A DNA stretch of 64,000 nt. Source: Parcubacteria group bacterium Greene0714_7 (GTDB lineage: Bacteria > Patescibacteriota > Minisyncoccia > Phycocordibacterales > Phycocordibacteraceae). Both the position numbers and the translations under genes were made by a program. The notes beneath the pieces were generated by a model that had not been told where the DNA came from, searched no databases, and saw only the letters and a list, made by a program, of their open reading frames with translations. Positions 1 to 64,000 of this stretch are shown piece after piece (positions within the stretch are counted from its first letter, which is position 1; each line of letters begins with the position of its first letter). The stretch is taken from the NCBI GenBank assembly GCA_007378985.1, contig VMHB01000002.1, positions 27,320 to 91,319 on the forward strand. The letters are read 5' to 3'.

Positions 1-230
1 GGGAAGGTATTAACCCTCTCTATATTCCCCACCTTGATTTATTAAAAATTTGCACTAAAATACCCGTATGTCACAAGAAAAAGCACCTGACTTTCTCGAT
101 AAGGCTCTGAATTGGCTAGATAGGAATGTTGGCAGACATGTACGTCCTGTCGGACCACGCAGTCCTCGCGAATAAAAACAAAAAACCACCCTTGAGAATG
201 CCTCAAGGGTGGTTTTTTGTTTTTACTACA

Positions 231-1769
231 TCAAAGGTCTGTTCCTGAATACGAAAGATTCAAGCTCTTATTACAAAGTGGAAAATCAGGAACGATGTTT
301 CCTGGAGCAAGTTCACCAAAAAGTGGCCAGTTGCAGAATGACGGGTCACGGATGACCAATCGGTCAATGCGACCTTTTGCATCAAGACGCACAAAATCTA
401 AAACTGCACCACGCCAACTCTCAGCAAATCCGTATGCATCTCCCGTGCCATGAGGAACAGGAAGCGTTGCCTTGCCCTCAGGAAGTGTGGTAATGGCAAG
501 GCGAATTAATCTGAATGATTCGGTGAGTTCACGCACACGCACATTGAAACGCGCAAGAACATCGCCTACTGTTTCTACCATCACTGACACATCCATATCG
601 GCATACGCTCCGTATGGCATATCACGACGAAGATCCATATCGATACCCGAGGCACGTGCGCCAATACCTTGTGCACCATATGCAAGCGCTGCTTCTTTGC
701 CTAAAATTCCTGTTGTTTCAAAACGCTCCTTAAGACCATCTTTTGCGTAAGCGATTTTCAACACTTCCCCTATATCCTTTTCTATACGCTTAATTGTTTC
801 TAGAATTTTCACTTCATCGTCTGCCGTTACATCGTGCGCACCGCCCAGTGTAATTGCACCACGAAGGAACCGATGTCCGACGAGATCAGCATTGAGGCGA
901 CGCATTTCTTCCACCATACGAAAACCTTGAGCAGCCATAAATGTAAACCCAGTACCCATACCGCCCATATTCCCTATGTCAAAGATGTGGGCACACACAC
1001 GTTCAAGCTCGCTCCATATAACTCGGAGGTACTCCGCACGCAGAGGCACCTTCACACCAGAGACTTTTTCTACAGCCTGCACAAACGCAAGCGTGTGTCC
1101 TACTACCATGTCCCCTGACACACGCTCAACAAAGGGTAGTGCTTCCTCGGGAGTTTTCCCTTCAACAAGTTTGAGTACACCTTTATGTTTGAAAAAGAGT
1201 TTGCCTTCAAGGGTAATAATGCGCTCCCCACGTACATTGAAACGGAAATGCCCCGGCTCAATGATGCCTGCGTGAATTGGCCCTACTGGAATCTCATACA
1301 CCCCTTCCCCTTCCACTTGGTGCATAGGATATGGAACGTGTGCATGCGCAAGTTTTGTATTCCACTCAAAGTCTTTTCGCATAGGGTACGTGCCTTCAGG
1401 AACATTTTCATGATGCATCAAGCGCCGTGGATCAGGATGTCCCACTGCTTCAATGCCAAACTGATCCATAATCTGCCGTTCATACCAGTTCGCTGCCATG
1501 ATTGAACGAGTCAAAGATGGATACTGTGGTTTTTCAGGCGAGAGGTAGCTCTCAAGCGTAAGTAGTTCTGTACCAACAGCAAAAACTGCACGTATAGAAA
1601 AAATATTGCTTTTTTTACGCTCATCGAGTGCGTACATTAAAACCAAAGGCGACCCTGCCTCTACTATGTGCTCTGCCGTAAGTGCAAAGTCCGACACTGG
1701 AACCTGCACCGTGCCAGAATCGCTCACATCTTCTAGACCTATTTCTTTTAAAAGTGTTTGGATATTCAT
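231..1769 (-). CDS. Fused NuoC-NuoD-like large subunit of group-4-hydrogenase-related (Ehr-type) complex; NiFe-ligand cysteines absent
   Basis: N-terminal NuoC signature (ANWYERQIMDQFGIEAVGHPDPRRL) fused to a NuoD/HycE-like body (GPIHAGIIEPGHFRF). The canonical RxCGxC motif reads RVSGDMVVGH and the C-terminal DPCxxC reads DPSFCN, so the Ni-Fe ligands are lost. Confidence 0.8.
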   Translation of the reverse strand: MNIQTLLKEIGLEDVSDSGTVQVPVSDFALTAEHIVEAGSPLVLMYALDERKKSNIFSIRAVFAVGTELLTLESYLSPEKPQYPSLTRSIMAANWYERQIMDQFGIEAVGHPDPRRLMHHENVPEGTYPMRKDFEWNTKLAHAHVPYPMHQVEGEGVYEIPVGPIHAGIIEPGHFRFNVRGERIITLEGKLFFKHKGVLKLVEGKTPEEALPFVERVSGDMVVGHTLAFVQAVEKVSGVKVPLRAEYLRVIWSELERVCAHIFDIGNMGGMGTGFTFMAAQGFRMVEEMRRLNADLVGHRFLRGAITLGGAHDVTADDEVKILETIKRIEKDIGEVLKIAYAKDGLKERFETTGILGKEAALAYGAQGIGARASGIDMDLRRDMPYGAYADMDVSVMVETVGDVLARFNVRVRELTESFRLIRLAITTLPEGKATLPVPHGTGDAYGFAESWRGAVLDFVRLDAKGRIDRLVIRDPSFCNWPLFGELAPGNIVPDFPLCNKSLNLSYSGTDL

Positions 1770-1776
1770 ATATATA

Positions 1777-3249
1777 TTATGAAATGGCCGTGATTATACG
1801 TTCAAGAATTGGCGATGCCATAGGTGTCATAAGAAACACACTAAATGCAACCAACAAAATAAGGTGAAAAGCTATAGCGGTGTGCGACCATCCCCATTTT
1901 TCACCCACTTCCACTTCACTCTTTGGAGGAACAAGCGCGGGCGAAAAAAGAAACGGAATGATGAGGCGTATGAATCCTGCAAAAATGATAGCGAGCGCAA
2001 GAAGTACTATTGTTGCAAATATCGGATGTAGTACAACGCTTTGCGATATCAAAAGTAGTTCACTCCCAAAAAGTGGCGATGGTGGAATAGCGAGGAGCAT
2101 CAAAATCAAGGTAAGAAACAGTGCTCCCGTGTACGGCAGTGTACGCATAACCTGCCCTATCCGATCAAACTTCGTACTCTTGAAACGGAGCAATATGTTG
2201 CCTGCGCTAAAAAACAGCGCAGACTTTAGGAGCGCATGTCCAACAATATGAATAACTGACGCAACAGCACCAACAGTCCCGAGTCCAGCAGAAAATACAA
2301 TGAGTCCCATATGCTCAATCGAAGAGTACGCAAGGAGACGTTTATAGTCTGCTTGGATCAAAATGAACGCTGCAGGAATAATGCATGAGAGCACTCCAAA
2401 CACTAAGAACAATTCACTCGTCCATTCGCTTGAAGCAAGTGAACCGTCTACTAACACCCGAAAGCGCAATATTCCAAACAACGCAGCATTGAGAAGAATA
2501 CCTGAGAGCATGCCTGAAATCGGCGAAGGGGCTCTGCTGTGCGCATCGGGTAACCATGCATGCATTGGCACCAAACCTACCTTCGTTCCATACCCAATAA
2601 GAATGAACACGAACGCTATTTGCATCAGGTGTGGCGGAAGCGAGGGAGCAACAGTAAGCAAATTCGTCCAACTGATTGCTGAAAGTCCGTGCAAAAGACC
2701 AGAAGATGACGCTGCATAATACGTGAGGAATAATCCAATGAGTCCGAGCGAAATTCCCGTTGAACAGAGAATAAGATATTTCCATGCTGCTTCAAGTGAG
2801 CCTTTGTGAGCATAGAACGCAACGAGGAGCGTTGTAGTCAGTGTTGTTGCTTCAAGCGCAATCCACATAAAACCAAGATTGTTTGAAACAATAGTGAGAA
2901 GCATTGAGCACACAAAGAGACCAACAAAAAAGAAGTAACGACGCACTGCGGGCAGTGTTATCTCCCCTGTTCTCACTTCTTCTCCTAAGTAGTGAATACT
3001 CGTTATGGTTGCTGTCCATTGAATGAACCCAATGAGAAGCACCATGAGTGCTGCGAATGTATCAAGATACCAGTACCCATTTTCAAATGACGATGCCCCA
3101 AAAAATAGCGGGATGGCAGTATACAGACTTAACACAAACACACCAGAACTTGCCAAAAATGCTGCGCCAAAAATAAACCGCAAACCACGCATAAAAAATG
3201 GCACGGTGGCGAGAACTAAACATGAGACAAGCAGTAGTGAGATAGCCAT
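1777..3249 (-). CDS. NuoM/NuoN/HyfF-like antiporter-type membrane subunit
   Basis: Polytopic membrane protein with the conserved WLPDAHSRAPSPISGMLSGILLNAALFG motif of the complex I/Mrp antiporter family. Confidence 0.8.
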   Translation of the reverse strand: MAISLLLVSCLVLATVPFFMRGLRFIFGAAFLASSGVFVLSLYTAIPLFFGASSFENGYWYLDTFAALMVLLIGFIQWTATITSIHYLGEEVRTGEITLPAVRRYFFFVGLFVCSMLLTIVSNNLGFMWIALEATTLTTTLLVAFYAHKGSLEAAWKYLILCSTGISLGLIGLFLTYYAASSSGLLHGLSAISWTNLLTVAPSLPPHLMQIAFVFILIGYGTKVGLVPMHAWLPDAHSRAPSPISGMLSGILLNAALFGILRFRVLVDGSLASSEWTSELFLVFGVLSCIIPAAFILIQADYKRLLAYSSIEHMGLIVFSAGLGTVGAVASVIHIVGHALLKSALFFSAGNILLRFKSTKFDRIGQVMRTLPYTGALFLTLILMLLAIPPSPLFGSELLLISQSVVLHPIFATIVLLALAIIFAGFIRLIIPFLFSPALVPPKSEVEVGEKWGWSHTAIAFHLILLVAFSVFLMTPMASPILERIITAIS

Positions 3250-3254
3250 AAAAA

Positions 3255-3902
3255 TTAATCAGTTAAGGTTCGCAAATCATCAGTCGCCACCGACGCATTC
3301 TCATCTTGTGCGCGGTGCGTGAACACAGTGATAAGAATAAAAAATGCCAAGAGGTCAAAAAACGATCCGATTTCAAAAAGAAATGGCATGCCGTGCGTGA
3401 GTGCGAGTCCGAATGTGAAGATGCCATTCTCCATAACAAAGAATCCAATTCCCTCCCCAAACATATCTTTTCGCGAAACCAACATAAGAAGGCCGACGAG
3501 CACAATGCCAAATGATGCAGCGAGCACAAAGTAATCAGCACCAACGGGCAATAACCCACGTGCTCCAACTAAAGCAACAATAGCCAGACACGCCGCAACA
3601 AAAGAAAGCGTTGCGGGACGTGCATATGATTGTAGGCGTTCAGATGCCCCACTCACACGTGCCGCACGAAGCAAAAACGAAGGAATAAACCAAACTTTAA
3701 TGAGAACAATAAGGCCTGCAACAATAAAAAGTTGAAACTCCCCCGTTACAAATGCTGCGGCAATAGCGAGGAGCGCAAGAAGCGCTGACTGTACTCGAAA
3801 TGCAGTTACCAAAGACCCCAAGCGCATGCGACTACTCATAAGAAACGCTAGGAAAAACATTCCTCCAGCAAACACTGTCATGGCAATTGCGATTGGTGTC
3901 AT
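3255..3902 (-). CDS. HyfE-like small membrane subunit of hydrogenase-4/Ehr-type complex
   Basis: A 215-aa all-helical membrane protein of the same size and position as hyfE within the operon. Confidence 0.6.
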   Translation of the reverse strand: MTPIAIAMTVFAGGMFFLAFLMSSRMRLGSLVTAFRVQSALLALLAIAAAFVTGEFQLFIVAGLIVLIKVWFIPSFLLRAARVSGASERLQSYARPATLSFVAACLAIVALVGARGLLPVGADYFVLAASFGIVLVGLLMLVSRKDMFGEGIGFFVMENGIFTFGLALTHGMPFLFEIGSFFDLLAFFILITVFTHRAQDENASVATDDLRTLTD

Positions 3903-3903
3903 A

Positions 3904-4884
3904 TTAGTGATAGAGGACGATTAACTCAACAGCAAGTCCGAGGAGCGCAATAAAGAATGCAAGCATCATATACTCCTGCATCCGATAAAAACGCATCTTC
4001 ACAATCACTGATTCTATAAAAGCAATTGCAAAAGCCCCGAGTGCAAGTTTTCCGAAAAATGCAATCAACGCAATCCCAAGCCCAAAGAACGTAACCGGTG
4101 GAGCGCTAATCCCAAATGGAATGAGAATGCCCATACACACTGCCAAGAGCGCAGTTAACTTTATTGCTGACGCATACTCGAGCATTGCAAGATATGTTCC
4201 TGAATACTCTAAGATCATAGCTTCGTGCACCATGGTGAGCTCGAGATGTGTCGCAGGATTATCTACTGGGTAGCGTGCATTTTCGGCAAGCAACACAAAT
4301 AAAAGTCCAATGAGTGTGACGATAGCAGGAGGAACAGCGACCAACCACGGCAGTGATGTGAAGTGTCCAACAATGCCCCCCATGCCCCATGCGCCCGTAG
4401 CAAGCGCAAGAGTTGCAAGTGATACATAGAGCGCTGGCTCAACGAGAGTGGCGAGCGTCATCTCACGGCTCGAACCCATGTTGCCAAACGTACTTCCCGT
4501 ATCCATGCCTCCAAGCACCAAAAATACTGAACCGAGCGCCACTACTGCGCCAAAAAGAAAAATATTATCGAGCGAGCTTGGCACAATTCCAAAGAAGAGC
4601 GAAGGTACAACAAGAGCAAGGAAGAATGCGCTTCCTAAGACCACAAATGGCACCATGCGAAATACCCACGAACTATGCTTTGTAATTGTCATCTCTTTTC
4701 GGAGGAGTGAAAGCATTGAGACGTAGGGCAAAAATATCGACGGTCCTTGGCGATTTTGAAAACGAGCTTTCAATGTGCGAACCATTCCCACGACTAATGG
4801 TGCAGAAAGAAGTACAACGAGAGCTTGAAATGTAATAAGGAGGTATGTCATAGAGTTGTAGCGAGAGTGAACACCAATGCGCAA
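3904..4884 (-). CDS. NuoH/HycD-like membrane subunit
   Basis: A 326-aa polytopic membrane protein sitting between the NuoL-like and HyfE-like genes, in NuoH/formate hydrogenlyase subunit 4 family order. Confidence 0.7.
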   Translation of the reverse strand: MRIGVHSRYNSMTYLLITFQALVVLLSAPLVVGMVRTLKARFQNRQGPSIFLPYVSMLSLLRKEMTITKHSSWVFRMVPFVVLGSAFFLALVVPSLFFGIVPSSLDNIFLFGAVVALGSVFLVLGGMDTGSTFGNMGSSREMTLATLVEPALYVSLATLALATGAWGMGGIVGHFTSLPWLVAVPPAIVTLIGLLFVLLAENARYPVDNPATHLELTMVHEAMILEYSGTYLAMLEYASAIKLTALLAVCMGILIPFGISAPPVTFFGLGIALIAFFGKLALGAFAIAFIESVIVKMRFYRMQEYMMLAFFIALLGLAVELIVLYH

Positions 4885-6854
4885 ATAACTAGGAGGAGGT
4901 ACAACTGAATGACGCCATTCTGGAGTCTTTTAACCGCACGGGAAACAGCAAAGACCGCAATGCCAATCGGGCGATAGAGCCAGTATTCAAAAAATGACTT
5001 AATACTCCACACAAGACGCCGACGCACAATCCACGGATTACTCATTGAAATAGGCTCAATAATTAGTTCCTTCTCCGACATGAGAATTGATTTGAAGAAA
5101 AATCTAATCGGCGCAGAAAAACCAGTTGCAGTATATTGCATTCGAGGAGTTATAGGTTGGCCGCAATCCCATGTATCCGTGATACGGGCAGGGTTTCTGT
5201 TAGAAAAAGATCGGCGACACACTGTGAGAAGCACTCCAATAAAAATAACACTTAGAAGTACCCACCATGCATTCATAGAAACTCCACCTAGAATTGCAAC
5301 GTCTCCAAAAAGTGTCACACCTTCCATGAAAGTGTTTGGCGCACTAAGAATTGGAAACAAAAATAATCCCGCAATGATTGAGAGGAGTACGGAAAATAGT
5401 GATGGAAGCCAAAGCAGTATCGGCATTGGGGACACCTGTTCTGCATGAGTCGTGCGTGCTCGTCCAAGAAAGATTGCACTAAACATACGCACGTACGCAA
5501 AGAGCGCGAGCCCGCCGACCAACGCAAGAAGAGCGAGTATCAATGCAAAACTTCCTCCAAAAAAAGCAGAAACCGTCATACCACTTGCGAGTGTCTGAAA
5601 ATATGTCCACTCACCAAAAAAGGTACCGAATGGGGGCAACGCAGCAGCTGCAAGAGAAAGCGCAAGAAATATTCCTGCAAAAATTGGCCAGCGCTGTGCA
5701 AGACCCCCTAGCTCGTCGAGATTTCGTGTATGTGTTTTTGATGCCACAGCACCAACTGCCATGAAAAGCCCTGTCTTGAAAATAAAATGGTTCGCAGTAT
5801 GAAGAATTATGAAAAGAGCAATGGATGGTGCAATTGCGGAAACCGCACTATCTTGAGATCCGTGCACAAGGAGGTATATTCCAACAGCAGAAAAGATGAG
5901 CCCCATATTTTCTATACTGCTCCACGCAAGGACGCGCTTTGCGTCATTCTCAACTGCAGCGCGGAGCGCACCAAAAAATGCTGAGAGAAGGCCAATACTA
6001 ATAACGAGGAATGCTGAAAAAGACGGAACAAACGGGAATAGTGCTACTCCTTGAATGAAACCAAAGAGTGCCACTTTAAGCATGACACCAGAGAGAAGCG
6101 CGGAGCTTCCACTTGGTGCTTGTGGGTGTGCATAGGGCAACCACTGATGAAGTGGCACTAAACCTGCTTTCGAACCAAACCCCGCTAAGAGAAGTACAAA
6201 TGCAATAGAGATAGCGAGTGGTGTGGCACCAAGAGCAGAGAGTGCAACATCATGCCACGACGCAAAAAGATTACCCCCTGCAAGAAGAAGAAGCCCTGCT
6301 GCAATACAAGCAAACCCAATGTGAGTCATCACAAAGTAGAGCCATCCTGCACGGAGTGATTCATCACTCCTATCTGCGATAACCAAGAAATATGCGGAGA
6401 CTGACATAATTTCCCAAGCCATCAGGAAAGTAAAAAGCGATGGGGAAAGGATCGTTGCTTGCATCCCTACAATAAAAAATGCCGAGGCAACATTGAGCGT
6501 TGGCAACACGTACACATCCTTATATGGTGGCAAGCTCTGAATCGCATAGAGCGAGGTTAGAAGGACGCCTCCGTACACCAACATAAGGAAAAACACTTGC
6601 ATCGAGTTAAGTGCAATGTTCACCAACCCAAAGAACGTACCATTGAAAGACGCACTATTTCCTATTCCTAAAAGAGCAAAAAAATAACTGCCAGCAATCA
6701 GGCCAGCAAAACCCGACAAAATAAACATCGATTGCACCAGCGTGTTGTTCCAAGAAAAACGGCGAGTCGCAAGAGAAAGAACTACACCTACAAGTGGGAG
6801 CACGAATGCTATAGCAAAAAGACAGTCGATAGTGAAGGAGGACATATGGTGCAT
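4848..6854 (-). CDS. NuoL/HyfB-like antiporter-type membrane subunit
   Basis: A 668-aa polytopic protein carrying the WLPYAHPQAPSGSSALLSGVMLKVALFG motif. Confidence 0.8.
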   Translation of the reverse strand: MHHMSSFTIDCLFAIAFVLPLVGVVLSLATRRFSWNNTLVQSMFILSGFAGLIAGSYFFALLGIGNSASFNGTFFGLVNIALNSMQVFFLMLVYGGVLLTSLYAIQSLPPYKDVYVLPTLNVASAFFIVGMQATILSPSLFTFLMAWEIMSVSAYFLVIADRSDESLRAGWLYFVMTHIGFACIAAGLLLLAGGNLFASWHDVALSALGATPLAISIAFVLLLAGFGSKAGLVPLHQWLPYAHPQAPSGSSALLSGVMLKVALFGFIQGVALFPFVPSFSAFLVISIGLLSAFFGALRAAVENDAKRVLAWSSIENMGLIFSAVGIYLLVHGSQDSAVSAIAPSIALFIILHTANHFIFKTGLFMAVGAVASKTHTRNLDELGGLAQRWPIFAGIFLALSLAAAALPPFGTFFGEWTYFQTLASGMTVSAFFGGSFALILALLALVGGLALFAYVRMFSAIFLGRARTTHAEQVSPMPILLWLPSLFSVLLSIIAGLFLFPILSAPNTFMEGVTLFGDVAILGGVSMNAWWVLLSVIFIGVLLTVCRRSFSNRNPARITDTWDCGQPITPRMQYTATGFSAPIRFFFKSILMSEKELIIEPISMSNPWIVRRRLVWSIKSFFEYWLYRPIGIAVFAVSRAVKRLQNGVIQLYLLLVICALVFTLATTL

Positions 6855-7372
6855 TACTTACGGGTAGCGGTAACTATACTCAAGAGCCCCCTTAAGACAT
6901 CCTCTGGTGTTGGAGGATCGCCAGGAATTCGAGCATCGACAGGAATTACATTTTCTACTGCCCCAACTACCGCATAGGAATCCTTCCAAATTCCGCCCGT
7001 GCATGCTCCATCACCGAGAGCAACAACAATTTTTGGCCCTGGTGTCATTTCGTAGGCGGTCTTCAATGCATGCTCCATGTTGCGAGTAACAGGGCCTGAA
7101 ACAGTGAGTACATCAGCATGACGGGGAGATGCCACAAATGAGATTCCAAAACGCTCAATATCGTAAAACGCATTCCCAAGCGCAGTTAGTTCATACTCTT
7201 CGCCGTTTGTGGAACCCGCATCAACATGCCGTATGCGTAGTGTTCGGCCTCCATATAAAGTATGAATAGCGTGCTTCAGATTCTCACCGATCTCCTCAAT
7301 GTAAGTTGGAATTTGAGGACATTTTTCAGTTCTCTTCCCGGTGGTAATTATTTTAGAAAGAAGACGCAACAT
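6854..7372 (-). CDS. NuoB-like small subunit lacking Fe-S cluster ligands
   Basis: YEMTPGPKIVVALGDGACTGG and IPGDPPTPE align to the NuoB motifs YDQMPEPK / GSCAxxGG / PGCPPRPE. The CC pair and the CPP cysteine are replaced (ST and D). Confidence 0.75.
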   Translation of the reverse strand: MLRLLSKIITTGKRTEKCPQIPTYIEEIGENLKHAIHTLYGGRTLRIRHVDAGSTNGEEYELTALGNAFYDIERFGISFVASPRHADVLTVSGPVTRNMEHALKTAYEMTPGPKIVVALGDGACTGGIWKDSYAVVGAVENVIPVDARIPGDPPTPEDVLRGLLSIVTATRK

Positions 7373-7390
7373 ACTGTGGAAATGTGGCTT

Positions 7391-7419
7391 ACTATATTCC
7401 TCTTCACTTTAGATGTCCA
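7391..7419 (-). promoter_or_regulatory. Sigma70-like promoter for the Ehr-type operon (TGGACA-17-TATAGT on minus strand)
   Basis: On the minus strand TGGACA and TATAGT are separated by 17 nt, about 20 nt upstream of the ATG at 7372. Confidence 0.45.
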
Positions 7420-7497
7420 GAAAGCAACAGAGTAAATAGTGGACCCATCTACTCCACTGTTTCTTAAAATAAACCACCACACTGTTGTAGAAATTCC

Positions 7498-7526
7498 TTG
7501 CTTCTTAGAATAAAGAGGCGTATAAC
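7498..7526 (+). promoter_or_regulatory. Sigma70-like promoter (TTGCTT-17-TATAAC) for the His-rich ORF
   Basis: The hexamers are 17 nt apart and lie about 30 nt upstream of the ATG at 7562. Confidence 0.4.
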
Positions 7527-7561
7527 TTCACAAAATAATCTAACAAAAAATATTTACTGAT

Positions 7562-8326
7562 ATGGCTGGTTACGAAGGGGGTCCACGAGACCCTATGAAT
7601 TTTGAAGAGGCAGAAGAATATGTTCGTCGAAATGGCAAGGTACTGCCTATCCCTCCGCTCCTCGGGCCAGATCACATACATTGTATTGATAGTCGGCGAA
7701 CCAAAGAAGGGATAGGATACCCAGGAGGTCTGCTGGGACTTACCACGACCCTTTTTTCAGGAGTGCATGAGGACGCGCACGCGCACGTTGGCGGATTCAA
7801 GGGATTTGCTCAATTTCTTGAAGGATTATTTGGTGGAATGAGTGCTCACACCGACGATGAACACGAGCATGATCCTTCTGGGTGTAGAGGGTGTGGACAC
7901 ATGCAATCTCTTATGACTAATCACAGTGCATACGGATTCGGTTCAGAACACGCTGAGGAAGTCCACTCGTATGCAAAAGGCTTGAAAACTCGGTGGAGAG
8001 AAGGTACTCCTGGTTTCAATATTTTTCAATACGGAGGAAAAGCAAACCCGCGTGCAGTTATGCATGTAGACGACCCACGAGATGGGCACTATATATCTCT
8101 CCCCCCTAACGATGGAACAAATCAAGTATTTGTTCACAATAGAGGTGCCAACCATGGCATTTTAGGCGATGCAGTGCATTTTATTTTAGGCGGACTTGGT
8201 GACGTATTTAAAAGCCACCCAAAAGATATTTATGATAAGCATATTGCGTTAACAATAGATAAACTGGCTTCAGATTTACCACATTTCACAGTAGGACATG
8301 ACGGGGGAAAAATTACAGTAAACTAA
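7562..8326 (+). CDS. Hypothetical His-rich protein (possible metal-binding)
   Basis: 254-aa ORF with His clusters (HEDAHAHVGG, HTDDEHEHDPSGCRGCGH) and no recognised family. It is divergent from the Ehr-type operon. Confidence 0.5.
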   Translation: MAGYEGGPRDPMNFEEAEEYVRRNGKVLPIPPLLGPDHIHCIDSRRTKEGIGYPGGLLGLTTTLFSGVHEDAHAHVGGFKGFAQFLEGLFGGMSAHTDDEHEHDPSGCRGCGHMQSLMTNHSAYGFGSEHAEEVHSYAKGLKTRWREGTPGFNIFQYGGKANPRAVMHVDDPRDGHYISLPPNDGTNQVFVHNRGANHGILGDAVHFILGGLGDVFKSHPKDIYDKHIALTIDKLASDLPHFTVGHDGGKITVN

Positions 8327-8380
8327 AAGTAAGGTCTCATAAAAAACCAAAAAAATATAGGAGAAAGCACCTATAAACAC

Positions 8381-8409
8381 TTGTAAAGGCACCATTATCG
8401 AGCTATCAT
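8381..8409 (+). promoter_or_regulatory. Sigma70-like promoter TTGTAA-17-TATCAT for infC
   Basis: Good hexamers with a 17-nt spacer, and the -10 ends 15 nt before the TTG start. Confidence 0.5.
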
Positions 8410-8424
8410 TCTTGATACAAAACC

Positions 8425-8958
8425 TTGGCTACTCTAAAAACACGTATCAATGCGCAAATACGCGCACCCGAACTTCGGGTCATAGGTCCTAATGGCGAAA
8501 ACGTCGGCGTTATTACGCTCGCTGAAGCTATGGCGCAAGCAAAAGCTGCGGAGCTCGACTTAATAGAGGTTTCGCCAAACGCGACCCCGCCAGTTGCGAA
8601 AATAATGGATTATGGTAAATTTCAATACGAGCAACAGAAAAAAGACCGAGAAATAAGGGCTAAATCGCACATTACAGAGACAAAAGCAGTCCAAGTTGAG
8701 GTAGGTACTGGAGAAAACGATCTTCTCCGAAAGGCTCGCCAAGCAGCTGGATGGCTCAAAGAAGGACATCGGGTACGAGTGGAACTCTTCCTTAAGGGAC
8801 GCTACAAGTACATGGATCCGGCATTTCTCAAGGAAAGATTGAAGCGTTTCGTGCTTTTGGTTCCCGAGGATTACCGTATCGCTGAGGACATACAGAAAGG
8901 TCCAAAAGGATTCAACATGATCCTAGAAAAGGCCGGAAAACAGAAGCCTGCAAAATAA
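8425..8958 (+). CDS. infC: Translation initiation factor IF-3
   Basis: Clear IF-3 sequence (RINAQIRAPELRVIGPNGENVGVITLAEAMAQAKAAELDLIEVSPNATPPVAKIMDYGKFQYE). It begins at a TTG start codon, as is common for infC. Confidence 0.9.
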   Translation: MATLKTRINAQIRAPELRVIGPNGENVGVITLAEAMAQAKAAELDLIEVSPNATPPVAKIMDYGKFQYEQQKKDREIRAKSHITETKAVQVEVGTGENDLLRKARQAAGWLKEGHRVRVELFLKGRYKYMDPAFLKERLKRFVLLVPEDYRIAEDIQKGPKGFNMILEKAGKQKPAK

Positions 8959-8962
8959 TAAA

Positions 8963-9154
8963 ATGAAAACGAACAAATCATACACAAAGCGTCTCCGCGT
9001 AACTCGCAACGGTAAGATTGTTGCGCGTAAGGGCGGACAAGACCATTTCAATTCTCGTGATAGCCGAAAGACTCGCACCGTGAAAGCTCGTGCGAAAGCT
9101 GTAGAAATGAATCCGAGGGTGCGCGCTCGATTCCTTCCAGGAAACGGCAAATAG
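8963..9154 (+). CDS. rpmI: 50S ribosomal protein L35
   Basis: 63-aa basic protein (MKTNKSYTKRLRVTRNGKIVARKGGQDHF) immediately after infC. Confidence 0.9.
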   Translation: MKTNKSYTKRLRVTRNGKIVARKGGQDHFNSRDSRKTRTVKARAKAVEMNPRVRARFLPGNGK

Positions 9155-9165
9155 ATTTTCTTTAG

Positions 9166-9197
9166 CTAAACCCTATCCACTAAACACTAACCCCTAA
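9166..9197 (+). repeat. CCCTAA(A)-like intergenic repeat copy (gctaaaccctatccactaaacactaacccctaa), 6 nt upstream of the rplT ATG
   Basis: Member of a recurrent motif family seen at more than 15 sites in this window. Confidence 0.7.
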
Positions 9198-9203
9198 TTT
9201 CAT

Positions 9204-9551
9204 ATGTCTAGAGTAAAAGGAGGACCAAAGGCGATGAAGCGCCGTCGCAATATATTGAAAGCCGCAAAAGGCTATCGTTTTGGACGCTCAACAAAGACAA
9301 AGCAGGCACTCGAAGCTTTGAAACACGCTGGTAAATACGCATTCCGCGATCGTAGAGCTAAGAAAAGAACTATGCGAGGACTCGCAATTGTACGTATCAA
9401 CGCAGCACTTCGCGAAAGAGGTTTCAAAAACTACAGCACCTTCATGGGCGCAGTAAAGAAAGCAAACATCGAGCTCGACCGCAAAGTACTTTCAGAAATT
9501 GCATCGGAATACCCAGAAGCATTTGATAGACTCTTGAAAATAGCTGCCTAA
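9204..9551 (+). CDS. rplT: 50S ribosomal protein L20
   Basis: MSRVKGGPKAMKRRRNILKAAKGYRFGRS...; canonical infC-rpmI-rplT order. Confidence 0.95.
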   Translation: MSRVKGGPKAMKRRRNILKAAKGYRFGRSTKTKQALEALKHAGKYAFRDRRAKKRTMRGLAIVRINAALRERGFKNYSTFMGAVKKANIELDRKVLSEIASEYPEAFDRLLKIAA

Positions 9552-9695
9552 GGAGTTGTGAATCCATCCCCGCGAGAAAAATACAAGTTAAAAATATGCG
9601 CTGGGTGTACTCGACCAATCCTTGGGTATGACAATTTAACTTGTACTGAATTACGCGACGGTCGTTTTCTTCATTCAGGTTGCAAACTATAAACT

Positions 9696-9722
9696 AATCC
9701 CGTTTTCGCGGGATTTTTTATA
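9696..9722. terminator. Bidirectional rho-independent terminator between convergent rplT and the MBL gene
   Basis: Hairpin aatcccg-ttttcg-cgggatt followed by TTTTTAT. Confidence 0.6.
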
Positions 9723-11139
9723 CAATAGGAATTTCGTATGTCTCCCCTTCTCTTGGTACATCAACGGGAATATTGAGGAACCCTGCGATGCGTTGCGCTA
9801 GAAACGTTGCTGACTCTGTTTCCCCCAATATTACAAAAACATGCTTAGGGTTAACATTTTCAGCAAAGGTCATGAGATCATCTCTGTCAGCGTGTGCAGA
9901 AAATCCGTCCGTTGATAGTATTGTCGCGCGCGCCTTAACCTCAACACCATCTATATTTACTGTTCGTGCGCCGTCTTTAAGTCTCCGACCTAAACTCCCA
10001 GGCACTTGATAGCCCACCAGGAGGAGCACCGTTGATTTCTGCGGTAGATACTTCGCTTCGTGTCTTCTAATACGCCCACCATGGCTCATACCAGCTCCTG
10101 CGATGATTATTTTAGGGCCGGGGTGCCTGTCTATCGCATCCGACTCGTCTGGGTGGACACTCACTTTTAAACTTGGGAATGAAAATGGATCGTCTCCGCC
10201 GAGAAGTCGAGTGCGTATATCAGCACGAAGAAATTCTGGATGCTTTCTGTACACATCAGTTACTTTGGCAGCAAGAGGTGAATCCATAAATACTGCTACT
10301 TCGGGAATAACACCGTTAGTAATTGCCTTATCTAAAGAAGCAAGAATTATTTGTGTGCGTTCAAGTGAAAATGCAGGTATAAGAAGCGTACCTTGGCTCC
10401 CAATAATAACTTTAACAGCCGACAAGAGCGCCTGCTCACTCTCTTCAAGTGAGCTGTGTGTTTTATTGCCGTATACACTTTCTGTTATAAGGTATTCTAC
10501 ATCGGCAGGCACTTCCCTATCGGGCACAAGAGCGGCAGGCACACGACCTAAATCTCCTGTAAACAAAATTTTCTTTCCAAAAATATCAAGGAGGATGGTG
10601 GCAGATCCTAAAATGTGTCCAGCATTGTGAAATGTTGCAGTAACTCCAGGCGCGAACTCTAATGTTTTGCCATATGTCGCCTCATCAATATATTCAACTG
10701 CCCGTATAGCATCTTCAATAGCGTACGGTGGTTCATCGTTGCATCGCTTTGCTTCGAGGGCAATTATCTTTACAGAGTCCTCAAGCATTATTGGAATAAG
10801 TGCTTTGGTGGGAGCCGTTGCAAACGCACGCCCTGTAAAACCGTTCTTTACAAGTTTAGGGAATAACCCAATGTGATCAGCGTGTGCGTGAGTAAAAAGA
10901 ACTATATCAATCGTTGCGGGATCGTATGAAAATATTTCCCTATTAGCCGATTCACAAAATCGCTCACCCTGCGCTAGTCCACAATCAATAAGTATGCGTG
11001 TAGTAACCTCTCCATTTTTTGCTTCTACAAGGAAATTTGAACCCGTAACACGTCTCGCACCTCGTGCAAACAAAATAGAAATCGATTTCATTGAATCATC
11101 ATACCTTAGACCAGAGAGCGCAACATCGGGAAAATTCAA
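9718..11139 (-). CDS. MBL-fold beta-CASP family ribonuclease (RNase J/CPSF-like)
   Basis: FTHAHADHIG metallo-beta-lactamase motif plus C-terminal beta-CASP-like region; 473 aa. Confidence 0.75.
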   Translation of the reverse strand: MNFPDVALSGLRYDDSMKSISILFARGARRVTGSNFLVEAKNGEVTTRILIDCGLAQGERFCESANREIFSYDPATIDIVLFTHAHADHIGLFPKLVKNGFTGRAFATAPTKALIPIMLEDSVKIIALEAKRCNDEPPYAIEDAIRAVEYIDEATYGKTLEFAPGVTATFHNAGHILGSATILLDIFGKKILFTGDLGRVPAALVPDREVPADVEYLITESVYGNKTHSSLEESEQALLSAVKVIIGSQGTLLIPAFSLERTQIILASLDKAITNGVIPEVAVFMDSPLAAKVTDVYRKHPEFLRADIRTRLLGGDDPFSFPSLKVSVHPDESDAIDRHPGPKIIIAGAGMSHGGRIRRHEAKYLPQKSTVLLLVGYQVPGSLGRRLKDGARTVNIDGVEVKARATILSTDGFSAHADRDDLMTFAENVNPKHVFVILGETESATFLAQRIAGFLNIPVDVPREGETYEIPIV

Positions 11140-11149
11140 AAGTAAAAAT

Positions 11150-11169
11150 TGTATGATATATCATACAGA
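11150..11169. promoter_or_regulatory. Palindromic operator-like box TGTATGATATATCATACAG
   Basis: 18-20 nt palindrome 22 nt upstream of the MBL RNase start. A near-identical copy sits at the ComEC start (47938..47957). Confidence 0.5.
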
Positions 11170-11193
11170 CATCTAAGGTAGCCATAGCGCGGA

Positions 11194-11250
11194 AGAATTA
11201 CCACACCCTCACATATACGATATATCGTATATGTGAGGGTGTGGTAATTC
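11194..11250. repeat. 57-bp perfect palindrome (GAATTACCACACCCTCACATATACGATATATCGTATATGTGAGGGTGTGGTAATTC)
   Basis: Arms of 28 bp pair without a single mismatch. The centre ACGATATATCGT shares the GATATATC core with the operator-like box. Confidence 0.9.
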
Positions 11251-11263
11251 TCTTTGTTCATAT

Positions 11264-11297
11264 AAAAATCCGCCTTTGATATATTCAAGGGCGGATT
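11264..11297 (-). terminator. Rho-independent terminator downstream of ndk (minus strand)
   Basis: Stem aatccgcc...ggcggatt followed on the minus strand by a TTTTATAT run. Confidence 0.55.
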
Positions 11298-11310
11298 TAG
11301 AAGGATCAGT

Positions 11311-11444
11311 GACGGAGTATTAACCTTAGAGCCGAAGCTCCAGGTGGGTGCTCGCAGCATCTCGCGCATCGGATTCTCCGGAGAGATTCACCAGCGCGGA
11401 GCGATATAAAGCTCCCTAAAGTTTTTCAACGAGGTTAATACTCC
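11311..11444. ncRNA. Candidate structured RNA element bounded by 15-bp inverted repeat (gacggagtattaacc / ggttaatactccgtc)
   Basis: Perfect 15-bp arms enclose about 105 nt rich in internal palindromes (ctccggag, gcgcgcatc...). No convincing ORF and no family recognised. Confidence 0.3.
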
Positions 11445-11551
11445 GTCACTAACCCCTCCCTCCATTCTAGCAGGTTAGCCACTAGTGGTTAGGGTTTAGG
11501 GGAAAACAAAAGTGCATTCTCCCTAATGGCTAAAAACTAAACCCTATTGGC

Positions 11552-12187
11552 TTATTCAAGGATTCCATCCAAATTCACATCGTAGAGAATTTGCTCCTGG
11601 ACGATACGGTATTTCAATATTTCTTCGGGCTTAAACCACACAGCAATTTCACGTGATGCTTCTTCTGGGGACTCTGAACAGTGGACGAGGTTTCTAACGG
11701 CACGACTCTGTACCGATGAATGGTCGTAAGAATCCACAGTGTAGTCACCACGAATAGTTCCAACATCTGATGTCTTTGGCTCTGTTGCACCCACAAGTTT
11801 CTTCACAACGGCTACTGATTCATTCCCTTCAACAACCATCATGAGTACAGGACCTGCAGTCATGAATTTCACTATTGAATCTATTATTTCTTTACCGTAC
11901 CCAAGCGCATCCTTCTCTATTGGCAGATTGTGCGTGGTGCGGTCATTTAATATCCGAGTTCCTTTTTCAAGAAACCACTTCTCATCTTTGTTGTAGTGAC
12001 GCACAAGTTGGTCTTCCGTGGCAAGACCAAATTTGAATGCAACAAATTTCAATCCTGTTCGCTCTATGCGCTTCATTATCTCTCCGATAAGAGAACGCTG
12101 TACTGCGTCAGGCTTCAATATAATAAGCGTACGCTCATTTTCAAATTGTGCATTGGTGTTCATTGAAGCGACTATAGCATTCTGCAA
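11552..12187 (-). CDS. ndk: Nucleoside diphosphate kinase (extended form)
   Basis: Conserved NDK core (RTLIILKPDAVQRSLIGEIMKRIERTGLKFVAFKF...) and the active-site region (NLVHCSESPEEASREIAVWF). Confidence 0.8.
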   Translation of the reverse strand: MQNAIVASMNTNAQFENERTLIILKPDAVQRSLIGEIMKRIERTGLKFVAFKFGLATEDQLVRHYNKDEKWFLEKGTRILNDRTTHNLPIEKDALGYGKEIIDSIVKFMTAGPVLMMVVEGNESVAVVKKLVGATEPKTSDVGTIRGDYTVDSYDHSSVQSRAVRNLVHCSESPEEASREIAVWFKPEEILKYRIVQEQILYDVNLDGILE

Positions 12188-12202
12188 GGCGAAACGCCAT
12201 GC

Positions 12203-12222
12203 GAAGGGGTTAGGGTTTAGAG
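12203..12222 (-). repeat. CCCTAA-like repeat copy (minus-strand ctctaaaccctaaccccttc) about 15 nt upstream of ndk start
   Basis: Same motif family as the rplT copy, oriented with the downstream gene. Confidence 0.7.
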
Positions 12223-12244
12223 AAGAACGAATTCAAAGCCCCTT

Positions 12245-12271
12245 GATCCCTGCGGATCCGATGAAGCGTCG
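12245..12271 (+). repeat. Two-hairpin UNCG element copy a (GATCC-CTGC-GGATC + CGATG-AAG-CGTCG)
   Basis: It shares structure and sequence with the copies at 54170..54196 and 43817..43843, with compensatory base changes between copies. Confidence 0.65.
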
Positions 12272-12300
12272 CCTAAACACTAAACCCTGTCCACTAACCC

Positions 12301-15186
12301 CTACTGCTTCTGGTTTTCTCGCATCTGATTATACTTTTGGTGAATATCAGCCTCCACAGCTTCGCGGGCTCGACCGTAGCGTTGATACGAAATCTGTTTC
12401 AATGCATCAATGTTCAAGAAGTCACCAGGGATAAATGGAATAGTCTCAATAGTAAAACCGGGGGTAGGTTTTCCTCCAGCAAGGAGCTTCAAATACGAGT
12501 GGAAGTTGTCAATTTTCAGGAAGTCGGAAACCTCAAAGCCTGGAAATTGTTTCGCAATATACTCAGCATCATCGGGACCTACACGAAACACTGCCATGGT
12601 ACCAACGTTACCGAATACTGAGTCTTTAATTTTTGGAAGGAGCTGAGAAACATACTGGTGTGCCATCGTCATAGAGAGGCGAAATTTGCGTGCCTCAGAG
12701 AGAATTGTGGAAATAGTATCGGTCGTAATGTTTTGGAACTCGTCAATGTAGAGATAGAAGTTCGGAGGATTCAAATGCAAATACTCCGTACGCGCAAGTG
12801 CGGTCATCATTATTTTCCCAACAATCACAAGACCAATCAAGTTTGCATTTACATCCCCTAGTCGGCCTTTGGACAAGTTCACAAGAAGAATTTTCTTGTT
12901 GTCCATAATGTCCTTGAAATTAAAGGCCGAGCGTTGCTGACCTATGATGGGGCGCATAATTTCGTTTGCGATGAAGATGTCGAACTTTGAGGTGATATAT
13001 GGAACCACGTTGCGCAAATCTCCTTCTCCGCGCACATTTTCTGCAATATCTTCCCAGAAGTGCGTTACCACAGGATTCTTACAGCGAGACAATTTCAATG
13101 CGCGGAATTCATCGTCAGCCAAAACACGGGAAATATCCATCAAGGTCGAGCCAGTATCAGGATCTTCGAGCACAAGCATTGTGGCATTACGGAAGTACTG
13201 CTCAAAGATAGGACCAAATGCTTCTGGTACATCGCCATATAATTTCTTGAAAATCTTAAACATTTCATCCACCACGAATGTTTTTTGTTCAGGGAAGCGT
13301 GGATCATACTCAAGCATATTGAGCCCCATTGGCCTTGCGGTGTATGCAGGATCAAAGTAAATGAGGTCATCGATACGATCTTTAGGAATACGGGAAAGAA
13401 TCTCCAATACATCCACGCCGTGTGGGTCAATAAAACACACCCCTTCCCCATTCTCAATGTCCTGAATAATCATGTTCTTCAGGAAGTTCGTCTTACCAGT
13501 ACCCGTTTGCCCAATGGTATACATGTGACGCAGGCGATCATCTGGAGTGAAATGAATTGGCGTTGCAATATTTGAGTAACGATTAATGCCAATGACAATG
13601 CCTTTCTCAGGAAGCCCTGGTGGCGCAGGAGCGAGCTTAGCGCTTGCAGTTTTGGCTTCACGAGATGCTGTACCTCCTGCAATAGTGAGATGAAAAATAG
13701 TTGAGAGCTCTGCCAAATTCATAGGCATGAGTGGAATCTTATGCATCAAAGGCGTTGGAGCAGCCTTGCGTGTCCATTCAAGCCACAGCTGATAGAAAAA
13801 TCCTTCGTGTGCTTGACGGTCAAACATGCGGAAGATGAACAAGCGGAGAAATTCCCGCAATTCCTTTCTACCTTTTATATGCTTAAAACGAAGGCGATTC
13901 GCTTTTGCATCTTCATACTGCCCAAAAGTATTTTCGAGTTCTGTAAGAATGGCCATTGCCCTCTCTTTGGTGCGAGCAGACGCAACAATACGTAAATTCA
14001 CTCCCACAATGACACTCTTGAGCTTTTTTGACACTGCGTCAGCCGCAAAAGAATCAATATTCTTACTATCATCCTTCTTTTTTTCTTCAGAGCTTTCCAA
14101 AAAACTAGTGAAGCCTTTGTTCAATCCCTGAAAAAATCGACGCATTGGTGAGTAATGCTCCATATACATATTTTTTCGAAATATGTCATTCGCAGAACCC
14201 TTACCTTTATTAAGTTCGTCTAAAACATAGCGAATACGCTTAGAGTGATAGTCTCCTGCTGGTGCAACGGTAATTTGAAGCGCGGCCCCCTCACCTTCTT
14301 TGGTAATTTTTGAAAGTGCTGCGAGCGTCACATTCATAGGGTCGTGACTAAACTCTTCTGATGTCTTTAAAGGAATTGGTGGCGGGCGCTGATAGTAAGC
14401 AGACGCTGCAACAGTCACACCAAATTGGTTAAAAAGATTGTAGTCATCTTTTTTTTCAACAATACGTGCACGGGGAAACATAGCAAAAATCTGCTTTTCA
14501 AACGTTTCCCGTTTTGCTCGAGGAACTGACAAATAAAAGACCGCTTCCTCTTTAGTGTGCGAGACAGCAATTTCCATTGTGAAATGCTGGAGATGAATTT
14601 TTTTGCGCTTGTGCCAATCTTTCAGGAAAATTGTATCGGGGAGAGCAACAAAAGGAATCATGCTCAAATAAAACTGCTCCATCTGCATGCAAACATCCTT
14701 AAGAGACCCCCCTGGTTTCCCTGGCGCGGCTTCAGGTACGGCTATATCCAAGAGAACAAAATCAAGAGCTACAGCGAGTGGGTCACTAGCGCTCAGCCCT
14801 GGGATTGGATGACCAGCTGTCCGGTACTGCACAAGCAGGCGATGGAAATCATCTTCAAGATGGGGATTATCAATGCGATCGAGCTCCTTCATGACAGCCT
14901 TGAATCCTTGGGTATGTAAAATACCCAACAACTCCTCCATGTCTTTGTCGTTCGAGTCAGGTGTAAGTTCAAGAATGATGCCTTGCTTCTGCTCTTGCTC
15001 TACCCCCTCTGGTGCCTCCGAAAGTGTAGGGAGAACAGATGCTTCGACAGGTAAGGCCGGATCTCCTCGATGCCCCCTTCCTCCACCACCAGAGCGCGCA
15101 GTCTCACGCAACTTCGTCAGTTGATGTTCGGGCGAGAGCTTCGCTGCTTTTGTATCAATTCCTTTGTTTGGATTAAACCCTGGCAT
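12301..15186 (-). CDS. Large P-loop ATPase of the VirD4/VirB4 (T4SS/FtsK-HerA superfamily) type with about 500-aa N-terminal extension
   Basis: Walker A GQTGTGKTNF, then FIDPHGVD (the DPKG-like motif of T4SS ATPases) and Walker B LYIDEFQN. No transmembrane segment is obvious. Confidence 0.5.
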   Translation of the reverse strand: MPGFNPNKGIDTKAAKLSPEHQLTKLRETARSGGGGRGHRGDPALPVEASVLPTLSEAPEGVEQEQKQGIILELTPDSNDKDMEELLGILHTQGFKAVMKELDRIDNPHLEDDFHRLLVQYRTAGHPIPGLSASDPLAVALDFVLLDIAVPEAAPGKPGGSLKDVCMQMEQFYLSMIPFVALPDTIFLKDWHKRKKIHLQHFTMEIAVSHTKEEAVFYLSVPRAKRETFEKQIFAMFPRARIVEKKDDYNLFNQFGVTVAASAYYQRPPPIPLKTSEEFSHDPMNVTLAALSKITKEGEGAALQITVAPAGDYHSKRIRYVLDELNKGKGSANDIFRKNMYMEHYSPMRRFFQGLNKGFTSFLESSEEKKKDDSKNIDSFAADAVSKKLKSVIVGVNLRIVASARTKERAMAILTELENTFGQYEDAKANRLRFKHIKGRKELREFLRLFIFRMFDRQAHEGFFYQLWLEWTRKAAPTPLMHKIPLMPMNLAELSTIFHLTIAGGTASREAKTASAKLAPAPPGLPEKGIVIGINRYSNIATPIHFTPDDRLRHMYTIGQTGTGKTNFLKNMIIQDIENGEGVCFIDPHGVDVLEILSRIPKDRIDDLIYFDPAYTARPMGLNMLEYDPRFPEQKTFVVDEMFKIFKKLYGDVPEAFGPIFEQYFRNATMLVLEDPDTGSTLMDISRVLADDEFRALKLSRCKNPVVTHFWEDIAENVRGEGDLRNVVPYITSKFDIFIANEIMRPIIGQQRSAFNFKDIMDNKKILLVNLSKGRLGDVNANLIGLVIVGKIMMTALARTEYLHLNPPNFYLYIDEFQNITTDTISTILSEARKFRLSMTMAHQYVSQLLPKIKDSVFGNVGTMAVFRVGPDDAEYIAKQFPGFEVSDFLKIDNFHSYLKLLAGGKPTPGFTIETIPFIPGDFLNIDALKQISYQRYGRAREAVEADIHQKYNQMRENQKQ

Positions 15187-15254
15187 ACCTAGTAGTATAA
15201 CGCGTCACTCGCGCAAAATTTTTCTTGAGTAGAAACGAGCGTGTAATATTTCTA

Positions 15255-15806
15255 TTACGGAACATCAGAACCTAAACTCCGCATCATCTCAAATGCACCA
15301 CGAGCAATTGATGCACCATCTGCCCCAACAGAAAGTGGTGCTTTTTTTAAAACCAAATGACCTTGCTCTTCAAACACTCCAACCTCAGTGCCTGCAGTCT
15401 CAAACCAACACGCCAACCCGGCTTTTTCACCCTCCAAAAGTGGCCATTCTGGAACACCTATTTCTGCACACGAACCTTCATATGTTCCAACAGAGGATTC
15501 TTTACCATTAAGAGAGAGCGATACATTAGTGAGTGGAGCACCGGCACGGTTTTTACTGCCTGAGTCACTCACAATCCAGTTGTACACAGAAACCTCGCAT
15601 GGAGTAAATTCACATGCTGGACCTACTCGTCCAACAGTACTCCCATCTGGACAGATTTTCGTTTCTTCAGTACACGCGCTCACATGTGGCACAACAGTAG
15701 TAGAAATACGGACAAAAAAGAACCAAGCACCGATGACCCCAACACATATAACTACACCAAAGAAAACCCACTGAAACTTTGCCGACATCATACTAGTGTA
15801 ACTCAA
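15255..15806 (-). CDS. Hypothetical membrane-anchored/secreted Cys-containing protein
   Basis: N-terminal TM helix (VFFGVVICVGVIGAWFFFV) followed by a Cys-containing ectodomain. No family recognised. Confidence 0.5.
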   Translation of the reverse strand: MSYTSMMSAKFQWVFFGVVICVGVIGAWFFFVRISTTVVPHVSACTEETKICPDGSTVGRVGPACEFTPCEVSVYNWIVSDSGSKNRAGAPLTNVSLSLNGKESSVGTYEGSCAEIGVPEWPLLEGEKAGLACWFETAGTEVGVFEEQGHLVLKKAPLSVGADGASIARGAFEMMRSLGSDVP

Positions 15807-15817
15807 ATAGAGAATAC

Positions 15818-15901
15818 AAAAAAAGGCGCCACTAAAACATAAGATTTACTTATGTTTGGGCGAACAATTACTTTGTAATTGTTTTAGCCGTGGCGCCTTT
15901 T
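15818..15901. terminator. Long hairpin (aaaaggcgccac...gtggcgcctttt) bidirectional terminator downstream of map operon
   Basis: Imperfect stem of about 18 bp flanked by A- and T-runs. Confidence 0.5.
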
Positions 15902-16019
15902 AAGAACCTGTCTAAGTAGTTATTTTTTCTTATCTTTCTTTGGTTTCTTTTTATCTTTACGATGTGTTTCTCCTTTTGCCATACAATAGTGCGATTATTA
16001 AAATAATGTTTTTATACTA

Positions 16020-16196
16020 TCATGTCTTTACTATTATTTTCTTCCCATCGCAGACACTGCATATGAGCGACATATGTTGCCAGTCGCCATTTTGTTTTCT
16101 GTATCCGCGATCCTCAGTGCCCCATCCATTACATCGATGACATTTTTCTTCAGTGGAATTCAAAAACACTTCTCTTCCTAAGCCTTTAAAAACCAT
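16020..16196 (-). CDS. Small zinc-ribbon protein (two CxxC pairs)
   Basis: MVFKGLGREVFLNSTEEKCHRCNGWG...SLICSVCDGKKIIVKT begins 13 nt after the map stop. The start is moved from 16310 to an internal Met to avoid overlap with map. Confidence 0.4.
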   Translation of the reverse strand: MVFKGLGREVFLNSTEEKCHRCNGWGTEDRGYRKQNGDWQHMSLICSVCDGKKIIVKT

Positions 16197-16209
16197 ACAA
16201 TCTCTTACT

Positions 16210-16974
16210 CTAAAGCTCTGTAAGAATTTGATGGCCATTCTCAGTAATAAGAATAGTGTGTTCAAAGTGTGCGGCACGCGAACCATCTTTGGTAACAAAT
16301 GTATATCCATCCTTCAAAAGTTTTACGCGAGGGGTACCCTCCGTAAACATAGGCTCGATTGCAATAACCAAGCCTGGAGTTAAGAGTGCTCCGGTACCAG
16401 CGTCCCCAACATTCGGCACATACGGCTCTTCATGAACAGAATTCCCCACTCCATGTCCTCCAAGCTCAAAGACAATACCGTACCCGCGTTTGACGCCCAC
16501 TGTTTCAATAGCAGAACTTATGTCTCCAATATACCCACCTGGTTTTGCCATTTTAATACCCGCCATGAGAGCCTCCTTTGTTGCATTCAATAGTGCCTTT
16601 GCGCCCATGTCCCCCTTCCCTGCAATAACTGTAAGCGCACTGTCTACAAGTAAGCCTTGGTGCGCTAAAACACAATCAAGCCCCACAATGTCCCCCTCTG
16701 TAATAATGCTAGGATTTTCATTTGGGATACCGTGCACTACCTCATCGTTAATTGAAATACAGATGGTTGCAGGGTACGGGCGTGCTGCTCCCCGTGGAGT
16801 ATACCCAATGAGCGATGGTACATCGCCGAAATCTCGAATCATTTTCTCCGCAAGAGTATTGAGAGTATCGGTTGATACACCGGGGCGAACAGCATTCCCG
16901 ACAGTTTTTAGTACTTCCGCAAGGTGTCTTCCACCTTCCCTGAGAATTGGAATATCTTTTTTTGTTGCAATCAT
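16210..16974 (-). CDS. map: Methionine aminopeptidase type I
   Basis: MAP-like sequence with metal-ligand regions (GYTFVTKDGSRAAHFEHT); follows adk as in the canonical spc operon tail. Confidence 0.9.
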   Translation of the reverse strand: MIATKKDIPILREGGRHLAEVLKTVGNAVRPGVSTDTLNTLAEKMIRDFGDVPSLIGYTPRGAARPYPATICISINDEVVHGIPNENPSIITEGDIVGLDCVLAHQGLLVDSALTVIAGKGDMGAKALLNATKEALMAGIKMAKPGGYIGDISSAIETVGVKRGYGIVFELGGHGVGNSVHEEPYVPNVGDAGTGALLTPGLVIAIEPMFTEGTPRVKLLKDGYTFVTKDGSRAAHFEHTILITENGHQILTEL

Positions 16975-16983
16975 CCTGTCAAA

Positions 16984-17565
16984 TTATTTCAAAACCTCTG
17001 CTACTTTTTTCATTACTTCTTCATGCACTTCCGCAGGTGTTTGTTCACCATTTATATTGATACATTTGCCCAATTGTTGGAAATATTCAATAGCTGGTTT
17101 CGTAAGACGATTATACTCAGCGAGGCGCATACGGATAACAGACTCATCTTTGTCGGTTGAATCACGGCCACGGAGAAGTGAGCGTTTTACTACTTCATCT
17201 TCACTGACATCCAAATTCAATACGGTATATGAACGCCCCAGCCATGTACAGACTTCATCAATGACTTTTGCTTGTTCAACATCACGACCCGATCCTTCAA
17301 ATATTGCGCCCCTTTCTGGAGCTAGATTAAACAAAAACTCCTCGAGCATATAATTAGCAACCCACGAAGGCATGAGAAGACCCTTTTCATAATCTGCCTT
17401 AATGCGGTTACCGAGAAGTGAACCTGACGCAACAATTTCACGAAACTTTCCACCAGTGCTAAAAACCGTATACCCAAGTTTCTCTGCGAGCTGTACACAC
17501 TGCGTTTCTTTTCCAGAAGCAATGCGTCCTACAAAGAAAAATAAATGTTTCTGTTGTGTATCCAT
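16984..17565 (-). CDS. adk: Adenylate kinase-like nucleoside monophosphate kinase
   Basis: P-loop GRIASGKETQ and a secY-adk-map position. Confidence 0.75.
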   Translation of the reverse strand: MDTQQKHLFFFVGRIASGKETQCVQLAEKLGYTVFSTGGKFREIVASGSLLGNRIKADYEKGLLMPSWVANYMLEEFLFNLAPERGAIFEGSGRDVEQAKVIDEVCTWLGRSYTVLNLDVSEDEVVKRSLLRGRDSTDKDESVIRMRLAEYNRLTKPAIEYFQQLGKCININGEQTPAEVHEEVMKKVAEVLK

Positions 17566-17576
17566 GAATACCTATA

Positions 17577-18149
17577 TTAACCTGCAATAAGAGATTCTAC
17601 GACTTCTGCAAAACGTTTTTTAGCAGCATCCACTTCTCCCGAATGATTTTCAATAACAAAATCAGCCTCGGACATAAAATTCATCTCATCTTGATATCGT
17701 TCTTTTCTTTTCTCGAGTTCCGTTTCCGATATTGATGCACGAGCCCGAATCCGAGCCTCCATTTCACTCCACGAACCAGCATTCACGAAAATAACAGCTA
17801 GTTCTTCTTTAGGGATTTTCTTTTGCAATTGTCGAACTCCTTGTACTTCAAGTTCTTTTAGTGCAGTCATACCTCCGTCTAACAGTGGCATAACTTCAGA
17901 TGCAAGCGTGCCATAAAAATGCCCACCATATTCTGCCCACTCTAAAAAATCACCACTCTCGATGCGGGACTGAAACTCCTCACGAGAAAGAAAATAGTAA
18001 TGCTCGCCGTGCTTTTCGTTAGCACGCATAGAACGAGTTGTTGAAGACTTCGGGTACTGAAGCGCTGGAAACAGAGGGCGGATATGATTAATAAGTGTTC
18101 CTTTTCCAGAACCAGATGGACCAATAACGAGTATGAATTTCCCTTTCAT
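17577..18149 (-). CDS. gmk: Guanylate kinase
   Basis: GPSGSGKGTL P-loop and the STTR motif. Confidence 0.85.
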   Translation of the reverse strand: MKGKFILVIGPSGSGKGTLINHIRPLFPALQYPKSSTTRSMRANEKHGEHYYFLSREEFQSRIESGDFLEWAEYGGHFYGTLASEVMPLLDGGMTALKELEVQGVRQLQKKIPKEELAVIFVNAGSWSEMEARIRARASISETELEKRKERYQDEMNFMSEADFVIENHSGEVDAAKKRFAEVVESLIAG

Positions 18150-18199
18150 ATTTTTACTATTTAGAAGCTACACACAAACGCTAGCCACTAAATCCTATC

Positions 18200-19471
18200 T
18201 TAATATTCTCGTAAAGAAATTTGTGCTCCAATCTTACGCACCAAATCCAAGACGACTGATACAACAATGAGGAGCGCTGTGCCTCCGATGGCAAGCGTAC
18301 TTAAACCCGTGAGAGATTGCATGATGAGCGGGAGAACGGCAACAACACCAAGAAACAACGCGCCAACCATAGTAATGCGAGTAATGACGGTGCCAAGATA
18401 CTCTGCCGTTTGTACTCCTGGACGTACTCCTGGCACAAACGCTCCGTTCTTTTGAAGATTAGTTGCAAGCATGTTTGGATCAAAAGTAACTGCTGTGTAG
18501 AAATAGGTGAAAAGAAATACGAGGAGGAAATAAAACACGGCGTAAATTACTGCACCGCCACTCCACGAAAGGAGTGCACTTGCGATACTAGCAAGCCACA
18601 CCACAGAAGACTTTGCTGCAAAATTCAAAAGAAGCTGTGGGAACAGGAGGATAGAGAGAGCGAAGATGATAGGAATAACACCTGCCTGATTTAAACGAAG
18701 TGGTAGGTACGTAGAGACACCGCCGTACATTTTGTTACCGCGCACTCTCTTTGCGTATGTCACAGGAACTGGCCTCTCTGCCTCAGTCATGACAACAACT
18801 CCGTAGATAATCACCAAAGCTGCAACAACAAAGCCCATATAGAGAGGAATTTGCGCAGGATTAAATGAGAACAAAAGCTGTGCAAAATTCTGAGGAACGC
18901 TCGCAACGATACCTGCAAAAATTATGAGCGAGACACCATTACCGACACCGAACTCAGTCATAAGCTCTCCAATCCACATCAAGAGCACCGAACCTGCAGC
19001 TATGATAAGAACATTCAACATGAACGCCATAAGTGGAAGCTGGTCAACAATTCCCTGACTCTGGAAAAGAGCGAGGTACGCATATCCTTGAATGAATGCG
19101 AGCGGAATCGAAAGAAGACGTGAGTACTGACTAAACTTCTTGCGCCCTTGGTCGCCCTCTTCTTGGTACATCTCCTTCAGCTTTGGGAACATGATAGTAA
19201 GAACCTGCATGATGATAGATGCAGTGATGTATGGCGCTACGCCGAGCATGACTATTGAAAGATTGGAGAGTCCGCCTCCTGAGAAAATGTTGAGAAGACC
19301 AAGGAATTGGTTACTTGAAAAGAATTGCGAGAGACGTACAGGATCAATCCCTGGGATTGGTATCGTCGCGAGAAGTCTGAATACGGCAAGTGCCACAATA
19401 ACAAACCCAATACGCTTGAGAAGCATACCGTCACTCAGAATGAGTTTGAGTTTTGCAAAGAATCCAGACAT
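18200..19471 (-). CDS. secY: Preprotein translocase subunit SecY
   Basis: 423-aa, 10-TM protein with conserved SecY features, downstream of rplO. Confidence 0.95.
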   Translation of the reverse strand: MSGFFAKLKLILSDGMLLKRIGFVIVALAVFRLLATIPIPGIDPVRLSQFFSSNQFLGLLNIFSGGGLSNLSIVMLGVAPYITASIIMQVLTIMFPKLKEMYQEEGDQGRKKFSQYSRLLSIPLAFIQGYAYLALFQSQGIVDQLPLMAFMLNVLIIAAGSVLLMWIGELMTEFGVGNGVSLIIFAGIVASVPQNFAQLLFSFNPAQIPLYMGFVVAALVIIYGVVVMTEAERPVPVTYAKRVRGNKMYGGVSTYLPLRLNQAGVIPIIFALSILLFPQLLLNFAAKSSVVWLASIASALLSWSGGAVIYAVFYFLLVFLFTYFYTAVTFDPNMLATNLQKNGAFVPGVRPGVQTAEYLGTVITRITMVGALFLGVVAVLPLIMQSLTGLSTLAIGGTALLIVVSVVLDLVRKIGAQISLREY

Positions 19472-19483
19472 GGTAACCAGTGT

Positions 19484-19993
19484 TTAGCTTTTAGCTTTTA
19501 GCGAAGAGACAGCTTTCTTAGAAGGCATAACCTTTCTTGAAACAGGAGCGCGGACAGCACCTCCTGCTTTCTCAATTGTAGCCCGTGCTACTTCAGAGAT
19601 GAAAACATCCTCAAAAGAGAGCTTAACGGTGAGTTCACCTCGCGCAAGAACCTTGATTGGAGGAACCTTACCGGAAATGCGTCGTACAACCCCAGCCTTT
19701 ACGAGCGCGATAGGTGTAACAACATCCCCTGCCTTAAATTGCCTTGAGAGCGTATCAAAGTTCACGGTAGCAAATCTCACGCGAGGTACTGCTGTGCGAG
19801 AACGGTTTCTGCCATATCCACGGCGTTTTGGAATCTTCTTGATGATGTCACGCCATTCTGGGCGGAACTTTGCACCAGCACGGGAATTCTGACCTTTACC
19901 ACCACGACCCGATGTCTTACCTCGTTTTCCCCCACGACCAACACGACGGGTCGCCTTATTGCTCTTTGAACGTGTAAGTGTGTGAAGTTCCAT
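19484..19993 (-). CDS. rplO: 50S ribosomal protein L15 (with C-terminal extension)
   Basis: RRVGRGGKRGKTSGRGGKGQNSRAG signature. Confidence 0.9.
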   Translation of the reverse strand: MELHTLTRSKSNKATRRVGRGGKRGKTSGRGGKGQNSRAGAKFRPEWRDIIKKIPKRRGYGRNRSRTAVPRVRFATVNFDTLSRQFKAGDVVTPIALVKAGVVRRISGKVPPIKVLARGELTVKLSFEDVFISEVARATIEKAGGAVRAPVSRKVMPSKKAVSSLKAKS

Positions 19994-19994
19994 A

Positions 19995-20612
19995 TTATTT
20001 CTTTAGACTTGAAAGCGCCTTAATGGTTGCCCTCGCAATGTTGAGTTTATTTTTAGATGGTGACAATACTTTTGCAGTCACATCTTTAATTCCTGCAAGC
20101 TCCAAAACAATTTTAACTGCAGAGCCAGCCACAATACCGCGCTCAGGAGAAGGACGAATTGCAACTATCCCTGAAGATGTCTTTGCCATCACATCGTGTG
20201 CAATGCTCATGGTTTTTGTCATTCTGACAGTAATCATGTTCTTCTTTGCATCGCGGAGTGCTTTTTCAATCGCAAGTGCTGTGTCGCCTCCCTTACCAAT
20301 ACCAATTCCTACACGACCCTTTCTGTCTCCTGCGGCAATAGCTGCAGAGAACGAGAAGCGTCTACCTCCTGCCATAACACGAGCAACGCGACGGATAAGA
20401 ATAGTTCTCTGATCAAATTCAGCTCGTTCACGAGGTTCACGCTTTCGGTCTCCCCCACGAGAAGGCCTACGATCACCACCAGCGCCACCACGAACAGGTC
20501 GGCGCCCACGCGGAGCATTTCTGGGTGCGCGAGGTGCAGGAGCAACAGGAGCCGATGCTGGAGTTGCGTCGGTTGTATTTTCAGATACTGGTGTGTTTTG
20601 TTCGTCGTTCAT
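19995..20612 (-). CDS. rpsE: 30S ribosomal protein S5 (with Pro/Arg-rich N-terminal extension)
   Basis: S5 core (RRFSFSAAIAAGDRKGRVGIGIGKG). It is directly adjacent to rplO with no rpmD between them. Confidence 0.9.
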   Translation of the reverse strand: MNDEQNTPVSENTTDATPASAPVAPAPRAPRNAPRGRRPVRGGAGGDRRPSRGGDRKREPRERAEFDQRTILIRRVARVMAGGRRFSFSAAIAAGDRKGRVGIGIGKGGDTALAIEKALRDAKKNMITVRMTKTMSIAHDVMAKTSSGIVAIRPSPERGIVAGSAVKIVLELAGIKDVTAKVLSPSKNKLNIARATIKALSSLKK

Positions 20613-20633
20613 ATGCTAAATAGTGAAGCTACA

Positions 20634-20990
20634 TTAAAATTCCAACCCTCCAGCTCTCGCAGCTTCTGCAAGCGCTCGAACGCGTCCCGTGTAAGTGAAG
20701 CCTCCTCGATCAAAGACAACCTTCTTTACACCCTTTGAAAGTGCAGCCGCTGCAACCCGTTCACCAACAATTCTTGCATCTTCCATCATAGTCTTGCCCT
20801 TTATATCCATAGACGAAGCGCTTGCCAATGTTTTTTGCGCATCATCATCAATGAGTTGTGCATAGAAATACTTATTCGAACGGAATACAGCAAGACGAGG
20901 GCACGAAGCTGTGCCTTTTACCTTCGCGCGGATACGGCGATGGCGACGAGCACGAAGAGCAGATTGAGTTTTTGGAGTTAATTTAGACAT
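20634..20990 (-). CDS. rplR: 50S ribosomal protein L18
   Basis: [35 protein letters not shown]. Confidence 0.9.
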
Positions 20991-20995
20991 ACAAA

Positions 20996-21532
20996 TTATG
21001 CAGATGCTTTCTTACCTTGTTTACGACGCACATACTCACCATCGTAACGAATCCCCTTACCTTTATATGGCTCAGGTTTCTTCACAGCACGAATAACCGC
21101 AGAAAACTGCCCCACTGCATCTTTATCAATACCACTCACGGTTATTTGATTCTTCTCAACAACAACATCAATGCCCTCAGGAATTGCCAAAATTACTGGG
21201 TGAGAAAATCCAACGAGGAATTTCATATTCCTTCCCTGTACTTCAACGCGGTACCCGATACCTTCGAGGGTTAATTTCTTTTCGTATTTCTTATTTACAC
21301 CAGCAATCATATTCTTGAGGTGAGATGCAAATGTTCCCCAGAGAGATCGTGCGAGCTTTGAAGAGTTCAAAGGCGCAACCGTTACGGCCTCACCTTCAAC
21401 AGTCACCGATACCATCGAGTGTACTGGTCGTGTTATTACGCCCAAAGGACCCTTCACGGTCAACACGCCCTCAACAACTGAGATGTGCGTATTTGCTGGA
21501 ATAGTTATTGGATTTTTACCGATGCGTGACAT
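20996..21532 (-). CDS. rplF: 50S ribosomal protein L6
   Basis: [12 protein letters not shown]..., 178 aa, in r-protein order. Confidence 0.9.
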
Positions 21533-21559
21533 ATGTATTTTTGTAGTGATCGTATTGGA

Positions 21560-21955
21560 TTACCAGATTTTGAAAAGGGTTTCTCCTCCAAGTCTATTTT
21601 GCCTAGCCTCACGATCAGTGACGATACCTTGTGGTGTAGAAAGAACCATGAGTCCCTTGCCGTATTTCACAGGGAATACTTCACGAGCTTTTGCGTAGAG
21701 GCGGCGACCTGGCTTCGAAATTCTTTTAACGCCATTGATTCTTGGAAGACCGTCGGCTCCGTAGAGCAACTCAACAACGAGAGTCTTGTGAATTCCCGAA
21801 CCTTCTTCAGAAACTTCACCAAGGTACCCTGATTTGCGAAGCGCGAGTGCTACCGCAAGCTTAAGTTTTGAAAATGGCACAGCAACGGATGCTTTGCGCA
21901 CCGCTGTGGCGTTTTTCAAACGAACAATGAAATCTCCAATAGGATCTGTAATCAT
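21560..21955 (-). CDS. rpsH: 30S ribosomal protein S8
   Basis: MITDPIGDFIVRLKNA... Confidence 0.95.
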   Translation of the reverse strand: MITDPIGDFIVRLKNATAVRKASVAVPFSKLKLAVALALRKSGYLGEVSEEGSGIHKTLVVELLYGADGLPRINGVKRISKPGRRLYAKAREVFPVKYGKGLMVLSTPQGIVTDREARQNRLGGETLFKIW

Positions 21956-21979
21956 GATGAAATTATTGCTGTGGCTGAA

Positions 21980-22249
21980 TTACCAAGAAGACTTCTTAAC
22001 ACCTGGGATCTCCCCTCGGCGTGCCATTTCACGAAACTGAATACGAGAAAGACCGAAATGACGCATATATCCCTGACCACGGCCAGTAACTGCGCAACGA
22101 TTCTTCACACGAATTGGTGAAGCATCTTTAGGAAGCTTTTGAAGACCTTCCCAATCTCCTGCCTCTTTCAAGGTAGCGCGCTTCACAGCAAAACGAGCGA
22201 CCGTCTTGATACGCTTAGAATTACGAGCCAATTGTGATTTTTTTGCCAT
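21980..22249 (-). CDS. rpsN: 30S ribosomal protein S14 (long, non-zinc form)
   Basis: [13 protein letters not shown]...[26 protein letters not shown]. Confidence 0.9.
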
Positions 22250-22517
22250 TTCTTAGATTTTATTACTGAGCGAGGCGAAATTAGAAAATCTTAGACCCCA
22301 TCAGTATTTTTGCCACTTTGTTGCATACGACGCGCGTGTCCGAATAGGACATCCCTAGCGGGCGAAGCGCGCCACCGAGGTATCTCACAACCGAAGATGT
22401 GGGACAACCTTCGTCATATATTTTTGCAAAAATACGACGGGGTTTTGTCGCCTTCTTGCACTCCGCCCTTGTGAGGCAAAAAGCGCTTCGAAAAGCTATT
22501 GCTAGGATAGCAAACAA

Positions 22518-22545
22518 AAAGCCCCGAGTCAAAGGGGCTTGGAAT
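22518..22545 (-). terminator. Rho-independent terminator inside the rplE-rpsN gap (minus strand gcccc-tttgactc-ggggc + TTTTTGTTT)
   Basis: GC stem followed on the operon strand by a T-run. Confidence 0.55.
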
Positions 22546-22560
22546 GTCTGTGTTTAGACT

Positions 22561-22725
22561 CTATTTTCTTTTTGAAGTTTTAAGCCGTAAAGGGGTTCTG
22601 TCTGCCTTCATTCCTGGAAGAAACGGCTCCGCAGGGCCGCTATTTTCTAATCCAAGAGTTTTTGCGTGCGCACGCATATCTGCATCAGAAGCCCCAAAAG
22701 AAGTACCTGAATTTTCACGCCCCAT
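22561..22725 (-). CDS. Hypothetical 54-aa small ORF between rplE and rpsN
   Basis: MGRENSGTSFGASDADMRAHAKTLGLENSGPAEPFLPGMKADRTPLRLKTSKRK* is missed by the ORF track's length cutoff. It begins 11 nt after the rplE stop and ends at the terminator. No family recognised. Confidence 0.25.
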   Translation of the reverse strand: MGRENSGTSFGASDADMRAHAKTLGLENSGPAEPFLPGMKADRTPLRLKTSKRK

Positions 22726-22736
22726 AAAAATTGAAA

Positions 22737-23300
22737 TTACACCGCCTCCTGAAGCGGGACACCAATGTGTCGGAAGAATGCCTCTGCCTGCTTTGCATCT
22801 TTTGCTGTAGTCACAATGGTAATAGCAAGACCGAACACATCTTTCAGCTCTTCATCTGAAGTTTCAGGGAAAATAGTGTGCTCTTTAATACCGAGAGTTA
22901 TGTTACCCAAGGAATCAATAGCTTTTGCGGAGAGTCCACGGAAGTCACGAGTACGAGGAAGAGAGATGTGAACAAGTTTGTCCAAGAAGTCATACATGCG
23001 AGCTCCACGGAGTGTTACTTGGTAACCCACAGGATCCCCTTCACGAACCTTGAATGAAGCAACTGATTTCTTTGCGCCACGAACCGCTGCTTTTTGACCG
23101 GTAATCAAAGCAAGCCTGTCTTCAATAACTTCAATTTTCTTTTTATCCTTTATCTTTCCAATACCTGTTGAAATAACCACCTTCACAAGGTGCGGTGCTT
23201 GAAAAACATTCTTGTAACCAAATTCACCCTTGAGGGTTTTGAATGCGCTTTTTGCTTGTGTACGAACTGATTGCATATATTTTTTATACTTCTGAACCAC
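22737..23300 (-). CDS. rplE: 50S ribosomal protein L5
   Basis: FGYKNVFQAPHLVKVVISTGIGK... Confidence 0.9.
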   Translation of the reverse strand: MVQKYKKYMQSVRTQAKSAFKTLKGEFGYKNVFQAPHLVKVVISTGIGKIKDKKKIEVIEDRLALITGQKAAVRGAKKSVASFKVREGDPVGYQVTLRGARMYDFLDKLVHISLPRTRDFRGLSAKAIDSLGNITLGIKEHTIFPETSDEELKDVFGLAITIVTTAKDAKQAEAFFRHIGVPLQEAV

Positions 23301-23586
23301 TCTTAACCGCGACGCGAACTCGCTTATCTCCCTTCATTTTAATCGAAATGCGTGTGCCTTTACCTGATTTTGGATCAACAAGCATTGCATTTGATACATG
23401 AAATGGCATCGACATATCAACAATCTGACCCTTTTTATTACCACGAGGCTTCTGGTGTTTCTTTTTCATATTCAAACCCTCAACAATGATCTTGCTCACT
23501 GCTGGAAGCGCTCTCGTTACCGTACCCGCCTTACCTTTATCCTTACCGGTAATGATGATGACTTTATCTCCTTTTCTTATTTTCAT
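23284..23586 (-). CDS. rplX: 50S ribosomal protein L24
   Basis: MKIRKGDKVIIITGKDKGKAGTV. Confidence 0.95.
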   Translation of the reverse strand: MKIRKGDKVIIITGKDKGKAGTVTRALPAVSKIIVEGLNMKKKHQKPRGNKKGQIVDMSMPFHVSNAMLVDPKSGKGTRISIKMKGDKRVRVAVKSGSEV

Positions 23587-23619
23587 ATTGTTTTTGTTTT
23601 GTCTGCAAATCAGCCGATT

Positions 23620-24000
23620 CTACACAACCTCTGGCGCAAGAGAACCAATCTTCTGATATCCCATGTCGACGATTTCACGAGGGATTGGACCGAAGACACG
23701 ATTTGCCTTTGGTTCAAAAGGATCTTTTGCATTCTTTGAAAGAATAACTACAGCATTATCATCGAAGCGAATGTAGGAACCGTCAACACGACGGAATGTC
23801 TTTCGTTGACGAACTACTACCGCAGTCAACACATCTTTTTTCTTAACCATTTTTCGTGGTTCAGCAGACTGCACAGAAAGCACTACTCTGTCGCCAATCT
23901 GAGCAATGGTTTTTTTAGAGCCACCAAGCACTTTGAAAATGCGTCCAACCTTTCCGCCGGTGTTATCTGCAATTATGACGAGTGATCGATCTTGAATCAT
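23620..24000 (-). CDS. rplN: 50S ribosomal protein L14
   Basis: MIQDRSLVIIADNTGGK... Confidence 0.95.
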   Translation of the reverse strand: MIQDRSLVIIADNTGGKVGRIFKVLGGSKKTIAQIGDRVVLSVQSAEPRKMVKKKDVLTAVVVRQRKTFRRVDGSYIRFDDNAVVILSKNAKDPFEPKANRVFGPIPREIVDMGYQKIGSLAPEVV

Positions 24001-24236
24001 ATAACTATAAAATGCTTATTCTTCGACATTGGGCGACATGGCGCAATTGTGACGCGCTCTCCGTCTTTTTTTGTGTTCCCTGCATCATGCGCAAGATACT
24101 TCTTCGTCTTCTTCACATACTTTTTATACTTTGAATCCTTCACATAGCGATTTACAGCCACCGTTATGGTGTCTTTCATTTTTGTGGATACAACCACGCC
24201 AGTGAGTGTTTTTTGATTTTTTGTGTTTGTTTCCAT
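23997..24236 (-). CDS. rpsQ: 30S ribosomal protein S17
   Basis: KTLTGVVVSTKMKDTITVAVNRYVKDSKYKKYVK. Confidence 0.9.
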   Translation of the reverse strand: METNTKNQKTLTGVVVSTKMKDTITVAVNRYVKDSKYKKYVKKTKKYLAHDAGNTKKDGERVTIAPCRPMSKNKHFIVI

Positions 24237-24241
24237 ATAGA

Positions 24242-24436
24242 TTATGCCTCTCTTTCTGCCATGACTAACTTAATACGCGCGATATCGGCACGAACTGTGC
24301 GAGCCTTGCGGACATTCTTGGTGCGCGATCCCGACATACCAAAACGAAATTCACGAAGCTCAATTTCGAGCTCACCAAGAGCCTTCATAAGCTCACTATC
24401 AGTCTTCTTCCTAACATCTATAGCTTTCATATGCAA
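24242..24436 (-). CDS. rpmC: 50S ribosomal protein L29
   Basis: MKAIDVRKKTDSELMKALGELEIELREFRF. Confidence 0.9.
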   Translation of the reverse strand: MHMKAIDVRKKTDSELMKALGELEIELREFRFGMSGSRTKNVRKARTVRADIARIKLVMAEREA

Positions 24437-24438
24437 AT

Positions 24439-24858
24439 TTAGTGGCGAGCAATTACGGTCGTTTTAACTGACAATTTAGTTGCAGCTTTGCGAAGTGCTT
24501 CTCTCGCAATCGCATCAGTAACACCGTCGATTTCAAAGAGAATTCTGCCTGGCTTTACCTCAACAACAAAACGGTATGGGTCACCCTTACCCTTACCCAT
24601 CGGCAATTCCCCTCCCTTCTTCGTGTCAGGACGGTCAGGAAATACGCGAATCCAGACACGTCCAGTTTTTCCTAGAAGTCGTGCTCCTGCCCTGCGAGCA
24701 GCCTCAAGCTGATTTGATGAAATGCGATCAGAGGTAAGAGCCTTCAACCCATGAGAACCGAAAGCAAGCGTAACACCACGGGTTGCTACCTGCTTCTTTT
24801 TAGGATTAACGCGAGAGCGTTGCCACTTTCTATATTTAACTTTTTTTGGAAACAACAT
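24439..24858 (-). CDS. rplP: 50S ribosomal protein L16
   Basis: MLFPKKVKYRKWQRSR... Confidence 0.95.
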   Translation of the reverse strand: MLFPKKVKYRKWQRSRVNPKKKQVATRGVTLAFGSHGLKALTSDRISSNQLEAARRAGARLLGKTGRVWIRVFPDRPDTKKGGELPMGKGKGDPYRFVVEVKPGRILFEIDGVTDAIAREALRKAATKLSVKTTVIARH

Positions 24859-24864
24859 AAAAAT

Positions 24865-25545
24865 TTATACTTTTGGACGTGACGCATCATCAGCAAAAAT
24901 ATCGCCACGATAAATCCAAACCTTAACGCCGATTTTGCCCAAAGGAAGTTGTGCTGCTATTTGCGCATAATCAATGTCTGCGCGGAATGTCTGAAGAGGA
25001 ATGCGTCCGCGCTTCAATTCTTCAGTGCGTGACATAGAGCCTGAACCGAGCATGCCAGCAACAGCAATACGCACACCCTTCACATCTCTATTAGCCATCA
25101 CCTTATCAATAGTCTGTTTCAAAACACGGCGGAAAGGAAGGCGCTTCTCGAGACTCTCCACCACCATACCTGCAACAATTGCCGCGTTAGATTCAGGAGA
25201 TCGAACTTCAATAACATCAAGATGAAGCGCGGGCACGGATGAAAGCTTCATGCTCTTGAGCATTTGGTGCAAATCCTTTTTCAATTTTGTTGCACCTTCA
25301 CCTGAGCGACCAATAACCATACCTGGGCGTGCTGTATGAATTTGAACTCGCAAATCTTTTTGAGAACGCTCAATTTCAACATGCGACACATAGCTTCCAC
25401 GAAGACGCTTTGTCAAAAATTGACGAATCATTGCATCAGTTCGAATGAATTCACGATTCTTTTTTGCAGAACCAGCAAACCAACGACTCTGCCAATCCCT
25501 AAGGATGCCTAGACGGTGCGCGTATGGATGAACGATTTTTGTCAT
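24865..25545 (-). CDS. rpsC: 30S ribosomal protein S3
   Basis: MTKIVHPYAHRLGILRDWQSRWF; KH domain region present. Confidence 0.95.
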   Translation of the reverse strand: MTKIVHPYAHRLGILRDWQSRWFAGSAKKNREFIRTDAMIRQFLTKRLRGSYVSHVEIERSQKDLRVQIHTARPGMVIGRSGEGATKLKKDLHQMLKSMKLSSVPALHLDVIEVRSPESNAAIVAGMVVESLEKRLPFRRVLKQTIDKVMANRDVKGVRIAVAGMLGSGSMSRTEELKRGRIPLQTFRADIDYAQIAAQLPLGKIGVKVWIYRGDIFADDASRPKV

Positions 25546-25547
25546 AA

Positions 25548-25889
25548 TTATTTTTTCTTCTTTGGCTTTGCTTTCCCTAAAGTCACTGTTATATGGCTCA
25601 TTCTATGGCGAATTGGGGATGAACGACCAAACGCACGAGGCATCGAACGCATAGCAACTAAACCTTTATTGACCGTAATGTTTTGAACAACGAGAGTTCT
25701 TCCGTCTTCACCCTGCTTCTCCGCGTTTGCGACAGCAGAGGAAATGAGTTTAGCCATAGGAGCTGCGGCGCGCTTATCCAAGAACTTTAGTGCAAGGAGT
25801 GCTTCCTCAACACCCTTACCCTTCACAAGCTCAGTAACGAGTCTGGTTTTTCGTGGAGTCTGCTTGTAGTTGGAAAGTGTCGCCTTCAT
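25548..25889 (-). CDS. rplV: 50S ribosomal protein L22
   Basis: MKATLSNYKQTPRKTRLVTELVKGK. Confidence 0.9.
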   Translation of the reverse strand: MKATLSNYKQTPRKTRLVTELVKGKGVEEALLALKFLDKRAAAPMAKLISSAVANAEKQGEDGRTLVVQNITVNKGLVAMRSMPRAFGRSSPIRHRMSHITVTLGKAKPKKKK

Positions 25890-25912
25890 ATGCTGATTCT
25901 AGATATCAAAAA

Positions 25913-26296
25913 TTATTTCTTAGCTCCAGCCTTAGCCTTACCATCAGCAGGTGCCTTGGCTGCTTGAGCTGCTGCAATTTCAGACTCTTTCTTCTTCTGT
26001 TCAAGCTCTTTCTGCATCTTACCTCCGTGACGAGTAAATTTGGTTGTTGATGAAAATTCGCCAAGACGATGTCCTACCATTTCCTCTGTAACAAATACCT
26101 CAGGGAAATCCTTTCCGTTATGAACAAGGAAAACAAAACCAACCATTTCAGGGCTGATTTCAGATGCACGAGCCCACGTCTTAATAGGCGCTGTTGTGGC
26201 AGGCTTCTTGCCTTCAATCTTCTTTAGAAGCTTGTGGGCGACATACGGACCTTTCTTAAGTGAACGAGACATTGTTGTAGTTTTGACCCAAATCAA
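25913..26296 (-). CDS. rpsS: 30S ribosomal protein S19 (with Lys/Ala-rich C-terminal extension)
   Basis: [19 protein letters not shown]...GHRLGEF. Confidence 0.9.
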
Positions 26297-26367
26297 GTGC
26301 GCACTAAGAAAAATGCGCCCTTACGAGCTTTGGGCATACTATCCCAATCACCCACCCACTGTCAATC

Positions 26368-27169
26368 TCATTTGTGCAACCTCCGGAGGTTGCACAAATG
26401 AGACACTAAAGCCAAAATGAAAAAATTACAAAATAATACCTTGGAGCTCTTCGACTAAAAGTTTTTTGCTGGTTGTTTTAACAAAATCGGCGTAATTACT
26501 TTTTGCTGTTATAGCAAACTGCCCCGTGATGATCTCGGGCACAATGAGTCCTCCCCATCGGTTCGCATCAGTAAAATCTTGGAGTGACGACCAAGGATAC
26601 TCGGATTCCCTTCCTGACCATTCTCGTATGTCACTGGGGTTTCTATGAATATAGGCGGATGCATATAAAAGCTGGGAATCTGTTTTTACATGCACCGCTT
26701 TGTACGGACCCTGAAATACATGTCCTGAGGTTTCATACTTAGTATTATAATATTTTGTATATCCGTCAGCTACGCGTTGCATGTAGCGTGCCATTCCTCC
26801 TTCAATGGTTTCTTTGACCAACAAGTGAAAGTGGTTCGACATAAGACAAAAGCACACCACTTCCACAAAACGACCCTCAATGATGGCCTCGATATCTTCG
26901 TTAGGGACAGAAAAACCAATATCCGGAACAAAACTTTCTGTAATCCGATGTATGTTTTTAAATTGATGAGGGGATTGGAGGAATAACACATTAAAAAGGA
27001 ATCGACGCCAGTCCCCTTTTTCTTTAAAAATAGTCTGCCTGTGCGCACCGCGATTGAACACATGGTAGTACTCCCCCGGAGCGATTCCTTCTCGTGACTT
27101 TAGCAATACCTTAGCCATCAACTCAGGCTACCACACCTCTGTGCAACCTCCAGAGGTTGCACAGAGAGG
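26368..27169. mobile_element. IS200/IS605-family (RAYT-like) element: Y1 transposase flanked by matching subterminal hairpin palindromes
   Basis: Left palindrome tcatttgtgcaacctccggaggttgcacaaatga (26368..26401) and right palindrome cctctgtgcaacctccagaggttgcacagagagg (27136..27169) share the core TGTGCAACCTCC/GGAGGTTGCACA. They bracket a HUH/Y1 transposase gene. Confidence 0.75.
26426..27121 (-). CDS. HUH Y1 (IS200-like / REP-associated tyrosine) transposase
   Basis: YYHVFNRGAHRQTIF, HUH motif CLMSNHFHLLVK, and Tyr-containing YKAVHV...YIHRNPS. Longer (231 aa) than classic IS200 TnpA. Confidence 0.75.
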   Translation of the reverse strand: MMAKVLLKSREGIAPGEYYHVFNRGAHRQTIFKEKGDWRRFLFNVLFLQSPHQFKNIHRITESFVPDIGFSVPNEDIEAIIEGRFVEVVCFCLMSNHFHLLVKETIEGGMARYMQRVADGYTKYYNTKYETSGHVFQGPYKAVHVKTDSQLLYASAYIHRNPSDIREWSGRESEYPWSSLQDFTDANRWGGLIVPEIITGQFAITAKSNYADFVKTTSKKLLVEELQGIIL

Positions 27170-27197
27170 ATTTTAAAAACAAAAATCCTCCTTCGGA

Positions 27198-30100
27198 CTA
27201 AAATTCATCGAAGCGCGGAGTAACACCTATGGTCACTGACTTTGAACTCGGCACCCCACCGGTTAAACAATTCATTGTGTATGTACTTTGTTGATTTATG
27301 ATCACAGATTGTGCACCTGAAAAAGCGGTTGAAGAAAGTCCCGGACCTGATATTGAACATGAGTCAGGAGTGCCTACCACTCCCCATGACACCGTTGCAG
27401 GGTCACCTTGGCGAACAGTAACGGCTGGGCTAATGTTGAGAGTAATATCGGCAGGGTTTACAGTCACTGTGGCGCTTGAAGATGCACTTCGTGTACCACT
27501 AGTACAAGTGATACCGTAGGTTGTAGTAACTGGAGGGGAAACAGTAACCGAGCCCACAGTTGCACTACCTGTTGGGAAATTAGTTCCCGTACAGGAAGTG
27601 GCGTACGAAGATGTCCAGTCAATTCTAGGAGAAGTCACACCTTTAATGATCGTATTTGGTGTGGCAGTAATCAGCACTGTTGGCGTGTTCTGTATGGTGC
27701 CAGCCCCACAGGTTGCAGTAACCGCACCTGTACCTGATGTCACAATAACTGAAGCCGATTTCGTACCGGCGGTACCGTATGTTTTTGAAACAGTTGCACC
27801 GGTGCCGGTCAGCCCGTCAGTGCCACTCCACACATAGGTATACGAGCCTACACCACCAGAAGGTGTAACGGTCCATATTAATGAGTCTCCAACATACCCC
27901 GTGCTTGGTGACGGAGAGCACGAGGCTGTGAGCGTGCCTGGGTTCACGGTGAGCGGTGTCCATGCACTGCAGTTATCAAGTTCGTTGGATTCATTCACTT
28001 CATTGAGCGGAGTGTCGGCACAAAAACGCATCTGGTACGCACCCGGCGAAAGAAATGTATAGCTTCCTGTTTCTGTACCACTTCCACCGGCTGAAATCGA
28101 TATTCGACTCAAAGCAATTTTTATTGATGTATTAGCTTCAGCAAAGTGAATAAAGAGACTGAAGATGCGGCCCCAGATAGAATCTAATTGAGTGAGATAA
28201 TTATTAAGACAGGCGCTGTCCGAAGCGAGGCACACATACATTCTTGAACCAAATACTGGAGTCGCTACTCCACCAGTATTATTAACACCAGCAGTAAATG
28301 TGCTGTTTACTCCTGCCGTCACACTAAGCGGTGTCAGGCTACCGGTGGTTAGATCAGACAAAGAAACACCAACCACCACAGAATTGGAGCAACTCGCTGT
28401 TATTGATGCCGGTGCCGATGCCGTTGCAAGACCTCCAAAATAATTATGTCTCGTTGTGTTACCGCTAGTGGAGGTTTTCGAGGCAAGAGAAGCATTTGAA
28501 TATGCTTCGTAGTGATAGTAGGTATTAACTGGCTGTCCAACCGAATTCAAAGTCTCTCGTACATCAACACTACAGCAACCGCCCGCAGGTGTTATTTCCG
28601 AACACACTCCTGCCATGGCAGAGTTAGCGCCACCCGTAAAGCCCACACCATCCTCTGTGCTGCCATAACTACCTACTTTTGTACCTCCAGAGCAGTGCTT
28701 TTCTCCTTGGAGCGTAACAGAAGTTACACCGGACGGACTAGTAACAGTAACTGAAGCTGTTTTTGTGCCAACTGTTGTATATATTTTTGAGATCGACGCA
28801 ACAGTACCAGAGAGACTATCAGTACCACTCCATGAATACGTGTACGAACCAGCTCCCCCTGATGCAGATGCAGTCCAAGTCACAGGACTACCGGTATATA
28901 CGCTCGTTGGAGATACTGAACATGACCCCGAAAGAACGCCGGAGGAGGTTGAATTTACTTGAACATTTGCGGTAGCAAAAGCGGTCTGGGGAGTCACGGC
29001 AGGGGAAGCGCCGACACATGAATAGATATCAGTATTGATGTTGCATGCACTGATGGTGTTCACCTTACATGTTGGGATGCTACAAGCCTTTCCTGTTGGA
29101 TTCGGAGGGCAAGTAGGTACGCTTGAATATGCCTTGTTTGGATCTGTGAGTGGGCAAGCAAAATCGCTTATATCAGACTCTGAGTATTGCCATATACCTG
29201 ACGATACTGCGCTAGCTCCTGTACAAGTAATAGAATAGTTTGTGGTGGCACTTAACGCCCCGGTAGAAATAGAGCCTGATGTATTCCCGCCAGTTTCAAA
29301 TCCACTACCAACACAAGAAACTGCATTAGTTGAGGACCATGTGAGAGTAGCTGAAGATCCAGAATTCAAACTTGTTGGAGTTGCAGATAACGAAACAGTC
29401 GGTGTGGGGATTGAGCTTACCGTGACTGTTTGAGATGCCGACGCAGACCCACCAGCGCCAGTACATGACACAAGATAGCTGGTTGTTTGTGATGGAGTAA
29501 CTGATACAGAGCCTGCGTTTGCTGACGCTGTAGAAAAATTAATGCCTGTGCATGATGTTGCATTCGTTGAACCCCATGTGAGCGTTGACGATGAACCTAC
29601 TACAAGTGAAGTTGGGTTTGCAGAAAGTGTTGCAGTTGGTGCAATAATTGGAGCGCTGACGGTCACCGTTGCTGAAGAAGAAACTGTTTGAATACCATCA
29701 GTGCAGGTAATCGAGTATGTTATTGAGGAAGCAGGTGAAACAATAAGCGAACCTGCAGTAGCGCCTCCAGTTGAAAAATTAGTACCCGTACATGAGGTCA
29801 CATAGTCCGAAGTCCATGTTAGAAGAGATGAACCACCACTGCTTATAGAAGACGGTGTTGCAATAATTCCTACATATAGAGTTGTAGGTTCCTCGATACA
29901 ACCATTCCCTTCATCAATGCGCGCGACTTGATACGAACTTTGCACCACATAACTATCTCCTCCATACACCGCACGAAACGCCGCTTCACCTGCACTACCA
30001 GGAGGGAAAGGGTTAGTCACTATTGTGTAGTCATACTCCCATGTCGTACCACTACACCCCCCAACCTCGCCACCTCCTCCTCCATCAAGGTTCGGGCCAG

Positions 30101-30212
30101 CATGTGTTAACTGAGGAACGGCACTAAACAGAACAATTGAAAAAAAAGCACCCATAAAAAAGATTTTAAAAGCGGGGAAAGCAAACCGGCGGAAGGCTAT
30201 CATTGAACCCAT
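27198..30212 (-). CDS. Giant secreted Cys/Ser/Thr-rich multi-repeat surface protein (paralog A), Ig-like two-Cys repeats + PKD-like modules, C-terminal ...TPRFDEF
   Basis: Signal peptide. About four 85-aa repeats of the form TLTWxSTNATSCTGxxFSTGG...VSVxPxxTTxYxxxCTGxGG...TVTV. Two YTY(S/V)WSGTD(S/G)L(S/T)G PKD-like motifs and Cys-rich linkers. Paralogous to the adjacent gene. Confidence 0.8.
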   Translation of the reverse strand: MGSMIAFRRFAFPAFKIFFMGAFFSIVLFSAVPQLTHAGPNLDGGGGGEVGGCSGTTWEYDYTIVTNPFPPGSAGEAAFRAVYGGDSYVVQSSYQVARIDEGNGCIEEPTTLYVGIIATPSSISSGGSSLLTWTSDYVTSCTGTNFSTGGATAGSLIVSPASSITYSITCTDGIQTVSSSATVTVSAPIIAPTATLSANPTSLVVGSSSTLTWGSTNATSCTGINFSTASANAGSVSVTPSQTTSYLVSCTGAGGSASASQTVTVSSIPTPTVSLSATPTSLNSGSSATLTWSSTNAVSCVGSGFETGGNTSGSISTGALSATTNYSITCTGASAVSSGIWQYSESDISDFACPLTDPNKAYSSVPTCPPNPTGKACSIPTCKVNTISACNINTDIYSCVGASPAVTPQTAFATANVQVNSTSSGVLSGSCSVSPTSVYTGSPVTWTASASGGAGSYTYSWSGTDSLSGTVASISKIYTTVGTKTASVTVTSPSGVTSVTLQGEKHCSGGTKVGSYGSTEDGVGFTGGANSAMAGVCSEITPAGGCCSVDVRETLNSVGQPVNTYYHYEAYSNASLASKTSTSGNTTRHNYFGGLATASAPASITASCSNSVVVGVSLSDLTTGSLTPLSVTAGVNSTFTAGVNNTGGVATPVFGSRMYVCLASDSACLNNYLTQLDSIWGRIFSLFIHFAEANTSIKIALSRISISAGGSGTETGSYTFLSPGAYQMRFCADTPLNEVNESNELDNCSAWTPLTVNPGTLTASCSPSPSTGYVGDSLIWTVTPSGGVGSYTYVWSGTDGLTGTGATVSKTYGTAGTKSASVIVTSGTGAVTATCGAGTIQNTPTVLITATPNTIIKGVTSPRIDWTSSYATSCTGTNFPTGSATVGSVTVSPPVTTTYGITCTSGTRSASSSATVTVNPADITLNISPAVTVRQGDPATVSWGVVGTPDSCSISGPGLSSTAFSGAQSVIINQQSTYTMNCLTGGVPSSKSVTIGVTPRFDEF

Positions 30213-30254
30213 TGTACAGGGAATTTACACCGATTGTTAAAAGAAGTGTGGGAA

Positions 30255-33020
30255 CTAAAACTCTTCGTACGCTGGAAGCAGTTTAACTGTTATTGATTTT
30301 GAGGTGACTCCTCCGCCTGTGGTGCATGAGAGCGTATAGGTGCTTTCTTGACCAATGACCACAGACTGTGAACCTGAAAAAGCGCTTGATGAAAGTCCCG
30401 GACCACTTATGAGGCACGTATCAGGACTTCCTGATACTGACCAACTAATGGTTACTGAATCATTACGACGAACTGATGTGTTTGGGGATGCAGTAAGCAC
30501 TAGATCGGCCACATAGACCGTAACAACCGCGCTCGAATAAACACTCTTTGATCCATTCGTACAAGTAAGATCGTATGTAGTGGTGTTAGTTGGTGTTACT
30601 GATACAGCACCAGATGTTTGACCTCCTGTTGCAAAGCTAGTGCTCGTACACGATGTTGCGTTTGTCGAAGACCATGTAAGTTGCGACGCGTTTTGCCCGC
30701 GAATAATTGAGCTCGGGGTCGCGCTTAAAAGTGCCGTAGGAGAAGCTGAAATTGAGGTTGAATTGCTACACGCCTGAGTGACAGACTGTGTACCTGAAGT
30801 AATACTTACAGAGCCTACTTTGGTTCCCACTGTTGTGTATTGCCGTACAACCGACTGCGTTGTTCCTGACAGACCGTCTGTACCACTCCACGAATACACA
30901 TATGAACCAGTGCCCCCCGCAGGAGACGCCGTCCACGTTATGTTGTCGTTGGTGTATCCAGAAGTAGGTGTGACTGCACAAGAAGTGCTAAGTGGTGAAC
31001 TTGAAACAATCACCGCAGTCCACGCACCACAATTATTTGTTTCATTGGACTCGTTGATAACACCGGAACCCGCAGATGAATTTTTGTCGGCGCACGCTCG
31101 CAGGTACCACGTGCCTGCAGAAGGGAACGCGTACGAAAGCGTAGTTACATCAGATCCGTTCGCTGAAATGTTTGGTGACGTGTCGGTACCAATATCTACC
31201 GTGTTCGCACCGCTTGAAGATGTGGCTCGCTGAAAAAGATTAGTGAACCCGCTACCTGTCGCAGGGTTACCGACGTTCGTGATTGTTGCAGAAAATGTTT
31301 TTGTGACATTAGTAACTGCGGATGTCGGTGAAATAGCGCCCGCAGTAAGATCTGACAAAACGACACTCACTGCAACTGAATTTGAACAACTTGCCGTTGT
31401 TGACATGGCGTTTGTTTTGAAACCTGCGGAATAATAGTAATTGTTCGTGTTACCTCCTGAAACAGTAGAATACGAATCCTTGGTTACAAGAGATGCGCCG
31501 GAGTAGGATGTCCATTGATAATACGTGTTGACCGGTTGTCCGCCCGAACTCAACACTTCTTTTGCGGACACACTGCAACACCCTCCAGCTGGAGTGATAC
31601 TGTCACACATTGCACTGTCACCGCTTGAATTATATACAGCACCATCTTCGGTAGTACTTTGACTTGCAACCAACGTGCCACCGGAACATTGCCTGTTGCC
31701 TTGGAGATTGGTTGTGCTCGTGTTGGTCACAGTAACCGAACCAGTTTTCGTACCAGTTATTGAGTATGTTTTTGAAATTAACGCACTAATTCCCGACAAT
31801 CCGTCCGTACCACTCCACGAATACGAGTAGACAGGTACACCGCCAGACGCAGATGCATTCCAAGTAACCGTCTCTCCCGTATACACGCTTGTGGGAGACG
31901 CCGTACACGATGCCTCAAGAGGAGCATTTGAAACGGTAACGTATGCGCTGCCTGATACACTTGGCGGAGGCGACGTTACTTGGCACGAATAGAGCTCTGT
32001 AGTAATACCACATCCAGGACCTATCGTATTTACCTTGCAAGTTGAAGGTGGCGATGTACATGATTTACCTTGAGGACTTGCTGGGCAATCTGGTACAGCG
32101 CTATACACATTGTTGTTGGACGATACAGGACACGATAGATCCGAGTAATCACTTTGATAGTATTGCCATGTGCCCGTACCACCACCCGAAGAACCGGTGC
32201 ATGTAACCGTGTAGTTTGTACTAGCGTTTGGTGTGATGGTTACCGAGCCCGATGTGGTACCGGCGGTGTCAAATTGAGTGCTCGAACAATATGAAGCGTT
32301 GCTTGAAGTCCACGAAAGGGTTGTGCTTCCGCCGACAGCAACGGTAGAGGGTGACGCGGTCAACGATATACTTGGCGACGAACTTGGGGGCGTTACCGTA
32401 AGAGTTGCCGAAGCAGTTGCCGTACCTCCCGCACCAGTACAACTTACTGAATAGTTGCTGGTTTGCGGTGGTGAGACGGACACTGTACCAGAGAGTGCCC
32501 CGCCCGTACTGAACCCCGTTCCCGTACATGATGTTGCATTTGTGGAACTCCACGTGAGTGCAGATGAGTACCCTGCCGTTATAGAAGTCGGTGACACAGA
32601 AAGTGTGGCAACCGGTGTAGGAGAAACATTTGTGTAAGTGAGGGTGTATTTTTTGCTCGCACTCGAAATACCTGTGCCACTGTACAGTCCATAAGAAACT
32701 CCCCACGCAGACGGAGTGGATACCAGCGATGCCTGAATACAGTAGGTATTCGGAGTATTGTAATTACTTGGCAAGAAAGAGCCAGTAATAAATCCCCATG
32801 CGAGCACCGACCACGACGGCGCTGGTCCATCGCTACTATCTCCGCCAAGTTCTGAAATAAATGCCCCTGTACATTGTCTATTTGCAGTGGTGACTGCACC
32901 ACTGCTCGTTGGTGGATTGGGATACGAGTATGCATGTGCCAATCCCGACACCCCAAAAACACCTACAACAAAACTTGCAAAAATTACAGTTTTTATTAGT
33001 GAGGTAACCGATGGGCACAT
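30255..33020 (-). CDS. Giant secreted Cys/Ser/Thr-rich multi-repeat surface protein (paralog B), C-terminal ...LPAYEEF
   Basis: Same domain order as paralog A. The start is placed at the internal Met giving the signal peptide MCPSVTSLIKTVIFASFVVGVFGVSGLAHA; the ORF track extends to 33080. Confidence 0.75.
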   Translation of the reverse strand: MCPSVTSLIKTVIFASFVVGVFGVSGLAHAYSYPNPPTSSGAVTTANRQCTGAFISELGGDSSDGPAPSWSVLAWGFITGSFLPSNYNTPNTYCIQASLVSTPSAWGVSYGLYSGTGISSASKKYTLTYTNVSPTPVATLSVSPTSITAGYSSALTWSSTNATSCTGTGFSTGGALSGTVSVSPPQTSNYSVSCTGAGGTATASATLTVTPPSSSPSISLTASPSTVAVGGSTTLSWTSSNASYCSSTQFDTAGTTSGSVTITPNASTNYTVTCTGSSGGGTGTWQYYQSDYSDLSCPVSSNNNVYSAVPDCPASPQGKSCTSPPSTCKVNTIGPGCGITTELYSCQVTSPPPSVSGSAYVTVSNAPLEASCTASPTSVYTGETVTWNASASGGVPVYSYSWSGTDGLSGISALISKTYSITGTKTGSVTVTNTSTTNLQGNRQCSGGTLVASQSTTEDGAVYNSSGDSAMCDSITPAGGCCSVSAKEVLSSGGQPVNTYYQWTSYSGASLVTKDSYSTVSGGNTNNYYYSAGFKTNAMSTTASCSNSVAVSVVLSDLTAGAISPTSAVTNVTKTFSATITNVGNPATGSGFTNLFQRATSSSGANTVDIGTDTSPNISANGSDVTTLSYAFPSAGTWYLRACADKNSSAGSGVINESNETNNCGAWTAVIVSSSPLSTSCAVTPTSGYTNDNITWTASPAGGTGSYVYSWSGTDGLSGTTQSVVRQYTTVGTKVGSVSITSGTQSVTQACSNSTSISASPTALLSATPSSIIRGQNASQLTWSSTNATSCTSTSFATGGQTSGAVSVTPTNTTTYDLTCTNGSKSVYSSAVVTVYVADLVLTASPNTSVRRNDSVTISWSVSGSPDTCLISGPGLSSSAFSGSQSVVIGQESTYTLSCTTGGGVTSKSITVKLLPAYEEF

Positions 33021-33027
33021 AGAAATT

Positions 33028-33687
33028 TTATTGTGGGGTAACGACATACGGCGCTGATGACACAAATGTAATGGCGCCATCTATCGAATACAAATTAAAA
33101 TTATTTGGACGACCAGTGTGGATTGCAAACATAGTTGGTGACACAAACCCGATACCACTAACATACGTAGGGAGGGCAGGAATTTTCAACGAACCAAAGT
33201 ATGATACGCTCGCGCCACCCTCATACACCTTGAACACATCAAATTGGTTGGTGATCTGATTAAACAATACCGCAGCACTTCCATCAGGAGCAACCGCACC
33301 AATATCAGGAGTAATACCTTCTTGTGCAATGAGGACAAGCTCATTTTTTGCTGTTGGATTGCGCCAAACTAGCCCTTTCTCGGTAACTACAAGAATCATA
33401 CCGCTCGGAAGTGTGACTTTATTTGAGACTGAGAGACTTTGTTGTGGTGCCGTGGCAGTACGCACTTCATTCGCAGGATTCAAGACATACCATTGATACG
33501 TATCAGTTTCATAGATTGAAAATACTTGATCTGCCATTCGCTCGTCCACCTCTTTTGATACCCATTCAGAAAAAAATGTACGCAAAATAGGAACTGCATA
33601 CAGAAGACCGCAGAGTGCACCTAAAATGAGTGCAATAGAAAGTGTGATACGCATTGGTCGAGAGAGTCTCTGTAATATCTGACTCAT
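33028..33687 (-). CDS. Hypothetical membrane-anchored (N-terminal TM) extracytoplasmic protein co-located with the giant protein pair
   Basis: 219 aa with TM helix ITLSIALILGALCGLLYAV then a soluble domain. No family recognised. Confidence 0.55.
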   Translation of the reverse strand: MSQILQRLSRPMRITLSIALILGALCGLLYAVPILRTFFSEWVSKEVDERMADQVFSIYETDTYQWYVLNPANEVRTATAPQQSLSVSNKVTLPSGMILVVTEKGLVWRNPTAKNELVLIAQEGITPDIGAVAPDGSAAVLFNQITNQFDVFKVYEGGASVSYFGSLKIPALPTYVSGIGFVSPTMFAIHTGRPNNFNLYSIDGAITFVSSAPYVVTPQ

Positions 33688-33762
33688 ACTCTAAATAGTC
33701 TACAATGAAAAATAGCACTCCTTACAAAAAACACCCCGCATGATGCGGGGTGTTGATGGATA

Positions 33763-34626
33763 TTACGCGCCTTTCGTTCTTTTTTTCCCGACACGACGAC
33801 GAGAAACAATGAAGGGATTCGAGTATTTCTTTGGAGTTCGTGTTTTCTGTCCCTTTCCTGATGGCTTGCCCCACATGGTGCGTTGTCTTCGGTGACCACG
33901 GCCTTGGCGACCTTCACCTCCTCCGTGTGGATGGTCAACAGGGTTCATGGCAGTACCACGAACCGTTGGGCGAATACCCATGTGACGAGCACGACCTGCT
34001 TTACCAATGATGACAAGGTGATGCGCATCGTTTGAAACTTCACCAATAGATGCCCATGCAGTATCAACTACTTTACGTACTTCAGTTGAAGGGAGTTTAA
34101 TTTGAGCGTAGCCAGCATCGAGCGCAATGAGTTCAGCGTGGTTACCTGCGCTTCGTGCCATTTTTGCACCGCCGTTTGCATGTACTTCGATATTGTAAAT
34201 GAATGTGCCGATTGGAATGTTCTTCAAAGGAAGTCGGTTACCGGGAGTGATGGGAGCAGTTTCTGAAGTAATGACCTTATCGCCAACTTTCAAAGACTTA
34301 GGCGCGAGAATGTACCTTCGCTCACCGTCAATGTCCACGATACGAGCAATGAATCCTGTGCGAGTAGGATCGTACTCAATGTGCTCAACTTTGCCTGGAA
34401 TATTCTTCTTAGCAAACATAAAATCAACTACGCGCATCTGCTGTTTGTGTCCACCTCCTTGGTGACGGGTCGTGATGCGACCAAGCGAGTTTCTACCTGC
34501 GTGGCTTTTCTTTCCTTTTGTCAAAGACTTCAACGGCTTCCCTGTCGTCAAGACATCACGATAACGAATCACGCTCATGTGGCGAGTAGATGCGGTTCGT
34601 GCTTTGTAATTTCGTGTAGTAGACAT
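33763..34626 (-). CDS. rplB: 50S ribosomal protein L2
   Basis: HKQQMRVVDF...GGEGRQGRGHRRQRTMWGKPSGKG... Confidence 0.95.
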   Translation of the reverse strand: MSTTRNYKARTASTRHMSVIRYRDVLTTGKPLKSLTKGKKSHAGRNSLGRITTRHQGGGHKQQMRVVDFMFAKKNIPGKVEHIEYDPTRTGFIARIVDIDGERRYILAPKSLKVGDKVITSETAPITPGNRLPLKNIPIGTFIYNIEVHANGGAKMARSAGNHAELIALDAGYAQIKLPSTEVRKVVDTAWASIGEVSNDAHHLVIIGKAGRARHMGIRPTVRGTAMNPVDHPHGGGEGRQGRGHRRQRTMWGKPSGKGQKTRTPKKYSNPFIVSRRRVGKKRTKGA

Positions 34627-34643
34627 AATTGTGTATTAAAAAT

Positions 34644-35042
34644 TTATGAGAAACGGATAGTGTCTCCTTTCTTTAAAAACACGAGTGCCTTTCGTGATGC
34701 AGATGTCTTCCCAAAACCTCTCTTCTTTCTCATCTGCACTCGCTTTGCTGGAGTATTTACTACATTCACCTTGATTGGCATAACTTTATAGAGCGCATTC
34801 ACTGCCATAGCAACATCCTTCTTTGTTGCCTCTTTTCGAATATCAAATGTGTACACACCATTCGCGGTCATGTTTGCAGCTTTCTCCGTAATGCGAGGAC
34901 GTACCAAAATATTGGCATACTCAGCAAGCGCTGAAGGGCGATCAGTTTTTTTAGTAGCAGAAACTTTTGTTTCAACTTTTTTGACTTCTGCCTTTGGAGC
35001 ATCAGTCTTCTTTGTATTCGTTTTTGATTTAAAAATTGCCAT
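34644..35042 (-). CDS. rplW: 50S ribosomal protein L23 (Lys-rich N-terminal extension)
   Basis: ILVRPRITEKA...VYTFDIRKEATKKDV core. Confidence 0.85.
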   Translation of the reverse strand: MAIFKSKTNTKKTDAPKAEVKKVETKVSATKKTDRPSALAEYANILVRPRITEKAANMTANGVYTFDIRKEATKKDVAMAVNALYKVMPIKVNVVNTPAKRVQMRKKRGFGKTSASRKALVFLKKGDTIRFS

Positions 35043-35048
35043 AAAAAT

Positions 35049-35600
35049 TTATTTCTCTAGTCGTTCTGTAAGTGTTTTAACAGACACCTTCGGATCTACA
35101 ACGAGAATATAACGGTACGTGAGCAAGTCAACTGGGTTCGCATTTCTTGCCTCATCAACCATCACATTCTTCATGTTAACATCATGCTTTGAAAGAAGAA
35201 TGAGCGCCGCATTGTTTCTGCGTGTAGCGAGTTCAGCAAATCCTGCAATCTTAGCAAGACCTCCGAGTGTTGCCTTTGCGTCTTTTGTCTTTGGTGCCTT
35301 GAAAGAAAGCGAGTCAACAAAAATCATTTTTCCTTTACGGAGTTTTTCTGAAAGAACTGTTGCAACTGCTTTTGCACGCATCTTCTTATTGATCTTCTGT
35401 GAAAAATCGCGCTCTTTTACAGGTCCGTGAGTTGTACCTCCTCCTCTCCAGATTGGAGATCGAATGGATCCGTGACGAGCTCGGCCAGTACCCTTTTGCT
35501 TCCATGGCTTCTTACCGCCACCGCGTACTTCACCACGACCCTTCGTGTGAGCAACTGGTGTACGAGCGTTTGCCTGCATCGCAAGAACAACTTGGTGCAC
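35049..35600 (-). CDS. rplD: 50S ribosomal protein L4
   Basis: RGGGKKPWKQKGTGRARHGSIRSPIWRGGG. Confidence 0.95.
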   Translation of the reverse strand: MHQVVLAMQANARTPVAHTKGRGEVRGGGKKPWKQKGTGRARHGSIRSPIWRGGGTTHGPVKERDFSQKINKKMRAKAVATVLSEKLRKGKMIFVDSLSFKAPKTKDAKATLGGLAKIAGFAELATRRNNAALILLSKHDVNMKNVMVDEARNANPVDLLTYRYILVVDPKVSVKTLTERLEK

Positions 35601-35653
35601 TAACGCATCATTTCTCTTTGCATCAAAAATGCCTTCTGGGAGTTCAATCTCCC

Positions 35654-36244
35654 CTACTTCTTTTGCGTGCGTCCTGGAACTGCTCCACGAACAAAAATTT
35701 CATTCTTTGCGCCATCAACACGAATCACCTCAAGGTTTGGAACGGTGACGCGGTCAGAACCCATTCGGCCTGCCATGCGCATACCCTTCACAACGCGACC
35801 TCCTGCTCGGCCTGGACCTCCGCCTGAAGAACCACGCTCTCTTTCAGAATGTTTCTGACCGTGTGTACGAGGGCCTCCTTTGAAACCGTATCGCTTAACG
35901 ACACCTTGGAAGCCTTTTCCTTTTGAAATTCCTGAAACAACAACACTTTCACCTTCTCTGAAAGCAGTGACATCAAAAGTTGCACCTACTTCAAGCGCCT
36001 CAGCTCCATCGAAACGAAACTCACGAAGTCCACGAACATCTCCTTTAGGTTGCTGTGGTTTTGCAATGCGTGATTGTTTCTGTTCACCGTAGCCTACCTG
36101 TACTGCCTTGTAGCCGTCAGTCTCTGTATTCTTTACTTGGGTCACTGTAACCTTAGGCGCATGTATAACGGTAACAGGCACAGCATGACCTGCTGCATTG
36201 AAGACCTGTGTCATTCCTTGTTTTGTTCCTATGATGAATTTCAT
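35654..36244 (-). CDS. rplC: 50S ribosomal protein L3
   Basis: MKFIIGTKQGMTQVFNAAGHAVPVTVI... Confidence 0.95.
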   Translation of the reverse strand: MKFIIGTKQGMTQVFNAAGHAVPVTVIHAPKVTVTQVKNTETDGYKAVQVGYGEQKQSRIAKPQQPKGDVRGLREFRFDGAEALEVGATFDVTAFREGESVVVSGISKGKGFQGVVKRYGFKGGPRTHGQKHSERERGSSGGGPGRAGGRVVKGMRMAGRMGSDRVTVPNLEVIRVDGAKNEIFVRGAVPGRTQKK

Positions 36245-36284
36245 TAGTTTTTTGTTGCGAGTCCTCGAGTCTAGAAAAATCTAA

Positions 36285-36466
36285 CCCTGTTAAATCCCCG
36301 GGACGGGGACGCTTTGTATTCAAAGCGTATTTAACAGGGTTCTGAGAATCTAATCGCTATGCTCAAGATTCTCTAGAAAAAAACGCGCACTAGTATTTCG
36401 CAGTGCGCGATATACCATTGGTCCGGAAGGAGCCTATTGGGCTTCCGTACGTAGCGTTTCGGCTAC
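36285..36466. ncRNA. Highly structured non-coding region between rpsJ and rplC (candidate ncRNA / r-protein leader); five or more consecutive hairpins
   Basis: An 11-bp stem (ccctgttaaat/atttaacaggg) encloses two inner hairpins. Further hairpins follow: gagaatct...agattctc, gcgcact...agtgcgc, ccggaag...cttccgg, gtagc-gtttcg-gctac. No ORF. The strand cannot be resolved. Confidence 0.35.
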
Positions 36467-36511
36467 TATACACAAAGCCGTAGAAAGATGCAAGAGAAAC
36501 AAAAAACCGCC

Positions 36512-36540
36512 CTATTGGGCGGTTTTTTGTTTCTCAAGGA
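36512..36540. terminator. Bidirectional rho-independent terminator immediately after rpsJ (aaaaaaccgccc-tatt-gggcggtttttt)
   Basis: Perfect GC-rich stem flanked by A6 and T6 runs. Confidence 0.7.
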
Positions 36541-36541
36541 A

Positions 36542-36937
36542 TTAAATCATCCTGACGTCCACCGATACCCCGGAAGGGAGTGAAAGGTTCGTCAACGCAT
36601 CAATGATTTTGGGCGTTGGATTTACGATGTCCAAAATTCGCTTATGGGTGCGGATTTCGAACTGCTCACGAGCATCTTTGTAGACGAACGATGAGGCGTT
36701 GACCGTAAACTTCTTGATGTCAGTTGGAAGCGGGATAGGGCCAACAACCTCCGCATCAAAGCGGAGCGCAGTGTCGATTATCTGCTTCACCGAAGCATCC
36801 AAAACTTTGTGGTCATATGCACGAACACGAAGACGTAATTTACCTAGACCCGCAACTGGAGCCGAAGCTTTCGCTGTTTTTGCTCCTGCTTTTGGTGCCT
36901 TGCGGACAGGCGTCTTTTTTTCTTTAGTGTCGGACAT
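36542..36937 (-). CDS. rpsJ: 30S ribosomal protein S10 (Lys/Ala-rich N-terminal extension)
   Basis: [23 protein letters not shown]...THKRILDIV core. Confidence 0.9.
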
Positions 36938-36966
36938 AAATTTTCAAAGTTCGTGAATACTAGGCT

Positions 36967-38163
<1,197 letters not shown>

Positions 38164-38345
38164 ATAATTAATTATTAGTGCGTAGTAATTGGTAACACTG
38201 GTAAAAACAAATCAAAGAGCCCGAGAGCTCTTGCCATCGATAGTCCTCGCACAACATTAGTGAGGAGTCTATAGACGAAAAGAACGCGTGAAGCGTTACG
38301 AGGTACTGTATCTGAAACCTAGAAAAGAGTCAAGAAATTAAGCTC

Positions 38346-38591
38346 CTAAAGGTCTATTATCGCATTACGCTTTCGTGCAAGTTTCTGAGCAATCGTGTGA
38401 ATCCGTGCTTTCACTTCTTCATTAAGAGGTCTAGGTGCGGGCACCTCAGCAATTTCCTCTTCAAGAGTGCGAACACGCCTCGGAGCCGGATGAACGTAGC
38501 AGTCAGTAGTATCTTGGAGAGCTCCGCCTTCAAAACGGCCCAGCATCCTTCGGGGGTCATTTGCTCTTCTCCAATTCATTTTAGAGCCCAT
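38346..38591 (-). CDS. Hypothetical small protein between fusA and tuf
   Basis: 81-aa ORF with no recognised similarity, in an unusual position within the str operon. Confidence 0.3.
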   Translation of the reverse strand: MGSKMNWRRANDPRRMLGRFEGGALQDTTDCYVHPAPRRVRTLEEEIAEVPAPRPLNEEVKARIHTIAQKLARKRNAIIDL

Positions 38592-38828
38592 AACAAAGCA
38601 ATCATACTTTAAGCCCGTAAAAAACCGAAGGAAACAAGACCTTTAATGAACAAAACTTTTGAGGGGTGCGCAGGGGTCGCAATACCAAGCCCTATCTATA
38701 TAAACATCTGCAGTATTTGAGCAGAGCTTACACTTCGGGCTTTCTGGAGGTAATCCAGAAATTTCTCTATTCACCGCTCTTTCCTGCCCTCCCCACATAG
38801 TAATTAAGAAAATACCCTAGAGAAAACT

Positions 38829-40982
<2,154 letters not shown>

Positions 40983-40994
40983 AGTAATTAAAAA

Positions 40995-41249
40995 TTAATT
41001 TTTAGCTTTTTTAAATTCCACTACCTGTCCTGTCTTACCTGTAGCCTTTTTTTCTTGGACAGCTTTCTTTTTTCCAATCAGTGCTCTAACAACCTCCATT
41101 TGAGATGCGATCGTTACGGCAGTAACCGAGTCAACTTCGCGCCATTGACCGCCCAGATCTAAAAGAAGCGCCTCTAGTTTTGGTAATGATAGCCTACTAA
41201 AACGAAATCTAGTGACTGGATCGCTTTCTCCAGACATAAAAACTACCAC
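40995..41249 (-). CDS. Hypothetical small protein between rpsG and fusA
   Basis: 84-aa ORF with no recognised similarity; overlaps the rpsG stop by 7 nt. Confidence 0.3.
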
Positions 41250-41713
41250 GCCAAGTGAGCAAACGCACGGTTTGACTCCGCCATGCGGTGTACATCCTCA
41301 CGCTTCTTCACTGCACTTCCTTCATTTTTAGAAGCTGCCATGAGCTCATCAGCAAGCTTCAAAGCCATTGGCTTTCCCTTCTTTGCGCGAGCCGCTGAAA
41401 CAATCCATCTGAAAGCAAGTGAGCGACGGCGTTCTGGCCTGACTTCACGGGGAACTTGGTAGTTTGCACCACCGACACGGCGTGAGCGTACCTCGATTGT
41501 TGGGCTTACATTAGAAATTGCTGTATCAAAAACAACTATTGGGTCAAGCGTATCATCACGCTTTTTTATTTCATCGAGGGCGTCATAGACAATTGTCTGT
41601 GCAACGCTTTTCTTTCCATCCCACATAACAGTGTTGATGAAGCGAGCCAAAAACTCTGAATCATATTTTGAATCAGGATTGATGATATTTTGTTTTTTGA
41701 GTCGTCTACGCAT
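41243..41713 (-). CDS. rpsG: 30S ribosomal protein S7
   Basis: [43 protein letters not shown]. Confidence 0.95.
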
Positions 41714-41716
41714 ATA

Positions 41717-42058
41717 TTATTTTGCCTTTGGGCGCTTGTAGCGAAGCGAAAGGTCCTTAGTACGACCACCACGAAGCATAACCACTGAGTGTTCCTGCAA
41801 GTTGTGACCTTCACCAGGAATGTAGGCAGTTACTTCCATGCCGTTTGTTAAACGAACACGAGCAATTTTACGAACAGCTGAGTTTGGCTTTCTTGGAGTT
41901 TTGGTTGTTACTTTTGTGCAGACACCTCGTTTAAATGGTGATGGGTAGAAGGTAGGGCGATTCTTTAATACGTTGAAACCACGTGACAAAGCAACGGTTT
42001 TCGTCTTACGAGATGTTTTTTTGCGAGGGTTTTTCCTCAGTTGATTTATTGTAGCCAT
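41717..42058 (-). CDS. rpsL: 30S ribosomal protein S12
   Basis: [14 protein letters not shown]...[34 protein letters not shown]. The start is set at the MATINQ Met rather than ORF-track 42121. Confidence 0.9.
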
Positions 42059-42306
42059 TTTTACGAAAAAACTGCGCAAGGGCAGTTCGGATACTATACA
42101 AGGCAAGGCTTGGAAATACAAGCCTTGCCCGCTAACTAACGCACCTCAATCTATCAAATACCAGTGACCCTCTTATATTGCAGGCTTGTGTTTTGAACAC
42201 CGAAAGCCATATTCTCCATAATGCCAGCCTAAATTGCCACATTTCCGATACCCACACTTTCCTTTTTGTGCACCTTCGCGTGCCATAGCCTTCAGATAAT
42301 AGCTTT

Positions 42307-42936
42307 TTAAGTACCAACGATTAATGAGAAGAGTGTCTGCACAAATCCAGAGAGGTATGGCCATAAGAGGTATATCGCCAGAAGACTAACCATAATGAGA
42401 CCAACCGGGCCAAGGGCATACATTGAGGTTTCAAGACGCCCGTAGGCAAGAGCTAGATTACTGGGGAGTATAGAGCGAAGAACTTTTGAGCCATCGAGTG
42501 GTGGTATCGGAATAAGATTATAGATTGCCAATACGAGGTTGGCGTATACCACCGTTACACATATACCGAGAAATGCCCCCGAAAGCCCTAAAGAACCGGA
42601 AAATCGTAAAATAAGCCCAAATATAAGGGCAATTAGAACATTGGTGAGAGGACCTGCCGCTCCGACCATTGCCTCTCCCCATCGTTGATTCTTTAAATTG
42701 TAGGGGTTATAAGGAACCGGTTTTGCCCACCCTATTAAGAAAGAGGACCCTGTTAATGCCAAGATGCCTGGGATAAGAACAGACCCTACTGGATCAATAT
42801 GGGGCAACGGATTTAAGGTCAGTCTCCCTGCATAACGCGCTGTTGGATCGCCGAGCCAATTAGCCACAAAGCCATGCGCAATCTCATGAAGGATTATTGA
42901 GAGAATAACTATAACGATGCCGATGAGGAATTCCAT
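42307..42936 (-). CDS. Site-2 protease family zinc metalloprotease (peptidase M50)
   Basis: HEIAHG HExxH motif within a TM helix; polytopic, 209 aa. Confidence 0.8.
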   Translation of the reverse strand: MEFLIGIVIVILSIILHEIAHGFVANWLGDPTARYAGRLTLNPLPHIDPVGSVLIPGILALTGSSFLIGWAKPVPYNPYNLKNQRWGEAMVGAAGPLTNVLIALIFGLILRFSGSLGLSGAFLGICVTVVYANLVLAIYNLIPIPPLDGSKVLRSILPSNLALAYGRLETSMYALGPVGLIMVSLLAIYLLWPYLSGFVQTLFSLIVGT

Positions 42937-42947
42937 ATTTAGCTAGC

Positions 42948-43010
42948 CAATAGGGTATAGGGTATAGGGTAACAGCATTAAAATCTAGTGGCTAAACCCT
43001 AGTGGCTAGT
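42948..43010. repeat. Divergent-promoter-region copies of the CCCTAA-like repeat (minus: ccaatagggtatagggtatagggtaac; plus: ctaaaccctagtggctagtggc)
   Basis: Each copy sits in sense orientation upstream of its own divergent gene. Confidence 0.7.
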
Positions 43011-43034
43011 GGCTCACGATGCTACACTCGCACT

Positions 43035-43775
43035 ATGCAACGAGAAAAAGTCTATATATATGGAAAGCACGCCGTCGCTGAGGCGGTCGAGCATGCCACG
43101 CATGTAGTTAAGAAAGTTTTCCTTTCGCCGGTCTTTGATGATGAAAAAATAAAAAATCTTTTAGAGAAGAAAAAAATAACCATCGCTACACTCAAAGGAA
43201 GCGACATGGTGGGCAACGATGCAGTGCATCAAGGTATCGTCGCCATAATCGATACCGAGGCACTCTTGGTTCCTTTTGAAACATTCATACAAACACTCAA
43301 CATTGCTAAAAAACCGGCGCTCGTACTCTTAGGAGAACTACAAGATCCGCACAATGTGGGCGCAATCATTCGATCCGCGGCAGCGATGGGACTCTCTGCT
43401 GTTCTTATTCCTGAACACCGCACCGCCCCAATAACAGGAGCCGTAGTAAAAACATCAGCAGGTATGGCATTCCGTATTCCTCTGGTAACTATTGGTAATG
43501 TAAATCAAACTATTCGCCTTCTTAAAGAGAAAGGATTTTGGACATACGGCCTTGCAGGCAAGGGTGCGCAATCGCTCATTGATGAATCGTTCAGCGAACC
43601 GTCGCTGTTTATTGTTGGCAACGAAGGAAAAGGTATTCGTGAAAAAACCGAAGAGTTATGCGATGTGTTGCTTCGTATTCCTGTACATCCACGCACCGAG
43701 TCATTAAATGCTGCCGCTTCCGCCGCAATAGTCTTCTACGAATGGAGTCGCGGACACCAAGGCGCTCTCAAATAA
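43035..43775 (+). CDS. TrmH/SpoU-family RNA 2'-O-methyltransferase (RlmB-like)
   Basis: LGELQDPHNVGAIIRSAAAMG and IVGNEGKGIR SPOUT motifs. The start is uncertain (43002 or 43035). Confidence 0.8.
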   Translation: MQREKVYIYGKHAVAEAVEHATHVVKKVFLSPVFDDEKIKNLLEKKKITIATLKGSDMVGNDAVHQGIVAIIDTEALLVPFETFIQTLNIAKKPALVLLGELQDPHNVGAIIRSAAAMGLSAVLIPEHRTAPITGAVVKTSAGMAFRIPLVTIGNVNQTIRLLKEKGFWTYGLAGKGAQSLIDESFSEPSLFIVGNEGKGIREKTEELCDVLLRIPVHPRTESLNAAASAAIVFYEWSRGHQGALK

Positions 43776-43816
43776 TTAAAGAGGTTAAATTTCAGATTTA
43801 AAGCTGAAAGCTGAGT

Positions 43817-43843
43817 GTTCCCTTCGGAACCGATGAGACATCG
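43817..43843 (+). repeat. Two-hairpin UNCG element copy c (GTTCC-CTTC-GGAAC + CGATG-AGA-CATCG)
   Basis: Stem base pairs co-vary relative to copies a/b (GATCC/GGATC becomes GTTCC/GGAAC). Confidence 0.65.
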
Positions 43844-43860
43844 CCTGATACCTACTTATT

Positions 43861-44577
43861 ATGAGTCGACAAAACAATTTCTGGAATAAAGAATACGGCA
43901 AATCAAACCGCACCGGTGGGGCAAACCCTCACCTTGCTCTTTCGGTTGAACCATCTGAAGATTTGGAAAAGTTCGGACGATTTTTAATGCGTGAGTATGG
44001 AAAAAAATTCCTCAATGTAACTGCGCAGGCGCTCGACATTGGATGTGGCAACGGGCGCAATCTCATTTATCTTGCAAACACATTTGGTATGCGGGGGGTT
44101 GGATACGATCTTTCAGAGGTAGCTATCACTGTCGCCAAAAAAGCAGGGGAAGGCTTGCCACTCAAATTTTTTGTGCAAGACATGGAAAAACCAATTCCCT
44201 TGCCTGACGCATCAGTCACCATTGCACTCGACATGATGAGTTCGCATGTATTGAAGACTGCCGAGCGTGAACAACTCCGAACTGAAATACTCCGTGTCTT
44301 AAAACCAGGAGGATGGCTTTTCTTTAAATCGTTCCTTCTTGATGACGATTCTCATGCAAAACGCCTACTCCGTGAAAACCCAGGGGAAGAAGCGGGGATG
44401 TACATTCATCCAGAAATTCACACCGCCGAGTATGTCTGGACAGAAGAAGCACTGCGCGAGTTCTTTGAACCCTATTTCACTATCCACAAAATAGAGAAGT
44501 CTTTCAAACATAAGCACGCTGACGGAAGTGCATGGAAGCGTCGTACCATTGTTGCGTACCTAGAGAAGAGTAACTAG
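43861..44577 (+). CDS. Class I SAM-dependent methyltransferase
   Basis: LDIGCGNGRN motif I. Confidence 0.8.
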   Translation: MSRQNNFWNKEYGKSNRTGGANPHLALSVEPSEDLEKFGRFLMREYGKKFLNVTAQALDIGCGNGRNLIYLANTFGMRGVGYDLSEVAITVAKKAGEGLPLKFFVQDMEKPIPLPDASVTIALDMMSSHVLKTAEREQLRTEILRVLKPGGWLFFKSFLLDDDSHAKRLLRENPGEEAGMYIHPEIHTAEYVWTEEALREFFEPYFTIHKIEKSFKHKHADGSAWKRRTIVAYLEKSN

Positions 44578-44595
44578 GTAATAGGAATCCTCCCT

Positions 44596-44630
44596 AAACC
44601 CTAGTGGCTAACAACTAAACCCTGAGCGTG
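44596..44630 (+). repeat. CCCTAA-like repeat copy (cctaaaccctagtggctaacaactaaaccctgag) upstream of rpmB
   Basis: Motif family. Confidence 0.7.
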
Positions 44631-44671
44631 GGATTTACTTTTCATTTTTAGGATGGTATCCTCTAAAAACT

Positions 44672-44914
44672 ATGGCTAAGGCATGCGCTGTAACTGGTAA
44701 ATCATCTCTCGTCGGAGGGAGGTATTCAAATCGCACTCGTGCGACGCAGTACAACCCATGCGGTAAGGTACGCCGTAAGGCAAACCTACAAAAGCACAAA
44801 ATCTTTGTGCCTGAGCTTAATAAGCACATTTCGCTTCTTCTTTCAGCTCGTGCTGTAAAGACCATTGCAAAGCGCGGTGCTTTTAAGACCCTCAAGAAAG
44901 CTAATATTATTTAA
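44672..44914 (+). CDS. rpmB: 50S ribosomal protein L28
   Basis: MAKACAVTGKSSLVGGRYSNRTRATQYNP... Confidence 0.85.
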   Translation: MAKACAVTGKSSLVGGRYSNRTRATQYNPCGKVRRKANLQKHKIFVPELNKHISLLLSARAVKTIAKRGAFKTLKKANII

Positions 44915-44923
44915 CTACTCTTT

Positions 44924-44965
44924 AAGGTAGACGGTACGCCGTTTATCTTAGGGAGTTTTTTTATT
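44924..44965 (+). terminator. Terminator-like hairpin after rpmB (acgg-tacg-ccgt, UACG tetraloop, then T-run)
   Basis: Hairpin plus agtttttttatttt. Confidence 0.4.
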
Positions 44966-45128
44966 TTGAACTATATGTCAGAAAAAAGATTTCCACCAAA
45001 CAGAAGCCGCTCACTCCTCGAAGAGTGGGTAGTGAGAGTCTGCAATTTGTGCAGTAAAGAACGCCCCGCATATATGTTCTCGCACAAAAGAAATGAGTGT
45101 GTGATTTGCGTTCCTGCCTAAACACCCG

Positions 45129-45965
45129 TTAGTATTTGGCAACCTTAAGAGTATGGCCATCTGATAGGAAAGTGACTCTACCATTCTTGCAGGTATCAAG
45201 AATGGGAATATCGAGACTCTGAAATAGATCTCCAACTCTAGATGCTGGGTGCCCGTACTTGTTATCGCATCCACGAGAAAATATTCCGTACTCTGGATTA
45301 ACTGCTTTCACAAATTCAGGTGCACTGGAGTTTTTTGAACCATGGTGCCCAGCTTTCAAAATAGTGCTCTGGAGATTTTTACCATCAATCGAAACTAAAT
45401 ACTTTTCAATAACCTGCGGAGAATCCCCGTTTAATAAAAATGATGTATTCCCATACACAACACGCATGACGATGGAGCCCGTGTTTGTTTCAATTTTGGA
45501 TACATCCCTATCTGGAAAAAGAATATCTGCGTATGCCCCGCCGCCGAGAATTAACCGCATACCCCGCCTAGCAGTAATTTTTTTCACTCCTGATTTTTGT
45601 ACTGCCAAAACAGTAGCCTTTGTTGCTTTGGTATCGTTCGGAATGTCTGGCTCCAAAAATGTTTCCACCCTGTAGCGCTCAAATACATCAGGAATACCTC
45701 CAAGATGATCTTGATCTGGATGTGTCTCTACCATCGCATCAATAGAGCGATCAAACATAGGCATCACACTTCCTAGTTCTCTAAGCACTGATTTGTCAGG
45801 AGGGCCGGCATCAACAAGCATTTGAATGCCTGTCGGACCTTCTATAAAAATAGAATCCCCTTGCCCAATATTTAAAAAAGAAACTTTGAGTCCGTGGGGA
45901 ATAGGAACCGTCCAGACAAAAATGTTTCCAAAAATGAGTAGCCCGATCAAAAAAATGCGTGCCAT
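45129..45965 (-). CDS. Stand-alone ComEC-type metallo-beta-lactamase domain protein (membrane-anchored)
   Basis: LNIGQGDS and THPDQDHLGG, typical of the ComEC C-terminal MBL domain. The start is trimmed to the Met preceding the TM helix to avoid overlap with the SOD gene. Confidence 0.7.
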   Translation of the reverse strand: MARIFLIGLLIFGNIFVWTVPIPHGLKVSFLNIGQGDSIFIEGPTGIQMLVDAGPPDKSVLRELGSVMPMFDRSIDAMVETHPDQDHLGGIPDVFERYRVETFLEPDIPNDTKATKATVLAVQKSGVKKITARRGMRLILGGGAYADILFPDRDVSKIETNTGSIVMRVVYGNTSFLLNGDSPQVIEKYLVSIDGKNLQSTILKAGHHGSKNSSAPEFVKAVNPEYGIFSRGCDNKYGHPASRVGDLFQSLDIPILDTCKNGRVTFLSDGHTLKVAKY

Positions 45966-46015
45966 ACTCACAATGATATACTGACCCCAGATTAAACTAA
46001 CTCCGCAAGCTTGGT

Positions 46016-46591
46016 ATGCACACTGCAAAAAAATTCAACTTTGGAAACTTAGACGGTATTTCGCCAAAACAGCTTGAAGTACACATCAAACTCTATGAGG
46101 GCTATGTAAAATTCTTAAACACACTTGAGGAAACTGCTGTAGACTTAAAAAAAGATTCTGAAAAAAACGCATACGCTCTCGCTGAAGTAACTCGACGCAT
46201 CGGATTTGAGTGGAACGGCATGCGAATGCACGAACACTACTTCTCACAGTGGGAGGGAACGCCCGCCCCTATCGAAGGCCCTCTGAAAGATGCGCTGGCG
46301 GCACAATATGGCTCATACGAATCTTGGGAGAACGAATTCAAAGCAGTTGGCATGATGCGTGGTATTGGATGGGCGATGCTTTCGTATGACGCAACAACCA
46401 AGAACTTTCTCACTCACTTTGTTGCTGACCACGAGCTAGGACAACTCAATGACACAAAGACAATCCTCGCTCTTGATATGTGGGAACACGCCTACATGGT
46501 GGATTACACTCCAGCCGAAAAAAAGACCTATATAGAGGCATTCTTTAAAAATTTGAATGGCGCTGTGGTTCAATCACGTTTCCCTTCCTGA
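46016..46591 (+). CDS. sodA: Fe/Mn superoxide dismutase
   Basis: DMWEHAYMVDY C-terminal signature and N-terminal metal-ligand His region. Confidence 0.8.
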   Translation: MHTAKKFNFGNLDGISPKQLEVHIKLYEGYVKFLNTLEETAVDLKKDSEKNAYALAEVTRRIGFEWNGMRMHEHYFSQWEGTPAPIEGPLKDALAAQYGSYESWENEFKAVGMMRGIGWAMLSYDATTKNFLTHFVADHELGQLNDTKTILALDMWEHAYMVDYTPAEKKTYIEAFFKNLNGAVVQSRFPS

Positions 46592-47954
46592 AACGGAAAA
46601 ACAACAAGCCTGCCACTCCATACGCAAACCCAAGCACCATCAAAAGTGGCCACATCCACTCTCGTGGAATAGGGAGAGAGGCAAACGGAAGTATCCCAAA
46701 AAATGTTGCGATAGAAATAATATAAGAAAGGATTCCGTACGCAAAGATGCTTAGTGGGAAAGCGAGTACCGGAGAGACAATTGAGGTAATCGACGCAAAG
46801 AAACCAACAAACATAGCGAGCGGAACTGCGGGTAAGACAAGTGCATTTGCTGGAAGAAATACGAGAGACACTGCGCCTACAGAAAATATAAGAAGTGGCA
46901 ATACCGTCACCTGCGTTGCAAGAGTAGTTGAAACAATTTCACGAAATGGGAAATATTTAAAATCAGGAATGAACTTCAAATGGTCTGCAATTTTTGCAGA
47001 AAATAATATAAGTCCGAGCGTTGCAAGAATAGAGAGTTGGAATGAGAGATCATACAAAACAATAAACGGATTCATGACTGCCATTGTGGCGGCAGCAATG
47101 GCGAGCATACGTAGTGCTGCCTTTGGCCGATGCAAAACAGTCGCAACCATCATGAGGAGTGCCATGATGAGTGCGCGAATAGTTGTCTCAGATCCGCCAG
47201 TCATCACTGCAAAGCCAATAACAAAAACCGCAGAGAAACTATATGCAACTTTGCGTGAAAATATTTTTAGAAAAACAAAAGAAATCCACTGAATCACGAG
47301 CGCAACGTTGTAGCCAGAGAGAACAATAATGTGCACGACTCCTGCATTTCGAAATGCTCCCGTTATCTTTTCACCCAACGATTGTTTTTCACCGAGAAGT
47401 AAACCCGCAAGAAGTGCGGATTGAGGTTCTGGAACTGCACGCTCAATTCCTTTAATAAATAAATGTTTAACAGATAGAAGTCCCGCAACAATTGGATGCC
47501 CCTCTCCTGTTGCCAGTTTCGTAACCTGCGGAAATGAAATGATGTAGAGAATGTTATGTGCACGAAGATACTTTGGATAATTAAATGTTCGCCCTGAGTC
47601 AGTTTCAAAAGGCTCAGGTTTTTTAAGTTTTCCTTTTACACTAATGCGATCACCATAGACGGCAGTCTCAAACGAATCCGCAAAGAGAAGTACTCGTACT
47701 TTCTCTTGAGCAGAAACACCATTCAACTTTTGCACTTTCACAACAAGGTGTGTGGTGCGTTCACGCTGGTCAGAGTCTCTCACTACAACGCCTTCAATGA
47801 CAACACTAGTATCAACTGAGTCTTCAAAAATCGAAGGAAGTTTTTCGGGTACCAATACTGAATACACTCCTGCACCAACTACGAGCCCGACACAAAGTAT
47901 CGGCACGACATTTCGAATAAAAAAACTCTTGAAAAACTCTGTATGATATATCAT
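46545..47954 (-). CDS. comEC: ComEC/Rec2 DNA-uptake channel (membrane domains only)
   Basis: DUF4131-like N-terminus plus polytopic competence domain (VVHIIVLSGYNVALV). No fused MBL domain. Confidence 0.8.
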   Translation of the reverse strand: MIYHTEFFKSFFIRNVVPILCVGLVVGAGVYSVLVPEKLPSIFEDSVDTSVVIEGVVVRDSDQRERTTHLVVKVQKLNGVSAQEKVRVLLFADSFETAVYGDRISVKGKLKKPEPFETDSGRTFNYPKYLRAHNILYIISFPQVTKLATGEGHPIVAGLLSVKHLFIKGIERAVPEPQSALLAGLLLGEKQSLGEKITGAFRNAGVVHIIVLSGYNVALVIQWISFVFLKIFSRKVAYSFSAVFVIGFAVMTGGSETTIRALIMALLMMVATVLHRPKAALRMLAIAAATMAVMNPFIVLYDLSFQLSILATLGLILFSAKIADHLKFIPDFKYFPFREIVSTTLATQVTVLPLLIFSVGAVSLVFLPANALVLPAVPLAMFVGFFASITSIVSPVLAFPLSIFAYGILSYIISIATFFGILPFASLPIPREWMWPLLMVLGFAYGVAGLLFFRFRKGNVIEPQRHSNF

Positions 47955-47964
47955 ACAGAGTTTT
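47931..47964. promoter_or_regulatory. Perfect palindrome aaaaactctgtatgatatatcatacagagttttt at ComEC start (contains the TGTATGATATATCATACA box)
   Basis: A 34-bp perfect palindrome with the same 18-nt core as 11150..11169. It could act as an operator and/or a bidirectional terminator between comEC and rnhA. Confidence 0.5.
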
Positions 47965-47994
47965 TAGGAGAGAAAAATGCAGGCATACTGACAA

Positions 47995-48414
47995 TCAAAC
48001 CCCTCGATCCATTGCTTCGTTTGCAAGAGCGTCCGCTTCGCTATTTTCTTCGCGCGGTATGTGCATAAATTTTATTTGAGGAAATGATTCTGCAATGAGT
48101 ACACGCACTTTTGTGTGTTGTTCTTTAAGTACCGGATGCTTCACTTTGTACTCCCCTTTCATCTGACGAACAATTAATTCTGAATCCATTCTCACAACCA
48201 CTCCATGTGGCACTGGCGTTCCAAACGAATCAACCGTTGCACGAAGTGCCAAAATAAGCGCCTCATACTCTGCCCAATTATTAGTGCGCGTACCTAAAAA
48301 AGCCGAGATGCTCGCCGCATTCTTCCCTTTCAAATCTTTGACGACAGCGCCAGCCCCTGACGGTCCTGGATTACCTCGCGAACCTCCATCAGTATAAATA
48401 ATTATGTGCGACAT
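47995..48414 (-). CDS. rnhA: Ribonuclease H (type 1)
   Basis: IIIYTDGGSRGNPGPSGAGAVV... Confidence 0.9.
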   Translation of the reverse strand: MSHIIIYTDGGSRGNPGPSGAGAVVKDLKGKNAASISAFLGTRTNNWAEYEALILALRATVDSFGTPVPHGVVVRMDSELIVRQMKGEYKVKHPVLKEQHTKVRVLIAESFPQIKFMHIPREENSEADALANEAMDRGV

Positions 48415-48464
48415 TTGGGTATTGTATCGTATACCTCAATCAAAATTTCTGCAGACACCTTACG

Positions 48465-50156
48465 CTAGACAATCACATTCTCTACCCGCAATCTGAGCTC
48501 CTTCCTACCTGCAAAGTAAGAGCGTTCCACAGAGGCTTCAATGGTACAGACATCACCAACTGAAAGAAGACCGAGTTTCTCCTTAAATAGAGAGCGTGGA
48601 ACGAAAAAGACTATTGCATCCGCCTTGCGCCCTGAATCATCAGCGAGAGTAAGTCGGAGGTGATCCTTTGCTTTACCAAAATAATTAATTCCAACAATTG
48701 AAACATTGTGAAATCTAAAAAATGGCTTGGGATTCTCCATTCCGAAAGGACCAAGGGAACGGAGTGCATCGAACGCAACATCATTTACTTCGGCAAGGGT
48801 GAGCGAGCTTTCCACTATTCCTTTATTCCTGCCACCCGAATCTATCTCCTCACCCCCTCTTGCTGCAATTAGTTCAAGCGCTTGTTGAAGCTTTAATGGT
48901 AGGTCATGAATTTTTTCAGGCGAGACAGAAAAACCGCCCGCAAGTTCATGTCCGCCAAAATCCAAAAACGCATCTTTAGCTTCCACCATTAAAGAAACAA
49001 TGTTCACCGTGCCATTTGACCTGCATGAGCCTTTAATTAATCCTCCATCCATTCCCCACAAACACACTGTTCGTTGATACGTTTCAACAACACTCGTTGC
49101 AGCAATTCCTAAAAGTGACGGCCTCCACGACTGACTCCCCATCACAATCACGGAATCCGATGTAGGTGTCATTTCCATCCGCTTCTTTACATCTTTCGCC
49201 ACACGCATTCCTTCAATTTTTCGTTCCTGATTTAACTGCACCAACTCTTTGGCAATTTCGCGCGCTCGCGAATCTGATTCGGTTGTGAGAAGCTCGAAGG
49301 AAAGTTTTGGACTCTTCATGCGCGATGCCGCATTTATTTTTGGTGCGATAGAAAAAGCTATGTCGTCTTCCACAGCAGTCATGAGTGGTATTCGTTCAGC
49401 TTCAAGCAATGCCTTCAAACCCGGACGCCTGCCTTTTCTCAAAACCGTAAGTCCAAATTTTACGAGCGTTCTATTTTCTCCGGTTAGTGGAACCATGTCG
49501 GCAACTGTTGCAACAGCTACTAAATCCAAAAGCCACTTTTCTTGCCCCACCTCTATCGTGTGGGGCACCTCGCCGAAGCCTTGGCGAAGGCGGGCAAGAA
49601 TCCCCTCAACAAGTTTGAATGCAACTCCCGTGCCACAAAGTCCCTTGAATGGATACACGTCGTCTGCTTGGTGTGCATTGATAACTGCAAGTGCCGGTGG
49701 AAGTGTTGCCTGTGGAAGATGGTGGTCAGTGACAATTGTTTCAATTCCAACAGCGCTTGCATGAGCCACCTCTCTAACATCAGTGATTCCACAATCAACA
49801 GTGATGATGAGAGAGATTCCTTTTTCTTTCAGAGAATCAATGCCGGGAACATTCAAACCATATCCTTCGCTCCGCTCGGGTACATATGTTTCTATTTCAT
49901 ATCCAATGCGACGAAAAAAATCAAAGAGGAGTGCTCCTCCTGGAATACCATCGCAATCGTAGTCATGCCAAACACAAATCTTTTCTTTCTTTTTTATTGC
50001 GTCAAGAATGCGAGCTACCGCGACATCCATTCCCTTCAAAAGAAACGGGTCGTGACGGGCATCGTAGAGAGGATTCAAAAACAATTCTTTGTCTGTAATT
50101 TTCCTGTTCTCTAAAATTCGCTCGACTAATGGGTGCATTACACGAAATGGTAGCAT
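48465..50156 (-). CDS. recJ: Single-stranded-DNA-specific exonuclease RecJ
   Basis: DHH motifs (HDYDCDG, DCG, TDHH) and DHHA1 region. Confidence 0.9.
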   Translation of the reverse strand: MLPFRVMHPLVERILENRKITDKELFLNPLYDARHDPFLLKGMDVAVARILDAIKKKEKICVWHDYDCDGIPGGALLFDFFRRIGYEIETYVPERSEGYGLNVPGIDSLKEKGISLIITVDCGITDVREVAHASAVGIETIVTDHHLPQATLPPALAVINAHQADDVYPFKGLCGTGVAFKLVEGILARLRQGFGEVPHTIEVGQEKWLLDLVAVATVADMVPLTGENRTLVKFGLTVLRKGRRPGLKALLEAERIPLMTAVEDDIAFSIAPKINAASRMKSPKLSFELLTTESDSRAREIAKELVQLNQERKIEGMRVAKDVKKRMEMTPTSDSVIVMGSQSWRPSLLGIAATSVVETYQRTVCLWGMDGGLIKGSCRSNGTVNIVSLMVEAKDAFLDFGGHELAGGFSVSPEKIHDLPLKLQQALELIAARGGEEIDSGGRNKGIVESSLTLAEVNDVAFDALRSLGPFGMENPKPFFRFHNVSIVGINYFGKAKDHLRLTLADDSGRKADAIVFFVPRSLFKEKLGLLSVGDVCTIEASVERSYFAGRKELRLRVENVIV

Positions 50157-50165
50157 TTCGTGAAG

Positions 50166-50256
50166 TGTTTAGGGATAAGTGTTTAGCGTTTAGGGAAATT
50201 CCGAAGCAAAATCATGAGCTGTTGCTCTATACGCTAAACCCTATACACTAAACGCT
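50166..50256. repeat. Divergent-region CCCTAA-like repeat copies (gtgtttagggataagtgtttagcgtttaggg / cgctaaaccctatacactaaacgct)
   Basis: The G-rich copy is adjacent to recJ (minus) and the C-rich copy ends at the HIT gene ATG. Confidence 0.7.
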
Positions 50257-50667
50257 ATGGAAAATTGTCTATTTTGTAAAATCGTTGCGAGAGAAATTCC
50301 TGCGGAAATTATATTTGAAAATGAGCACACGTTCGCATTTCTAGATATCCGCCCCAATAATGCAGGCCACACACTCGTGGTTCCAAAAACTCACTACAGA
50401 AACATGCTGGACATGCCGATCGGTGTTTGGCTGGAAGCAATGAAAACTGTGCACTATCTTGGACCTAAAATAAAAAACGCTGTCGGAGCGGGTGGGATTA
50501 ATCTTGGAATGAACAACGAACCCGCTGCACACCAGCTCGTCTTCCATGCACACATACACATCATTCCCCGCATTGAAGGCGACCCACACAAGCCATGGAT
50601 AGGAACTGAATACAAAGAAGGCGAAGCGGAAATTGTTGCGGAAAAAATAAGAAACTCTTTGAACTAA
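50257..50667 (+). CDS. HIT-family (histidine triad) hydrolase
   Basis: HAHIHIIPR histidine triad. Confidence 0.9.
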   Translation: MENCLFCKIVAREIPAEIIFENEHTFAFLDIRPNNAGHTLVVPKTHYRNMLDMPIGVWLEAMKTVHYLGPKIKNAVGAGGINLGMNNEPAAHQLVFHAHIHIIPRIEGDPHKPWIGTEYKEGEAEIVAEKIRNSLN

Positions 50668-51782
50668 GAATTTTTCTCAATCGCTTCAATCCCAGGCAGT
50701 GTTCCGTTTGCAAGAAAATCAAGCATCGCGCCACCTGCAGTTGAAACGAATGTAAATTTATCCATGAGTCCGAGATTCTGAATTGACGAAAGCGTATCTC
50801 CCCCACCAACAATAGATTTTGCTGATGACCCAGCAACGGCAGTGGCAAGTGCATCGGTTCCTGCGGTAAATCCTTTTTCAAAATTTCCCATGGGGCCATT
50901 CCAGAGTATTGAATGTGATGCATTAATAATAGGTTGAAGTGCTTGAACAGATGCGGGGGCAATATCTAAAATAACTTCATTCTTCCCAACCTCGCTGGCA
51001 AGGATGTCTCGTCGCCCATTTGGCCCATCTACTGTGACGAACTCCGGAAGAATTATTTTTGAATTACCAAGCATGGTCTTAGCGGTATCATTTTCCGACA
51101 CAAGAGACAATCCCACTTCGTATCCTTTTGCTTTGAAAAAATCATTGGCAATAGCCCCACCAACAAACACGGAGTCATATTTTTTAAGCAATGTCTCTAT
51201 TAATGCAACCTTCGTGGCAAGTTTCGCACCACCAACTATTGCAAGCGATGGGCTGTTAGGGGTGAGTGCGGGTGTAAGGCCTGCAACTTCATCGAGAAAC
51301 TGCAAACCTGCGTATGCTGGCAAAAGTTCTGCCACACCGACAACAGAAGCATGCGAACGATGCGATACGGGAAAATCATCATTTACAAAAATATCAGCGA
51401 GGGATGCAAGACTCTTGGCAAACGCGGGATCATTTGTTTTATCTCCAGCATTACGACGGAGATTTTCGAGAAGAACTATCTCCCCATCCTTGAGTGACCC
51501 CACGGCATCTTGCGCAATATTTCCCACAATATCATTAACAAAAGTAAGAGAAACTTTTTCTTTTAAATATTCATAAACCGGAAATAATGAACCAGCGGAG
51601 TCACTCATGTGACTTATAAGTACGATACGCGCACCTTTTGCAATAAGAAAATTAATTGTTCGGAGTGCTCTATCAATACGAATACCATCAGAAACTACGC
51701 CATTCACAATCGGAGCATTCAGAGATGCTCGGAGTAATACGCGCGCACCTTTTAAATCAGTACATTCTTCAATGGAACGCAT
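50664..51782 (-). CDS. pgk: Phosphoglycerate kinase
   Basis: N-terminal PGK motifs (ARIVLISHM) and C-terminal GGGDTLS-like region. Confidence 0.85.
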   Translation of the reverse strand: MRSIEECTDLKGARVLLRASLNAPIVNGVVSDGIRIDRALRTINFLIAKGARIVLISHMSDSAGSLFPVYEYLKEKVSLTFVNDIVGNIAQDAVGSLKDGEIVLLENLRRNAGDKTNDPAFAKSLASLADIFVNDDFPVSHRSHASVVGVAELLPAYAGLQFLDEVAGLTPALTPNSPSLAIVGGAKLATKVALIETLLKKYDSVFVGGAIANDFFKAKGYEVGLSLVSENDTAKTMLGNSKIILPEFVTVDGPNGRRDILASEVGKNEVILDIAPASVQALQPIINASHSILWNGPMGNFEKGFTAGTDALATAVAGSSAKSIVGGGDTLSSIQNLGLMDKFTFVSTAGGAMLDFLANGTLPGIEAIEKNS

Positions 51783-51793
51783 GCGAGTAATAA

Positions 51794-52546
51794 TTATTTT
51801 TGAAATGCGCGAACAATATTTGTAAATTCTTCAGCATTAACACTCGCACGTCCAGGAAGAAGTCCTTGTATGCCGGGAGTTGCTGCAAACAATACGGCAC
51901 TTTCTGCATTGACCGACCCTCCATAGATGATGCGCACCTTAAGTGCGCGCTCTCGTCCCCACATATCTGCGATGGTCTTGCGGATAAACATCACTGCCTC
52001 TGCAACAATACGAGGAGATGGAGCCTCCGTGGCACCAATCGCCCAGAGTGGATCATACGCTATCGTAAATTTCGAAGCGTCTACTGCATTAATGCGCGCG
52101 AGTGAAGACACTACATTGTTGGTTAAGTAGGTGAGATACGCACCTTCAGTGTCTCGCGTAGGCTCCCCAACACAAATAACGGGATGTAATTTTGCCTTAA
52201 TTGCAGTGGTCGCTTTCTTTGCAACAACGTCGTCGGTATCTCCCTCTCGACGTCGCTCAGCATGCCCAATAATCACATATTTAATTCCCGACGAAACGAG
52301 AGCCTTCGGTGAAGTCTGCCCCGTGTGAGCCCCGCCCTCTTCGAAAAAAACATCCTGAGTACCAAAGGCTATACGCTTTCCGCCGTAACTACTCTTCAAA
52401 AGTGGCGCGAGCGACACCTGAGGGCAAAGGGCCACTTCTACTTTCAGTCCACGTGGCAATTTTTTATCAATGTCCCGAATAAGCTTTTTCCCTTCCTGAG
52501 GGGTATTGATATATAACTTCCAATTACCAACGATTAGTTTTTTCAT
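51794..52546 (-). CDS. tpiA: Triosephosphate isomerase
   Basis: MKKLIVGNWKLY..., GHAERR. The start is set at MKKLIV rather than ORF-track 52573. Confidence 0.9.
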   Translation of the reverse strand: MKKLIVGNWKLYINTPQEGKKLIRDIDKKLPRGLKVEVALCPQVSLAPLLKSSYGGKRIAFGTQDVFFEEGGAHTGQTSPKALVSSGIKYVIIGHAERRREGDTDDVVAKKATTAIKAKLHPVICVGEPTRDTEGAYLTYLTNNVVSSLARINAVDASKFTIAYDPLWAIGATEAPSPRIVAEAVMFIRKTIADMWGRERALKVRIIYGGSVNAESAVLFAATPGIQGLLPGRASVNAEEFTNIVRAFQK

Positions 52547-52734
52547 ACAAAAAGTAGAGCTTCTCCCGTACATGTTCGAGCAAAGCGAGTTACATGTCCG
52601 AGGACCCCGTACACAGAGGCCACTATATATTCAATATATCGCATACCGTGTGTCGAACAAGACGGGACCTTACAAACACGACCGCCGATGACGGCGAGTG
52701 TTCTGGGGCAATTTCCAATAATGAGCTTTTTCAT

Positions 52735-52849
52735 CCCGTTAGAAATAGAATGCGAATGCCTGTGCCTCGCACCTACCTATATTAAAAATATTAAACATCG
52801 ACCTCAGCAGTCCATTTCTATCTGTTTCGCATTCGCAATTTCTAACGGG
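52735..52849. repeat. Long-range inverted repeat (cccgttagaaatagaatgcgaatgc ... gcattcgcaatttctaacggg) enclosing a 69-nt AT-rich loop
   Basis: Arms pair over 21 bp with one 4-nt bulge, within the 400-nt tpiA upstream gap. Confidence 0.6.
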
Positions 52850-52901
52850 ATTCATTGAGAAATCGTAACATGTTTGAGAAGGGTTTAGGAAAGAGCTTTG
52901 A

Positions 52902-52945
52902 ATTGGAATTTTCCCTAAACGCTAACCACTAAACCCTAACCCCCA
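52902..52945 (+). repeat. CCCTAA-like repeat copy (ccctaaacgctaaccactaaaccctaacccccactag)
   Basis: Motif family, located at the 3' end of the pilin-like gene. Confidence 0.7.
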
Positions 52946-52952
52946 CTAGTAG

Positions 52953-54134
52953 CTAGTCCTGCGTACGCCAATCAATAATACGAAATCCACTGGCTGTTGC
53001 TGGAGTGAATGGTGGTGGCAATTGTGCCAAGAGGGCATCGTGGACATCTGTCCGAGTGCTATAGCCCGAAATAAACGCGCCAGAGGATGTCCATTTTGTT
53101 TCAACGGTACCAGGCGATGAAAATGTACCGAAGGTATTTAGCGTGGAACGAAGTACATATGATTGCAGGTCGATAGGAACAGCGTGCGTACCTGAGGAAT
53201 CATAGCGATGTCGCCCAAAATGGCCAGTGCCTGCCACAAAAACACCATTCATCTGCAACACATCGGGTGATTGGAGTGAAATCAATACTGATCGCTCGGC
53301 AATTGCGGTCAACCCATCATCGTATGCATGCGCATAGGTAATATTTCCAGTAATAACAATGTCTGGCTTAATACTGGAGCTCGCCACATTTGCAGCGGCG
53401 AATGTAACCTTTCCAGATACGACCCCCTCAAGCCAAACAGAATCTTCTACAAATACAACGGGACATCCTGCAGGTATGGCGTAATTTATTGTGGCGCCAA
53501 TTGAAGCAATTATTGTGTTTTCTTCCTCCCAACCTTCATCATCTGAATATCCCATTATCTCAGTAACTGCAGTAACAGGACTTGCATCAAATGTTCCGTT
53601 CGACTTGAAAACAATTTTGTACCCATGCGCTCCACCAGATGTAGGAGCAAGATATACGCCCGATGCTTGCGCATATGTTTTTAAGTTTGTGAGGGTGGAG
53701 GTAACCACTGTGGAATCAGTCTTTGCTGGACTTGTTGATGCCGCCAACGTCTCCGTCCCATACTGAGCAATAAGTGTTTTTGTGTGTGATGCATTTTCCA
53801 GTGCCCATCCTGTTGAACGCACTGATGCGGATGTAAGTACTCCACAAGAAGTTATATCTGAAATAGCGAGAGAAAAATTCCCGACAGTATTTCCGTTTTC
53901 TGGATCCAAAACTGCATGGACATACGGCCCAGACAAACCCGTGCCATCTTGTACATCAGTAGGAAACTCTGAGAAGTGCCACCGATAGTACTCAATTCCC
54001 GCTTCAGAAATACCTAGTGCTTTGTCGGCCTCAGATCCAAAACGCTCTTTAGTACGCTCAAGTGTGAGCGCACTCATAAAGTCGGAGAGCAGGAAGAAAA
54101 AAACAGCAGAAGCGATAAGTACAAAAAGAGTCAT
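52953..54134 (-). CDS. Large pilin-like/pseudopilin-like protein with N-terminal hydrophobic segment (type IV pilus cluster)
   Basis: Start set at MTLFVLIASAVFFFLLSDF; the ORF-track N-terminal 31 aa are encoded by the intergenic two-hairpin repeat and are probably not coding. Gly/Ser/Thr-rich ectodomain. Confidence 0.5.
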   Translation of the reverse strand: MTLFVLIASAVFFFLLSDFMSALTLERTKERFGSEADKALGISEAGIEYYRWHFSEFPTDVQDGTGLSGPYVHAVLDPENGNTVGNFSLAISDITSCGVLTSASVRSTGWALENASHTKTLIAQYGTETLAASTSPAKTDSTVVTSTLTNLKTYAQASGVYLAPTSGGAHGYKIVFKSNGTFDASPVTAVTEIMGYSDDEGWEEENTIIASIGATINYAIPAGCPVVFVEDSVWLEGVVSGKVTFAAANVASSSIKPDIVITGNITYAHAYDDGLTAIAERSVLISLQSPDVLQMNGVFVAGTGHFGRHRYDSSGTHAVPIDLQSYVLRSTLNTFGTFSSPGTVETKWTSSGAFISGYSTRTDVHDALLAQLPPPFTPATASGFRIIDWRTQD

Positions 54135-54169
54135 AAACCCTCCCGCACTTCTTGCGCGTCTCCCTAAGT

Positions 54170-54196
54170 GATCCCTTCGGATCCGATGAAGCATCG
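54170..54196 (+). repeat. Two-hairpin UNCG element copy b (GATCC-CTTC-GGATC + CGATG-AAG-CATCG)
   Basis: Perfect stems with a C(UUCG)G tetraloop; followed by a CCCTAA-like motif (gacccctaaacgccataccct). Confidence 0.7.
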
Positions 54197-54226
54197 CCTG
54201 ACCCCTAAACGCCATACCCTGCTTCC

Positions 54227-54823
54227 TCATATCGCCTTAAGATTACGAAGTGTGGTGGTAGCGGTGAGTATGAACGGGGTGGTCATCCCCGGAGCAAGTA
54301 CATCAATAGAAACTAGTATGGATGCGACATCCTTCACTCGGTTCATATCAGTAACTTCAATGCCGTCCCGATCGTAATAGCGGAAAAGTGAAATGGAGTT
54401 AGCGCTGTTGTTCATGTATGTTGCCAAGGATTCACTCACTGGCGTACCACTATATGTTGGCGGAGTACCTGCGCTCACTTGGCTCCGAGAAAGTGTTGTT
54501 CCATTAATTTGATACTGAAAACGCGTCGCTCCAATGCTATTTGGAATATTACTAAAAAAAGTTAACGAGGAGGTGGACATAGAAACAATTGGATACGAGC
54601 CGTCATTGCCATATGCAACACTCCGCAAATCTGTCATTAGCGTAGTAAGAGCAGACCTAGCACTGCTGATTTGAGTTAGAGCACGAGTCCCTGTGTTATT
54701 TGTTTTGTAGAGCGCCAATACCGAATTTGACGCACTCACCACAATCAATGAAACAACCGCGAGGGTCACCAAAACCTCTATCAAACTCATTGCTCGTTTT
54801 GTGTTATTTTTATGGCGCAACAT
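54227..54823 (-). CDS. Type IV prepilin-like protein
   Basis: Leader ...KRA|MSLIEVLVTLAVVSLIV with Glu at +5 after the cleavage site. Confidence 0.65.
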   Translation of the reverse strand: MLRHKNNTKRAMSLIEVLVTLAVVSLIVVSASNSVLALYKTNNTGTRALTQISSARSALTTLMTDLRSVAYGNDGSYPIVSMSTSSLTFFSNIPNSIGATRFQYQINGTTLSRSQVSAGTPPTYSGTPVSESLATYMNNSANSISLFRYYDRDGIEVTDMNRVKDVASILVSIDVLAPGMTTPFILTATTTLRNLKAI

Positions 54824-55292
54824 AGGTAACCGCAGACATACTGTGTGAAAATCCACGTATATTCCAACTTGCCTCAACTTTTACTACCTTATAATCATTC
54901 TCGCCCACGCCATTCGCTTCATCATCCTTATATGTCACAACCGTTCGAAGTGTATACGGAATATTATTAACAAGTCGTGATTCAGTAGATACTAAAACTC
55001 CTGAAGGAGTACCGCTAACAGTCCCAACGCTCGCATACGGGAGTCCTCTCACATCCTCGATAGTGCTCGCAATAAGCGCACTCGCATTTGTGCGCGACGC
55101 AATACTTTGCACTAATGTAGCGGATGCCGCATATGCACCAAAAAACCCCAAAAAAATTATAAGCATCAAAGAGACAGCAACGACTACTTCGATAAGTGTC
55201 ATTCCCCGCAAAATGCGAGTAGGTAGAAAGTAGCTAGCAGAATGCAGACGAGCTCTTATAGATTCCTGCCTTCTGTATACTGCCTTCTGCAT
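54810..55292 (-). CDS. Type IV prepilin-like protein
   Basis: Class III signal ...ILRG|MTLIEVVVAVSLMLII. Confidence 0.7.
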   Translation of the reverse strand: MQKAVYRRQESIRARLHSASYFLPTRILRGMTLIEVVVAVSLMLIIFLGFFGAYAASATLVQSIASRTNASALIASTIEDVRGLPYASVGTVSGTPSGVLVSTESRLVNNIPYTLRTVVTYKDDEANGVGENDYKVVKVEASWNIRGFSHSMSAVTYVAP

Positions 55293-55297
55293 ACTTC

Positions 55298-56512
55298 TTA
55301 AATGTGACTCGACAGCGAGTAGATAGGAGCAATCATCGAAATCGCAAAAAAACCAACCATAGCGCCAATAATAACCATGAGAAATGGCTCAATAACCGTA
55401 GAGAGATCTTTTGTTTTTCGCTCAACCGATTCTTCATAAAATTCTGCGGTTTCCTTAAGAAGACTCGACAAGCGCCCTGTTTCTTCGCCCACAGCAACAA
55501 TCTCAGCAACCAATGGCGGAAAAAGAATAGGGTGTTTTGCAAAGGATAGTGAAAGTGGTGAACCCTCGGTAAGACTTTTCTCGGCTTCAGTAAGAACCTT
55601 TTTATACTGACTATTCTCGAGCACATCATGGGTAATCTTGACCGACAAAACCATATCGACTCCCGACGAAAACAATGAAGCAAGTGTGCGAGTAGTCCTG
55701 GCAACATTCACTTCAACGATCAGTCCACCAATGATAGGAACTTTTAAAAGAAACCAGTCTAAGAAAACTTTTCCCCGTGCTGATCGAATTGCTGAAAGTG
55801 ATACAAATACAAAAACCGCCAATAATACCAACGCAAGCGCTGTATTGTGAATTAAAAAATCACTTGCATTAATGATGAATTGCGTTGTTGGAGGAAGAGC
55901 TGCATGTAATTCTTTAAAAGTCCCTGACAGGGTCGGAACGACGTACAGCAACATCAATATGCCAATACATACCATTGCACTCAAAACAATGCTCGGGTAA
56001 ATAAGTGCGCTTTTAACTTTTTTCTGCAAATTGGAAGCTCGCTCCATTTGAATAGATGAGACTCGAAGCGACTCGGTCAATTTTCCTGACTCCTCTCCAG
56101 CGCGCACCATAGAAACCAAGAGTGATGTAAACACCTTAGGAAATGCAGAAAGAGCGGTTGAGAATGTCTCGCCCTTTTTCACACTGGTAATTATTTCAAT
56201 CAAAATTTCCTGCAAATGCACATTGCGTGTTTGCCTCTTTGCTATTTCAAGTGATCGAGAAATAGTTAAACCCGCATCAAGCATAGTGGCAAGATTACGC
56301 ACCAGCAGTACCTTTTCATCAAGAGAAATAGTGTGAAAAAATTCTAAAAAGAAATCGAGGGAAAATAAATTGTTCGCACGTACCTCTCGAAGTTCCAGCA
56401 CTCGGTCACCTCGGTCACGTATATCGTGATGAACTGCAAAACGATCATTCCCATCAATAATATCGGAATACGTTTCACCAGTCTGAGTGATTGCGGTAAC
56501 TTTAAATTTCAC
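55298..56512 (-). CDS. pilC: Type IV pilus/T2SS platform protein PilC/GspF family
   Basis: 404 aa with two GspF repeats and three TM segments. Confidence 0.85.
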   Translation of the reverse strand: MKFKVTAITQTGETYSDIIDGNDRFAVHHDIRDRGDRVLELREVRANNLFSLDFFLEFFHTISLDEKVLLVRNLATMLDAGLTISRSLEIAKRQTRNVHLQEILIEIITSVKKGETFSTALSAFPKVFTSLLVSMVRAGEESGKLTESLRVSSIQMERASNLQKKVKSALIYPSIVLSAMVCIGILMLLYVVPTLSGTFKELHAALPPTTQFIINASDFLIHNTALALVLLAVFVFVSLSAIRSARGKVFLDWFLLKVPIIGGLIVEVNVARTTRTLASLFSSGVDMVLSVKITHDVLENSQYKKVLTEAEKSLTEGSPLSLSFAKHPILFPPLVAEIVAVGEETGRLSSLLKETAEFYEESVERKTKDLSTVIEPFLMVIIGAMVGFFAISMIAPIYSLSSHI

Positions 56513-56576
56513 TTTTTCAGTATAACGTCAAAAAATAATTCCTAGCATGCTAATTGGTACACCATGTGTACCTAAG

Positions 56577-58313
56577 TTATTCAGATATAACTCGGAGAAC
56601 TTCCTCAATAGTTGTAACTCCGGTAACTGCCTTGAAAATACCATCCTCCACCATCGTAAGCATGCCTTCACGTTTTGCCTGCAGTTCAATCTCATCTGCT
56701 GAAACTCTTTTAAGAATAAGCTCTCGTATTTCATGCGTTACTGGCAATACCTCATGTATGCCAACACGCCCCATATATCCGTCGGGAGAGACACCGTTTT
56801 CTTTTGGCTTAAAAAACGGAATCTCCTTAATGGTTGCCTCTTTGGGAATATGTTTTTCTTCTTTCAAAGTTGCGAGCACTCGATCAATGTCTACTGCCGA
56901 TTTCAACTGAGCAATTTCCTCTTCAGAAAGAATATACTCAGTGCGGTCTGACGCTAAGCGACGAACAAGTCTCTGTCCAACAATGACACGGAGCGTTGAT
57001 ACGAGAAGGAATGGCTCGGCCTCCATGTCCATGAGCCGAGGAATAGTCGCTGCAGCTGAGTTAGTGTGCAAAGTTGAAAGAACGAGGTGTCCAGTGAGTG
57101 CTGCATTAATAGCGAGCGATGCTGTTTCAGTGTCGCGAATTTCTCCTACCATTATTATGTCGGGATCTTGACGCACCAACGAGCGCAAACCTGACGCAAA
57201 AGTAAACCCTATATCTGAGCGCACCTGTGTTTGGTTCACACGAGGCATTTGATATTCGATAGGATCTTCAATGGTAGAAATATTTACATCAGGAGTGTTT
57301 AGAATATCCAAAATCGTATAGAGAGTTGTCGTCTTTCCACTGCCAGTTGGTCCTGTCATTAAAATCATTCCTGTCGACTGCTTTGAAGCTGCGTGTATTC
57401 GCTCTAGTGCAACACCATGGAAACCTAATGATTCGAGAGTAAAACCTCCACCGCCTTCTCTAAGTAATCGCATCACAGTCTTTTCTCCAAAATACGTTGG
57501 CATCACCGATACACGCAAGGACACTCGCTCTTTATCTGCTTCCATTTTAAAACGCCCATCTTGCGGAAGACGTTTCTCATCAAGTTTTAAATTGGCCAAA
57601 ACCTTAATACGTGCCGTTACTCCTGCTGAAATATTTTTTGGCAATTCCATTGCGTCATGGAGTATCCCGTCAATGCGATAACGAACTAAAAGCATTTCTT
57701 CCAAAGGTTCAATGTGTATGTCGGATGCACCCTGAACAATTGCGTGTCGGAGGAGCGTATCAACCACCTTTATAACAGGCAGATCATCAGCAAGTTTTTT
57801 TAACCCAGCAGTATCTAAGGAGGGATTATCTTCTATTGAAAGTGACGCGCCTTGAATAATATTGCCAAACTCCTCCTTGAGAGATTTTTGGTACTGCAAC
57901 AGGGCGCTTTTCAGAGACGCTCCATCAGTAAGGCGAGGCAAAATCTTTAAGCCAATTTTCTTTTTTATGAAGTTAAGTGGCTCTAAGTCGCCGGTATAGA
58001 GCATGGCAACTTCCAACGCATCCGCAGTTTTTTTGTAAGCAATAACATTATGCTTGCGAGCGATAGGCTCAGGGATGAGTGAAAGAACTTCAAAATCTAT
58101 CTTCATGCCGGCAAGAGATATAAAAGGAATGCCAAGTATGTGTGCTTGCATACGGCGAAGCTCATCTTCACCAAGTACTCCTCCTGAAACGAGGGCATCA
58201 CTCAAAGGTTGCCCTGTGTCTTTTGCATCTCGCTCTGCAGCTTCAAAATCTTTACGGGATACTAAACCAGAATCAATTATGAATGTTTTTAATTGTGCGT
58301 CAGGAACAATCAT
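56577..58313 (-). CDS. pilB: Type IV pilus assembly ATPase PilB/GspE family
   Basis: Walker A GPTGSGKTTTLYT, Asp/His boxes, and N-terminal GspE_N domain. The start is set at MIVPDAQ. Confidence 0.9.
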   Translation of the reverse strand: MIVPDAQLKTFIIDSGLVSRKDFEAAERDAKDTGQPLSDALVSGGVLGEDELRRMQAHILGIPFISLAGMKIDFEVLSLIPEPIARKHNVIAYKKTADALEVAMLYTGDLEPLNFIKKKIGLKILPRLTDGASLKSALLQYQKSLKEEFGNIIQGASLSIEDNPSLDTAGLKKLADDLPVIKVVDTLLRHAIVQGASDIHIEPLEEMLLVRYRIDGILHDAMELPKNISAGVTARIKVLANLKLDEKRLPQDGRFKMEADKERVSLRVSVMPTYFGEKTVMRLLREGGGGFTLESLGFHGVALERIHAASKQSTGMILMTGPTGSGKTTTLYTILDILNTPDVNISTIEDPIEYQMPRVNQTQVRSDIGFTFASGLRSLVRQDPDIIMVGEIRDTETASLAINAALTGHLVLSTLHTNSAAATIPRLMDMEAEPFLLVSTLRVIVGQRLVRRLASDRTEYILSEEEIAQLKSAVDIDRVLATLKEEKHIPKEATIKEIPFFKPKENGVSPDGYMGRVGIHEVLPVTHEIRELILKRVSADEIELQAKREGMLTMVEDGIFKAVTGVTTIEEVLRVISE

Positions 58314-58339
58314 TCTTTTATAAGAATAACATCGCGGAG

Positions 58340-58375
58340 CAGGGTTGAGCATTTAGTGAATAGGGTTTAGTGGAG
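58340..58375. repeat. CCCTAA-like repeat copy (G-rich orientation gcagggttgagcatttagtgaatagggtttagtgg) upstream of pilB
   Basis: Motif family. Confidence 0.6.
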
Positions 58376-58626
58376 GAAAATTGAACTGCTTCAATTTTCC
58401 TCCGATCCCGTTTCGGGAACCGCCGATGTTGAGCTGAAGCGAGACAGGCGGTAGGAGGGCGAAATATTAAAAATAAAATTAAAAATAAAATATCAAGAAG
58501 AAAAATTAAAGATAACGCAAAAAAATACCAAAAAGTGGCACTAAAAAATGCCTAAGGGGGAGTACTTGACAGAGTGATTTAAGTGTAGTACCCTGCGCGA
58601 ATTAGAAATACAAAGAAATTATATAT

Positions 58627-58968
58627 ATGACTGACATTACTGTTGGTGAAGGATTCAGATTCGAAAGACCGCAAGTTGCGCGCACCGTACGAAGAACAAA
58701 TCCCGAACGAAATTTACACACAGGAGACATTCCTACACTTACACACCTTCCATCTACGCTTGGAAGTAAAGCTCCTGAAGCTCAGAATGTTTCATTGGTG
58801 CCATACCTCGGAGATATTATTGGAGCAAATGCAGAGCTGTTGAGAGATGGATTTGATGGGATTGTAACCCACAAAGAAGTTATTGCATTCGATGTTGCAG
58901 CTTGGTTTTCACTGACCTGGGCTGGAAAACTTTGGCGGATAGTTACCCGACCTCGAGACCGTTATTAG
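58627..58968 (+). CDS. Hypothetical protein
   Basis: 113-aa ORF with its own AT-rich upstream region and a downstream terminator. No family recognised. Confidence 0.45.
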   Translation: MTDITVGEGFRFERPQVARTVRRTNPERNLHTGDIPTLTHLPSTLGSKAPEAQNVSLVPYLGDIIGANAELLRDGFDGIVTHKEVIAFDVAAWFSLTWAGKLWRIVTRPRDRY

Positions 58969-58989
58969 AGATCTTTGGCTCTTTTACAT

Positions 58990-59017
58990 CAAAAAAGACA
59001 CTTAGGGTGTCTTTTTT
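58990..59017. terminator. Bidirectional rho-independent terminator (aaaaaagacac-ttaggg-tgtctttttt)
   Basis: Perfect 9-bp stem flanked by A/T runs. Confidence 0.7.
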
Positions 59018-59024
59018 GATGTAA

Positions 59025-59053
59025 TTGACAGCGACACCTCCCCGCGCTATACT
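59025..59053 (+). promoter_or_regulatory. Near-consensus sigma70 promoter TTGACA-17-TATACT upstream of nusA
   Basis: Consensus hexamers with ideal spacing. The predicted TSS near 59060 is followed by a short hairpin plus T-run (59077..59105), which may be a leader attenuator or a small RNA. Confidence 0.55.
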
Positions 59054-59126
59054 TTCGAAGTCAGTTTCCCTCCATGGGTCCGCGTAGCGGGCCTCTTTTT
59101 TTACCAAAATGGAGAGAAATTGAAGC

Positions 59127-59160
59127 TTTCTTATCCCTAAACGCTAGTCACTAACCCCTA
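59127..59160 (+). repeat. CCCTAA-like repeat copy (ccctaaacgctagtcactaacccctaac) 6 nt upstream of nusA ATG
   Basis: Motif family. Confidence 0.7.
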
Positions 59161-59166
59161 ACTAAT

Positions 59167-60417
59167 ATGTTTGACCTAAAAACAATAAACCTCGTCATTG
59201 AACAACTCTCCGAAGAGCGAGGTATCCCTCGTGACAAAATGATAGAAGCCATTGAAGGTGCTGTTGCAACTGCCTATAAGCGTGAGTACGGAAAGCGTGA
59301 CCAAATAGTTCGCGCACATTTTGATATTTCAACGGGTGGTGTCGATTTCTACCAAGTAAAAATGGTTGTCGCACCTGAAGAAGTTCGTATGGATGGCGAT
59401 GAGTCTCCAGTAGAAGAAGGCGACGATCGTCCTCATTATAATGAAGAGCGCTTCCTTTTCCTTGAAGATGCAAAAAGAATTAAAAGAGATGTTGCTGTAG
59501 GTGATGAACTCATATTTCCTCTAGAAAAAAAGACTGACTTCGGACGCATCGCTGCACAAACAGCAAAACAGGTCATTATGCAGAAAATTCGTGAAGCAGA
59601 ACGAGCTTCAGTTGTTGAAGAATACGGCGGAAAAGAAGGCGATATCGTTCACGGTATTGTGCAACGCATTGAGCGTGGAAACCTGTATGTCGACTTGGGT
59701 CGTGCAACGGGCATCATGCCATACCACGAGCAAATCCCCGGTGAGCGATATCGCGCTGGTGAGCGTGTTCGCGCATACCTCTTCTCAGTTGAAGAAGGGG
59801 TGCGTGGAGTATTCTTGCGTTTGTCCCGAGCACATCCAAAATTCTTGGAAAAACTTTTTGAACTTGAAGTACCTGAAATCGCAAGTGGTGCAGTTGTCAT
59901 AAAAGCAATTGCTCGTGAAGCTGGCGGTCGCTCAAAAGTTGCCGTACACGCAACTGATTCACGCATCGACCCAGTTGGCGCACTCGTCGGTCAGAGAGGT
60001 GTTCGTGTTTCAACAGTCATGAGTGAACTCGGAGGTGAACGCATCGACATCATCGAGTGGTCAGAAGAAATAAAACAATTTATTGAAGACGCACTCTCCC
60101 CTGCCCAAATTCTTTCAATTGAACTTGATGAAGAAACACACCGTGCAGTTGCTGAAGTCTCTGAGGATCAGCAATCACTTGCAATCGGTCGCGGTGGTCA
60201 AAATGTACGCCTCGCAGCTAAGCTCACTGGCTGGTCAATCGATATCCGTCCTGTTGGCGGAACAGCAGTAGAGGTGAGCGAAAATGAAGGTGGCAGAGTC
60301 GTACTATCAGCAGAAGAAGAACTCTCTTCTGCTGAAGATAAAGAGGTTGGTGAGGCAGAAGCCGAAGCAATCGAAGAAGCTCCCATTGAGCAATCAGTAG
60401 AAAAAGCTGACGCGTAA
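59167..60417 (+). CDS. nusA: Transcription termination/antitermination factor NusA
   Basis: N-terminal domain, S1, two KH domains (GRGGQNVRLAAKLTGWSIDI) and an acidic C-terminal tail. Confidence 0.9.
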   Translation: MFDLKTINLVIEQLSEERGIPRDKMIEAIEGAVATAYKREYGKRDQIVRAHFDISTGGVDFYQVKMVVAPEEVRMDGDESPVEEGDDRPHYNEERFLFLEDAKRIKRDVAVGDELIFPLEKKTDFGRIAAQTAKQVIMQKIREAERASVVEEYGGKEGDIVHGIVQRIERGNLYVDLGRATGIMPYHEQIPGERYRAGERVRAYLFSVEEGVRGVFLRLSRAHPKFLEKLFELEVPEIASGAVVIKAIAREAGGRSKVAVHATDSRIDPVGALVGQRGVRVSTVMSELGGERIDIIEWSEEIKQFIEDALSPAQILSIELDEETHRAVAEVSEDQQSLAIGRGGQNVRLAAKLTGWSIDIRPVGGTAVEVSENEGGRVVLSAEEELSSAEDKEVGEAEAEAIEEAPIEQSVEKADA

Positions 60418-60427
60418 TTCTTGATAC

Positions 60428-60460
60428 ACTAAACTCTATACCCTAATCACTAAAACCTAA
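60428..60460 (+). repeat. CCCTAA-like repeat copy (cactaaactctataccctaatcactaaaacctaa) upstream of ppa
   Basis: Motif family. Confidence 0.65.
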
Positions 60461-60463
60461 TTT

Positions 60464-60994
60464 ATGAATCTTTGGCACGACATAGACCCAGGTACTGCAG
60501 ACGAGATAAATGTCATTATTGAAGTTCCTAAGGGTTCACACAATAAATACGAGATCGATAAAGAAACAGGACTCATTAAACTTGATCGAGCGAACTACTC
60601 ATCCGCCCCATATCCAGTTGACTACGGTTTTGTACCAAAGACACTCTGGGATGATGGCGATGCACTCGATGTTATGGTGCTTTCTACCTTTCCTATTCAC
60701 CCTGGCATTCTTGTAAAAGTACGCCCTGTAGCAGTCATGGAAATGATTGACGATGGCGAATCAGATTTCAAAGTACTCGGAGTGCCTGTGAAAGATAAGC
60801 GCTGGGACGAGGTGAAAGACCTTGCTGATGTAAACAAGCACACCATCAAAGAAATCCAACACTTTTTCGAGACATACAAACAGCTCAAAGGAAAAGAAAA
60901 CGTTGTTGATATCCAAGGGTTTAAAGGAGCAAAAGAAGCGAAGGAAGCATTTGCAAAATCCTTGGGACTCTACAAAGAAAAGTTCCCCGCATAG
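60464..60994 (+). CDS. ppa: Inorganic pyrophosphatase (family I)
   Basis: EIPKGSHNKYEID...DYGFVPKTLWDDGDALDVMV. Confidence 0.9.
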   Translation: MNLWHDIDPGTADEINVIIEVPKGSHNKYEIDKETGLIKLDRANYSSAPYPVDYGFVPKTLWDDGDALDVMVLSTFPIHPGILVKVRPVAVMEMIDDGESDFKVLGVPVKDKRWDEVKDLADVNKHTIKEIQHFFETYKQLKGKENVVDIQGFKGAKEAKEAFAKSLGLYKEKFPA

Positions 60995-61003
60995 CCTCAA
61001 AAT

Positions 61004-61043
61004 CCCCGCTTTTCTCTAGAGAAAAGCGGGGATTTTGATTTTT
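61004..61043 (+). terminator. Rho-independent terminator after ppa (ccccgcttttctctagagaaaagcgggg + T-run)
   Basis: Perfect stem followed by attttgatttttt. Confidence 0.7.
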
Positions 61044-61138
61044 TACTTCCCAACATCCTTGAGGGTTATATACTATATAAAAGACATTCAAATAAATATT
61101 TGGATGATGTCGTTGTAAAAACTAATCATTAAATCACT

Positions 61139-61906
61139 ATGAAACGCACATGGACATATAACGCACTCACTCTCATGGCAGTAGTGCTCGCCCTCGGCTC
61201 TGCAACAGTCGCATTTGCAGAAACACCTACTCGACCTCTACCAAGAGTAGAGTCTGCAAAGGCATACTTGGATAATTTAGGGAATAATCAAAAAACAGAC
61301 CCTCGAGCTGGCTACACTGATCCAGTAAGACCCGATCGACCAACTGTAGGAGTACCTCCTCGCCCAATGTTGCCTCGTGCTTCAACAACACCAATTCGTG
61401 ATCGCATGGATGATCGTGCTGGTTCAAGTACTCGCCCAGTAGTACGACCTGGAATTGCCTCTACAACTCGACCTGGGAATATGAGCACTACTACCCGCGA
61501 ACGCAGTGAACAAAGAATCAAAGAGGCGATGAAGCGCCTTGCAGAAAGACTCCTCGCTGTCATTCATCGACTGGAAGAAATCATCGTACGCATTGAATCG
61601 CGTGCCACAAAAATAGATCAGGCAGGCGGAAACACCACTGACGCACGAGCTGACATAGCAATTGCAAAAACTGAAATAGCCGCAGCAAAACAAGACCTTG
61701 GGGCCATACAAGCGGCAGCGGTAAGTATATTGAACGCATCCAACATGGCAGCTGTATCAGCAAGTCTCGCCCCTATCCGCACCACTACAGATAGTGCGCA
61801 GATGCATATAAAGAAAGCGCGTGAAGCAATTCAAAGCGCAGTAAAGAAGCTTGGTGTAGCAGCTCGTGCTATCCGCCAAAACGCAACCACAACGCCAAGA
61901 ATATAA
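61139..61906 (+). CDS. Hypothetical secreted Pro-rich/coiled-coil protein
   Basis: Signal peptide (ALTLMAVVLALGSATVAFA), Pro/Arg-rich segment, then helical region. Confidence 0.55.
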   Translation: MKRTWTYNALTLMAVVLALGSATVAFAETPTRPLPRVESAKAYLDNLGNNQKTDPRAGYTDPVRPDRPTVGVPPRPMLPRASTTPIRDRMDDRAGSSTRPVVRPGIASTTRPGNMSTTTRERSEQRIKEAMKRLAERLLAVIHRLEEIIVRIESRATKIDQAGGNTTDARADIAIAKTEIAAAKQDLGAIQAAAVSILNASNMAAVSASLAPIRTTTDSAQMHIKKAREAIQSAVKKLGVAARAIRQNATTTPRI

Positions 61907-61933
61907 ATTCTTTTTAAAAACTAAAATAAAAAT

Positions 61934-62287
61934 ATGGACACAAACGAAGCTACTCAAACTCCTCCTCCAACCTCGACACCATCAACCGAAATGCCAAAGA
62001 AAAGTACTATGGCTATTGGTCCAATTGCCGTCATTGTGATTATCGTGGGCATCCTTGCAGCAGGAGCTTGGTACTTCTTGAATCAGAGTCTTGAAAAACT
62101 ATCAGTTGATGCACCAGCTGGCACCGTTGAAGAACTTCAAACATCTAACGATCCCGATGTGCAAGCTGCTTTAAGTCAGAGCTCATCAGATGAATTAGAC
62201 AGCATTGAAGCTGACATCAATGCCACTGATTTTTCAGGCATTGAAAGCTCTGCTGCCGCAGTAAACGGAGGAGCAAGTGCTCAGTAA
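61934..62287 (+). CDS. Hypothetical small membrane-anchored protein
   Basis: Single TM helix (IGPIAVIVIIVGILAAGAWYF) and an acidic ectodomain. Confidence 0.5.
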   Translation: MDTNEATQTPPPTSTPSTEMPKKSTMAIGPIAVIVIIVGILAAGAWYFLNQSLEKLSVDAPAGTVEELQTSNDPDVQAALSQSSSDELDSIEADINATDFSGIESSAAAVNGGASAQ

Positions 62288-62295
62288 TAACTAAT

Positions 62296-62335
62296 CACTT
62301 CGCCAAAAGCCCACTCTCAATGCCTGAGAGCGGGC
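62296..62335 (+). terminator. Rho-independent terminator (gcccactctca-atgcc-tgagagcgggc + TTTTG)
   Basis: 11-bp stem with one mismatch, followed by a T-run. Confidence 0.6.
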
Positions 62336-62405
62336 TTTTGCTTTACACTTCTAATGCGTTAGGATAGACACTTATGCAAACAAAAAAAGACATCGTGAAA
62401 TAACA

Positions 62406-63347
62406 TTGCCAGGCTTCCGCAAAGGTACAGCGCCAATTGAAAAGGTGCGCGAGCATGTAGGAGAAAAAGTCCTCTGGAGGGAAGCCGCGGAAGATGCACT
62501 GAAATCAAAAGTGGAAGAATTACTAAAAGAACATGCGGTTATGCCAATCATGCCCGTTGCCGCAACCTTAGGCGCTTCTGACATAGATACTGATGTTCCC
62601 TTTGAAATCGTTGCTATCGTTGCACCAAGTTGTTCAATTGAGAACTTCAAAGATGTTGCAAAAAAAGCATCTGCCAAACTCCCTGCCCTCGATGAAGAGA
62701 AGGAACAAGAAGCAGCCCTTCAGGCACTTCGCATGCAAGCAAGGCAAATGACGCAGTCCACGGGAGACGCAACCACCACCCTCTCTGACGACGAGGCAAA
62801 GAAGCTTGGCTTTGAAAATTCACTCGCTGTTGAGCACTTCCTCAAAGAAGAATCAGTGCGTGCCGTGAAAGAGCGCGAACTTCAAAAGAAAAGAGGCGCT
62901 ATAGCGGAAGCGCTGATTGAAAAAGCATCATGCGCTATTCCTAAACTTATAATAGGCGAAGAAGCGGGAGCGCTCTTGGACGCAACGAAACGCGATGTTG
63001 CAGCGCAAGGCGTTCCTTTCAATGACTACCTAAAGCGCATCGGCAAAACTGAAGATACCATTCGTGCAGAACTCCAAGTTCCTGCAGAAAAGCGTGTTGC
63101 TCTCGATCTTATTTTCGGTGAGATAGCCCGTGCTGAAAAAATAGAAGCTGACTCGAAAGATGAAGAACGACTTGCGCACGCACTCATTGAGCAAGGCGTG
63201 GAACACGGCCGTGCACATCAGTATGTCCGTGCAACAGTAATGCGAGAAAAAGTCTGGGAACTCCTTGGCGCTCGCTCAATTTCAAAAGAACCAATCGATA
63301 TCATTGAAACCCCAGAAGAAAAACCTACGGAAACTCCTAAGAGCTAA
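62406..63347 (+). CDS. tig: Trigger-factor-like chaperone lacking the PPIase domain, N-terminally truncated (TTG start)
   Basis: It begins with the TF ribosome-binding signature PGFRKGTAP and has a C-terminal region resembling the TF C-domain. No FKBP domain. Upstream MQTKKDIVK* is in another frame across an A7 run. Confidence 0.5.
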   Translation: MPGFRKGTAPIEKVREHVGEKVLWREAAEDALKSKVEELLKEHAVMPIMPVAATLGASDIDTDVPFEIVAIVAPSCSIENFKDVAKKASAKLPALDEEKEQEAALQALRMQARQMTQSTGDATTTLSDDEAKKLGFENSLAVEHFLKEESVRAVKERELQKKRGAIAEALIEKASCAIPKLIIGEEAGALLDATKRDVAAQGVPFNDYLKRIGKTEDTIRAELQVPAEKRVALDLIFGEIARAEKIEADSKDEERLAHALIEQGVEHGRAHQYVRATVMREKVWELLGARSISKEPIDIIETPEEKPTETPKS

Positions 63348-63584
63348 CGCTATAAAGATGTCCTTGGACATCTGAGTCGATGCCAGTCTCTGCATCGACT
63401 ACACCACCACCTTAGAGGAAAAGGTATAGGCTGTTCTGCTACATGCGTGGATAATGCTTCTCGCTTCATATGTGGCTAGTATATTGAGCAATCTTTTTTT
63501 GTCAATCTATATTTTCAATATATATTTGAAATACATATTTAAAATATGATTGATTCGGTATTCACATTTTTCTGTTAATTTTTA

Positions 63585-63614
63585 TTGACACAATTTGAGT
63601 AATAAGAATATAAT
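63585..63614 (+). promoter_or_regulatory. Sigma70 promoter TTGACA-18-TATAAT driving a leaderless transcript
   Basis: Consensus hexamers; the -10 ends 6 nt before the ATG at 63621. Confidence 0.6.
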
Positions 63615-63620
63615 GGAAAT

Positions 63621-64000
63621 ATGAAAAAACCAGTCGATAATCTCACCGGAAAATTGATTTCCTTTGGCCTCTCAGAGAAAGAAGCCTCTGTGTATATCGC
63701 CCTCCTAACTATTGATAGAGGTACCGTTGCGCAGACATCGCGTAAGGCAAATGTTAATCGAGCCACTACCTATGTGATCCTTGATTCACTCATCAATAAA
63801 GGGCTCGCGAGCATGTCAGGGAAAAAACCGAAGCAAGAATACTACGCAGAGTCTCCCGATAAACTTGCAACATACCTAGAGAAGCAAGCTGAAGAATCTA
63901 CCCGGGCTGCTGAGAAAGCTAAGGAATTTGCATCTGAGCTTAAGCTAATACAAAAATCTGCAACTCGACCTCAAATTAAGTTTTATGAAGGAATCGAAGG
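63621..64000 (+). CDS. TrmB/MarR-like winged-helix transcriptional regulator (partial; continues beyond window)
   Basis: MKKPVDNLTGKLISFGLSEKEASVYIALLTIDRGTVAQTSRKANVNRATTYVILDSLINKGL matches the TrmB-family N-terminal HTH pattern. It is absent from the ORF track because it runs off the end. Confidence 0.6.
   Translation, partial: MKKPVDNLTGKLISFGLSEKEASVYIALLTIDRGTVAQTSRKANVNRATTYVILDSLINKGLASMSGKKPKQEYYAESPDKLATYLEKQAEESTRAAEKAKEFASELKLIQKSATRPQIKFYEGIE

Follow-up and report, generated by a model that had tools for sequence, protein, structure and literature searches.

A patescibacterial Ehr operon that retains none of the known redox cofactor sites of its superfamily may encode a redox-independent ion translocator

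Ehr complexes belong to the superfamily that includes group 4 hydrogenases and complex I. They are built from six subunit types – NuoL-, NuoH-, HyfE/NuoK-, NuoN-, NuoD- and NuoB-like – and in their large subunit the family signature ER[VI]SG[DT] / NLSY[SA]G occupies the sites of the NiFe cysteines. A clade specific to Patescibacteria (CPR) that lacks the NiFe (metal-binding) cysteines has already been described and occurs patchily across CPR (Jaffe et al., 2020, PMC7304191). Complex I (NDH-1) and the P. furiosus complexes MBH and MBS (Mbx) share the core module of NuoB, NuoD, NuoH and antiporter-like subunits. Unlike the complex described here, they keep the NuoB cluster, a NuoI-type subunit with two clusters and a catalytic site (the quinone His/Tyr, NiFe or a polysulfide site).

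We analyzed a 64-kb stretch of DNA (the window) in which six closely packed, co-directional ORFs, ehrS-A-B-C-D-L, run from 7372 to 231 and form one operon (Table 1). Pfam and NCBIfam assignments are consistent with the identities of all six subunits and, together with the ORF coordinates, bear out the gene order proposed in a first-pass annotation (NuoB, NuoL, NuoH, HyfE, NuoM/N, NuoC-NuoD fusion). None of the ORFs is interrupted, and each stop lies close enough to the next start to allow translational coupling: the start of ehrA overlaps the stop of ehrS (TAATG) and the start of ehrB overlaps the stop of ehrA (ATGA). The true start of ehrB is probably Met12 at 4851, not the ORF start at 4884, giving a protein of 315 aa, the length at which its relatives are called. 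With small subunit first, the operon differs from many non-CPR Ehr loci, which have the small subunit last, and resembles the B-first Ehr operons, which share the absence of a NuoI-like subunit.

The promoter-like site is the top-scoring sigma-70-like match in positions 1-9000 (10/12 positions) – a consensus match only, in a region where such sites are no more numerous than the shuffled expectation. The terminator begins 10 nt past the ehrL stop. Because the promoter-like site and the strong terminator bound the operon, no NuoI-like gene follows it, and none lies within it. The operon also ends with the large subunit in the relatives L001, L003, L005, L007, L009, L012 and L091, in agreement with the earlier claim that the NuoI-like ferredoxin subunit is missing. 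Compared by gene content, relatives carry the same six genes and nothing beyond; in L091, a 94%-identical locus, the next downstream gene is a convergent smpB.

Table 1. Features of the ehr operon and its flanks (window coordinates).
Feature	Position	Strand	Description	Support or context
ehrL	231..1769	-	fused NuoC-NuoD (HycE/HyfG-like) large subunit, 512 aa	Pfam PF00329 + PF00346
ehrD	1777..3249	-	NuoN/HyfF-like antiporter-like subunit, 490 aa	Pfam PF00361, 1.6e-45
ehrC	3255..3902	-	HyfE-like subunit, 215 aa, C-terminal half NuoK-like	NCBIfam 'hydrogenase 4 membrane subunit', 1.1e-12
ehrB	3904..4884	-	NuoH/HyfC-like subunit	Pfam PF00146, 6.8e-33
ehrA	4848..6854	-	NuoL/HyfB-like antiporter-like subunit, 668 aa	Pfam PF00361, 4.8e-44
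ehrS	6854..7372	-	NuoB/HyfI-like small subunit, 172 aa	Pfam PF01058, 1.2e-26
Promoter-like site	7391..7419	-	TGGACA-17-TATAGT	19 nt upstream of the ehrS ATG at 7372
Intrinsic terminator	177..221	-	20-bp stem, 8 G-C pairs, then T-run	follows the last stop codon
Carbonic-anhydrase-like gene	7562..8326	+	zeta-class (CDCA-type) carbonic-anhydrase-like protein, 254 aa	leads the infC-rpmI-rplT gene string; outside the Ehr system

We compared the ligand columns of the two peripheral subunits with E. coli HyfG, HyfI, NuoB and NuoCD and with PDB chains, and found no NiFe or [4Fe-4S] cysteine ligand at any of them. In EhrL, whose best PDB match is HycE (7z0s_E, 1.9e-60), all four NiFe cysteines are replaced: HyfG C243/C246/C517/C520 align to S218/M221/S506/G509. 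The first pair falls in the same column as HycE C243/C246, so RVSGDM stands in for RxCGxC, as the first-pass annotation had it. That annotation was also right that the second pair is lost, but placed it at DPSFCN, which aligns to HycE RAATYANWP; the true column is the extreme C-terminal NLSYSG. The complex I quinone ligands are likewise absent, with NuoCD H224/Y273 aligning to I170/G219. NiFe ligand loss holds across 119 large-subunit homologues, and the Met in the second NiFe column ('SMSG') is a hallmark that sets the CPR clade apart from other Ehr. Among these homologues 139 positions are near-invariant, and the former active-site region is very strongly conserved (ER[VI]SGDM...H, CNKSLNLSYSGTDL and GPIHAGIIEPGHFRF); the Glu and His of the hydrogenase-type beta1-beta2 loop and the E-R of the L1 motif are invariant.

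The small subunit, which best matches MbhJ and HycG among PDB entries, has also lost its cluster ligands. Alignment to E. coli HyfI C44/C47/C111/C141 and NuoB C64/C129/C158 sets the [4Fe-4S] ligand columns of EhrS at T55, E58, G122 and D152. The replacements are shared by CPR homologues (n=121), which have T, N or S in the first column, E in 121/121, G in 120/121 and D in 120/121; 66 positions are near-invariant, and 44 of the 121 proteins have no Cys at all. The HyfI/NuoB alignment thus confirms the loss of the first Cys pair and the change of PGCPP to PGDPP that had been read from the sequence. The apparent retention of GDGACTGG, which implied a surviving ligand, does not hold: its Cys124 lies two residues off the ligand column and is a Cys in only 68/121 homologues. 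By comparison, non-CPR ligand-less loci with a scored small subunit keep all four cysteines in 53/54 cases, the exception being L086. Loss of the small-subunit Fe-S cluster on top of the NiFe cysteines seems to be unreported so far.

The operon encodes a member of the CPR-specific Ehr clade, and in this complex none of the superfamily's known redox cofactor sites remains: NiFe, the quinone-ligand pair, the NuoB-like [4Fe-4S] cluster and the NuoI-like subunit are all missing. In the tree, the CPR clade receives 100% bootstrap support and lies outside the CCCC hydrogenase clade. The ligand columns, the gene content of relatives and this placement bear out the initial description of a six-subunit Ehr-type complex with lost ligands in a reduced genome, and they agree with Jaffe et al. 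(2020). Purifying selection is strong on all six genes (dN/dS 0.04-0.13). Conservation is highest in the two peripheral subunits: identity to locus L005 is 59% for the NuoB-like and 55% for the NuoCD-like subunit, against 38% for the NuoL-like and 35% for the HyfE-like one.

The membrane arm keeps all canonical Lys, Glu and His residues of antiporter-like subunits, the NuoK-like carboxylates and the NuoH-like coupling loop. EhrA, for which the best NCBIfam model is 'hydrogenase 4 subunit B' (6.1e-121, under the model's cut-off), has E148, K229, K260, H356 and E415 aligned to E. coli NuoM E144/K234/K265/H348/E407, and these are kept in six CPR relatives. EhrD matches 'hydrogenase 4 subunit F' (2.4e-111) and shares E133, K223, N254 (as HyfF N263), H313, H338 and E397 with its CPR relatives. 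EhrC gives a full-length alignment with E. coli HyfE, and HyfE in turn aligns to NuoK (E 4e-6); two of its Glu residues are conserved, one in 'MENG', which corresponds to NuoK E36, and one in 'FEIG'. EhrB keeps the Glu equivalent to NuoH E157, and CPR relatives show no variation in its TM5-6 loop, ARYPVDNPATHLELTMVHEAMILEYSG.

The top-scoring characterized relatives of every subunit (HyfB, C, E, F, G, I and HycE) come from E. coli hydrogenase-4 (Hyf) and formate hydrogenlyase (Hyc), group 4a enzymes that share the NuoC-NuoD fusion and the hydrogenase-type beta1-beta2 loop. Unlike them, the ehr complex lacks NiFe ligands, Fe-S clusters, the HyfA/HyfH ferredoxin-type subunits, HyfD and formate dehydrogenase, and no hyp or hyc maturation genes were seen in the window. 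The closest model for how it may work is instead the Mrp multisubunit cation/proton antiporter, which has no redox cofactor and likewise combines two PF00361 subunits bearing the full Glu/Lys/His set with a NuoK-like subunit. The complex is nevertheless not in the Mrp family: it has NuoH-, NuoB- and NuoCD-like subunits missing in Mrp, and no recognizable MrpB, E, F or G.

Because every known metal site is lost, redox-free ion movement is probable. Judging from sequence, we give about an even chance to the Ehr complex being a redox-independent, Mrp-like ion translocator gated by a cofactor-free cap. Such a complex would no longer convert redox energy; most likely it would exchange cations for protons (Na+ or K+/H+) in the manner of Mrp, or act as a gated proton conduit. 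Its NuoB/NuoCD cap would be kept to lend structure to the NuoH-like E-channel, to gate it or to sense a ligand there. In CPR cells that live by fermentation, the complex would interconvert or regulate the ion gradient made or used by the F-type ATPase. This role fits the atp genes that lie directly beside the ehr operon in several CPR lineages: in L005/L006, L013 and L017 they sit immediately upstream on the same strand, and in L021 they are close by. The window itself lacks this arrangement, however, which is limited to about 4 of the ~11 distinct CPR-type loci. The first-pass annotation had called the complex an energy-conservation component. That claim was overstated, since without a redox cofactor a secondary ion translocator is more likely than a primary energy converter. 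Two points sit uneasily with the translocator reading: the active-site region is more conserved than a passive cap would appear to require and could harbor an unrecognized ligand or chemistry, and Mrp antiporters work without the NuoB/D/H module, yet six subunits are kept here.

A rival reading is that primary energy conversion persists in this complex; in its favor are the high conservation of the peripheral subunits and the invariant beta1-beta2 loop Glu/His and L1-motif E-R. Redox or non-redox chemistry in the remodelled, highly conserved large-subunit pocket (S218, D220, M221, H225, E171, H174, C499 and S506) would then power ion pumping in the manner of complex I, MBH or MBS, and the pocket would bind some substrate, another metal or a partner protein that dissociates and is encoded elsewhere. 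The motif S-G-D/T ... NLSY[SA]G is common to Ehr of many phyla, suggesting a common conserved site, and partner enzymes such as formate dehydrogenase have already been proposed for Ehr in other phyla (PMC6349859). An electron-transfer path is absent here, however, as the small subunit is without Fe-S ligands and often Cys-free, and there is no NuoI-like subunit. Nor do the CPR loci show a conserved partner gene beside the operon, where neighbors differ in every lineage, and we found no ferredoxin-like ORF or other redox partner or gene within the 64-kb window, the scope of this search; a partner may be encoded elsewhere in the genome. CPR bacteria have generally been described as lacking quinones and electron-transport chains. 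We consider primary energy conversion by this complex fairly unlikely.

The gene divergent from the operon across a 189-bp intergenic region was first annotated as a 254-aa His-cluster protein that could be functionally linked to Ehr. The ORF and its orientation are right, but the two quoted His clusters are not conserved; the only conserved His residues are H96 and H113. The predicted protein is instead carbonic-anhydrase-like. Its CxDxR, PGG, HxD and GCG motifs align with those of CDCA1, the Cd/Zn zeta-class carbonic anhydrase of the diatom Thalassiosira weissflogii, whose metal is coordinated by two Cys and one His within the aligned motifs (PMC4413181). The corresponding Cys-His-Cys and Asp-Arg site is intact, although identity to CDCA1 is only 16-19%, the protein is bacterial (CPR) and it has one domain where CDCA1 has three repeats. 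Pfam PF18484 does not match it, and three relatives match weakly (best E 0.021).

In cyanobacterial NDH-1MS/CupA and in DabA-DabB, a carbonic-anhydrase-like protein is driven by complex I-type antiporter (PF00361-type) subunits. With that precedent, the intact site and the divergent arrangement, seen in the window, L007, L009 and L091, Ehr and this protein might form an energy-coupled (vectorial) CO2/bicarbonate system in this lineage. This reading is very improbable and largely refuted by gene context, as co-occurrence fails in both directions. Ehr locus L001/L011, although 83% identical, lacks the gene, as do all more distant CPR Ehr loci examined, including L003, L005 and L012; conversely, L010 and L094 have it immediately upstream of infC-rpmI-rplT with no Ehr. 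The gene lies on the infC strand, always first in that gene string, and its family is tiny: 54 matches among 1.8 billion representative proteins, against at least 120 clusters at 55% identity or more among the matches listed for the CPR Ehr large subunit. The neighbor is very probably unrelated to the Ehr complex, and the proposed functional link is not supported.

Finally, that the operon is a decaying, functionless relic of a hydrogenase, as the loss of every cofactor ligand and the patchy CPR distribution might suggest, is hardly credible and already refuted by conservation: the tightly packed ORFs are intact, dN/dS is low, the near-invariant positions of both peripheral subunits hold over ~120 homologues down to 55-64% identity, and the replacement residues themselves (E58, G122, D152, S506 and G509) are fixed.

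We identified a six-gene ehr operon whose subunit set (NuoL, NuoH, HyfE/NuoK, NuoN, NuoD, and NuoB homologues) is co-operonic in the window, with the same six subunits present in relatives (see table). No NCBIfam model reached its curated cut-off for any of the six proteins, and none is thus an ordinary Nuo or Hyf orthologue. Gene junctions consist of TAATG and ATGA overlaps and gaps of 1–7 nt – close packing that suggests translational coupling – and the ehrB start is most likely Met12 (4851), which gives a 315-aa protein as called in relatives. Because the top promoter-like match of the region lies 19 nt 5' of the first ehr ATG and a T-tailed hairpin follows the ehrL stop, the operon is complete within the window. 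At a 94%-identical locus (L091), the next gene downstream of the operon is a convergent smpB. We detected no NuoA-, NuoI-, or NuoJ-like gene in the operon. Consistent with the first-pass annotation, which had claimed that a NuoI-like subunit is missing, no such gene was found in the operon (which the terminator closes), in the window, or in relatives from the Patescibacteria (CPR), and a cysteine-motif scan of all window ORFs for ferredoxin/NuoI-like proteins returned only spurious short off-frame ORFs.

Coordinates of features in the window and at related loci (L-numbers) in other genomes
Locus	Feature	Coordinates	Strand	Length and matches
Window	ehr operon, six head-to-tail ORFs	7372 to 231	minus	
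Window	ehrS, NuoB-like	6854-7372	minus	172 aa; Pfam PF01058
Window	ehrA, NuoL/HyfB-like	4848-6854	minus	668 aa; Pfam PF00361
Window	ehrB, NuoH/HyfC-like (ORF)	3904-4884	minus	Pfam PF00146
Window	ehrC, HyfE-like	3255-3902	minus	215 aa; NCBIfam 'hydrogenase 4 membrane subunit' model only, no Pfam
Window	ehrD, NuoN/HyfF-like	1777-3249	minus	490 aa; Pfam PF00361
Window	ehrL, NuoC-NuoD fusion	231-1769	minus	512 aa; Pfam PF00329+PF00346
Window	T-tailed hairpin, 20-bp stem	221-177		
Window	Carbonic-anhydrase (CA)-like gene	7562-8326	plus	254 aa; relatives P0121-P0178
Window	Beta-CASP metallo-beta-lactamase (RNase J-like)	9718-11139	minus	473 aa
Window	DUF8128 family in relatives	12301-15186	minus	961 aa
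Window	Two adjacent very large proteins	27198-33080	minus	1004 aa + 941 aa; CARDB + PKD domains
Window	ComEC (competence); type IV pilus PilB-like ATPase + PilC-like platform	46545-47954, 55298-58352	minus	
L005	atp genes	1-3958		
L006	atp genes			
L013	atp genes	111-3752		
L017	atp genes	43-2097		
L021	atp genes, both flanks of ehr operon	2929-3252 and 16193-20426		
L013	Fused NuoH-like + HyfE-like ORF	6594-8192		
L038	Large- and small-subunit locus (Chloroflexota)	8723-12403		
L086	ehr-related locus (Dehalococcoidales)	2204-4301		
L057	Two tandem ehr operons (Nitrospirota)	889-13979		
L059	Two tandem ehr operons (Nitrospirota)	4772-19841		
L010	Tandem CA-like paralogues	1702-2799 and 2863-3630		365 aa and 255 aa
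L094	Protein preceding CA-like gene	96-1640		514 aa; no Pfam matches

Aligning the window EhrL to HycE (PDB 7z0s_E) and E. coli HyfG, we found that all four Cys of the NiFe motifs (L1 RxCGxC, L2 DPCxxC) are missing, with HyfG C243, C246, C517, and C520 corresponding to S218, M221, S506, and G509. Across 119 homologues with at least 55% identity, these columns hold S/T, mostly M, S (119/119), and G (119/119), and 139 EhrL positions are near-invariant. The complex I quinone ligands H224 and Y273 of E. coli NuoCD align to EhrL I170 and G219. The first-pass annotation had described this complex largely correctly, including RVSGDM as the replacement of RxCGxC, but made two motif errors. One was to take DPSFCN as the DPCxxC column: DPSFCN aligns to HycE RAATYANWP, and the true L2 is the C-terminal ...NLSYSGTDL.

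No exact-sequence record was found for the window EhrL, and comparisons rest on relatives. Ehr complexes are widespread: a scan with one genome per species recovered EhrL relatives in at least 599 genomes – ligand-less Ehr and true hydrogenases pooled – and we read ligand columns and gene order in 80 of these. True hydrogenases, with CCCC in the large subunit, form a clade in a neighbor-joining (NJ) tree (83% bootstrap). The Ehr pattern, S-[T/S/E/N]-S-G, marks a very large set from Rokubacteria, Nitrospirota, Actinobacteria, Methylococcales, Thaumarchaeota, Methanomassiliicoccales, and Firmicutes. S-M-S-G is the hallmark of one further clade (100% bootstrap), which holds the window together with its relatives from the CPR and lies outside the CCCC clade. 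All three groups are split at 99% bootstrap from E. coli HyfG and NuoCD, and the deeper nodes, which order the Ehr subclades and true hydrogenases, reach only 13–42%. Checked by alignment and NJ tree, EhrL neither carries the Cys ligands nor clusters within the NiFe hydrogenases; as the Ehr-type reading of the first pass had it, the protein sits among ligand-less Ehr, apart from both genuine group 4 hydrogenases and complex I. This placement agrees with a published analysis (PMC7304191).

The small subunit, EhrS, has lost its iron-sulfur ligands as well. The four cluster Cys of E. coli HyfI (C44, C47, C111, and C141; the last three equivalent to NuoB C64, C129, and C158, with the first not aligned to NuoB, which has a CC pair) correspond to T55, E58, G122, and D152. 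In 121 homologues the four columns hold T/N/S, E (121/121), G (120/121), and D (120/121), and 44 of the 121 are free of Cys altogether. Given the replaced ligand columns and these Cys-free homologues, an Fe-S cluster in EhrS is excluded. The second motif error concerned GDGACTGG, which had been read as a retained ligand motif. We rejected its Cys124 as a shifted cluster ligand, since it lies two residues off the ligand column and is a Cys in only 68 of 121 homologues. On these alignments, the peripheral arm retains none of the redox-cofactor sites known in the family. The proximal/N2-type [4Fe-4S] Cys set, absent from the window EhrS, is typical of the sampled Ehr outside the CPR: among ligand-less (Ehr-pattern) non-CPR loci with a scored small subunit, 53 of 54 keep all four Cys. 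The window EhrS, without these Cys, is therefore a variant rather than a typical Ehr.

The one exception among those 54 loci, L086, combines an 'SESG' large subunit with a D-T-D-N small subunit, and a Chloroflexota locus (L038) has four NiFe Cys in the large subunit yet E-C-E-D in the small-subunit cluster columns; an error of alignment or ORF calling may underlie either combination. Two Nitrospirota loci (L057 and L059) each carry two complete tandem Ehr operons, 'SSSG' then 'STSG', with Fe-S ligands kept in both small subunits. We also observed a second CPR-rich Ehr clade (100% bootstrap; L020, L021, L017, L022, L029, L031, L032, and L041, labelled Saccharibacteria, Daviesbacteria, and Falkowbacteria) with an 'SSSG' large subunit. 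Its small subunits have lost two or three cluster Cys (D-C-G-D or T-C-D-D, again with Cys to Asp in PGCPP), which suggests parallel or stepwise cluster loss.

Loss of cofactor ligands is accompanied by strong constraint. Pairwise dN/dS against two relatives is 0.04–0.13 for all six ehr genes, though these values are rough because dS is saturated (>1) in all comparisons. Identity to a Uhrbacteria locus (L005) is 59% for the NuoB-like subunit, 55% for NuoCD, 51% for NuoH, 47% for NuoN, 38% for NuoL, and 35% for HyfE – the most conserved subunits being the two cofactor-less peripheral ones.

The membrane arm retains the residues associated with ion translocation. Our antiporter-subunit alignment recovers the canonical E. 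coli positions (NuoM E144/K234/K265/E407, NuoL K399, NuoN K395). At the key positions, the HyfB-like EhrA has E148, K229, K260, H356, and E415, and the HyfF-like EhrD has E133, K223, N254 (as in HyfF), H313, H338, and E397; both sets are conserved in six CPR relatives. The NuoH-like EhrB retains the Glu equivalent to NuoH E157, and its TM5-6 loop is invariant across CPR relatives. The C-terminal half of the HyfE-like EhrC is NuoK-like, with membrane carboxylates retained. In one CPR relative (L013), the NuoH-like and HyfE-like subunits are fused in one ORF.

These features set the complex apart from characterized systems. Unlike group 4 [NiFe]-hydrogenases (Hyf/Hyc/Mbh/Ech), it lacks the L1/L2 Cys motifs of the NiFe centre and the Fe-S relay formed by the small-subunit cluster and a NuoI/HycF-type 2x[4Fe-4S] subunit; among the ten largest ORFs lying past 27 kb in the 64-kb window, a Pfam scan found no Hyp-like protein. 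Unlike complex I/NDH-1, which has NuoA, NuoI, NuoJ, and three antiporter-like subunits, it has only two PF00361 subunits and lacks both the quinone His/Tyr of NuoD and the N2 ligands. For its proposed mode of action, the closest parallel is with Mrp antiporters, with which it shares MrpA/MrpD-type subunits bearing the TM5 Glu, TM7 Lys, TM8 Lys, and TM12 Lys/Glu and an MrpC/NuoK-like subunit. However, the operon contains NuoB-, NuoCD-, and NuoH-like genes and no MrpB, E, F, G, or further small membrane genes. The complex may be Mrp-like in its working, yet is not a member of the Mrp family.

Genomic context identified no recurring redox partner beside the ehr operon across the CPR lineages compared, where neighbours vary by lineage. 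The recurring neighbours are F-type ATP synthase genes: atpA-G-D-C lies directly upstream and co-directional in a Uhrbacteria-type subclade (L005/L006 and L013) and in the second CPR Ehr clade (L017), and a Daviesbacteria locus (L021) has atp genes on both sides of the operon. The window itself contains no atp genes.

The 254-aa gene divergent from the operon had been described as His-rich and linked to Ehr. Its quoted His clusters are not conserved in the family alignment; conservation falls instead on C41-x-D43-x-R45, P54-G55, H96-x-D98, and G110-C111-G112-H113, with C41, D43, R45, H96, and C111 invariant or at least 90% conserved among 34 family members. Few homologues were found (5 by word search; 54 among 1.8 billion representative proteins), and the protein has no Pfam or NCBIfam family; a zinc-finger C2HC match (E 0.11) was dismissed as noise. 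An AlphaFold2 model built from 34 sequences (pLDDT 93.9, pTM 0.91) had as its sole significant Foldseek matches three domains of CDCA1, a diatom cadmium/zinc carbonic anhydrase of the zeta class, and the family profile aligns CxDxR, PGG, HxD, and GCG to the CDCA motifs (profile-vs-PDB E 0.067). The metal ligands of CDCA1 are two Cys and one His (PMC4413181), and the 254-aa protein matches this zeta-CA metal site, including the CxDxR Asp-Arg pair. The Pfam CDCA model (PF18484) does not match the window protein and matches 3 of 34 relatives weakly (best E 0.021). Together, the CDCA1 fold matches and aligned motifs point to a predicted homologue of zeta-class carbonic anhydrases, at best a distant one. 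In that case it would represent a zeta-CA-like enzyme of bacterial (CPR) origin that escapes the Pfam models.

Gene contexts did not support a link between this gene and Ehr. The CA-like gene lies immediately upstream of infC-rpmI-rplT in the window and at L007, L009, L091, L010, and L094, and the last two lack an ehr operon. Conversely, at an 83%-identical Ehr locus (L001/L011), infC adjoins ehrS directly and the CA gene is absent. A metagenome scan (alignment A1) recovered a single near-identical locus, L091, and the wider co-occurrence test comprises only five independent contexts. Cup- or DAB-like coupling of the CA to Ehr is attractive but contradicted by these contexts. Set against smpB-(CA)-CA-infC in L010, the window's order of smpB-[Ehr]-CA-infC suggests insertion or loss of the whole six-gene ehr cassette in one piece, in line with published evidence that Ehr is patchily distributed and prone to transfer in the CPR (PMC7304191). 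The tandem CA-like paralogues upstream of infC in L010 are 34% identical over 283 residues, and the protein preceding the CA-like gene in L094, with CIDGR and GHGCAAH motifs, may be another CA-like protein. Two unannotated genes flanking a Kaiserbacteria operon (L003; 252 aa and 196 aa) were considered as further homologues but show no similarity.

The CPR Ehr thus lacks its cofactor sites, has intact ion-pathway residues, and is under strong selection. As the best explanation, to which we give roughly even chances, we infer that the complex would translocate ions independently of redox chemistry on an Mrp-like principle, by cation/proton exchange or through a gated proton path, with the NuoB/NuoCD cap retained as a structural, gating, or sensing element. 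It would act jointly with the F-ATPase in fermentative CPR cells. The main rival, in which the strongly conserved, remodelled EhrL pocket binds an unidentified substrate or partner and still drives pumping, seems unlikely: it lacks a route for electrons, and no partner gene recurs beside the operon in the CPR lineages compared. The conservation data exclude the operon being a decaying relic.

We tentatively raise a broader possibility, less probable than the redox-independent translocator itself: CPR Ehr could be a natural complex I-type machine that holds none of the redox cofactors known for the family, and the peripheral arm may have taken on a new, non-redox role in driving or gating ion translocation. 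Such an arm may, for example, be a cap that senses protons, pH, cations, or metabolites and works via the intact beta1-beta2 loop, the NuoH TM5-6 loop, and the E-channel. E58, D121, and D152, all fixed carboxylates, may make up a new cation site in place of the lost [4Fe-4S] cluster. If true, CPR Ehr would be a minimal redox-free model of the complex I superfamily's long-range coupling and, with the F-ATPase, a candidate core bioenergetic device of many Patescibacteria.

Ehr (ehrABCDLS) is a named family first seen in Geobacter, and reviews still report its function as unknown. Jaffe et al. 2020 described a monophyletic CPR clade within Ehr, devoid of the metal-binding Cys, that 'likely cannot interact with H2' (PMC7304191), so the missing NiFe Cys are already published. 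The main text of that paper makes no mention of the small-subunit cluster, the antiporter subunits, or ATP synthase in the Ehr context, and we found no report of these three points elsewhere in the literature searched, within which complete cofactor loss appears to be a new observation. We add that the CPR clade as a whole has none of the known redox-cofactor ligand sets, that it keeps the residues for ion translocation, with the peripheral arm as its most constrained part, that atp adjacency recurs, and that the neighbouring gene is zeta-CA-like. The clade is a measure of how much stripping is tolerated – no NiFe, Fe-S, ferredoxin subunit, or quinone site – and is an argument that, in this branch of the complex I superfamily at least, the complex does useful work without redox chemistry. 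It provides a small cofactor-free construct for probing communication between peripheral and membrane arms and a candidate ion-handling device for the Patescibacteria, whose membrane energetics are poorly understood. It also corrects routine gene annotations such as 'NADH-quinone oxidoreductase subunit C' or 'hydrogenase'.

The closest homologues (up to 93–100% identical) belong to Patescibacteria/CPR assemblies that carry the labels Kaiserbacteria, Uhrbacteria, Pacebacteria, Parcubacteria, or Minisyncoccota, including a complete 859-kb Kaiserbacteria genome, in keeping with the earlier description of a reduced genome. No tRNA genes and no Rfam families at gathering thresholds were found in the 64-kb window. 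Leader RNA elements are common at infC-rpmI-rplT, EF-G, and EF-Tu genes in other bacteria, and no Rfam match was obtained despite the presence of all of these genes here. The other window ORFs, Pfam-scanned or identified by synteny, encode housekeeping functions and typical CPR equipment. ComEC and type IV pili are the usual CPR kit for DNA uptake and attachment. The adjacent CARDB/PKD proteins are probably cell-surface proteins, and large surface proteins are often seen in episymbiotic CPR bacteria. Relatives of the 473-aa beta-CASP protein also match the Pfam 'Anti-Pycsar_Apyc1' model.

What the first reader, a model, noticed from the sequence alone, without database searches (positions are those of the whole stretch)
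9166..60460. Pervasive telomere-like CCCTAA(A)/CACTAACCCCTA repeat family in intergenic regions, frequently in sense orientation just upstream of start codons
Degenerate tandem units resembling (CCCTAA)n / (CCCTAAA)n occur at 17 or more sites. C-rich plus-strand copies lie at 9166-9197, 11447-11460, 11521-11551, 12271-12306, 42988-43010, 44596-44630, 50232-50256, 52902-52945, 54196-54218, 59127-59160 and 60428-60460. G-rich copies (the reverse orientation) lie at 11487-11502, 12203-12222, 42948-42976, 50166-50198, 52868-52880 and 58340-58375. In the divergent regions at 42948-43010 and 50166-50256 each gene gets its own copy in sense orientation. Several copies end 6-10 nt before an ATG (rplT, nusA, ppa, HIT), and the copy at 12203-12222 lies about 15 nt upstream of ndk. 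This placement suggests a lineage-specific promoter or translation-initiation signal, since no GGAGG Shine-Dalgarno is evident. Alternatively it is a REP-like element with G-quadruplex / i-motif potential (the copy at 52902-52945 has GGGG/GGG/GG/GGG tracts).
Basis: seen in the sequence. Interest (0 to 1): 0.7.

Follow-up and report, generated by a model that had tools for sequence, protein, structure and literature searches.

The report
Seven-base repeats before SD-less gene starts
The "telomere-like" motif is a family of short, degenerate seven-base tandem repeats filling the spaces between genes of an uncultured Patescibacteria (Paceibacterota) bacterium, usually with the G-poor strand running into a start codon. 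It is a new example of a kind of bacterial simple-sequence repeat already described in other phyla, not a new expression signal.

Summary
CTAAACCCTA (up to 1 mismatch) occurs 29 times against 2.7 expected. The real unit is 7 nt (C-N-C-T-A-A-M), with CTA kept in a 7-nt phase. About 16 robust arrays of 3-5 units exist, and all are intergenic.

The host is a CPR/Paceibacterota MAG that uses no Shine-Dalgarno: 0 of 47 genes have one, and G is 10% at -20..-1.

Arrays lie G-poor-strand-sense 0-12 nt before the ATG of rplT, nusA, ppa, HIT, recJ, M50 and secY. They lie G-rich-in-mRNA right after stop codons, often as inverted pairs.

They are not the general start signal:
- about four fifths of genes lack them;
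- the nusA array sits in a 5' UTR downstream of a near-consensus sigma70-like site;
- the recJ|HIT arrays are missing in a relative about 94% identical in the flanking genes;
- the nusA leader has about 3, 4 or 5 units in three relatives.

Period-7 arrays with other units (CTGTAAA, GCTATAC, GACTTTC) recur across Paceibacteria with the same orientation bias (29 vs 8). No array has a canonical G4 motif.

Best reading: slippage-generated heptanucleotide repeats, kept only where they give a G-poor, unstructured leader. This is the same kind as the Beggiatoaceae TAACTGA and the Xanthomonas/Nostoc GGGNATC repeats. A translational role is inferred, not shown.

The parts
9164..9198 (+). Array of 5 units (AGCTAAA CCCTATC CACTAAA CACTAAC CCCTAAT). 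It fills the rpmI-rplT spacer and ends 5 nt before the rplT ATG at 9204. Orientation is sense.
   Evidence: rpmI and rplT identified. Predicted unstructured (MFE -1.8 kcal/mol).
11476..11502 (-). Array that is C-rich on the minus strand (CCCCTAAACCCTAACCACTAGTGGCTA). It is the middle arm of a C-G-C arrangement downstream of ndk.
11521..11551 (+). Array abutting the ndk stop codon (11552-11554). It reads G-rich in the ndk mRNA.
12203..12222 (-). Two to three sense units (CTCTAAA CCCTAAC CCC) upstream of ndk.
   Evidence: It can pair with 12271-12306 in the fold.
12271..12306 (+). Array of 5 units. Its last CTA (12301-12303) is the TAG stop codon of the TrwB-like gene on the minus strand. It reads G-rich in the mRNA.
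12244..12273 (+). 'D7' double hairpin (GATCC-CTGC-GGATC, then CGATG-AAG-CGTCG) joined to the array. Other copies are at 43816-43845 and 54169-54198.
   Evidence: (family D7). Base changes that keep the pairs are seen among the three window copies and in L003 5458-5487.
18168..18199 (+). Array abutting the secY stop codon, about 20 nt upstream of the guanylate kinase (gmk) start at 18149. It reads G-rich in the mRNA.
   Evidence: (D1)
19483..19503 (-). GCTAAAA x3 (perfect copies). It spans the L15 stop codon and ends 11 nt before the secY ATG. Orientation is sense.
42944..42976 (-). CCCTATA x3 array, sense, ending about 7-12 nt before the ATG of the M50 peptidase gene. It is the left half of a divergent pair.
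42985..43014 (+). Array with mixed orientation (CTAGTGG / CTAAACC) upstream of the SpoU methylase gene. It is the right half of the divergent pair.
44594..44626 (+). Array between the methyltransferase stop codon (17 nt upstream of it) and the rpmB (L28) ATG (45 nt downstream). Orientation is sense.
50166..50198 (-). Sense array ending 9 nt before the recJ ATG. It is absent from L002 and replaced by a CTG-type array in L004.
50225..50257 (+). Sense array of 5 units that overlaps the ATG of the HIT-family gene (CTATG). It is absent from L002 and replaced by a CTG-type array in L004.
52879..52889 (-). Short copy (CCTAAACCCTT) that pairs with the next array.
52909..52956 (+). Array with a TTTTCC head and 4-6 units. 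It runs into the TAG stop codon (52953-52955) of the gene 52953-54230 on the minus strand. It is conserved in L002.
54196..54218 (+). Weak array of 2-3 units that forms the tail of the D7 copy at 54169-54198, next to the stop codon of the gene 54227-54877. It is absent from L002.
58340..58375 (-). Sense array upstream of pilB (a T2SSE-family ATPase). It is conserved in L002 and L003.
59127..59162 (+). Sense array at the 3' end of the nusA 5' UTR, ending 4 nt before the ATG. It has about 3, 4 and 5 units in L002, the window and L004 respectively.
60427..60461 (+). Sense array of 5 units that fills the 46-nt nusA-ppa spacer and ends 2 nt before the ATG. L003, L004 and L006 have period-7 arrays with other units at the same junction.

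Best explanation
These are heptanucleotide simple-sequence repeats (long SSRs of the STRR type).

Proposed mechanism:
1. Arrays arise and change length by replication slippage in the intergenic DNA of a Paceibacterota bacterium.
2. The organism starts translation without a Shine-Dalgarno sequence, from A/T-rich, G-depleted leaders. An array can therefore grow right up to a start codon, provided its G-poor strand is the mRNA strand. It then serves as an unstructured leader or intercistronic spacer.
3. The opposite orientation survives only away from starts. There its TAG-every-7-nt pattern closes all three reading frames, so ORFs end at its edge.
4. Where both orientations sit in one spacer they can pair into a hairpin.

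Shown here: the repeats, their 7-nt phase, their position and orientation rules, the lack of SD, the predicted lack of structure, and fast turnover between relatives.

Inferred: slippage as the source, selection on G content as the filter, and any positive effect on translation.
For: - Period-7 CTA phasing and enrichment. All strong arrays are intergenic.
- No SD and G at 10% in -20..-1 for 47 genes. The arrays are 9% G on their C-rich strand.
- Lone sense arrays fold no better than shuffles: MFE -0.2 and -1.8 kcal/mol, z +0.9 and +1.3.
- Orientation across the Paceibacteria loci plus the window: the G-poor strand is followed by an ATG-ORF within 60 nt in 29 of 64 arrays, the G-rich strand in 8. 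Without the window the counts are 23 vs 7.
- Period 7 stands out across the clade: 67 arrays against 6-14 for periods 4, 5, 8, 10 and 11. Lag-7 autocorrelation peaks in 692 upstream 35-mers (0.305 against 0.287-0.288 at lags 6 and 8).
- SSR-like dynamics: the nusA leader has about 3, 4 or 5 units in L002, the window and L004. The recJ|HIT pair is present in the window, has CTG-type units in L004 and is absent in L002. The nusA-ppa spacer has four different heptamers in four lineages.
- Stop codons in all three frames: 9 of 17 arrays on the C-rich strand, 13 of 17 on the G-rich strand.
- The same positional rule is published for other heptamer repeats (PMC4692102, PMC4679880). Those papers also relay the proposal that 7 nt is the slippage-prone unit in bacteria.
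Against: - No transcript or expression data, so a role in translation is untested.
- Neutral slippage plus a G filter does not obviously explain why the core CTA/CTG recurs at period 7 in 9 other genomes (21 quadruples, 0.05 expected). It also does not explain why many arrays share a TTTYCC head.
- All stop-proximal G-rich-in-mRNA arrays are on minus-strand genes. Their orientation could instead follow the strand compositional skew.
- Gene starts came from a crude ORF caller. Only some were checked against Pfam N-termini.
- Only 64 kb of this genome was available.
Confidence: 0.55

Rival explanations
1. The arrays are periodic binding sites on the mRNA for a single-strand nucleic-acid-binding protein, such as ribosomal protein S1 or a cold-shock-domain protein, each domain covering about 7 nt. 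The protein recruits ribosomes or tunes initiation. The arrays would then be a real SD substitute or regulon tag.
For: - Strict 7-nt phase of a conserved triplet, with free positions in between.
- The CTA/CTG core recurs at period 7 in 9 other Paceibacteria genomes whose units otherwise differ.
- Placement 0-12 nt before ATGs, including ribosomal-protein and nusA genes.
- MacGregor made the same proposal for the TAACTGA repeats (PMC4679880).
Against: - No candidate protein was identified here.
- Arrays are dispensable between close relatives and sporadic at any given gene across the clade.
- Other unit families lack CTR (GACTTTC, TTCTACC).
- Reverse-oriented copies sit after stop codons.
Confidence: 0.17
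2. The arrays are a small mobile or recombining palindromic element (REP/BIME-like or MITE-like): two inverted heptamer arms around a core, sometimes with the D7 double hairpin. It inserts between genes and acts, if at all, as an mRNA hairpin for stability, processing or translational coupling.
For: - Five junctions carry G-arm ... C-arm pairs.
- The recJ|HIT insert of about 75 nt or more is present or absent as a block, and it folds with z -3.5/-4.4.
- The arrays share a TTTYCC head and are linked to D7.
Against: - Half of the arrays are single and unpaired (rplT, nusA, ppa, L28, pilB, secY).
- Paired spacers fold only marginally better than shuffles (z -0.5 to -1.7).
- No terminal inverted repeats, target duplications or transposase were seen.
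- Unit-by-unit length changes fit slippage better than transposition.
Confidence: 0.12
3. The arrays are lineage-specific promoters, or -10-like elements driving leaderless mRNAs.
For: - They lie upstream of starts and occupy nearly all of two divergent intergenic regions.
- The HIT upstream region can be read as TTGCTC-N16-TACACT-N7-ATG (read from the sequence).
Against: - The nusA array is downstream of a near-consensus TTGACA-N17-TATACT site and a terminator-like hairpin.
- The rplT, ppa and secY arrays fill short spacers between same-strand genes.
- The distance to the ATG varies from -1 to 45 nt.
- recJ and HIT do without arrays in L002.
- Promoter-like matches are not enriched (26 against 32 expected).
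Confidence: 0.06
4. The arrays form G-quadruplex or i-motif structures that modulate expression, as proposed for the GGGNATC repeats.
For: - The units resemble the plant telomere repeat GGGTTTA.
- One array (52909-52956) has GGGGG/GGG/GG/GGG tracts.
- The positional rule matches Rehm et al. (PMC4692102).
Against: - No array meets the G3+N1-7 x4 rule, and only 1 of 21 runs meets a G2 rule.
- Most units are GTG/GCG/GAG-interrupted.
- There is no preference for four units.
- Related arrays in relatives (CTGTAAA, GCTATAC, GACTTTC) have no G tracts.
Confidence: 0.03

Closest known systems
TAACTGA heptamer direct repeats of marine Beggiatoaceae, some Cyanobacteria and Bacteroidetes (MacGregor 2015, PMC4679880)
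   Same: - 7-nt tandem units, 2-6 copies per set.
[quoted passage not shown]
- Canonical SD is rare in those spacers.
- Ribosomal-protein genes are among the targets.
- Only a minority of genes carry them.
- Function unproven; a translational role has been proposed.
   Different: - The unit sequence differs (C-N-C-T-A-A-M against TAACTGA).
- The units here are degenerate rather than near-perfect.
- Inverted pairs are common here, against one reported there.
- The host is a CPR bacterium with no SD use at all.
- Relatives carry different units at the same junctions.
GGGAATC / GGGGA(C/T)T heptamer repeats of Xanthomonas and Nostoc (Rehm et al. 2015, PMC4692102)
   Same: - 7-nt units with a bias to noncoding DNA.
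- The G-rich strand lies on the non-coding strand within 50 bp upstream of ORFs, or on the coding strand within 50 bp after the stop codon. This is exactly the geometry seen here.
- Length and sequence vary between close relatives.
- No link to gene function.
   Different: - Those repeats form G4 in vitro and prefer four units. These lack the G tracts.
- Those are under-represented between divergent ORFs. Here two divergent regions are filled by them.
Long simple-sequence repeats of prokaryotes (Mrazek et al. 2007, as summarised in PMC4679880 and PMC4692102), and, from memory, the cyanobacterial STRR heptamers
   Same: - Heptanucleotide units are the commonest long SSR class in many bacteria.
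- They are intergenic.
- They are thought to arise by polymerase slippage.
   Different: I found no report of them for Patescibacteria/CPR in the searched literature. The arrays here are short (3-5 units) and degenerate.
REP/BIME elements and Correia-type MITEs (from memory)
   Same: - Intergenic.
- Inverted copies can form mRNA hairpins.
- Present or absent between strains.
   Different: - There is no conserved palindromic unit.
- The building block is a tandem heptamer.
- Single, unpaired arrays are frequent.
- No terminal repeats or target duplications were seen.
Plant-type telomere repeat (CCCTAAA)n
   Same: The consensus of the commonest unit is identical.
   Different: - The arrays are internal, 20-45 nt long, degenerate and gene-proximal, in a bacterial contig.
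- The metagenome scan shows that CACTAAC, CTCTAAA and CGCTAAA arrays are widespread in non-telomeric contexts.
- The resemblance is coincidental.

Membership tests
Heptanucleotide simple-sequence repeats (LSSR / STRR-like) | Head-to-tail tandem copies of a 7-nt unit, more than chance would give | tested here: met
   CTA at period 7: 20 triples against 0.04 expected. Runs: 21 against 1.7. TRF reports period 7 or 14 at 9166, 19483, 42950, 50227 and 52915.
Heptanucleotide simple-sequence repeats (LSSR / STRR-like) | Bias to noncoding DNA | tested here: met
   All 16 strong arrays lie in gaps between ORFs.
Heptanucleotide simple-sequence repeats (LSSR / STRR-like) | Unit-number or sequence polymorphism between close relatives | tested here: met
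   The nusA leader has about 3, 4 or 5 units in L002, the window and L004. The recJ|HIT arrays are present, replaced or absent.
TAACTGA repeat family (Beggiatoaceae) | The unit is TAACTGA | tested here: not met
   The units are C-N-C-T-A-A-M. No TAACTGA arrays appear among the period-7 arrays listed.
TAACTGA repeat family (Beggiatoaceae) | Forward orientation within a few nucleotides upstream of start codons, in spacers lacking SD | tested here: met
G-quadruplex-forming heptamer repeats (GGGNATC type) | Four consecutive G tracts able to form a G4, and a preference for four units | tested here: not met
   No canonical G4 motif in any array, and one weak G2 motif.
G-quadruplex-forming heptamer repeats (GGGNATC type) | G-rich strand antisense within 50 bp upstream of ORFs, or sense within 50 bp after stop codons | tested here: met
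Sigma70-type promoter | -35 and -10 hexamers at a fixed distance from the transcription start | tested here: not met
   No consensus-like match falls on the arrays. The best site (59025-59053) lies upstream of the nusA array. Transcription starts themselves cannot be tested with these tools.
Shine-Dalgarno-type ribosome-binding site | Complementarity to the 3' tail of 16S rRNA (CCUCC) | tested here: inconclusive
   No 16S gene is in the window or in seven related loci. The sense arrays are 9% G, so they cannot pair with the canonical CCUCC tail. That tail is established knowledge and was not read from this genome.
REP / MITE-like palindromic elements | Conserved imperfect palindrome or terminal inverted repeats, with defined ends or target duplications | tested here: inconclusive
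   Inverted arms occur at 5 junctions, but half of the arrays are single. Defined ends and target duplications were not looked for systematically, and none was noticed. Folding z is only -0.5 to -1.7, except for recJ|HIT.
Telomere repeats | Long terminal arrays at the ends of a linear replicon | tested here: not met
   The arrays are internal, 20-48 nt long, and lie next to genes across 51 kb.

The most novel reading that the evidence does not exclude
In Paceibacteria, which lack Shine-Dalgarno initiation, a 7-nt-phased C-U-R code in mRNA leaders is read by a conserved ribosome-associated single-strand-binding protein (S1-like or Csp-like). It would act as a tunable, slippage-adjustable initiation enhancer. 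The reverse-oriented copies after stop codons would sequester it in hairpins until the upstream ORF is translated, giving translational coupling. The evidence does not exclude this. The CTA/CTG core recurs at period 7 in at least 9 other genomes whose units otherwise differ, and the recJ|HIT junction keeps the same two-array architecture with different units in L004.
Probability: 0.12. Interest if true: 0.65.

Novelty: new member of a known kind. Interest (0 to 1): 0.38.

Why it matters
- It adds the candidate phyla radiation to the scattered lineages in which heptanucleotide repeats pile up just before start codons (Beggiatoaceae, Cyanobacteria, Xanthomonas, some Bacteroidetes).
- It does so in a genome that uses no Shine-Dalgarno at all. 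That makes it a clean natural system for asking whether such repeats help SD-independent initiation or are merely tolerated there.
- Practically, the arrays carry stop codons in all frames and sit against gene ends. They will therefore mislead ORF-based start calling in CPR genomes.
- Their unit-number variation could serve as a strain marker.
- For the scan, the telomere resemblance and the G4 idea are red herrings.

Tried and rejected
- A strict lag-7 identity detector found only one array, because the units are degenerate. I replaced it with phased-trinucleotide scans.
- A first loose unit score gave as many hits in shuffles as in the window (37 against 31) and was dropped.
- Rfam found nothing in the window and only tRNAs in seven related loci. 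The arrays therefore overlap no known RNA family, and no 16S gene was available for an anti-SD check.
- A metagenome scan for more alleles of the nusA leader found nothing.
- A second scan with the generic unit pattern returned at least 120 mostly unrelated contigs (GC 0.30-0.67). It shows that the unit type is widespread, but it adds only a weak orientation signal (30 vs 17).
- The promoter reading was rejected and so was the G4 reading.
- A terminator role was rejected. The genome has canonical hairpin-plus-T-run terminators elsewhere (60997-61038, 44917-44956), and the arrays lack T-runs.
- The stop-codon 'insulator' idea holds for CTAA-type and TAG-type units but not for other unit families in relatives, so it is not general.
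- The resemblance of the G-rich strand (UAG N4)n to the HutP site is from memory only and was not pursued.
- The look-up of encoding contigs showed only an identical 6.9-kb Logan contig.

Full report
**1. What is there**

The cited sites contain the motif.
- CTAAACCCTA with up to one mismatch occurs 29 times in 64 kb, against 2.7 +/- 1.7 in dinucleotide shuffles.
- Two phased units, CNCTAAMCNCTAAM, occur 19 times against 0.8.
- I scanned every trinucleotide at every spacing from 4 to 12. CTA at a spacing of exactly 7 is the outlier: 20 triples on the + strand (0.04 expected), 11 quadruples (0.0004 expected), and its complement TAG 6 triples.

The unit is therefore a heptamer, C-N-C-T-A-A-M, with CTA held in phase and the other positions loose. 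It is not a hexamer telomere unit.

Runs of at least three phased units number 21, against 1.7 (maximum 6) in Markov-2 simulations. The 16 strong runs all lie between ORFs.
- 52868-52880 is off by about ten bases.
- 11447-11460 and 54196-54218 are weak.
- Arrays at 18168-18199 and 19483-19503 were missed.

On their C-rich strand the arrays are 35% C, 33% A, 23% T and 9% G.

**2. The organism and its translation starts**

NusA from the window is 99% identical to that of a Candidatus Paceibacterota MAG (JAGOSG010000003.1). Further relatives are Patescibacteria/Parcubacteria MAGs. An identical 6.9-kb Logan contig also exists.

Pfam identifies the genes flanking the arrays:
- infC, rpmI, rplT
- a beta-CASP RNase, ndk, a TrwB-like ATPase
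- secY, rplO (ribosomal protein L15), gmk (guanylate kinase)
- an M50 peptidase, a SpoU methylase, a methyltransferase, rpmB (ribosomal protein L28)
- recJ, a HIT-family gene, tpiA
- pilin-like genes, pilC, pilB
- nusA, ppa

None of 47 ATG-start genes has GGAG, GAGG or AGGA at -20..-4, against 11% of random windows. G falls to 10% at -20..-1, against 21% genome-wide. T occupies position -1 in 77% of genes (the upstream sequences are). This bacterium therefore initiates without a Shine-Dalgarno sequence, from A/T-rich, G-poor leaders. However, that general leader, not the repeat, is the common feature of gene starts. Only about 12 of about 60 genes carry an array.

**3. Position and orientation rules**

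Every array within about 15 nt of a start codon has its G-poor strand as the sense strand. These are the arrays before:
- rplT (5 nt before the ATG)
- nusA (4 nt)
- ppa (2 nt)
- the HIT-family gene (overlaps the ATG)
- recJ (9 nt)
- the M50 peptidase gene (about 7-12 nt)
- secY (11 nt)
- pilB
- the SpoU methylase gene

Five or six arrays have the opposite sense. Each of these abuts the stop codon of a minus-strand gene: ndk, the TrwB-like gene, secY, and the genes 52953-54230 and 54227-54877. In two cases the array's own CTA is the gene's TAG stop codon (12301-12303 and 52953-52955). That follows from the sequence: TAG every 7 nt closes all three reading frames. Accordingly, 13 of 17 arrays close all frames on the G-rich strand and 9 of 17 on the C-rich strand.

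In longer spacers a G-rich-in-mRNA array after the stop codon is often followed by a C-rich one before the next start (12203-12306, 11476-11551, 52879-52956). These pairs can form a hairpin, but it is only marginally better than in shuffles (z -0.5 to -1.7). Lone sense arrays are predicted to be unstructured (MFE -0.2 and -1.8 kcal/mol, z positive).

**4. Not a promoter, not a terminator, not a G4**

- The best sigma70-like match in the 20 kb scanned is TTGACA-N17-TATACT at 59025-59053. It is followed by a terminator-like hairpin plus T-run at 59076-59094, then by the array, then by the nusA ATG. This array is therefore in a 5' UTR.
- The rplT, ppa and secY arrays fill spacers of 46-48 nt or less between same-strand genes.
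- Canonical terminators exist elsewhere, and the arrays have no T-runs.
- No array satisfies G3+N1-7 x4, and only one passes a G2 rule.

**5. Turnover between relatives**

L002 is 91-97% identical to the window in DNA.
- It keeps the arrays before pilB, in the spacer after the gene 52953-54230 (between that gene and tpiA), and between nusA and ppa.
- Its nusA leader is about one unit shorter. L004 has one unit more.
- Its recJ and HIT start codons are only about 25 nt apart, with no array. The window has 100 nt at that junction, made of two arrays.
- L004 has two arrays at that junction in the same each-gene-gets-a-sense-copy layout, but built from CTG-type units.

The nusA-ppa spacer carries a different heptamer in each of four lineages:
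- CTAAAC-type units in the window and L002
- CTGTAAA/CTGTTAG in L003
- CTGAAAC/CTATAAC in L004
- GCTATAC in L006

Across 67 nusA and 52 ppa upstream regions, arrays are the exception. This is the behaviour of unstable simple-sequence repeats, not of a conserved regulatory site.

**6. A clade-wide phenomenon**

The comparison set is about 1.2 Mb: the window plus the loci from other Paceibacteria (about 1.16 Mb).
- Arrays of at least four phased trinucleotides number 67 at period 7, against 6-14 at periods 4, 5, 8, 10 and 11.
- The units differ by lineage: CTGAAAG, TTCTACC/TTCCACT, GACTTTC, AACTTAC, CTAGAAC.
- The G-poor strand is followed by an ATG opening an ORF of at least 90 codons within 60 nt in 29 of 64 arrays, mostly within 15 nt. 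The G-rich strand is followed by one in 8.
- Upstream 35-mers show a lag-7 autocorrelation peak.
- CTA/TAG is also the commonest phased triplet outside the window's species: 21 quadruples in 9 genomes, 0.05 expected. ACT, GCT and CTG follow.
- A metagenome scan shows CACTAAC, CTCTAAA and CGCTAAA arrays in more than 120 unrelated contigs of GC 0.30-0.67. Several run straight into an ATG.

**7. Comparison with what is known**

The literature tool returned three direct parallels.
- MacGregor (PMC4679880) described TAACTGA heptamer repeats, 2-6 copies, mostly in forward orientation within a few nucleotides of start codons in marine Beggiatoaceae. The spacers lack canonical RBSs. She proposed S1, Csp or CsrA-like binding.
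- Rehm et al. (PMC4692102) described GGGNATC heptamers in Xanthomonas and Nostoc. The G-rich strand is antisense within 50 bp upstream of ORFs or sense within 50 bp after stop codons, and length varies extensively between close relatives. The geometry is the same as here, but their repeats form G4s.
- A Nostoc preprint (10.1101/2022.06.06.494920) reports that deleting heptamer repeats changes reporter output.

Both papers relay Mrazek's finding that heptamers are the commonest long SSR in bacteria, and his proposal that 7 nt matches the DNA segment held by the polymerase. Searches for CPR/Patescibacteria plus SD, RBS or repeats found nothing relevant.

**8. Verdict**

The finding is real. It is best filed as a new member, in a new phylum, of the known class of heptanucleotide simple-sequence repeats that accumulate next to gene boundaries.

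The most likely account (0.55) is generation by slippage plus a selective filter. In an SD-less genome an array may abut a start codon only if its G-poor strand is sense, where it provides an unstructured leader. Elsewhere either orientation is tolerated, and the reverse one truncates ORFs at its edge.

What this account does not explain is the recurrence of the CTR core at a strict 7-nt phase across lineages, and the shared TTTYCC head. That keeps open a protein-binding reading (0.17) and a small palindromic-element reading (0.12). The promoter reading (0.06) and the G4 reading (0.03) are unlikely.

Limits of this analysis:
- Gene calls were crude and ORF-based.
- Only 64 kb of this genome was available.
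- There are no transcript data and no 16S gene.

Noticed in passing
window 52721-52860 (and L003 451-590): A noncoding element of about 140 nt forms a long hairpin (z -4.6/-6.0). It is 96-98% identical between the window and L003, although the flanking genes are only 70-77% identical. It is absent from the closer relative L002. In the window, a duplicated tpiA 5' fragment (starting at about 52737, minus strand) lies next to it. It may be a mobile element or a strongly constrained RNA. Rfam has no match.
   Followed up: partly
window 12244-12273, 43816-43845, 54169-54198; L003 5458-5487: The 'D7' repeat consists of two adjacent small hairpins (GATCC-CTKC-GGATC, then CGAYG-NNN-CRTCG) with pair-preserving base changes between copies. 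Each copy is followed by CCT and a heptamer array. The array is CTAAAC-type in the window and CTGAAAG x4 in L003. The orientation relative to the flanking genes is not constant.
   Followed up: partly
window 59025-59094: A near-consensus sigma70-like site (TTGACA-N17-TATACT) is followed by a GC-rich hairpin plus T-run in the nusA leader. The hairpin is conserved in L002, L004, L005 and L010. It may be a transcription attenuator of nusA.
   Followed up: partly
window 11140-11551: A 412-nt stretch between the beta-CASP RNase gene and ndk has no convincing gene. It contains a perfect 58-nt palindrome (11194-11251) and a 27-nt long-range inverted repeat (11300-11326 / 11432-11458). Rfam has no match.
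   Followed up: no
window 26364-26396 and 27140-27172: The same GC-rich hairpin (TGTGCAACCTCCGGAGGTTGCACA) occurs on both sides of the gene 26426-27121.
   Followed up: no
window 27198-30212 and 30255-33080: Two adjacent genes of about 1000 codons are paralogous and internally repetitive (repeat families D2-D6 and D10). They are not rpoB/rpoC, despite their position near the ribosomal-protein operons.
   Followed up: no
window, all gene starts: T is strongly preferred at position -1 (77% of 47 genes) and A is enriched from about -15 to -2, with SD-like 4-mers avoided (0 of 47). This is a Kozak-like start context in a CPR bacterium.
   Followed up: partly
window 55266-55295; 43800-43814: There are other period-7 or period-14 repeat families: CTGCCTTCTGCATA x2.1 directly after the pilC stop codon, and AAAGCTG x2.1 upstream of the D7 copy. 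L003 has CTGAAAG x4.
   Followed up: no
L082-L201 (metagenome contigs): CACTAAC, CTCTAAA and CGCTAAA heptamer arrays, up to 24 units in L124, occur in many unrelated contigs of GC 0.30-0.67. Several end a few nucleotides before an ATG (for example L095, L110, L182, L192, L197).
   Followed up: partly

Follow-up and report, generated by a model that had tools for sequence, protein, structure and literature searches.

Two exact copies of an 18-nt perfect palindrome, TGTATGATATATCATACA, are present in the window, which is the whole 64-kb stretch of DNA that was analysed and belongs to a Patescibacteria (Paceibacterota-type) genome. The copies of this box (11150-11167 and 47940-47957) accompany the genes of a beta-CASP RNase and of the DNA-uptake channel ComEC. 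In other Patescibacteria boxes bracket a TrpR-like gene, and palindromes with the centre GATATATC are found almost throughout the family of these genes, which is widespread among the ultra-small Patescibacteria. We therefore interpret the box as the probable operator of a small dimeric HTH repressor of the TrpR/YerC (HisR) family specific to Patescibacteria, a reading to which we assign a probability of roughly 60%.

By chance 0.03 copies of TGTATGATATATCATACA would be expected in the window, and none of 100 shuffles of the window contained at least two. Allowing up to three mismatches did not reveal any further match in the window, and a search with the 20-mer allowing up to five mismatches retrieved nothing beyond the two known boxes. 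At this threshold the sites in the window are all-or-none, exact copies without degenerate ones. In Patescibacteria the box (an 18-20-mer) has the 20-nt form CTGTATGATATATCATACAG and the spacing CTGT-N12-ACAG, and its palindrome includes the -10-like hexamers TATGAT and TATCAT on each strand. The window also encodes a true RAYT (Y1 transposase) with REP-like palindromes on either side (26366-27166).

The first box lies among the following features:

9718-11091, minus strand: beta-CASP/RMMBL metallo-beta-lactamase-fold RNase gene (Pfam Beta-Casp 105 bits, RMMBL 50 bits), starting at the conserved ATG
11150-11167, no strand: box 1, TGTATGATATATCATACA, 18-nt perfect palindrome; in the 20-nt register (11149-11168) TTGTATGATATATCATACAG
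11194-11251, no strand: 58-nt perfect palindrome with the centre TATACGATATATCGTATA, related to the box, folding at -48.1 kcal/mol
11262-11298, minus strand: canonical terminator hairpin with T run that closes the upstream ncRNA unit (-16.5 kcal/mol, z -4.1)
11302-11472, minus strand: 6S-like ncRNA with conserved structure, immediately upstream of the palindromes

As the initial annotation had claimed, a shared 18-nt palindrome really precedes the beta-CASP RNase and comEC genes, and the identities it gave to both proteins agree with Pfam. Some of its measures had to be revised. The palindrome at comEC, placed at 47931-47964, spans 34 nt from 47932 to 47965, and the supposed 57-bp palindrome at 11194-11250 has 58 nt and ends at 11251. 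Box 1 is not 22 nt away from the RNase start but 10 nt from the first TTG of the ORF (11139) or 58 nt from the conserved ATG at 11091, the start chosen by gene callers in relatives. The long palindrome has the centre TATACGATATATCGTATA, which is four symmetric mismatches away from the box. The idea of GATATATC as a shared centre also holds: it is invariant in the palindromes around almost every TrpR-like gene.

The box is found upstream of the beta-CASP orthologues in two loci of relatives, L001 (89% identity) and L039 (83%), with 21 of 21 bases identical between the window and L001 and flanking spacers that are 30-59% identical. The hairpin that box 1 could form on its own is weak (-6.2 kcal/mol, z -1.8), and because it folds so poorly, it is the sequence and not the structure that is kept here. 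Given the separate terminator at 11262-11298, box 1 is also not needed to terminate the ncRNA unit; the 6S-like ncRNA itself is context only and stands outside the box system. The beta-CASP RNase gene is a putative target of box 1. L002, the closest relative (RNase 98% identical), has lost box 1, which counts against the operator reading, and the 58-nt palindrome is absent from L002 as well. The centres of this palindrome and of box 1 are 64 nt apart. In L001 its 26-nt core is identical and the outer arms have changed yet are still palindromic; a paralogous protein might bind there, or the palindrome might be a structural hairpin.

The second box is found in a tighter arrangement:

46545-47954, minus strand: comEC (DUF4131 and Competence domains; Pfam Competence 148 bits)
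47932-47965, no strand: box 2, AAAAACTC-TGTATGATATATCATACA-GAGTTTTT, 34-nt perfect palindrome with the core at 47940-47957
47995-48414, minus strand: RNase H gene rnhA (Pfam RNase_H/RVT_3)

The ATG of comEC (47954-47952, minus strand) falls inside box 2, and the frame starting there stays open in a relative whose protein is 86% identical and in which the alternative GTG reads GTA. The window, L017, and L027 have an identical site at comEC, the putative target of box 2; L017 and L027 also share the arrangement of comEC and box, and box 2 carries a single compensatory arm change in these two loci (CTC/GAG to TTC/GAA). Box 2 lies 30 nt behind the stop codon of rnhA. Its RNA would form a hairpin of -19.9 kcal/mol (z -7.3) with a U run (U5) behind it, and it probably also terminates rnhA, whose transcript would then end at the box-2 hairpin and U run. 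If an intrinsic terminator is taken to be a stable stem-loop with U residues directly behind it where a transcription unit ends, box 2 fits and box 1 does not.

The search for the exact box covered 185,579 species genomes and gave 27 matches, among them nine loci (10 sites) from MAGs with the label Patescibacteria, Paceibacterota, or Saccharibacteria; at most of these loci the flanks complete CTGT...ACAG. The 20-nt form was found in many Patescibacteria spanning 37-55% GC. In the relatives of the window the box has kept its position at comEC, the beta-CASP gene, and folD while the flanking DNA has diverged; folD is preceded by it in L030/L048, in L019, and, at a distance of about 350 nt, in L052. 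Position is thus maintained at orthologous loci, and the box sequence is conserved far beyond the needs of a hairpin structure. Further box-adjacent genes in relatives encode ndk, a methyltransferase, a GDSL lipase, a zincin peptidase, an M50 peptidase, DUF5671, and RNase HII, so that the targets are heterogeneous and do not share a single clear functional theme. Contigs of about 700 kb from the metagenome with L001 contain, if they represent one organism, four box sites and no bracketed gene, as scanned with a pattern that required the terminal G.

It could be imagined that the palindromes act purely as hairpins of RNA or DNA (intrinsic terminators, attenuators, or sites of RNA processing) and that their shared tip is conserved for a reason other than a regulator. 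The stability of box 2 and its U run directly behind rnhA would fit, as would the compensatory arm change between the window and L027. Many sites are extended to perfect palindromes of 28-46 nt with A/T tracts (window, L027, L039, L055, L057), and the dispersed sites of L054 and L057 are situated between convergent units, without a promoter to control. However, terminators need structure and not an identical 18-20-nt sequence across lineages of 37-55% GC, box 1 is weak and already preceded by a canonical terminator, many downstream copies behind trpR-like genes are missing a U run, and the arm variants track the neighbouring TrpR-like paralogue. We consider hairpins alone an improbable explanation. 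The scenario raised in the initial annotation, of two copies that both act merely as terminators, does not apply, although the comEC copy is terminator-like and convergent genes flank some of the copies in relatives.

The initial annotation had suggested looking for an HTH regulator with the box in its own promoter, and such a gene was indeed found in other Patescibacteria. In five loci of four lineages exact boxes bracket a small HTH gene of the TrpR/YerC family (PF01371; L037, L044 with three copies, L040/L066, and L065), whose proteins are 26-81% identical to each other. More generally, of 15 distinct loci of this protein family, 14 have the TrpR-like gene bracketed by a palindrome of its own in two to five copies (five in L082, four in L080). 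These palindromes have the centre GATATATC in common, mostly ATGATATATCAT, and differ in their outer arms from protein to protein (GTACT.., ATT.., GGGGT.., AACTTG.., AAAAGT.., CCGT.., and ACTTTG..). The palindrome (18-20 bp) is found 1-38 nt upstream of the trpR-like start codon, again in 14 of 15 loci. Dispersed copies match the variant of the resident gene in the same locus or genome (L078, L079; L031 with L037), and regulator gene and sites occur together in one genome (REEB441, L037 with L031) or even in one locus (L078, L079). Site variants are strictly paired with the TrpR-like genes.

The TrpR-like gene also looks like a stable chromosomal gene. The order ychF-trpR-DUF5671 is kept in L037, L044, L076, and L081, synteny around trpR is conserved across proteins of 48-81% identity, and in L040 box-trpR-box is embedded in a neighbourhood syntenic with 38.8-46.6 kb of the window (fusA, S7, S12, M50, MBL, SOD). 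Downstream copies behind the trpR-like genes often face a convergent gene (L037, L068, L070). No TrpR-like gene was found in the 64-kb window, which is the part of its genome that is available, nor in the examined loci of close relatives, and this counts against the operator reading; TrpR-like cassettes tend to be lost at assembly breaks, and assemblies break at the repeats.

The box-bracketed proteins of relatives score 32-45 bits against Pfam Trp_repressor (PF01371, cut-off 27). Their profile matches in the PDB are 3FRW, 3KOR, and 3G1C with E-values of 1e-11 to 1e-8 (3FRW 1.3e-11), followed by E. coli TrpR (4e-3). With an AF2 model (pLDDT 83) each of the top 43 Foldseek matches in the PDB is a TrpR or TrpR-like structure, among them the operator complex 1TRO, and nearly all of these have target-normalised TM-scores of 0.58-0.75. 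The family thus has the TrpR fold. The Patescibacteria proteins comprise 135-170 aa and share a conserved hydrophobic C-terminal tail, LKKKYPLHFLLFPWPK, which is absent from TrpR and HisR; no catalytic domain, no LexA/S24 peptidase domain, and no Y1 domain was found in them. An assignment to YerC/YecD, the HisR equivalog (TIGR02531), was rejected because the proteins reach 22-34 bits, below the NCBIfam cut-off of 42.2, and no his genes are next to boxes in the loci examined.

In the trp operon the operator overlaps the -10 region. E. coli TrpR (trp, aroH, and trpR operators) resembles the candidate repressor in being a small all-helical dimeric HTH protein of the same Pfam family and fold, in its palindromic operator of about 18-20 bp with TGTA...TACA ends, and in that the regulator's own gene carries a site (PMC9413887). 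It differs in the operator sequence (TGTACTAGTTAACTAGTACA versus TGTATGATATATCATACA) and in the protein, which in Patescibacteria has the length and the C-terminal tail given above. The Patescibacteria sites moreover flank the gene on both sides in two to five copies, and their targets are not tryptophan genes. The binding sites of TrpR and HisR are 20-bp palindromes of the TGTA...TACA type; that of HisR has a lineage-specific consensus and frequently stands in front of hisR itself, with candidate autoregulation in about half of the genomes (PMC9413887). The closest solved relatives, 3FRW, 3KOR, and 3G1C, are of the HisR/YerC type. However, HisR of Firmicutes has the consensus cacTTTAnnnnnnTAAAgtg and controls genes for his biosynthesis and uptake (PMC9413887), and the Patescibacteria paralogues with private arm variants can be close together in one genome, as in L071.

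The bracketed gene could also belong to a system that does not act on transcription, i.e. a centromere-like, chromosome-organising, or selfish cassette, and the boxes at comEC and at the RNase gene would then be dispersed sites of this system that regulate nothing. Two to five perfect copies on both sides of a gene, all-or-none sites, the two L071 paralogues with different palindromes 3 kb apart, the tail LKKKYPLHFLLFPWPK, and assembly breaks at the repeats would all suit such a system, and the RAYT and REP-like palindromes of the window show that such arrangements occur in this genome. As in REP/RAYT, a gene is bracketed by palindrome copies that are also dispersed between genes. However, the bracketed gene encodes an HTH protein without catalytic or Y1 domain, its synteny is conserved, the copy number is low (2 per 64 kb), and the dispersed sites keep orthologous positions, directly in front of the same genes from genome to genome. 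ParB-parS and centromere-like systems are similar in their perfect 16-20-bp palindromes, which occur in small numbers per genome, are conserved over large distances, and cluster at the gene of the binder, but the TrpR fold, the lack of a partner ATPase gene nearby, the lineage-private arms, and the sites on promoters and start codons are different here. A purely non-transcriptional role seems rather unlikely to us.

The -10-like hexamers on both strands would also be expected if the box were a strong bidirectional core promoter with a palindromic -10 region and no dedicated repressor. At several targets, and for about half of the genes encoding TrpR-like proteins, the start codon is 1-10 nt away from the box, which suggests leaderless transcripts, and in L037 and L040 one box is located in the gap of about 50 nt between divergent genes. 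Promoters, however, are not conserved as exact 18-20-mers with lineage-specific arms, and the pairing with one protein family and the copies at convergent genes would be left unexplained. It is thus very unlikely that the box is just a promoter.

The initial annotation had proposed a dedicated dimeric regulator, SOS- or competence-like, over a DNA-uptake/repair regulon. The box indeed looks like a sequence-specific HTH site, but neither a LexA/SOS nor a competence regulon is supported. The ends of the box, CTGT...ACAG, are reminiscent of the LexA box of E. coli (PMC8565304), which likewise has an AT-rich centre and precedes nucleic-acid-handling genes; comEC, recJ-rnhA, the beta-CASP nuclease, and RNase HII are near sites, and the trpR-like gene comes after dinB-like and HhH-GPD glycosylase genes in L082 and L086. 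The LexA box, however, is CTGT-N8-ACAG and not N12, and a passage of one paper cites the work on the Patescibacteria LexA motif among cases of direct-repeat LexA motifs (PMC7739468). None of the about 40 box loci examined has lexA, recA, uvr, or a translesion polymerase gene next to the box, the gene with its own box is of the TrpR family without LexA/S24 peptidase domain, and the targets include folD, ndk, lipase, peptidase, methyltransferase, and DUF5671 genes. This reading is already largely refuted and can hardly be upheld. A DNA uptake sequence (DUS/USS) was rejected, as these occur at a density of about one per kb and two copies in 64 kb without degenerate ones are far from that.

If the box is the operator of a TrpR-like repressor, a dimer of this protein would bind the 18-20-bp palindrome cTGTATGATATATCATACAg. 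Because the box contains -10-like hexamers and is close to start codons (1-60 nt, with that of comEC covered by box 2), the bound repressor would block RNA polymerase, in the manner of E. coli TrpR on the trp operator. In the window comEC and the beta-CASP RNase gene would be under one regulator, presumably answering to an effector and encoded in the same genome, and in relatives the regulator's own gene, folD, ndk, and hydrolase genes carrying the box would be controlled. Since the site is palindromic, compact genomes could have extended it into terminator-like hairpins at the 3' ends of genes. Against the operator reading count the all-or-none sites, because operators are usually degenerate, and the downstream copies at convergent genes, the dispersed sites of L054 and L057 between convergent units, the contigs of about 700 kb in which no bracketed gene was seen, the targets without a theme, and the long extensions. 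The latter are private, comprise 28-58 nt at many sites, and cannot be explained by contacts of a dimer.

Tentatively, and with considerable doubt, it could be possible that Patescibacteria contain a phylum-wide, diversifying TrpR-fold family, each member with a private perfect palindrome (centre GATATATC invariant, arms variable) in two to five copies around its own gene and at a handful of other loci, and that this family goes beyond a classical repressor and is possibly a new kind of site-specific system. Such a system could act in very compact genomes as an insulator, by looping or as a roadblock, through which transcription is both terminated and gated, or it could be centromere-like or membrane-tethering by means of the hydrophobic C-terminal tail. 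If this were true, it would control the access to DNA uptake through comEC as well as nucleic-acid turnover in the lineage of the window.

On comparative evidence throughout, the box of the window pairs in other Patescibacteria with a small helix-turn-helix gene of the TrpR/YerC family (PF01371, here TrpR-like), and its role as an operator is putative. The exact 18-mer TGTATGATATATCATACA occurs twice in a scan of the whole 64-kb window, confirming the two copies of the initial annotation. All genes around both sites are on the minus strand, in the order ndk, a conserved ncRNA with its own terminator, the 58-nt palindrome, box 1 and the beta-CASP/RMMBL RNase at site 1, and recJ, rnhA, box 2 and comEC at site 2.

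Sites and features around the two boxes of the window
11091, minus strand: ATG of the beta-CASP/RMMBL RNase
11150-11167: box 1, exact 18-mer
11194-11251: perfect palindrome of 58 nt
11262-11298: terminator of the ncRNA
11302-11472, minus strand: conserved ncRNA
47932-47965: perfect palindrome of 34 nt
47940-47957: box 2, exact 18-mer

The coordinates reported initially were off by one in two places, and the distance from box 1 to the RNase start, proposed as 22 nt, is 10 nt if a TTG is taken as the start or 58 nt if the conserved ATG is. No further match to the 18-mer with up to three mismatches is present in the 64 kb (0.03 expected), nor is any additional degenerate 20-mer site with up to five mismatches; with six mismatches allowed, shuffled sequences give at least as many. 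Box 2 includes the ATG of comEC, so that the protein starts with MIYHT. In a relative whose protein is 86% identical, the comEC frame is open from the box ATG, and the sole alternative start, GTG, is GTA there.

Whether the sites are mere hairpins or conserved as sequence was judged from folding and from relatives. Box 1 forms only a weak RNA hairpin (-6.2 kcal/mol, z -1.8), and a canonical terminator is already found upstream; box 2, 30 nt past the rnhA stop, folds into a strong hairpin (-19.9 kcal/mol) followed by a U run. Comparing the RNase upstream regions of the window and of L001, a locus whose RNase is 89% identical, the box is identical at 21/21 positions and the spacers at 30-59%; in the 58-nt palindrome the core is identical (26/26) and the outer arms have changed yet are still palindromic. 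In L002, the closest relative (98% identical), both palindromes are lost. At the comEC site three genomes share an identical 20-mer, and the arms show a single compensatory change. Scans for sigma-70 and terminator consensus sequences found nothing convincing overlapping the boxes; consensus scan and manual reading gave a weak -10 (TACAAT) with a poor -35 at box 1. The locus L039, labelled Saccharibacteria, was rejected as evidence for deep conservation because its RNase is 83% identical to that of the window, which places it in the same clade.

The candidate regulator gene became apparent in L037, where two boxes flank a gene of 135 residues matching Pfam Trp_repressor with 45 bits (cut-off 27). 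By tblastn with this protein, homologues bracketed in this way were also located in L044 (three boxes), L040/L066, and L065, and the bracketed proteins of these loci share a mutual identity of only 26-81%. A profile search yielded 1,676 homologues that are, where named, assigned to Patescibacteria, Adlerbacteria or "YerC". The DNA around ten further family members was retrieved, and nine of these are flanked by two to five perfect-palindrome copies with the same centre and different arms.

Palindromes at further TrpR-like genes
L068: GTACTATGATATATCATAGTAC
L070: ATTATGATATATCATAAT
L071, second paralogue 3 kb away: GGGGTATGATATATCATACCCC
L073: AACTTGATGATATATCATCAAGTT
L078, three copies: AAAAGTATGATATATCATACTTTT
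L079 and L080, four copies each (one imperfect in L079): AATTATGATATATCATAATT
L081: CCGTATGATATATCATACGG
L082, three copies upstream and two downstream: AGTATGATATATCATACT
L086, contig end inside the third copy: ACTTTGATATATCAAAGT

The sole deviant is L076 with TTATGATATTA-TG-TAATATCATAA, and in total the rule holds for 14/15 distinct loci. Where dispersed copies share a locus or genome with a TrpR-like gene, they are of that gene's variant (L078, L079, and L031 with L037). In 10 aligned proteins no simple rule connecting recognition helix and arms was visible. The 58-nt palindrome of the window has the centre TATACGATATATCGTATA, four symmetric mismatches away from the box. Palindromes centred on CGATATATCG, where the box instead has TGATATATCA, are found here, at 12006-12045 of L001 and at 3024-3039 of L040, and may be sites of a paralogous TrpR-like protein. 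Further long palindromes, perfect or near-perfect and flanked by A/T tracts, are present in the window at 173-225, 36494-36535, 58984-59024, and 60997-61038; these resemble bidirectional terminators and have no sequence relationship with the box.

The closest solved structures to the family are of the YerC/HisR type (3FRW, 3KOR, 3G1C; 1e-11 to 1e-8), followed by E. coli TrpR, and the top 43 fold matches of an AlphaFold model (pLDDT 83) are all TrpR or TrpR-like, including the operator complex 1TRO. The NCBIfam equivalog cut-offs for YerC/YecD and TrpR are not reached, and the conserved C-terminal tail LKKKYPLHFLLFPWPK has no counterpart in TrpR or HisR. The sites of TrpR and HisR are 20-bp palindromes (TGTAcTnGTnnACnAgTACA, TGTAnTArnnnnyTnTTACA, cacTTTAnnnnnnTAAAgtg), and a site is often found at hisR itself (PMC9413887). 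The box, cTGTATGATATATCATACAg, conforms to this 20-bp architecture.

The TrpR-like gene is a stable part of the chromosome. Four lineages share the synteny ychF-trpR-DUF5671, and in L040 the unit box-trpR-box is placed between an M50 peptidase and an MBL gene in a region syntenic with 38.8-46.6 kb of the window. Neither tblastn nor HMM searches found a TrpR-like gene in the 64-kb window or the examined loci of its clade, and the nearest-looking family members, P0023 and P0015, belong to other lineages with other arm variants. The gene may be missing because of the 64-kb scope and of assemblies breaking at these repeats. Assemblies end inside box 2 (L011), inside the 58-nt palindrome (L003), and inside the locus's own palindrome (L086), and for many family members the only known source is a contig of 0.6-1.5 kb. 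Because repeats break assemblies, MAGs probably contain too few of the small bracketed regulator cassettes, or lose them. In addition, gene callers extend reading frames into the palindrome (ATG ATA TAT CAT AC reads MIYHT, with the variants MKYHT and MSYHT), and false N-terminal extensions from the palindrome ATG are found in database proteins (L071 848-1294; P0084, P0116).

A scan of one genome per species for the exact 18-mer returned 27 loci. MAGs with a Patescibacteria, Paceibacterota or Saccharibacteria label account for nine of these loci, with 10 sites, and in most of the nine the flanks complete CTGT...ACAG; a metagenome scan with a 19-mer added 28 loci. Matches outside the Patescibacteria (Lachnospiraceae, Bacteroidota, and others) have no TrpR-like gene nearby and were treated as chance or unrelated hairpins, and the one match in a scan of viral contigs, within an ORF, was judged to be chance.

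Genes whose start adjoins the box, unless stated otherwise
comEC: window, L017, L027
beta-CASP RNase: window, L001, L039
folD: adjoining in L030/L048 and L019; box ~350 nt upstream in L052, inside the gene in L031
ndk: L036
methyltransferase: L033
DUF5671: L037, L044
M50 peptidase: L040
GDSL lipase: L041, L043
zincin peptidase: L045/L047
alpha/beta hydrolase: L059
RNase HII: L065

Convergent units flank two sites in the metagenome of L001, one following thrS and the other a tRNA-Leu. In L031 (7913-7930, MAG REEB441) the exact box is part of the folD coding sequence (...LKLYDISYK...), and in other lineages it is found upstream of folD.

The comparison supports a dedicated dimeric regulator in general, and the genes bracketed by the box in other Patescibacteria point to a TrpR/YerC-like family for it. 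The SOS- or competence-like regulon of the initial annotation did not find support: no recA, uvr or lexA gene adjoins any box among the loci examined, which speaks against LexA, and the neighbours include a lipase, a peptidase, folD, and DUF5671, which does not fit a competence regulon. comEC, the beta-CASP nuclease, RNase HII, ndk, and folD suggest a theme of nucleic-acid and nucleotide turnover, into which the lipase, peptidase, and DUF5671 targets do not fit. In two lineages the trpR-like gene comes after dinB-like and HhH-GPD genes.

Both strands of the palindrome carry TATGAT and TATCAT. About half of the trpR-like genes have their start codon so close to the 18-mer site, at 1-10 nt, that no Shine-Dalgarno sequence fits in between. 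In the simplest reading the box would be the -10/initiation region of short-leader or leaderless transcripts, which a bound dimer would occlude. A single box could serve two divergent genes ~50 nt apart in L037 and L040. At gene 3' ends the palindrome might have been lengthened into terminator-like hairpins, and in the window the rnhA terminator and the comEC control site would be packed into ~40 nt. This model does not account for downstream copies facing convergent genes, for arrays of up to five perfect copies, or for all-or-none sites and long private arm extensions.

The window contains the str/S10/spc ribosomal protein genes, comEC, and a pilB-like ATPase. Exact protein matches assign it to a Patescibacteria lineage; contigs in run SRR8863435 are identical to it, and GCA_018062445.1 (labelled Candidatus Paceibacterota) and a 316-kb JGI contig are closely related. 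A tRNA scan of the window found none, and Rfam gave no match over its whole length at gathering thresholds. The ncRNA is ~170 nt long and structured, has a 24-bp closing stem, is conserved also in L001, L002, and L039, and always adjoins the beta-CASP RNase gene. It shows a weak full-length match to 6S RNA (15 bits, under the gathering score), and the permissive Rfam scan of 11100-11600 gave, apart from this, only chance miRNA-type hairpin matches on the 58-nt palindrome. The 961-aa protein at 12301-15186 (minus strand), whose place beside ndk is conserved in relatives, has weak matches to TrwB/TraG-type coupling proteins and is DUF8128 in relatives. The S10 operon is split between rplB (33763-34626) and rpsS (25913-26296) by a ~7.4-kb insertion (26297-33762) with a 219-aa ORF of unknown function, two CARDB/PKD surface proteins of ~1000 residues, and an IS200/Y1-transposase-like (RAYT-like) gene (26426-27121, minus strand, PF01797 at 33 bits). 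The latter is bracketed by REP-like palindromes (26366-26403 and 27137-27166; common motif TGTGCAACCTCC / GGAGGTTGCACA), and 26366-27166 is a REPtron-like unit in a Patescibacteria genome.

In searchable full text, which covers few of the subscription journals and is not proof of absence, no description was found of a transcription factor-operator pair of this kind, of the motif, or of TrpR/YerC in CPR. To our knowledge no regulator of comEC has been described in Patescibacteria/CPR. A box tied to comEC provides a link to competence, given that comEC mediates natural transformation in Saccharibacteria (PMC10633639). The TrpR-like protein of 135-170 residues and the 20-bp box make a concrete candidate pair, with ~1,700 public homologues and an apparent simple specificity code of the same centre and different arms.
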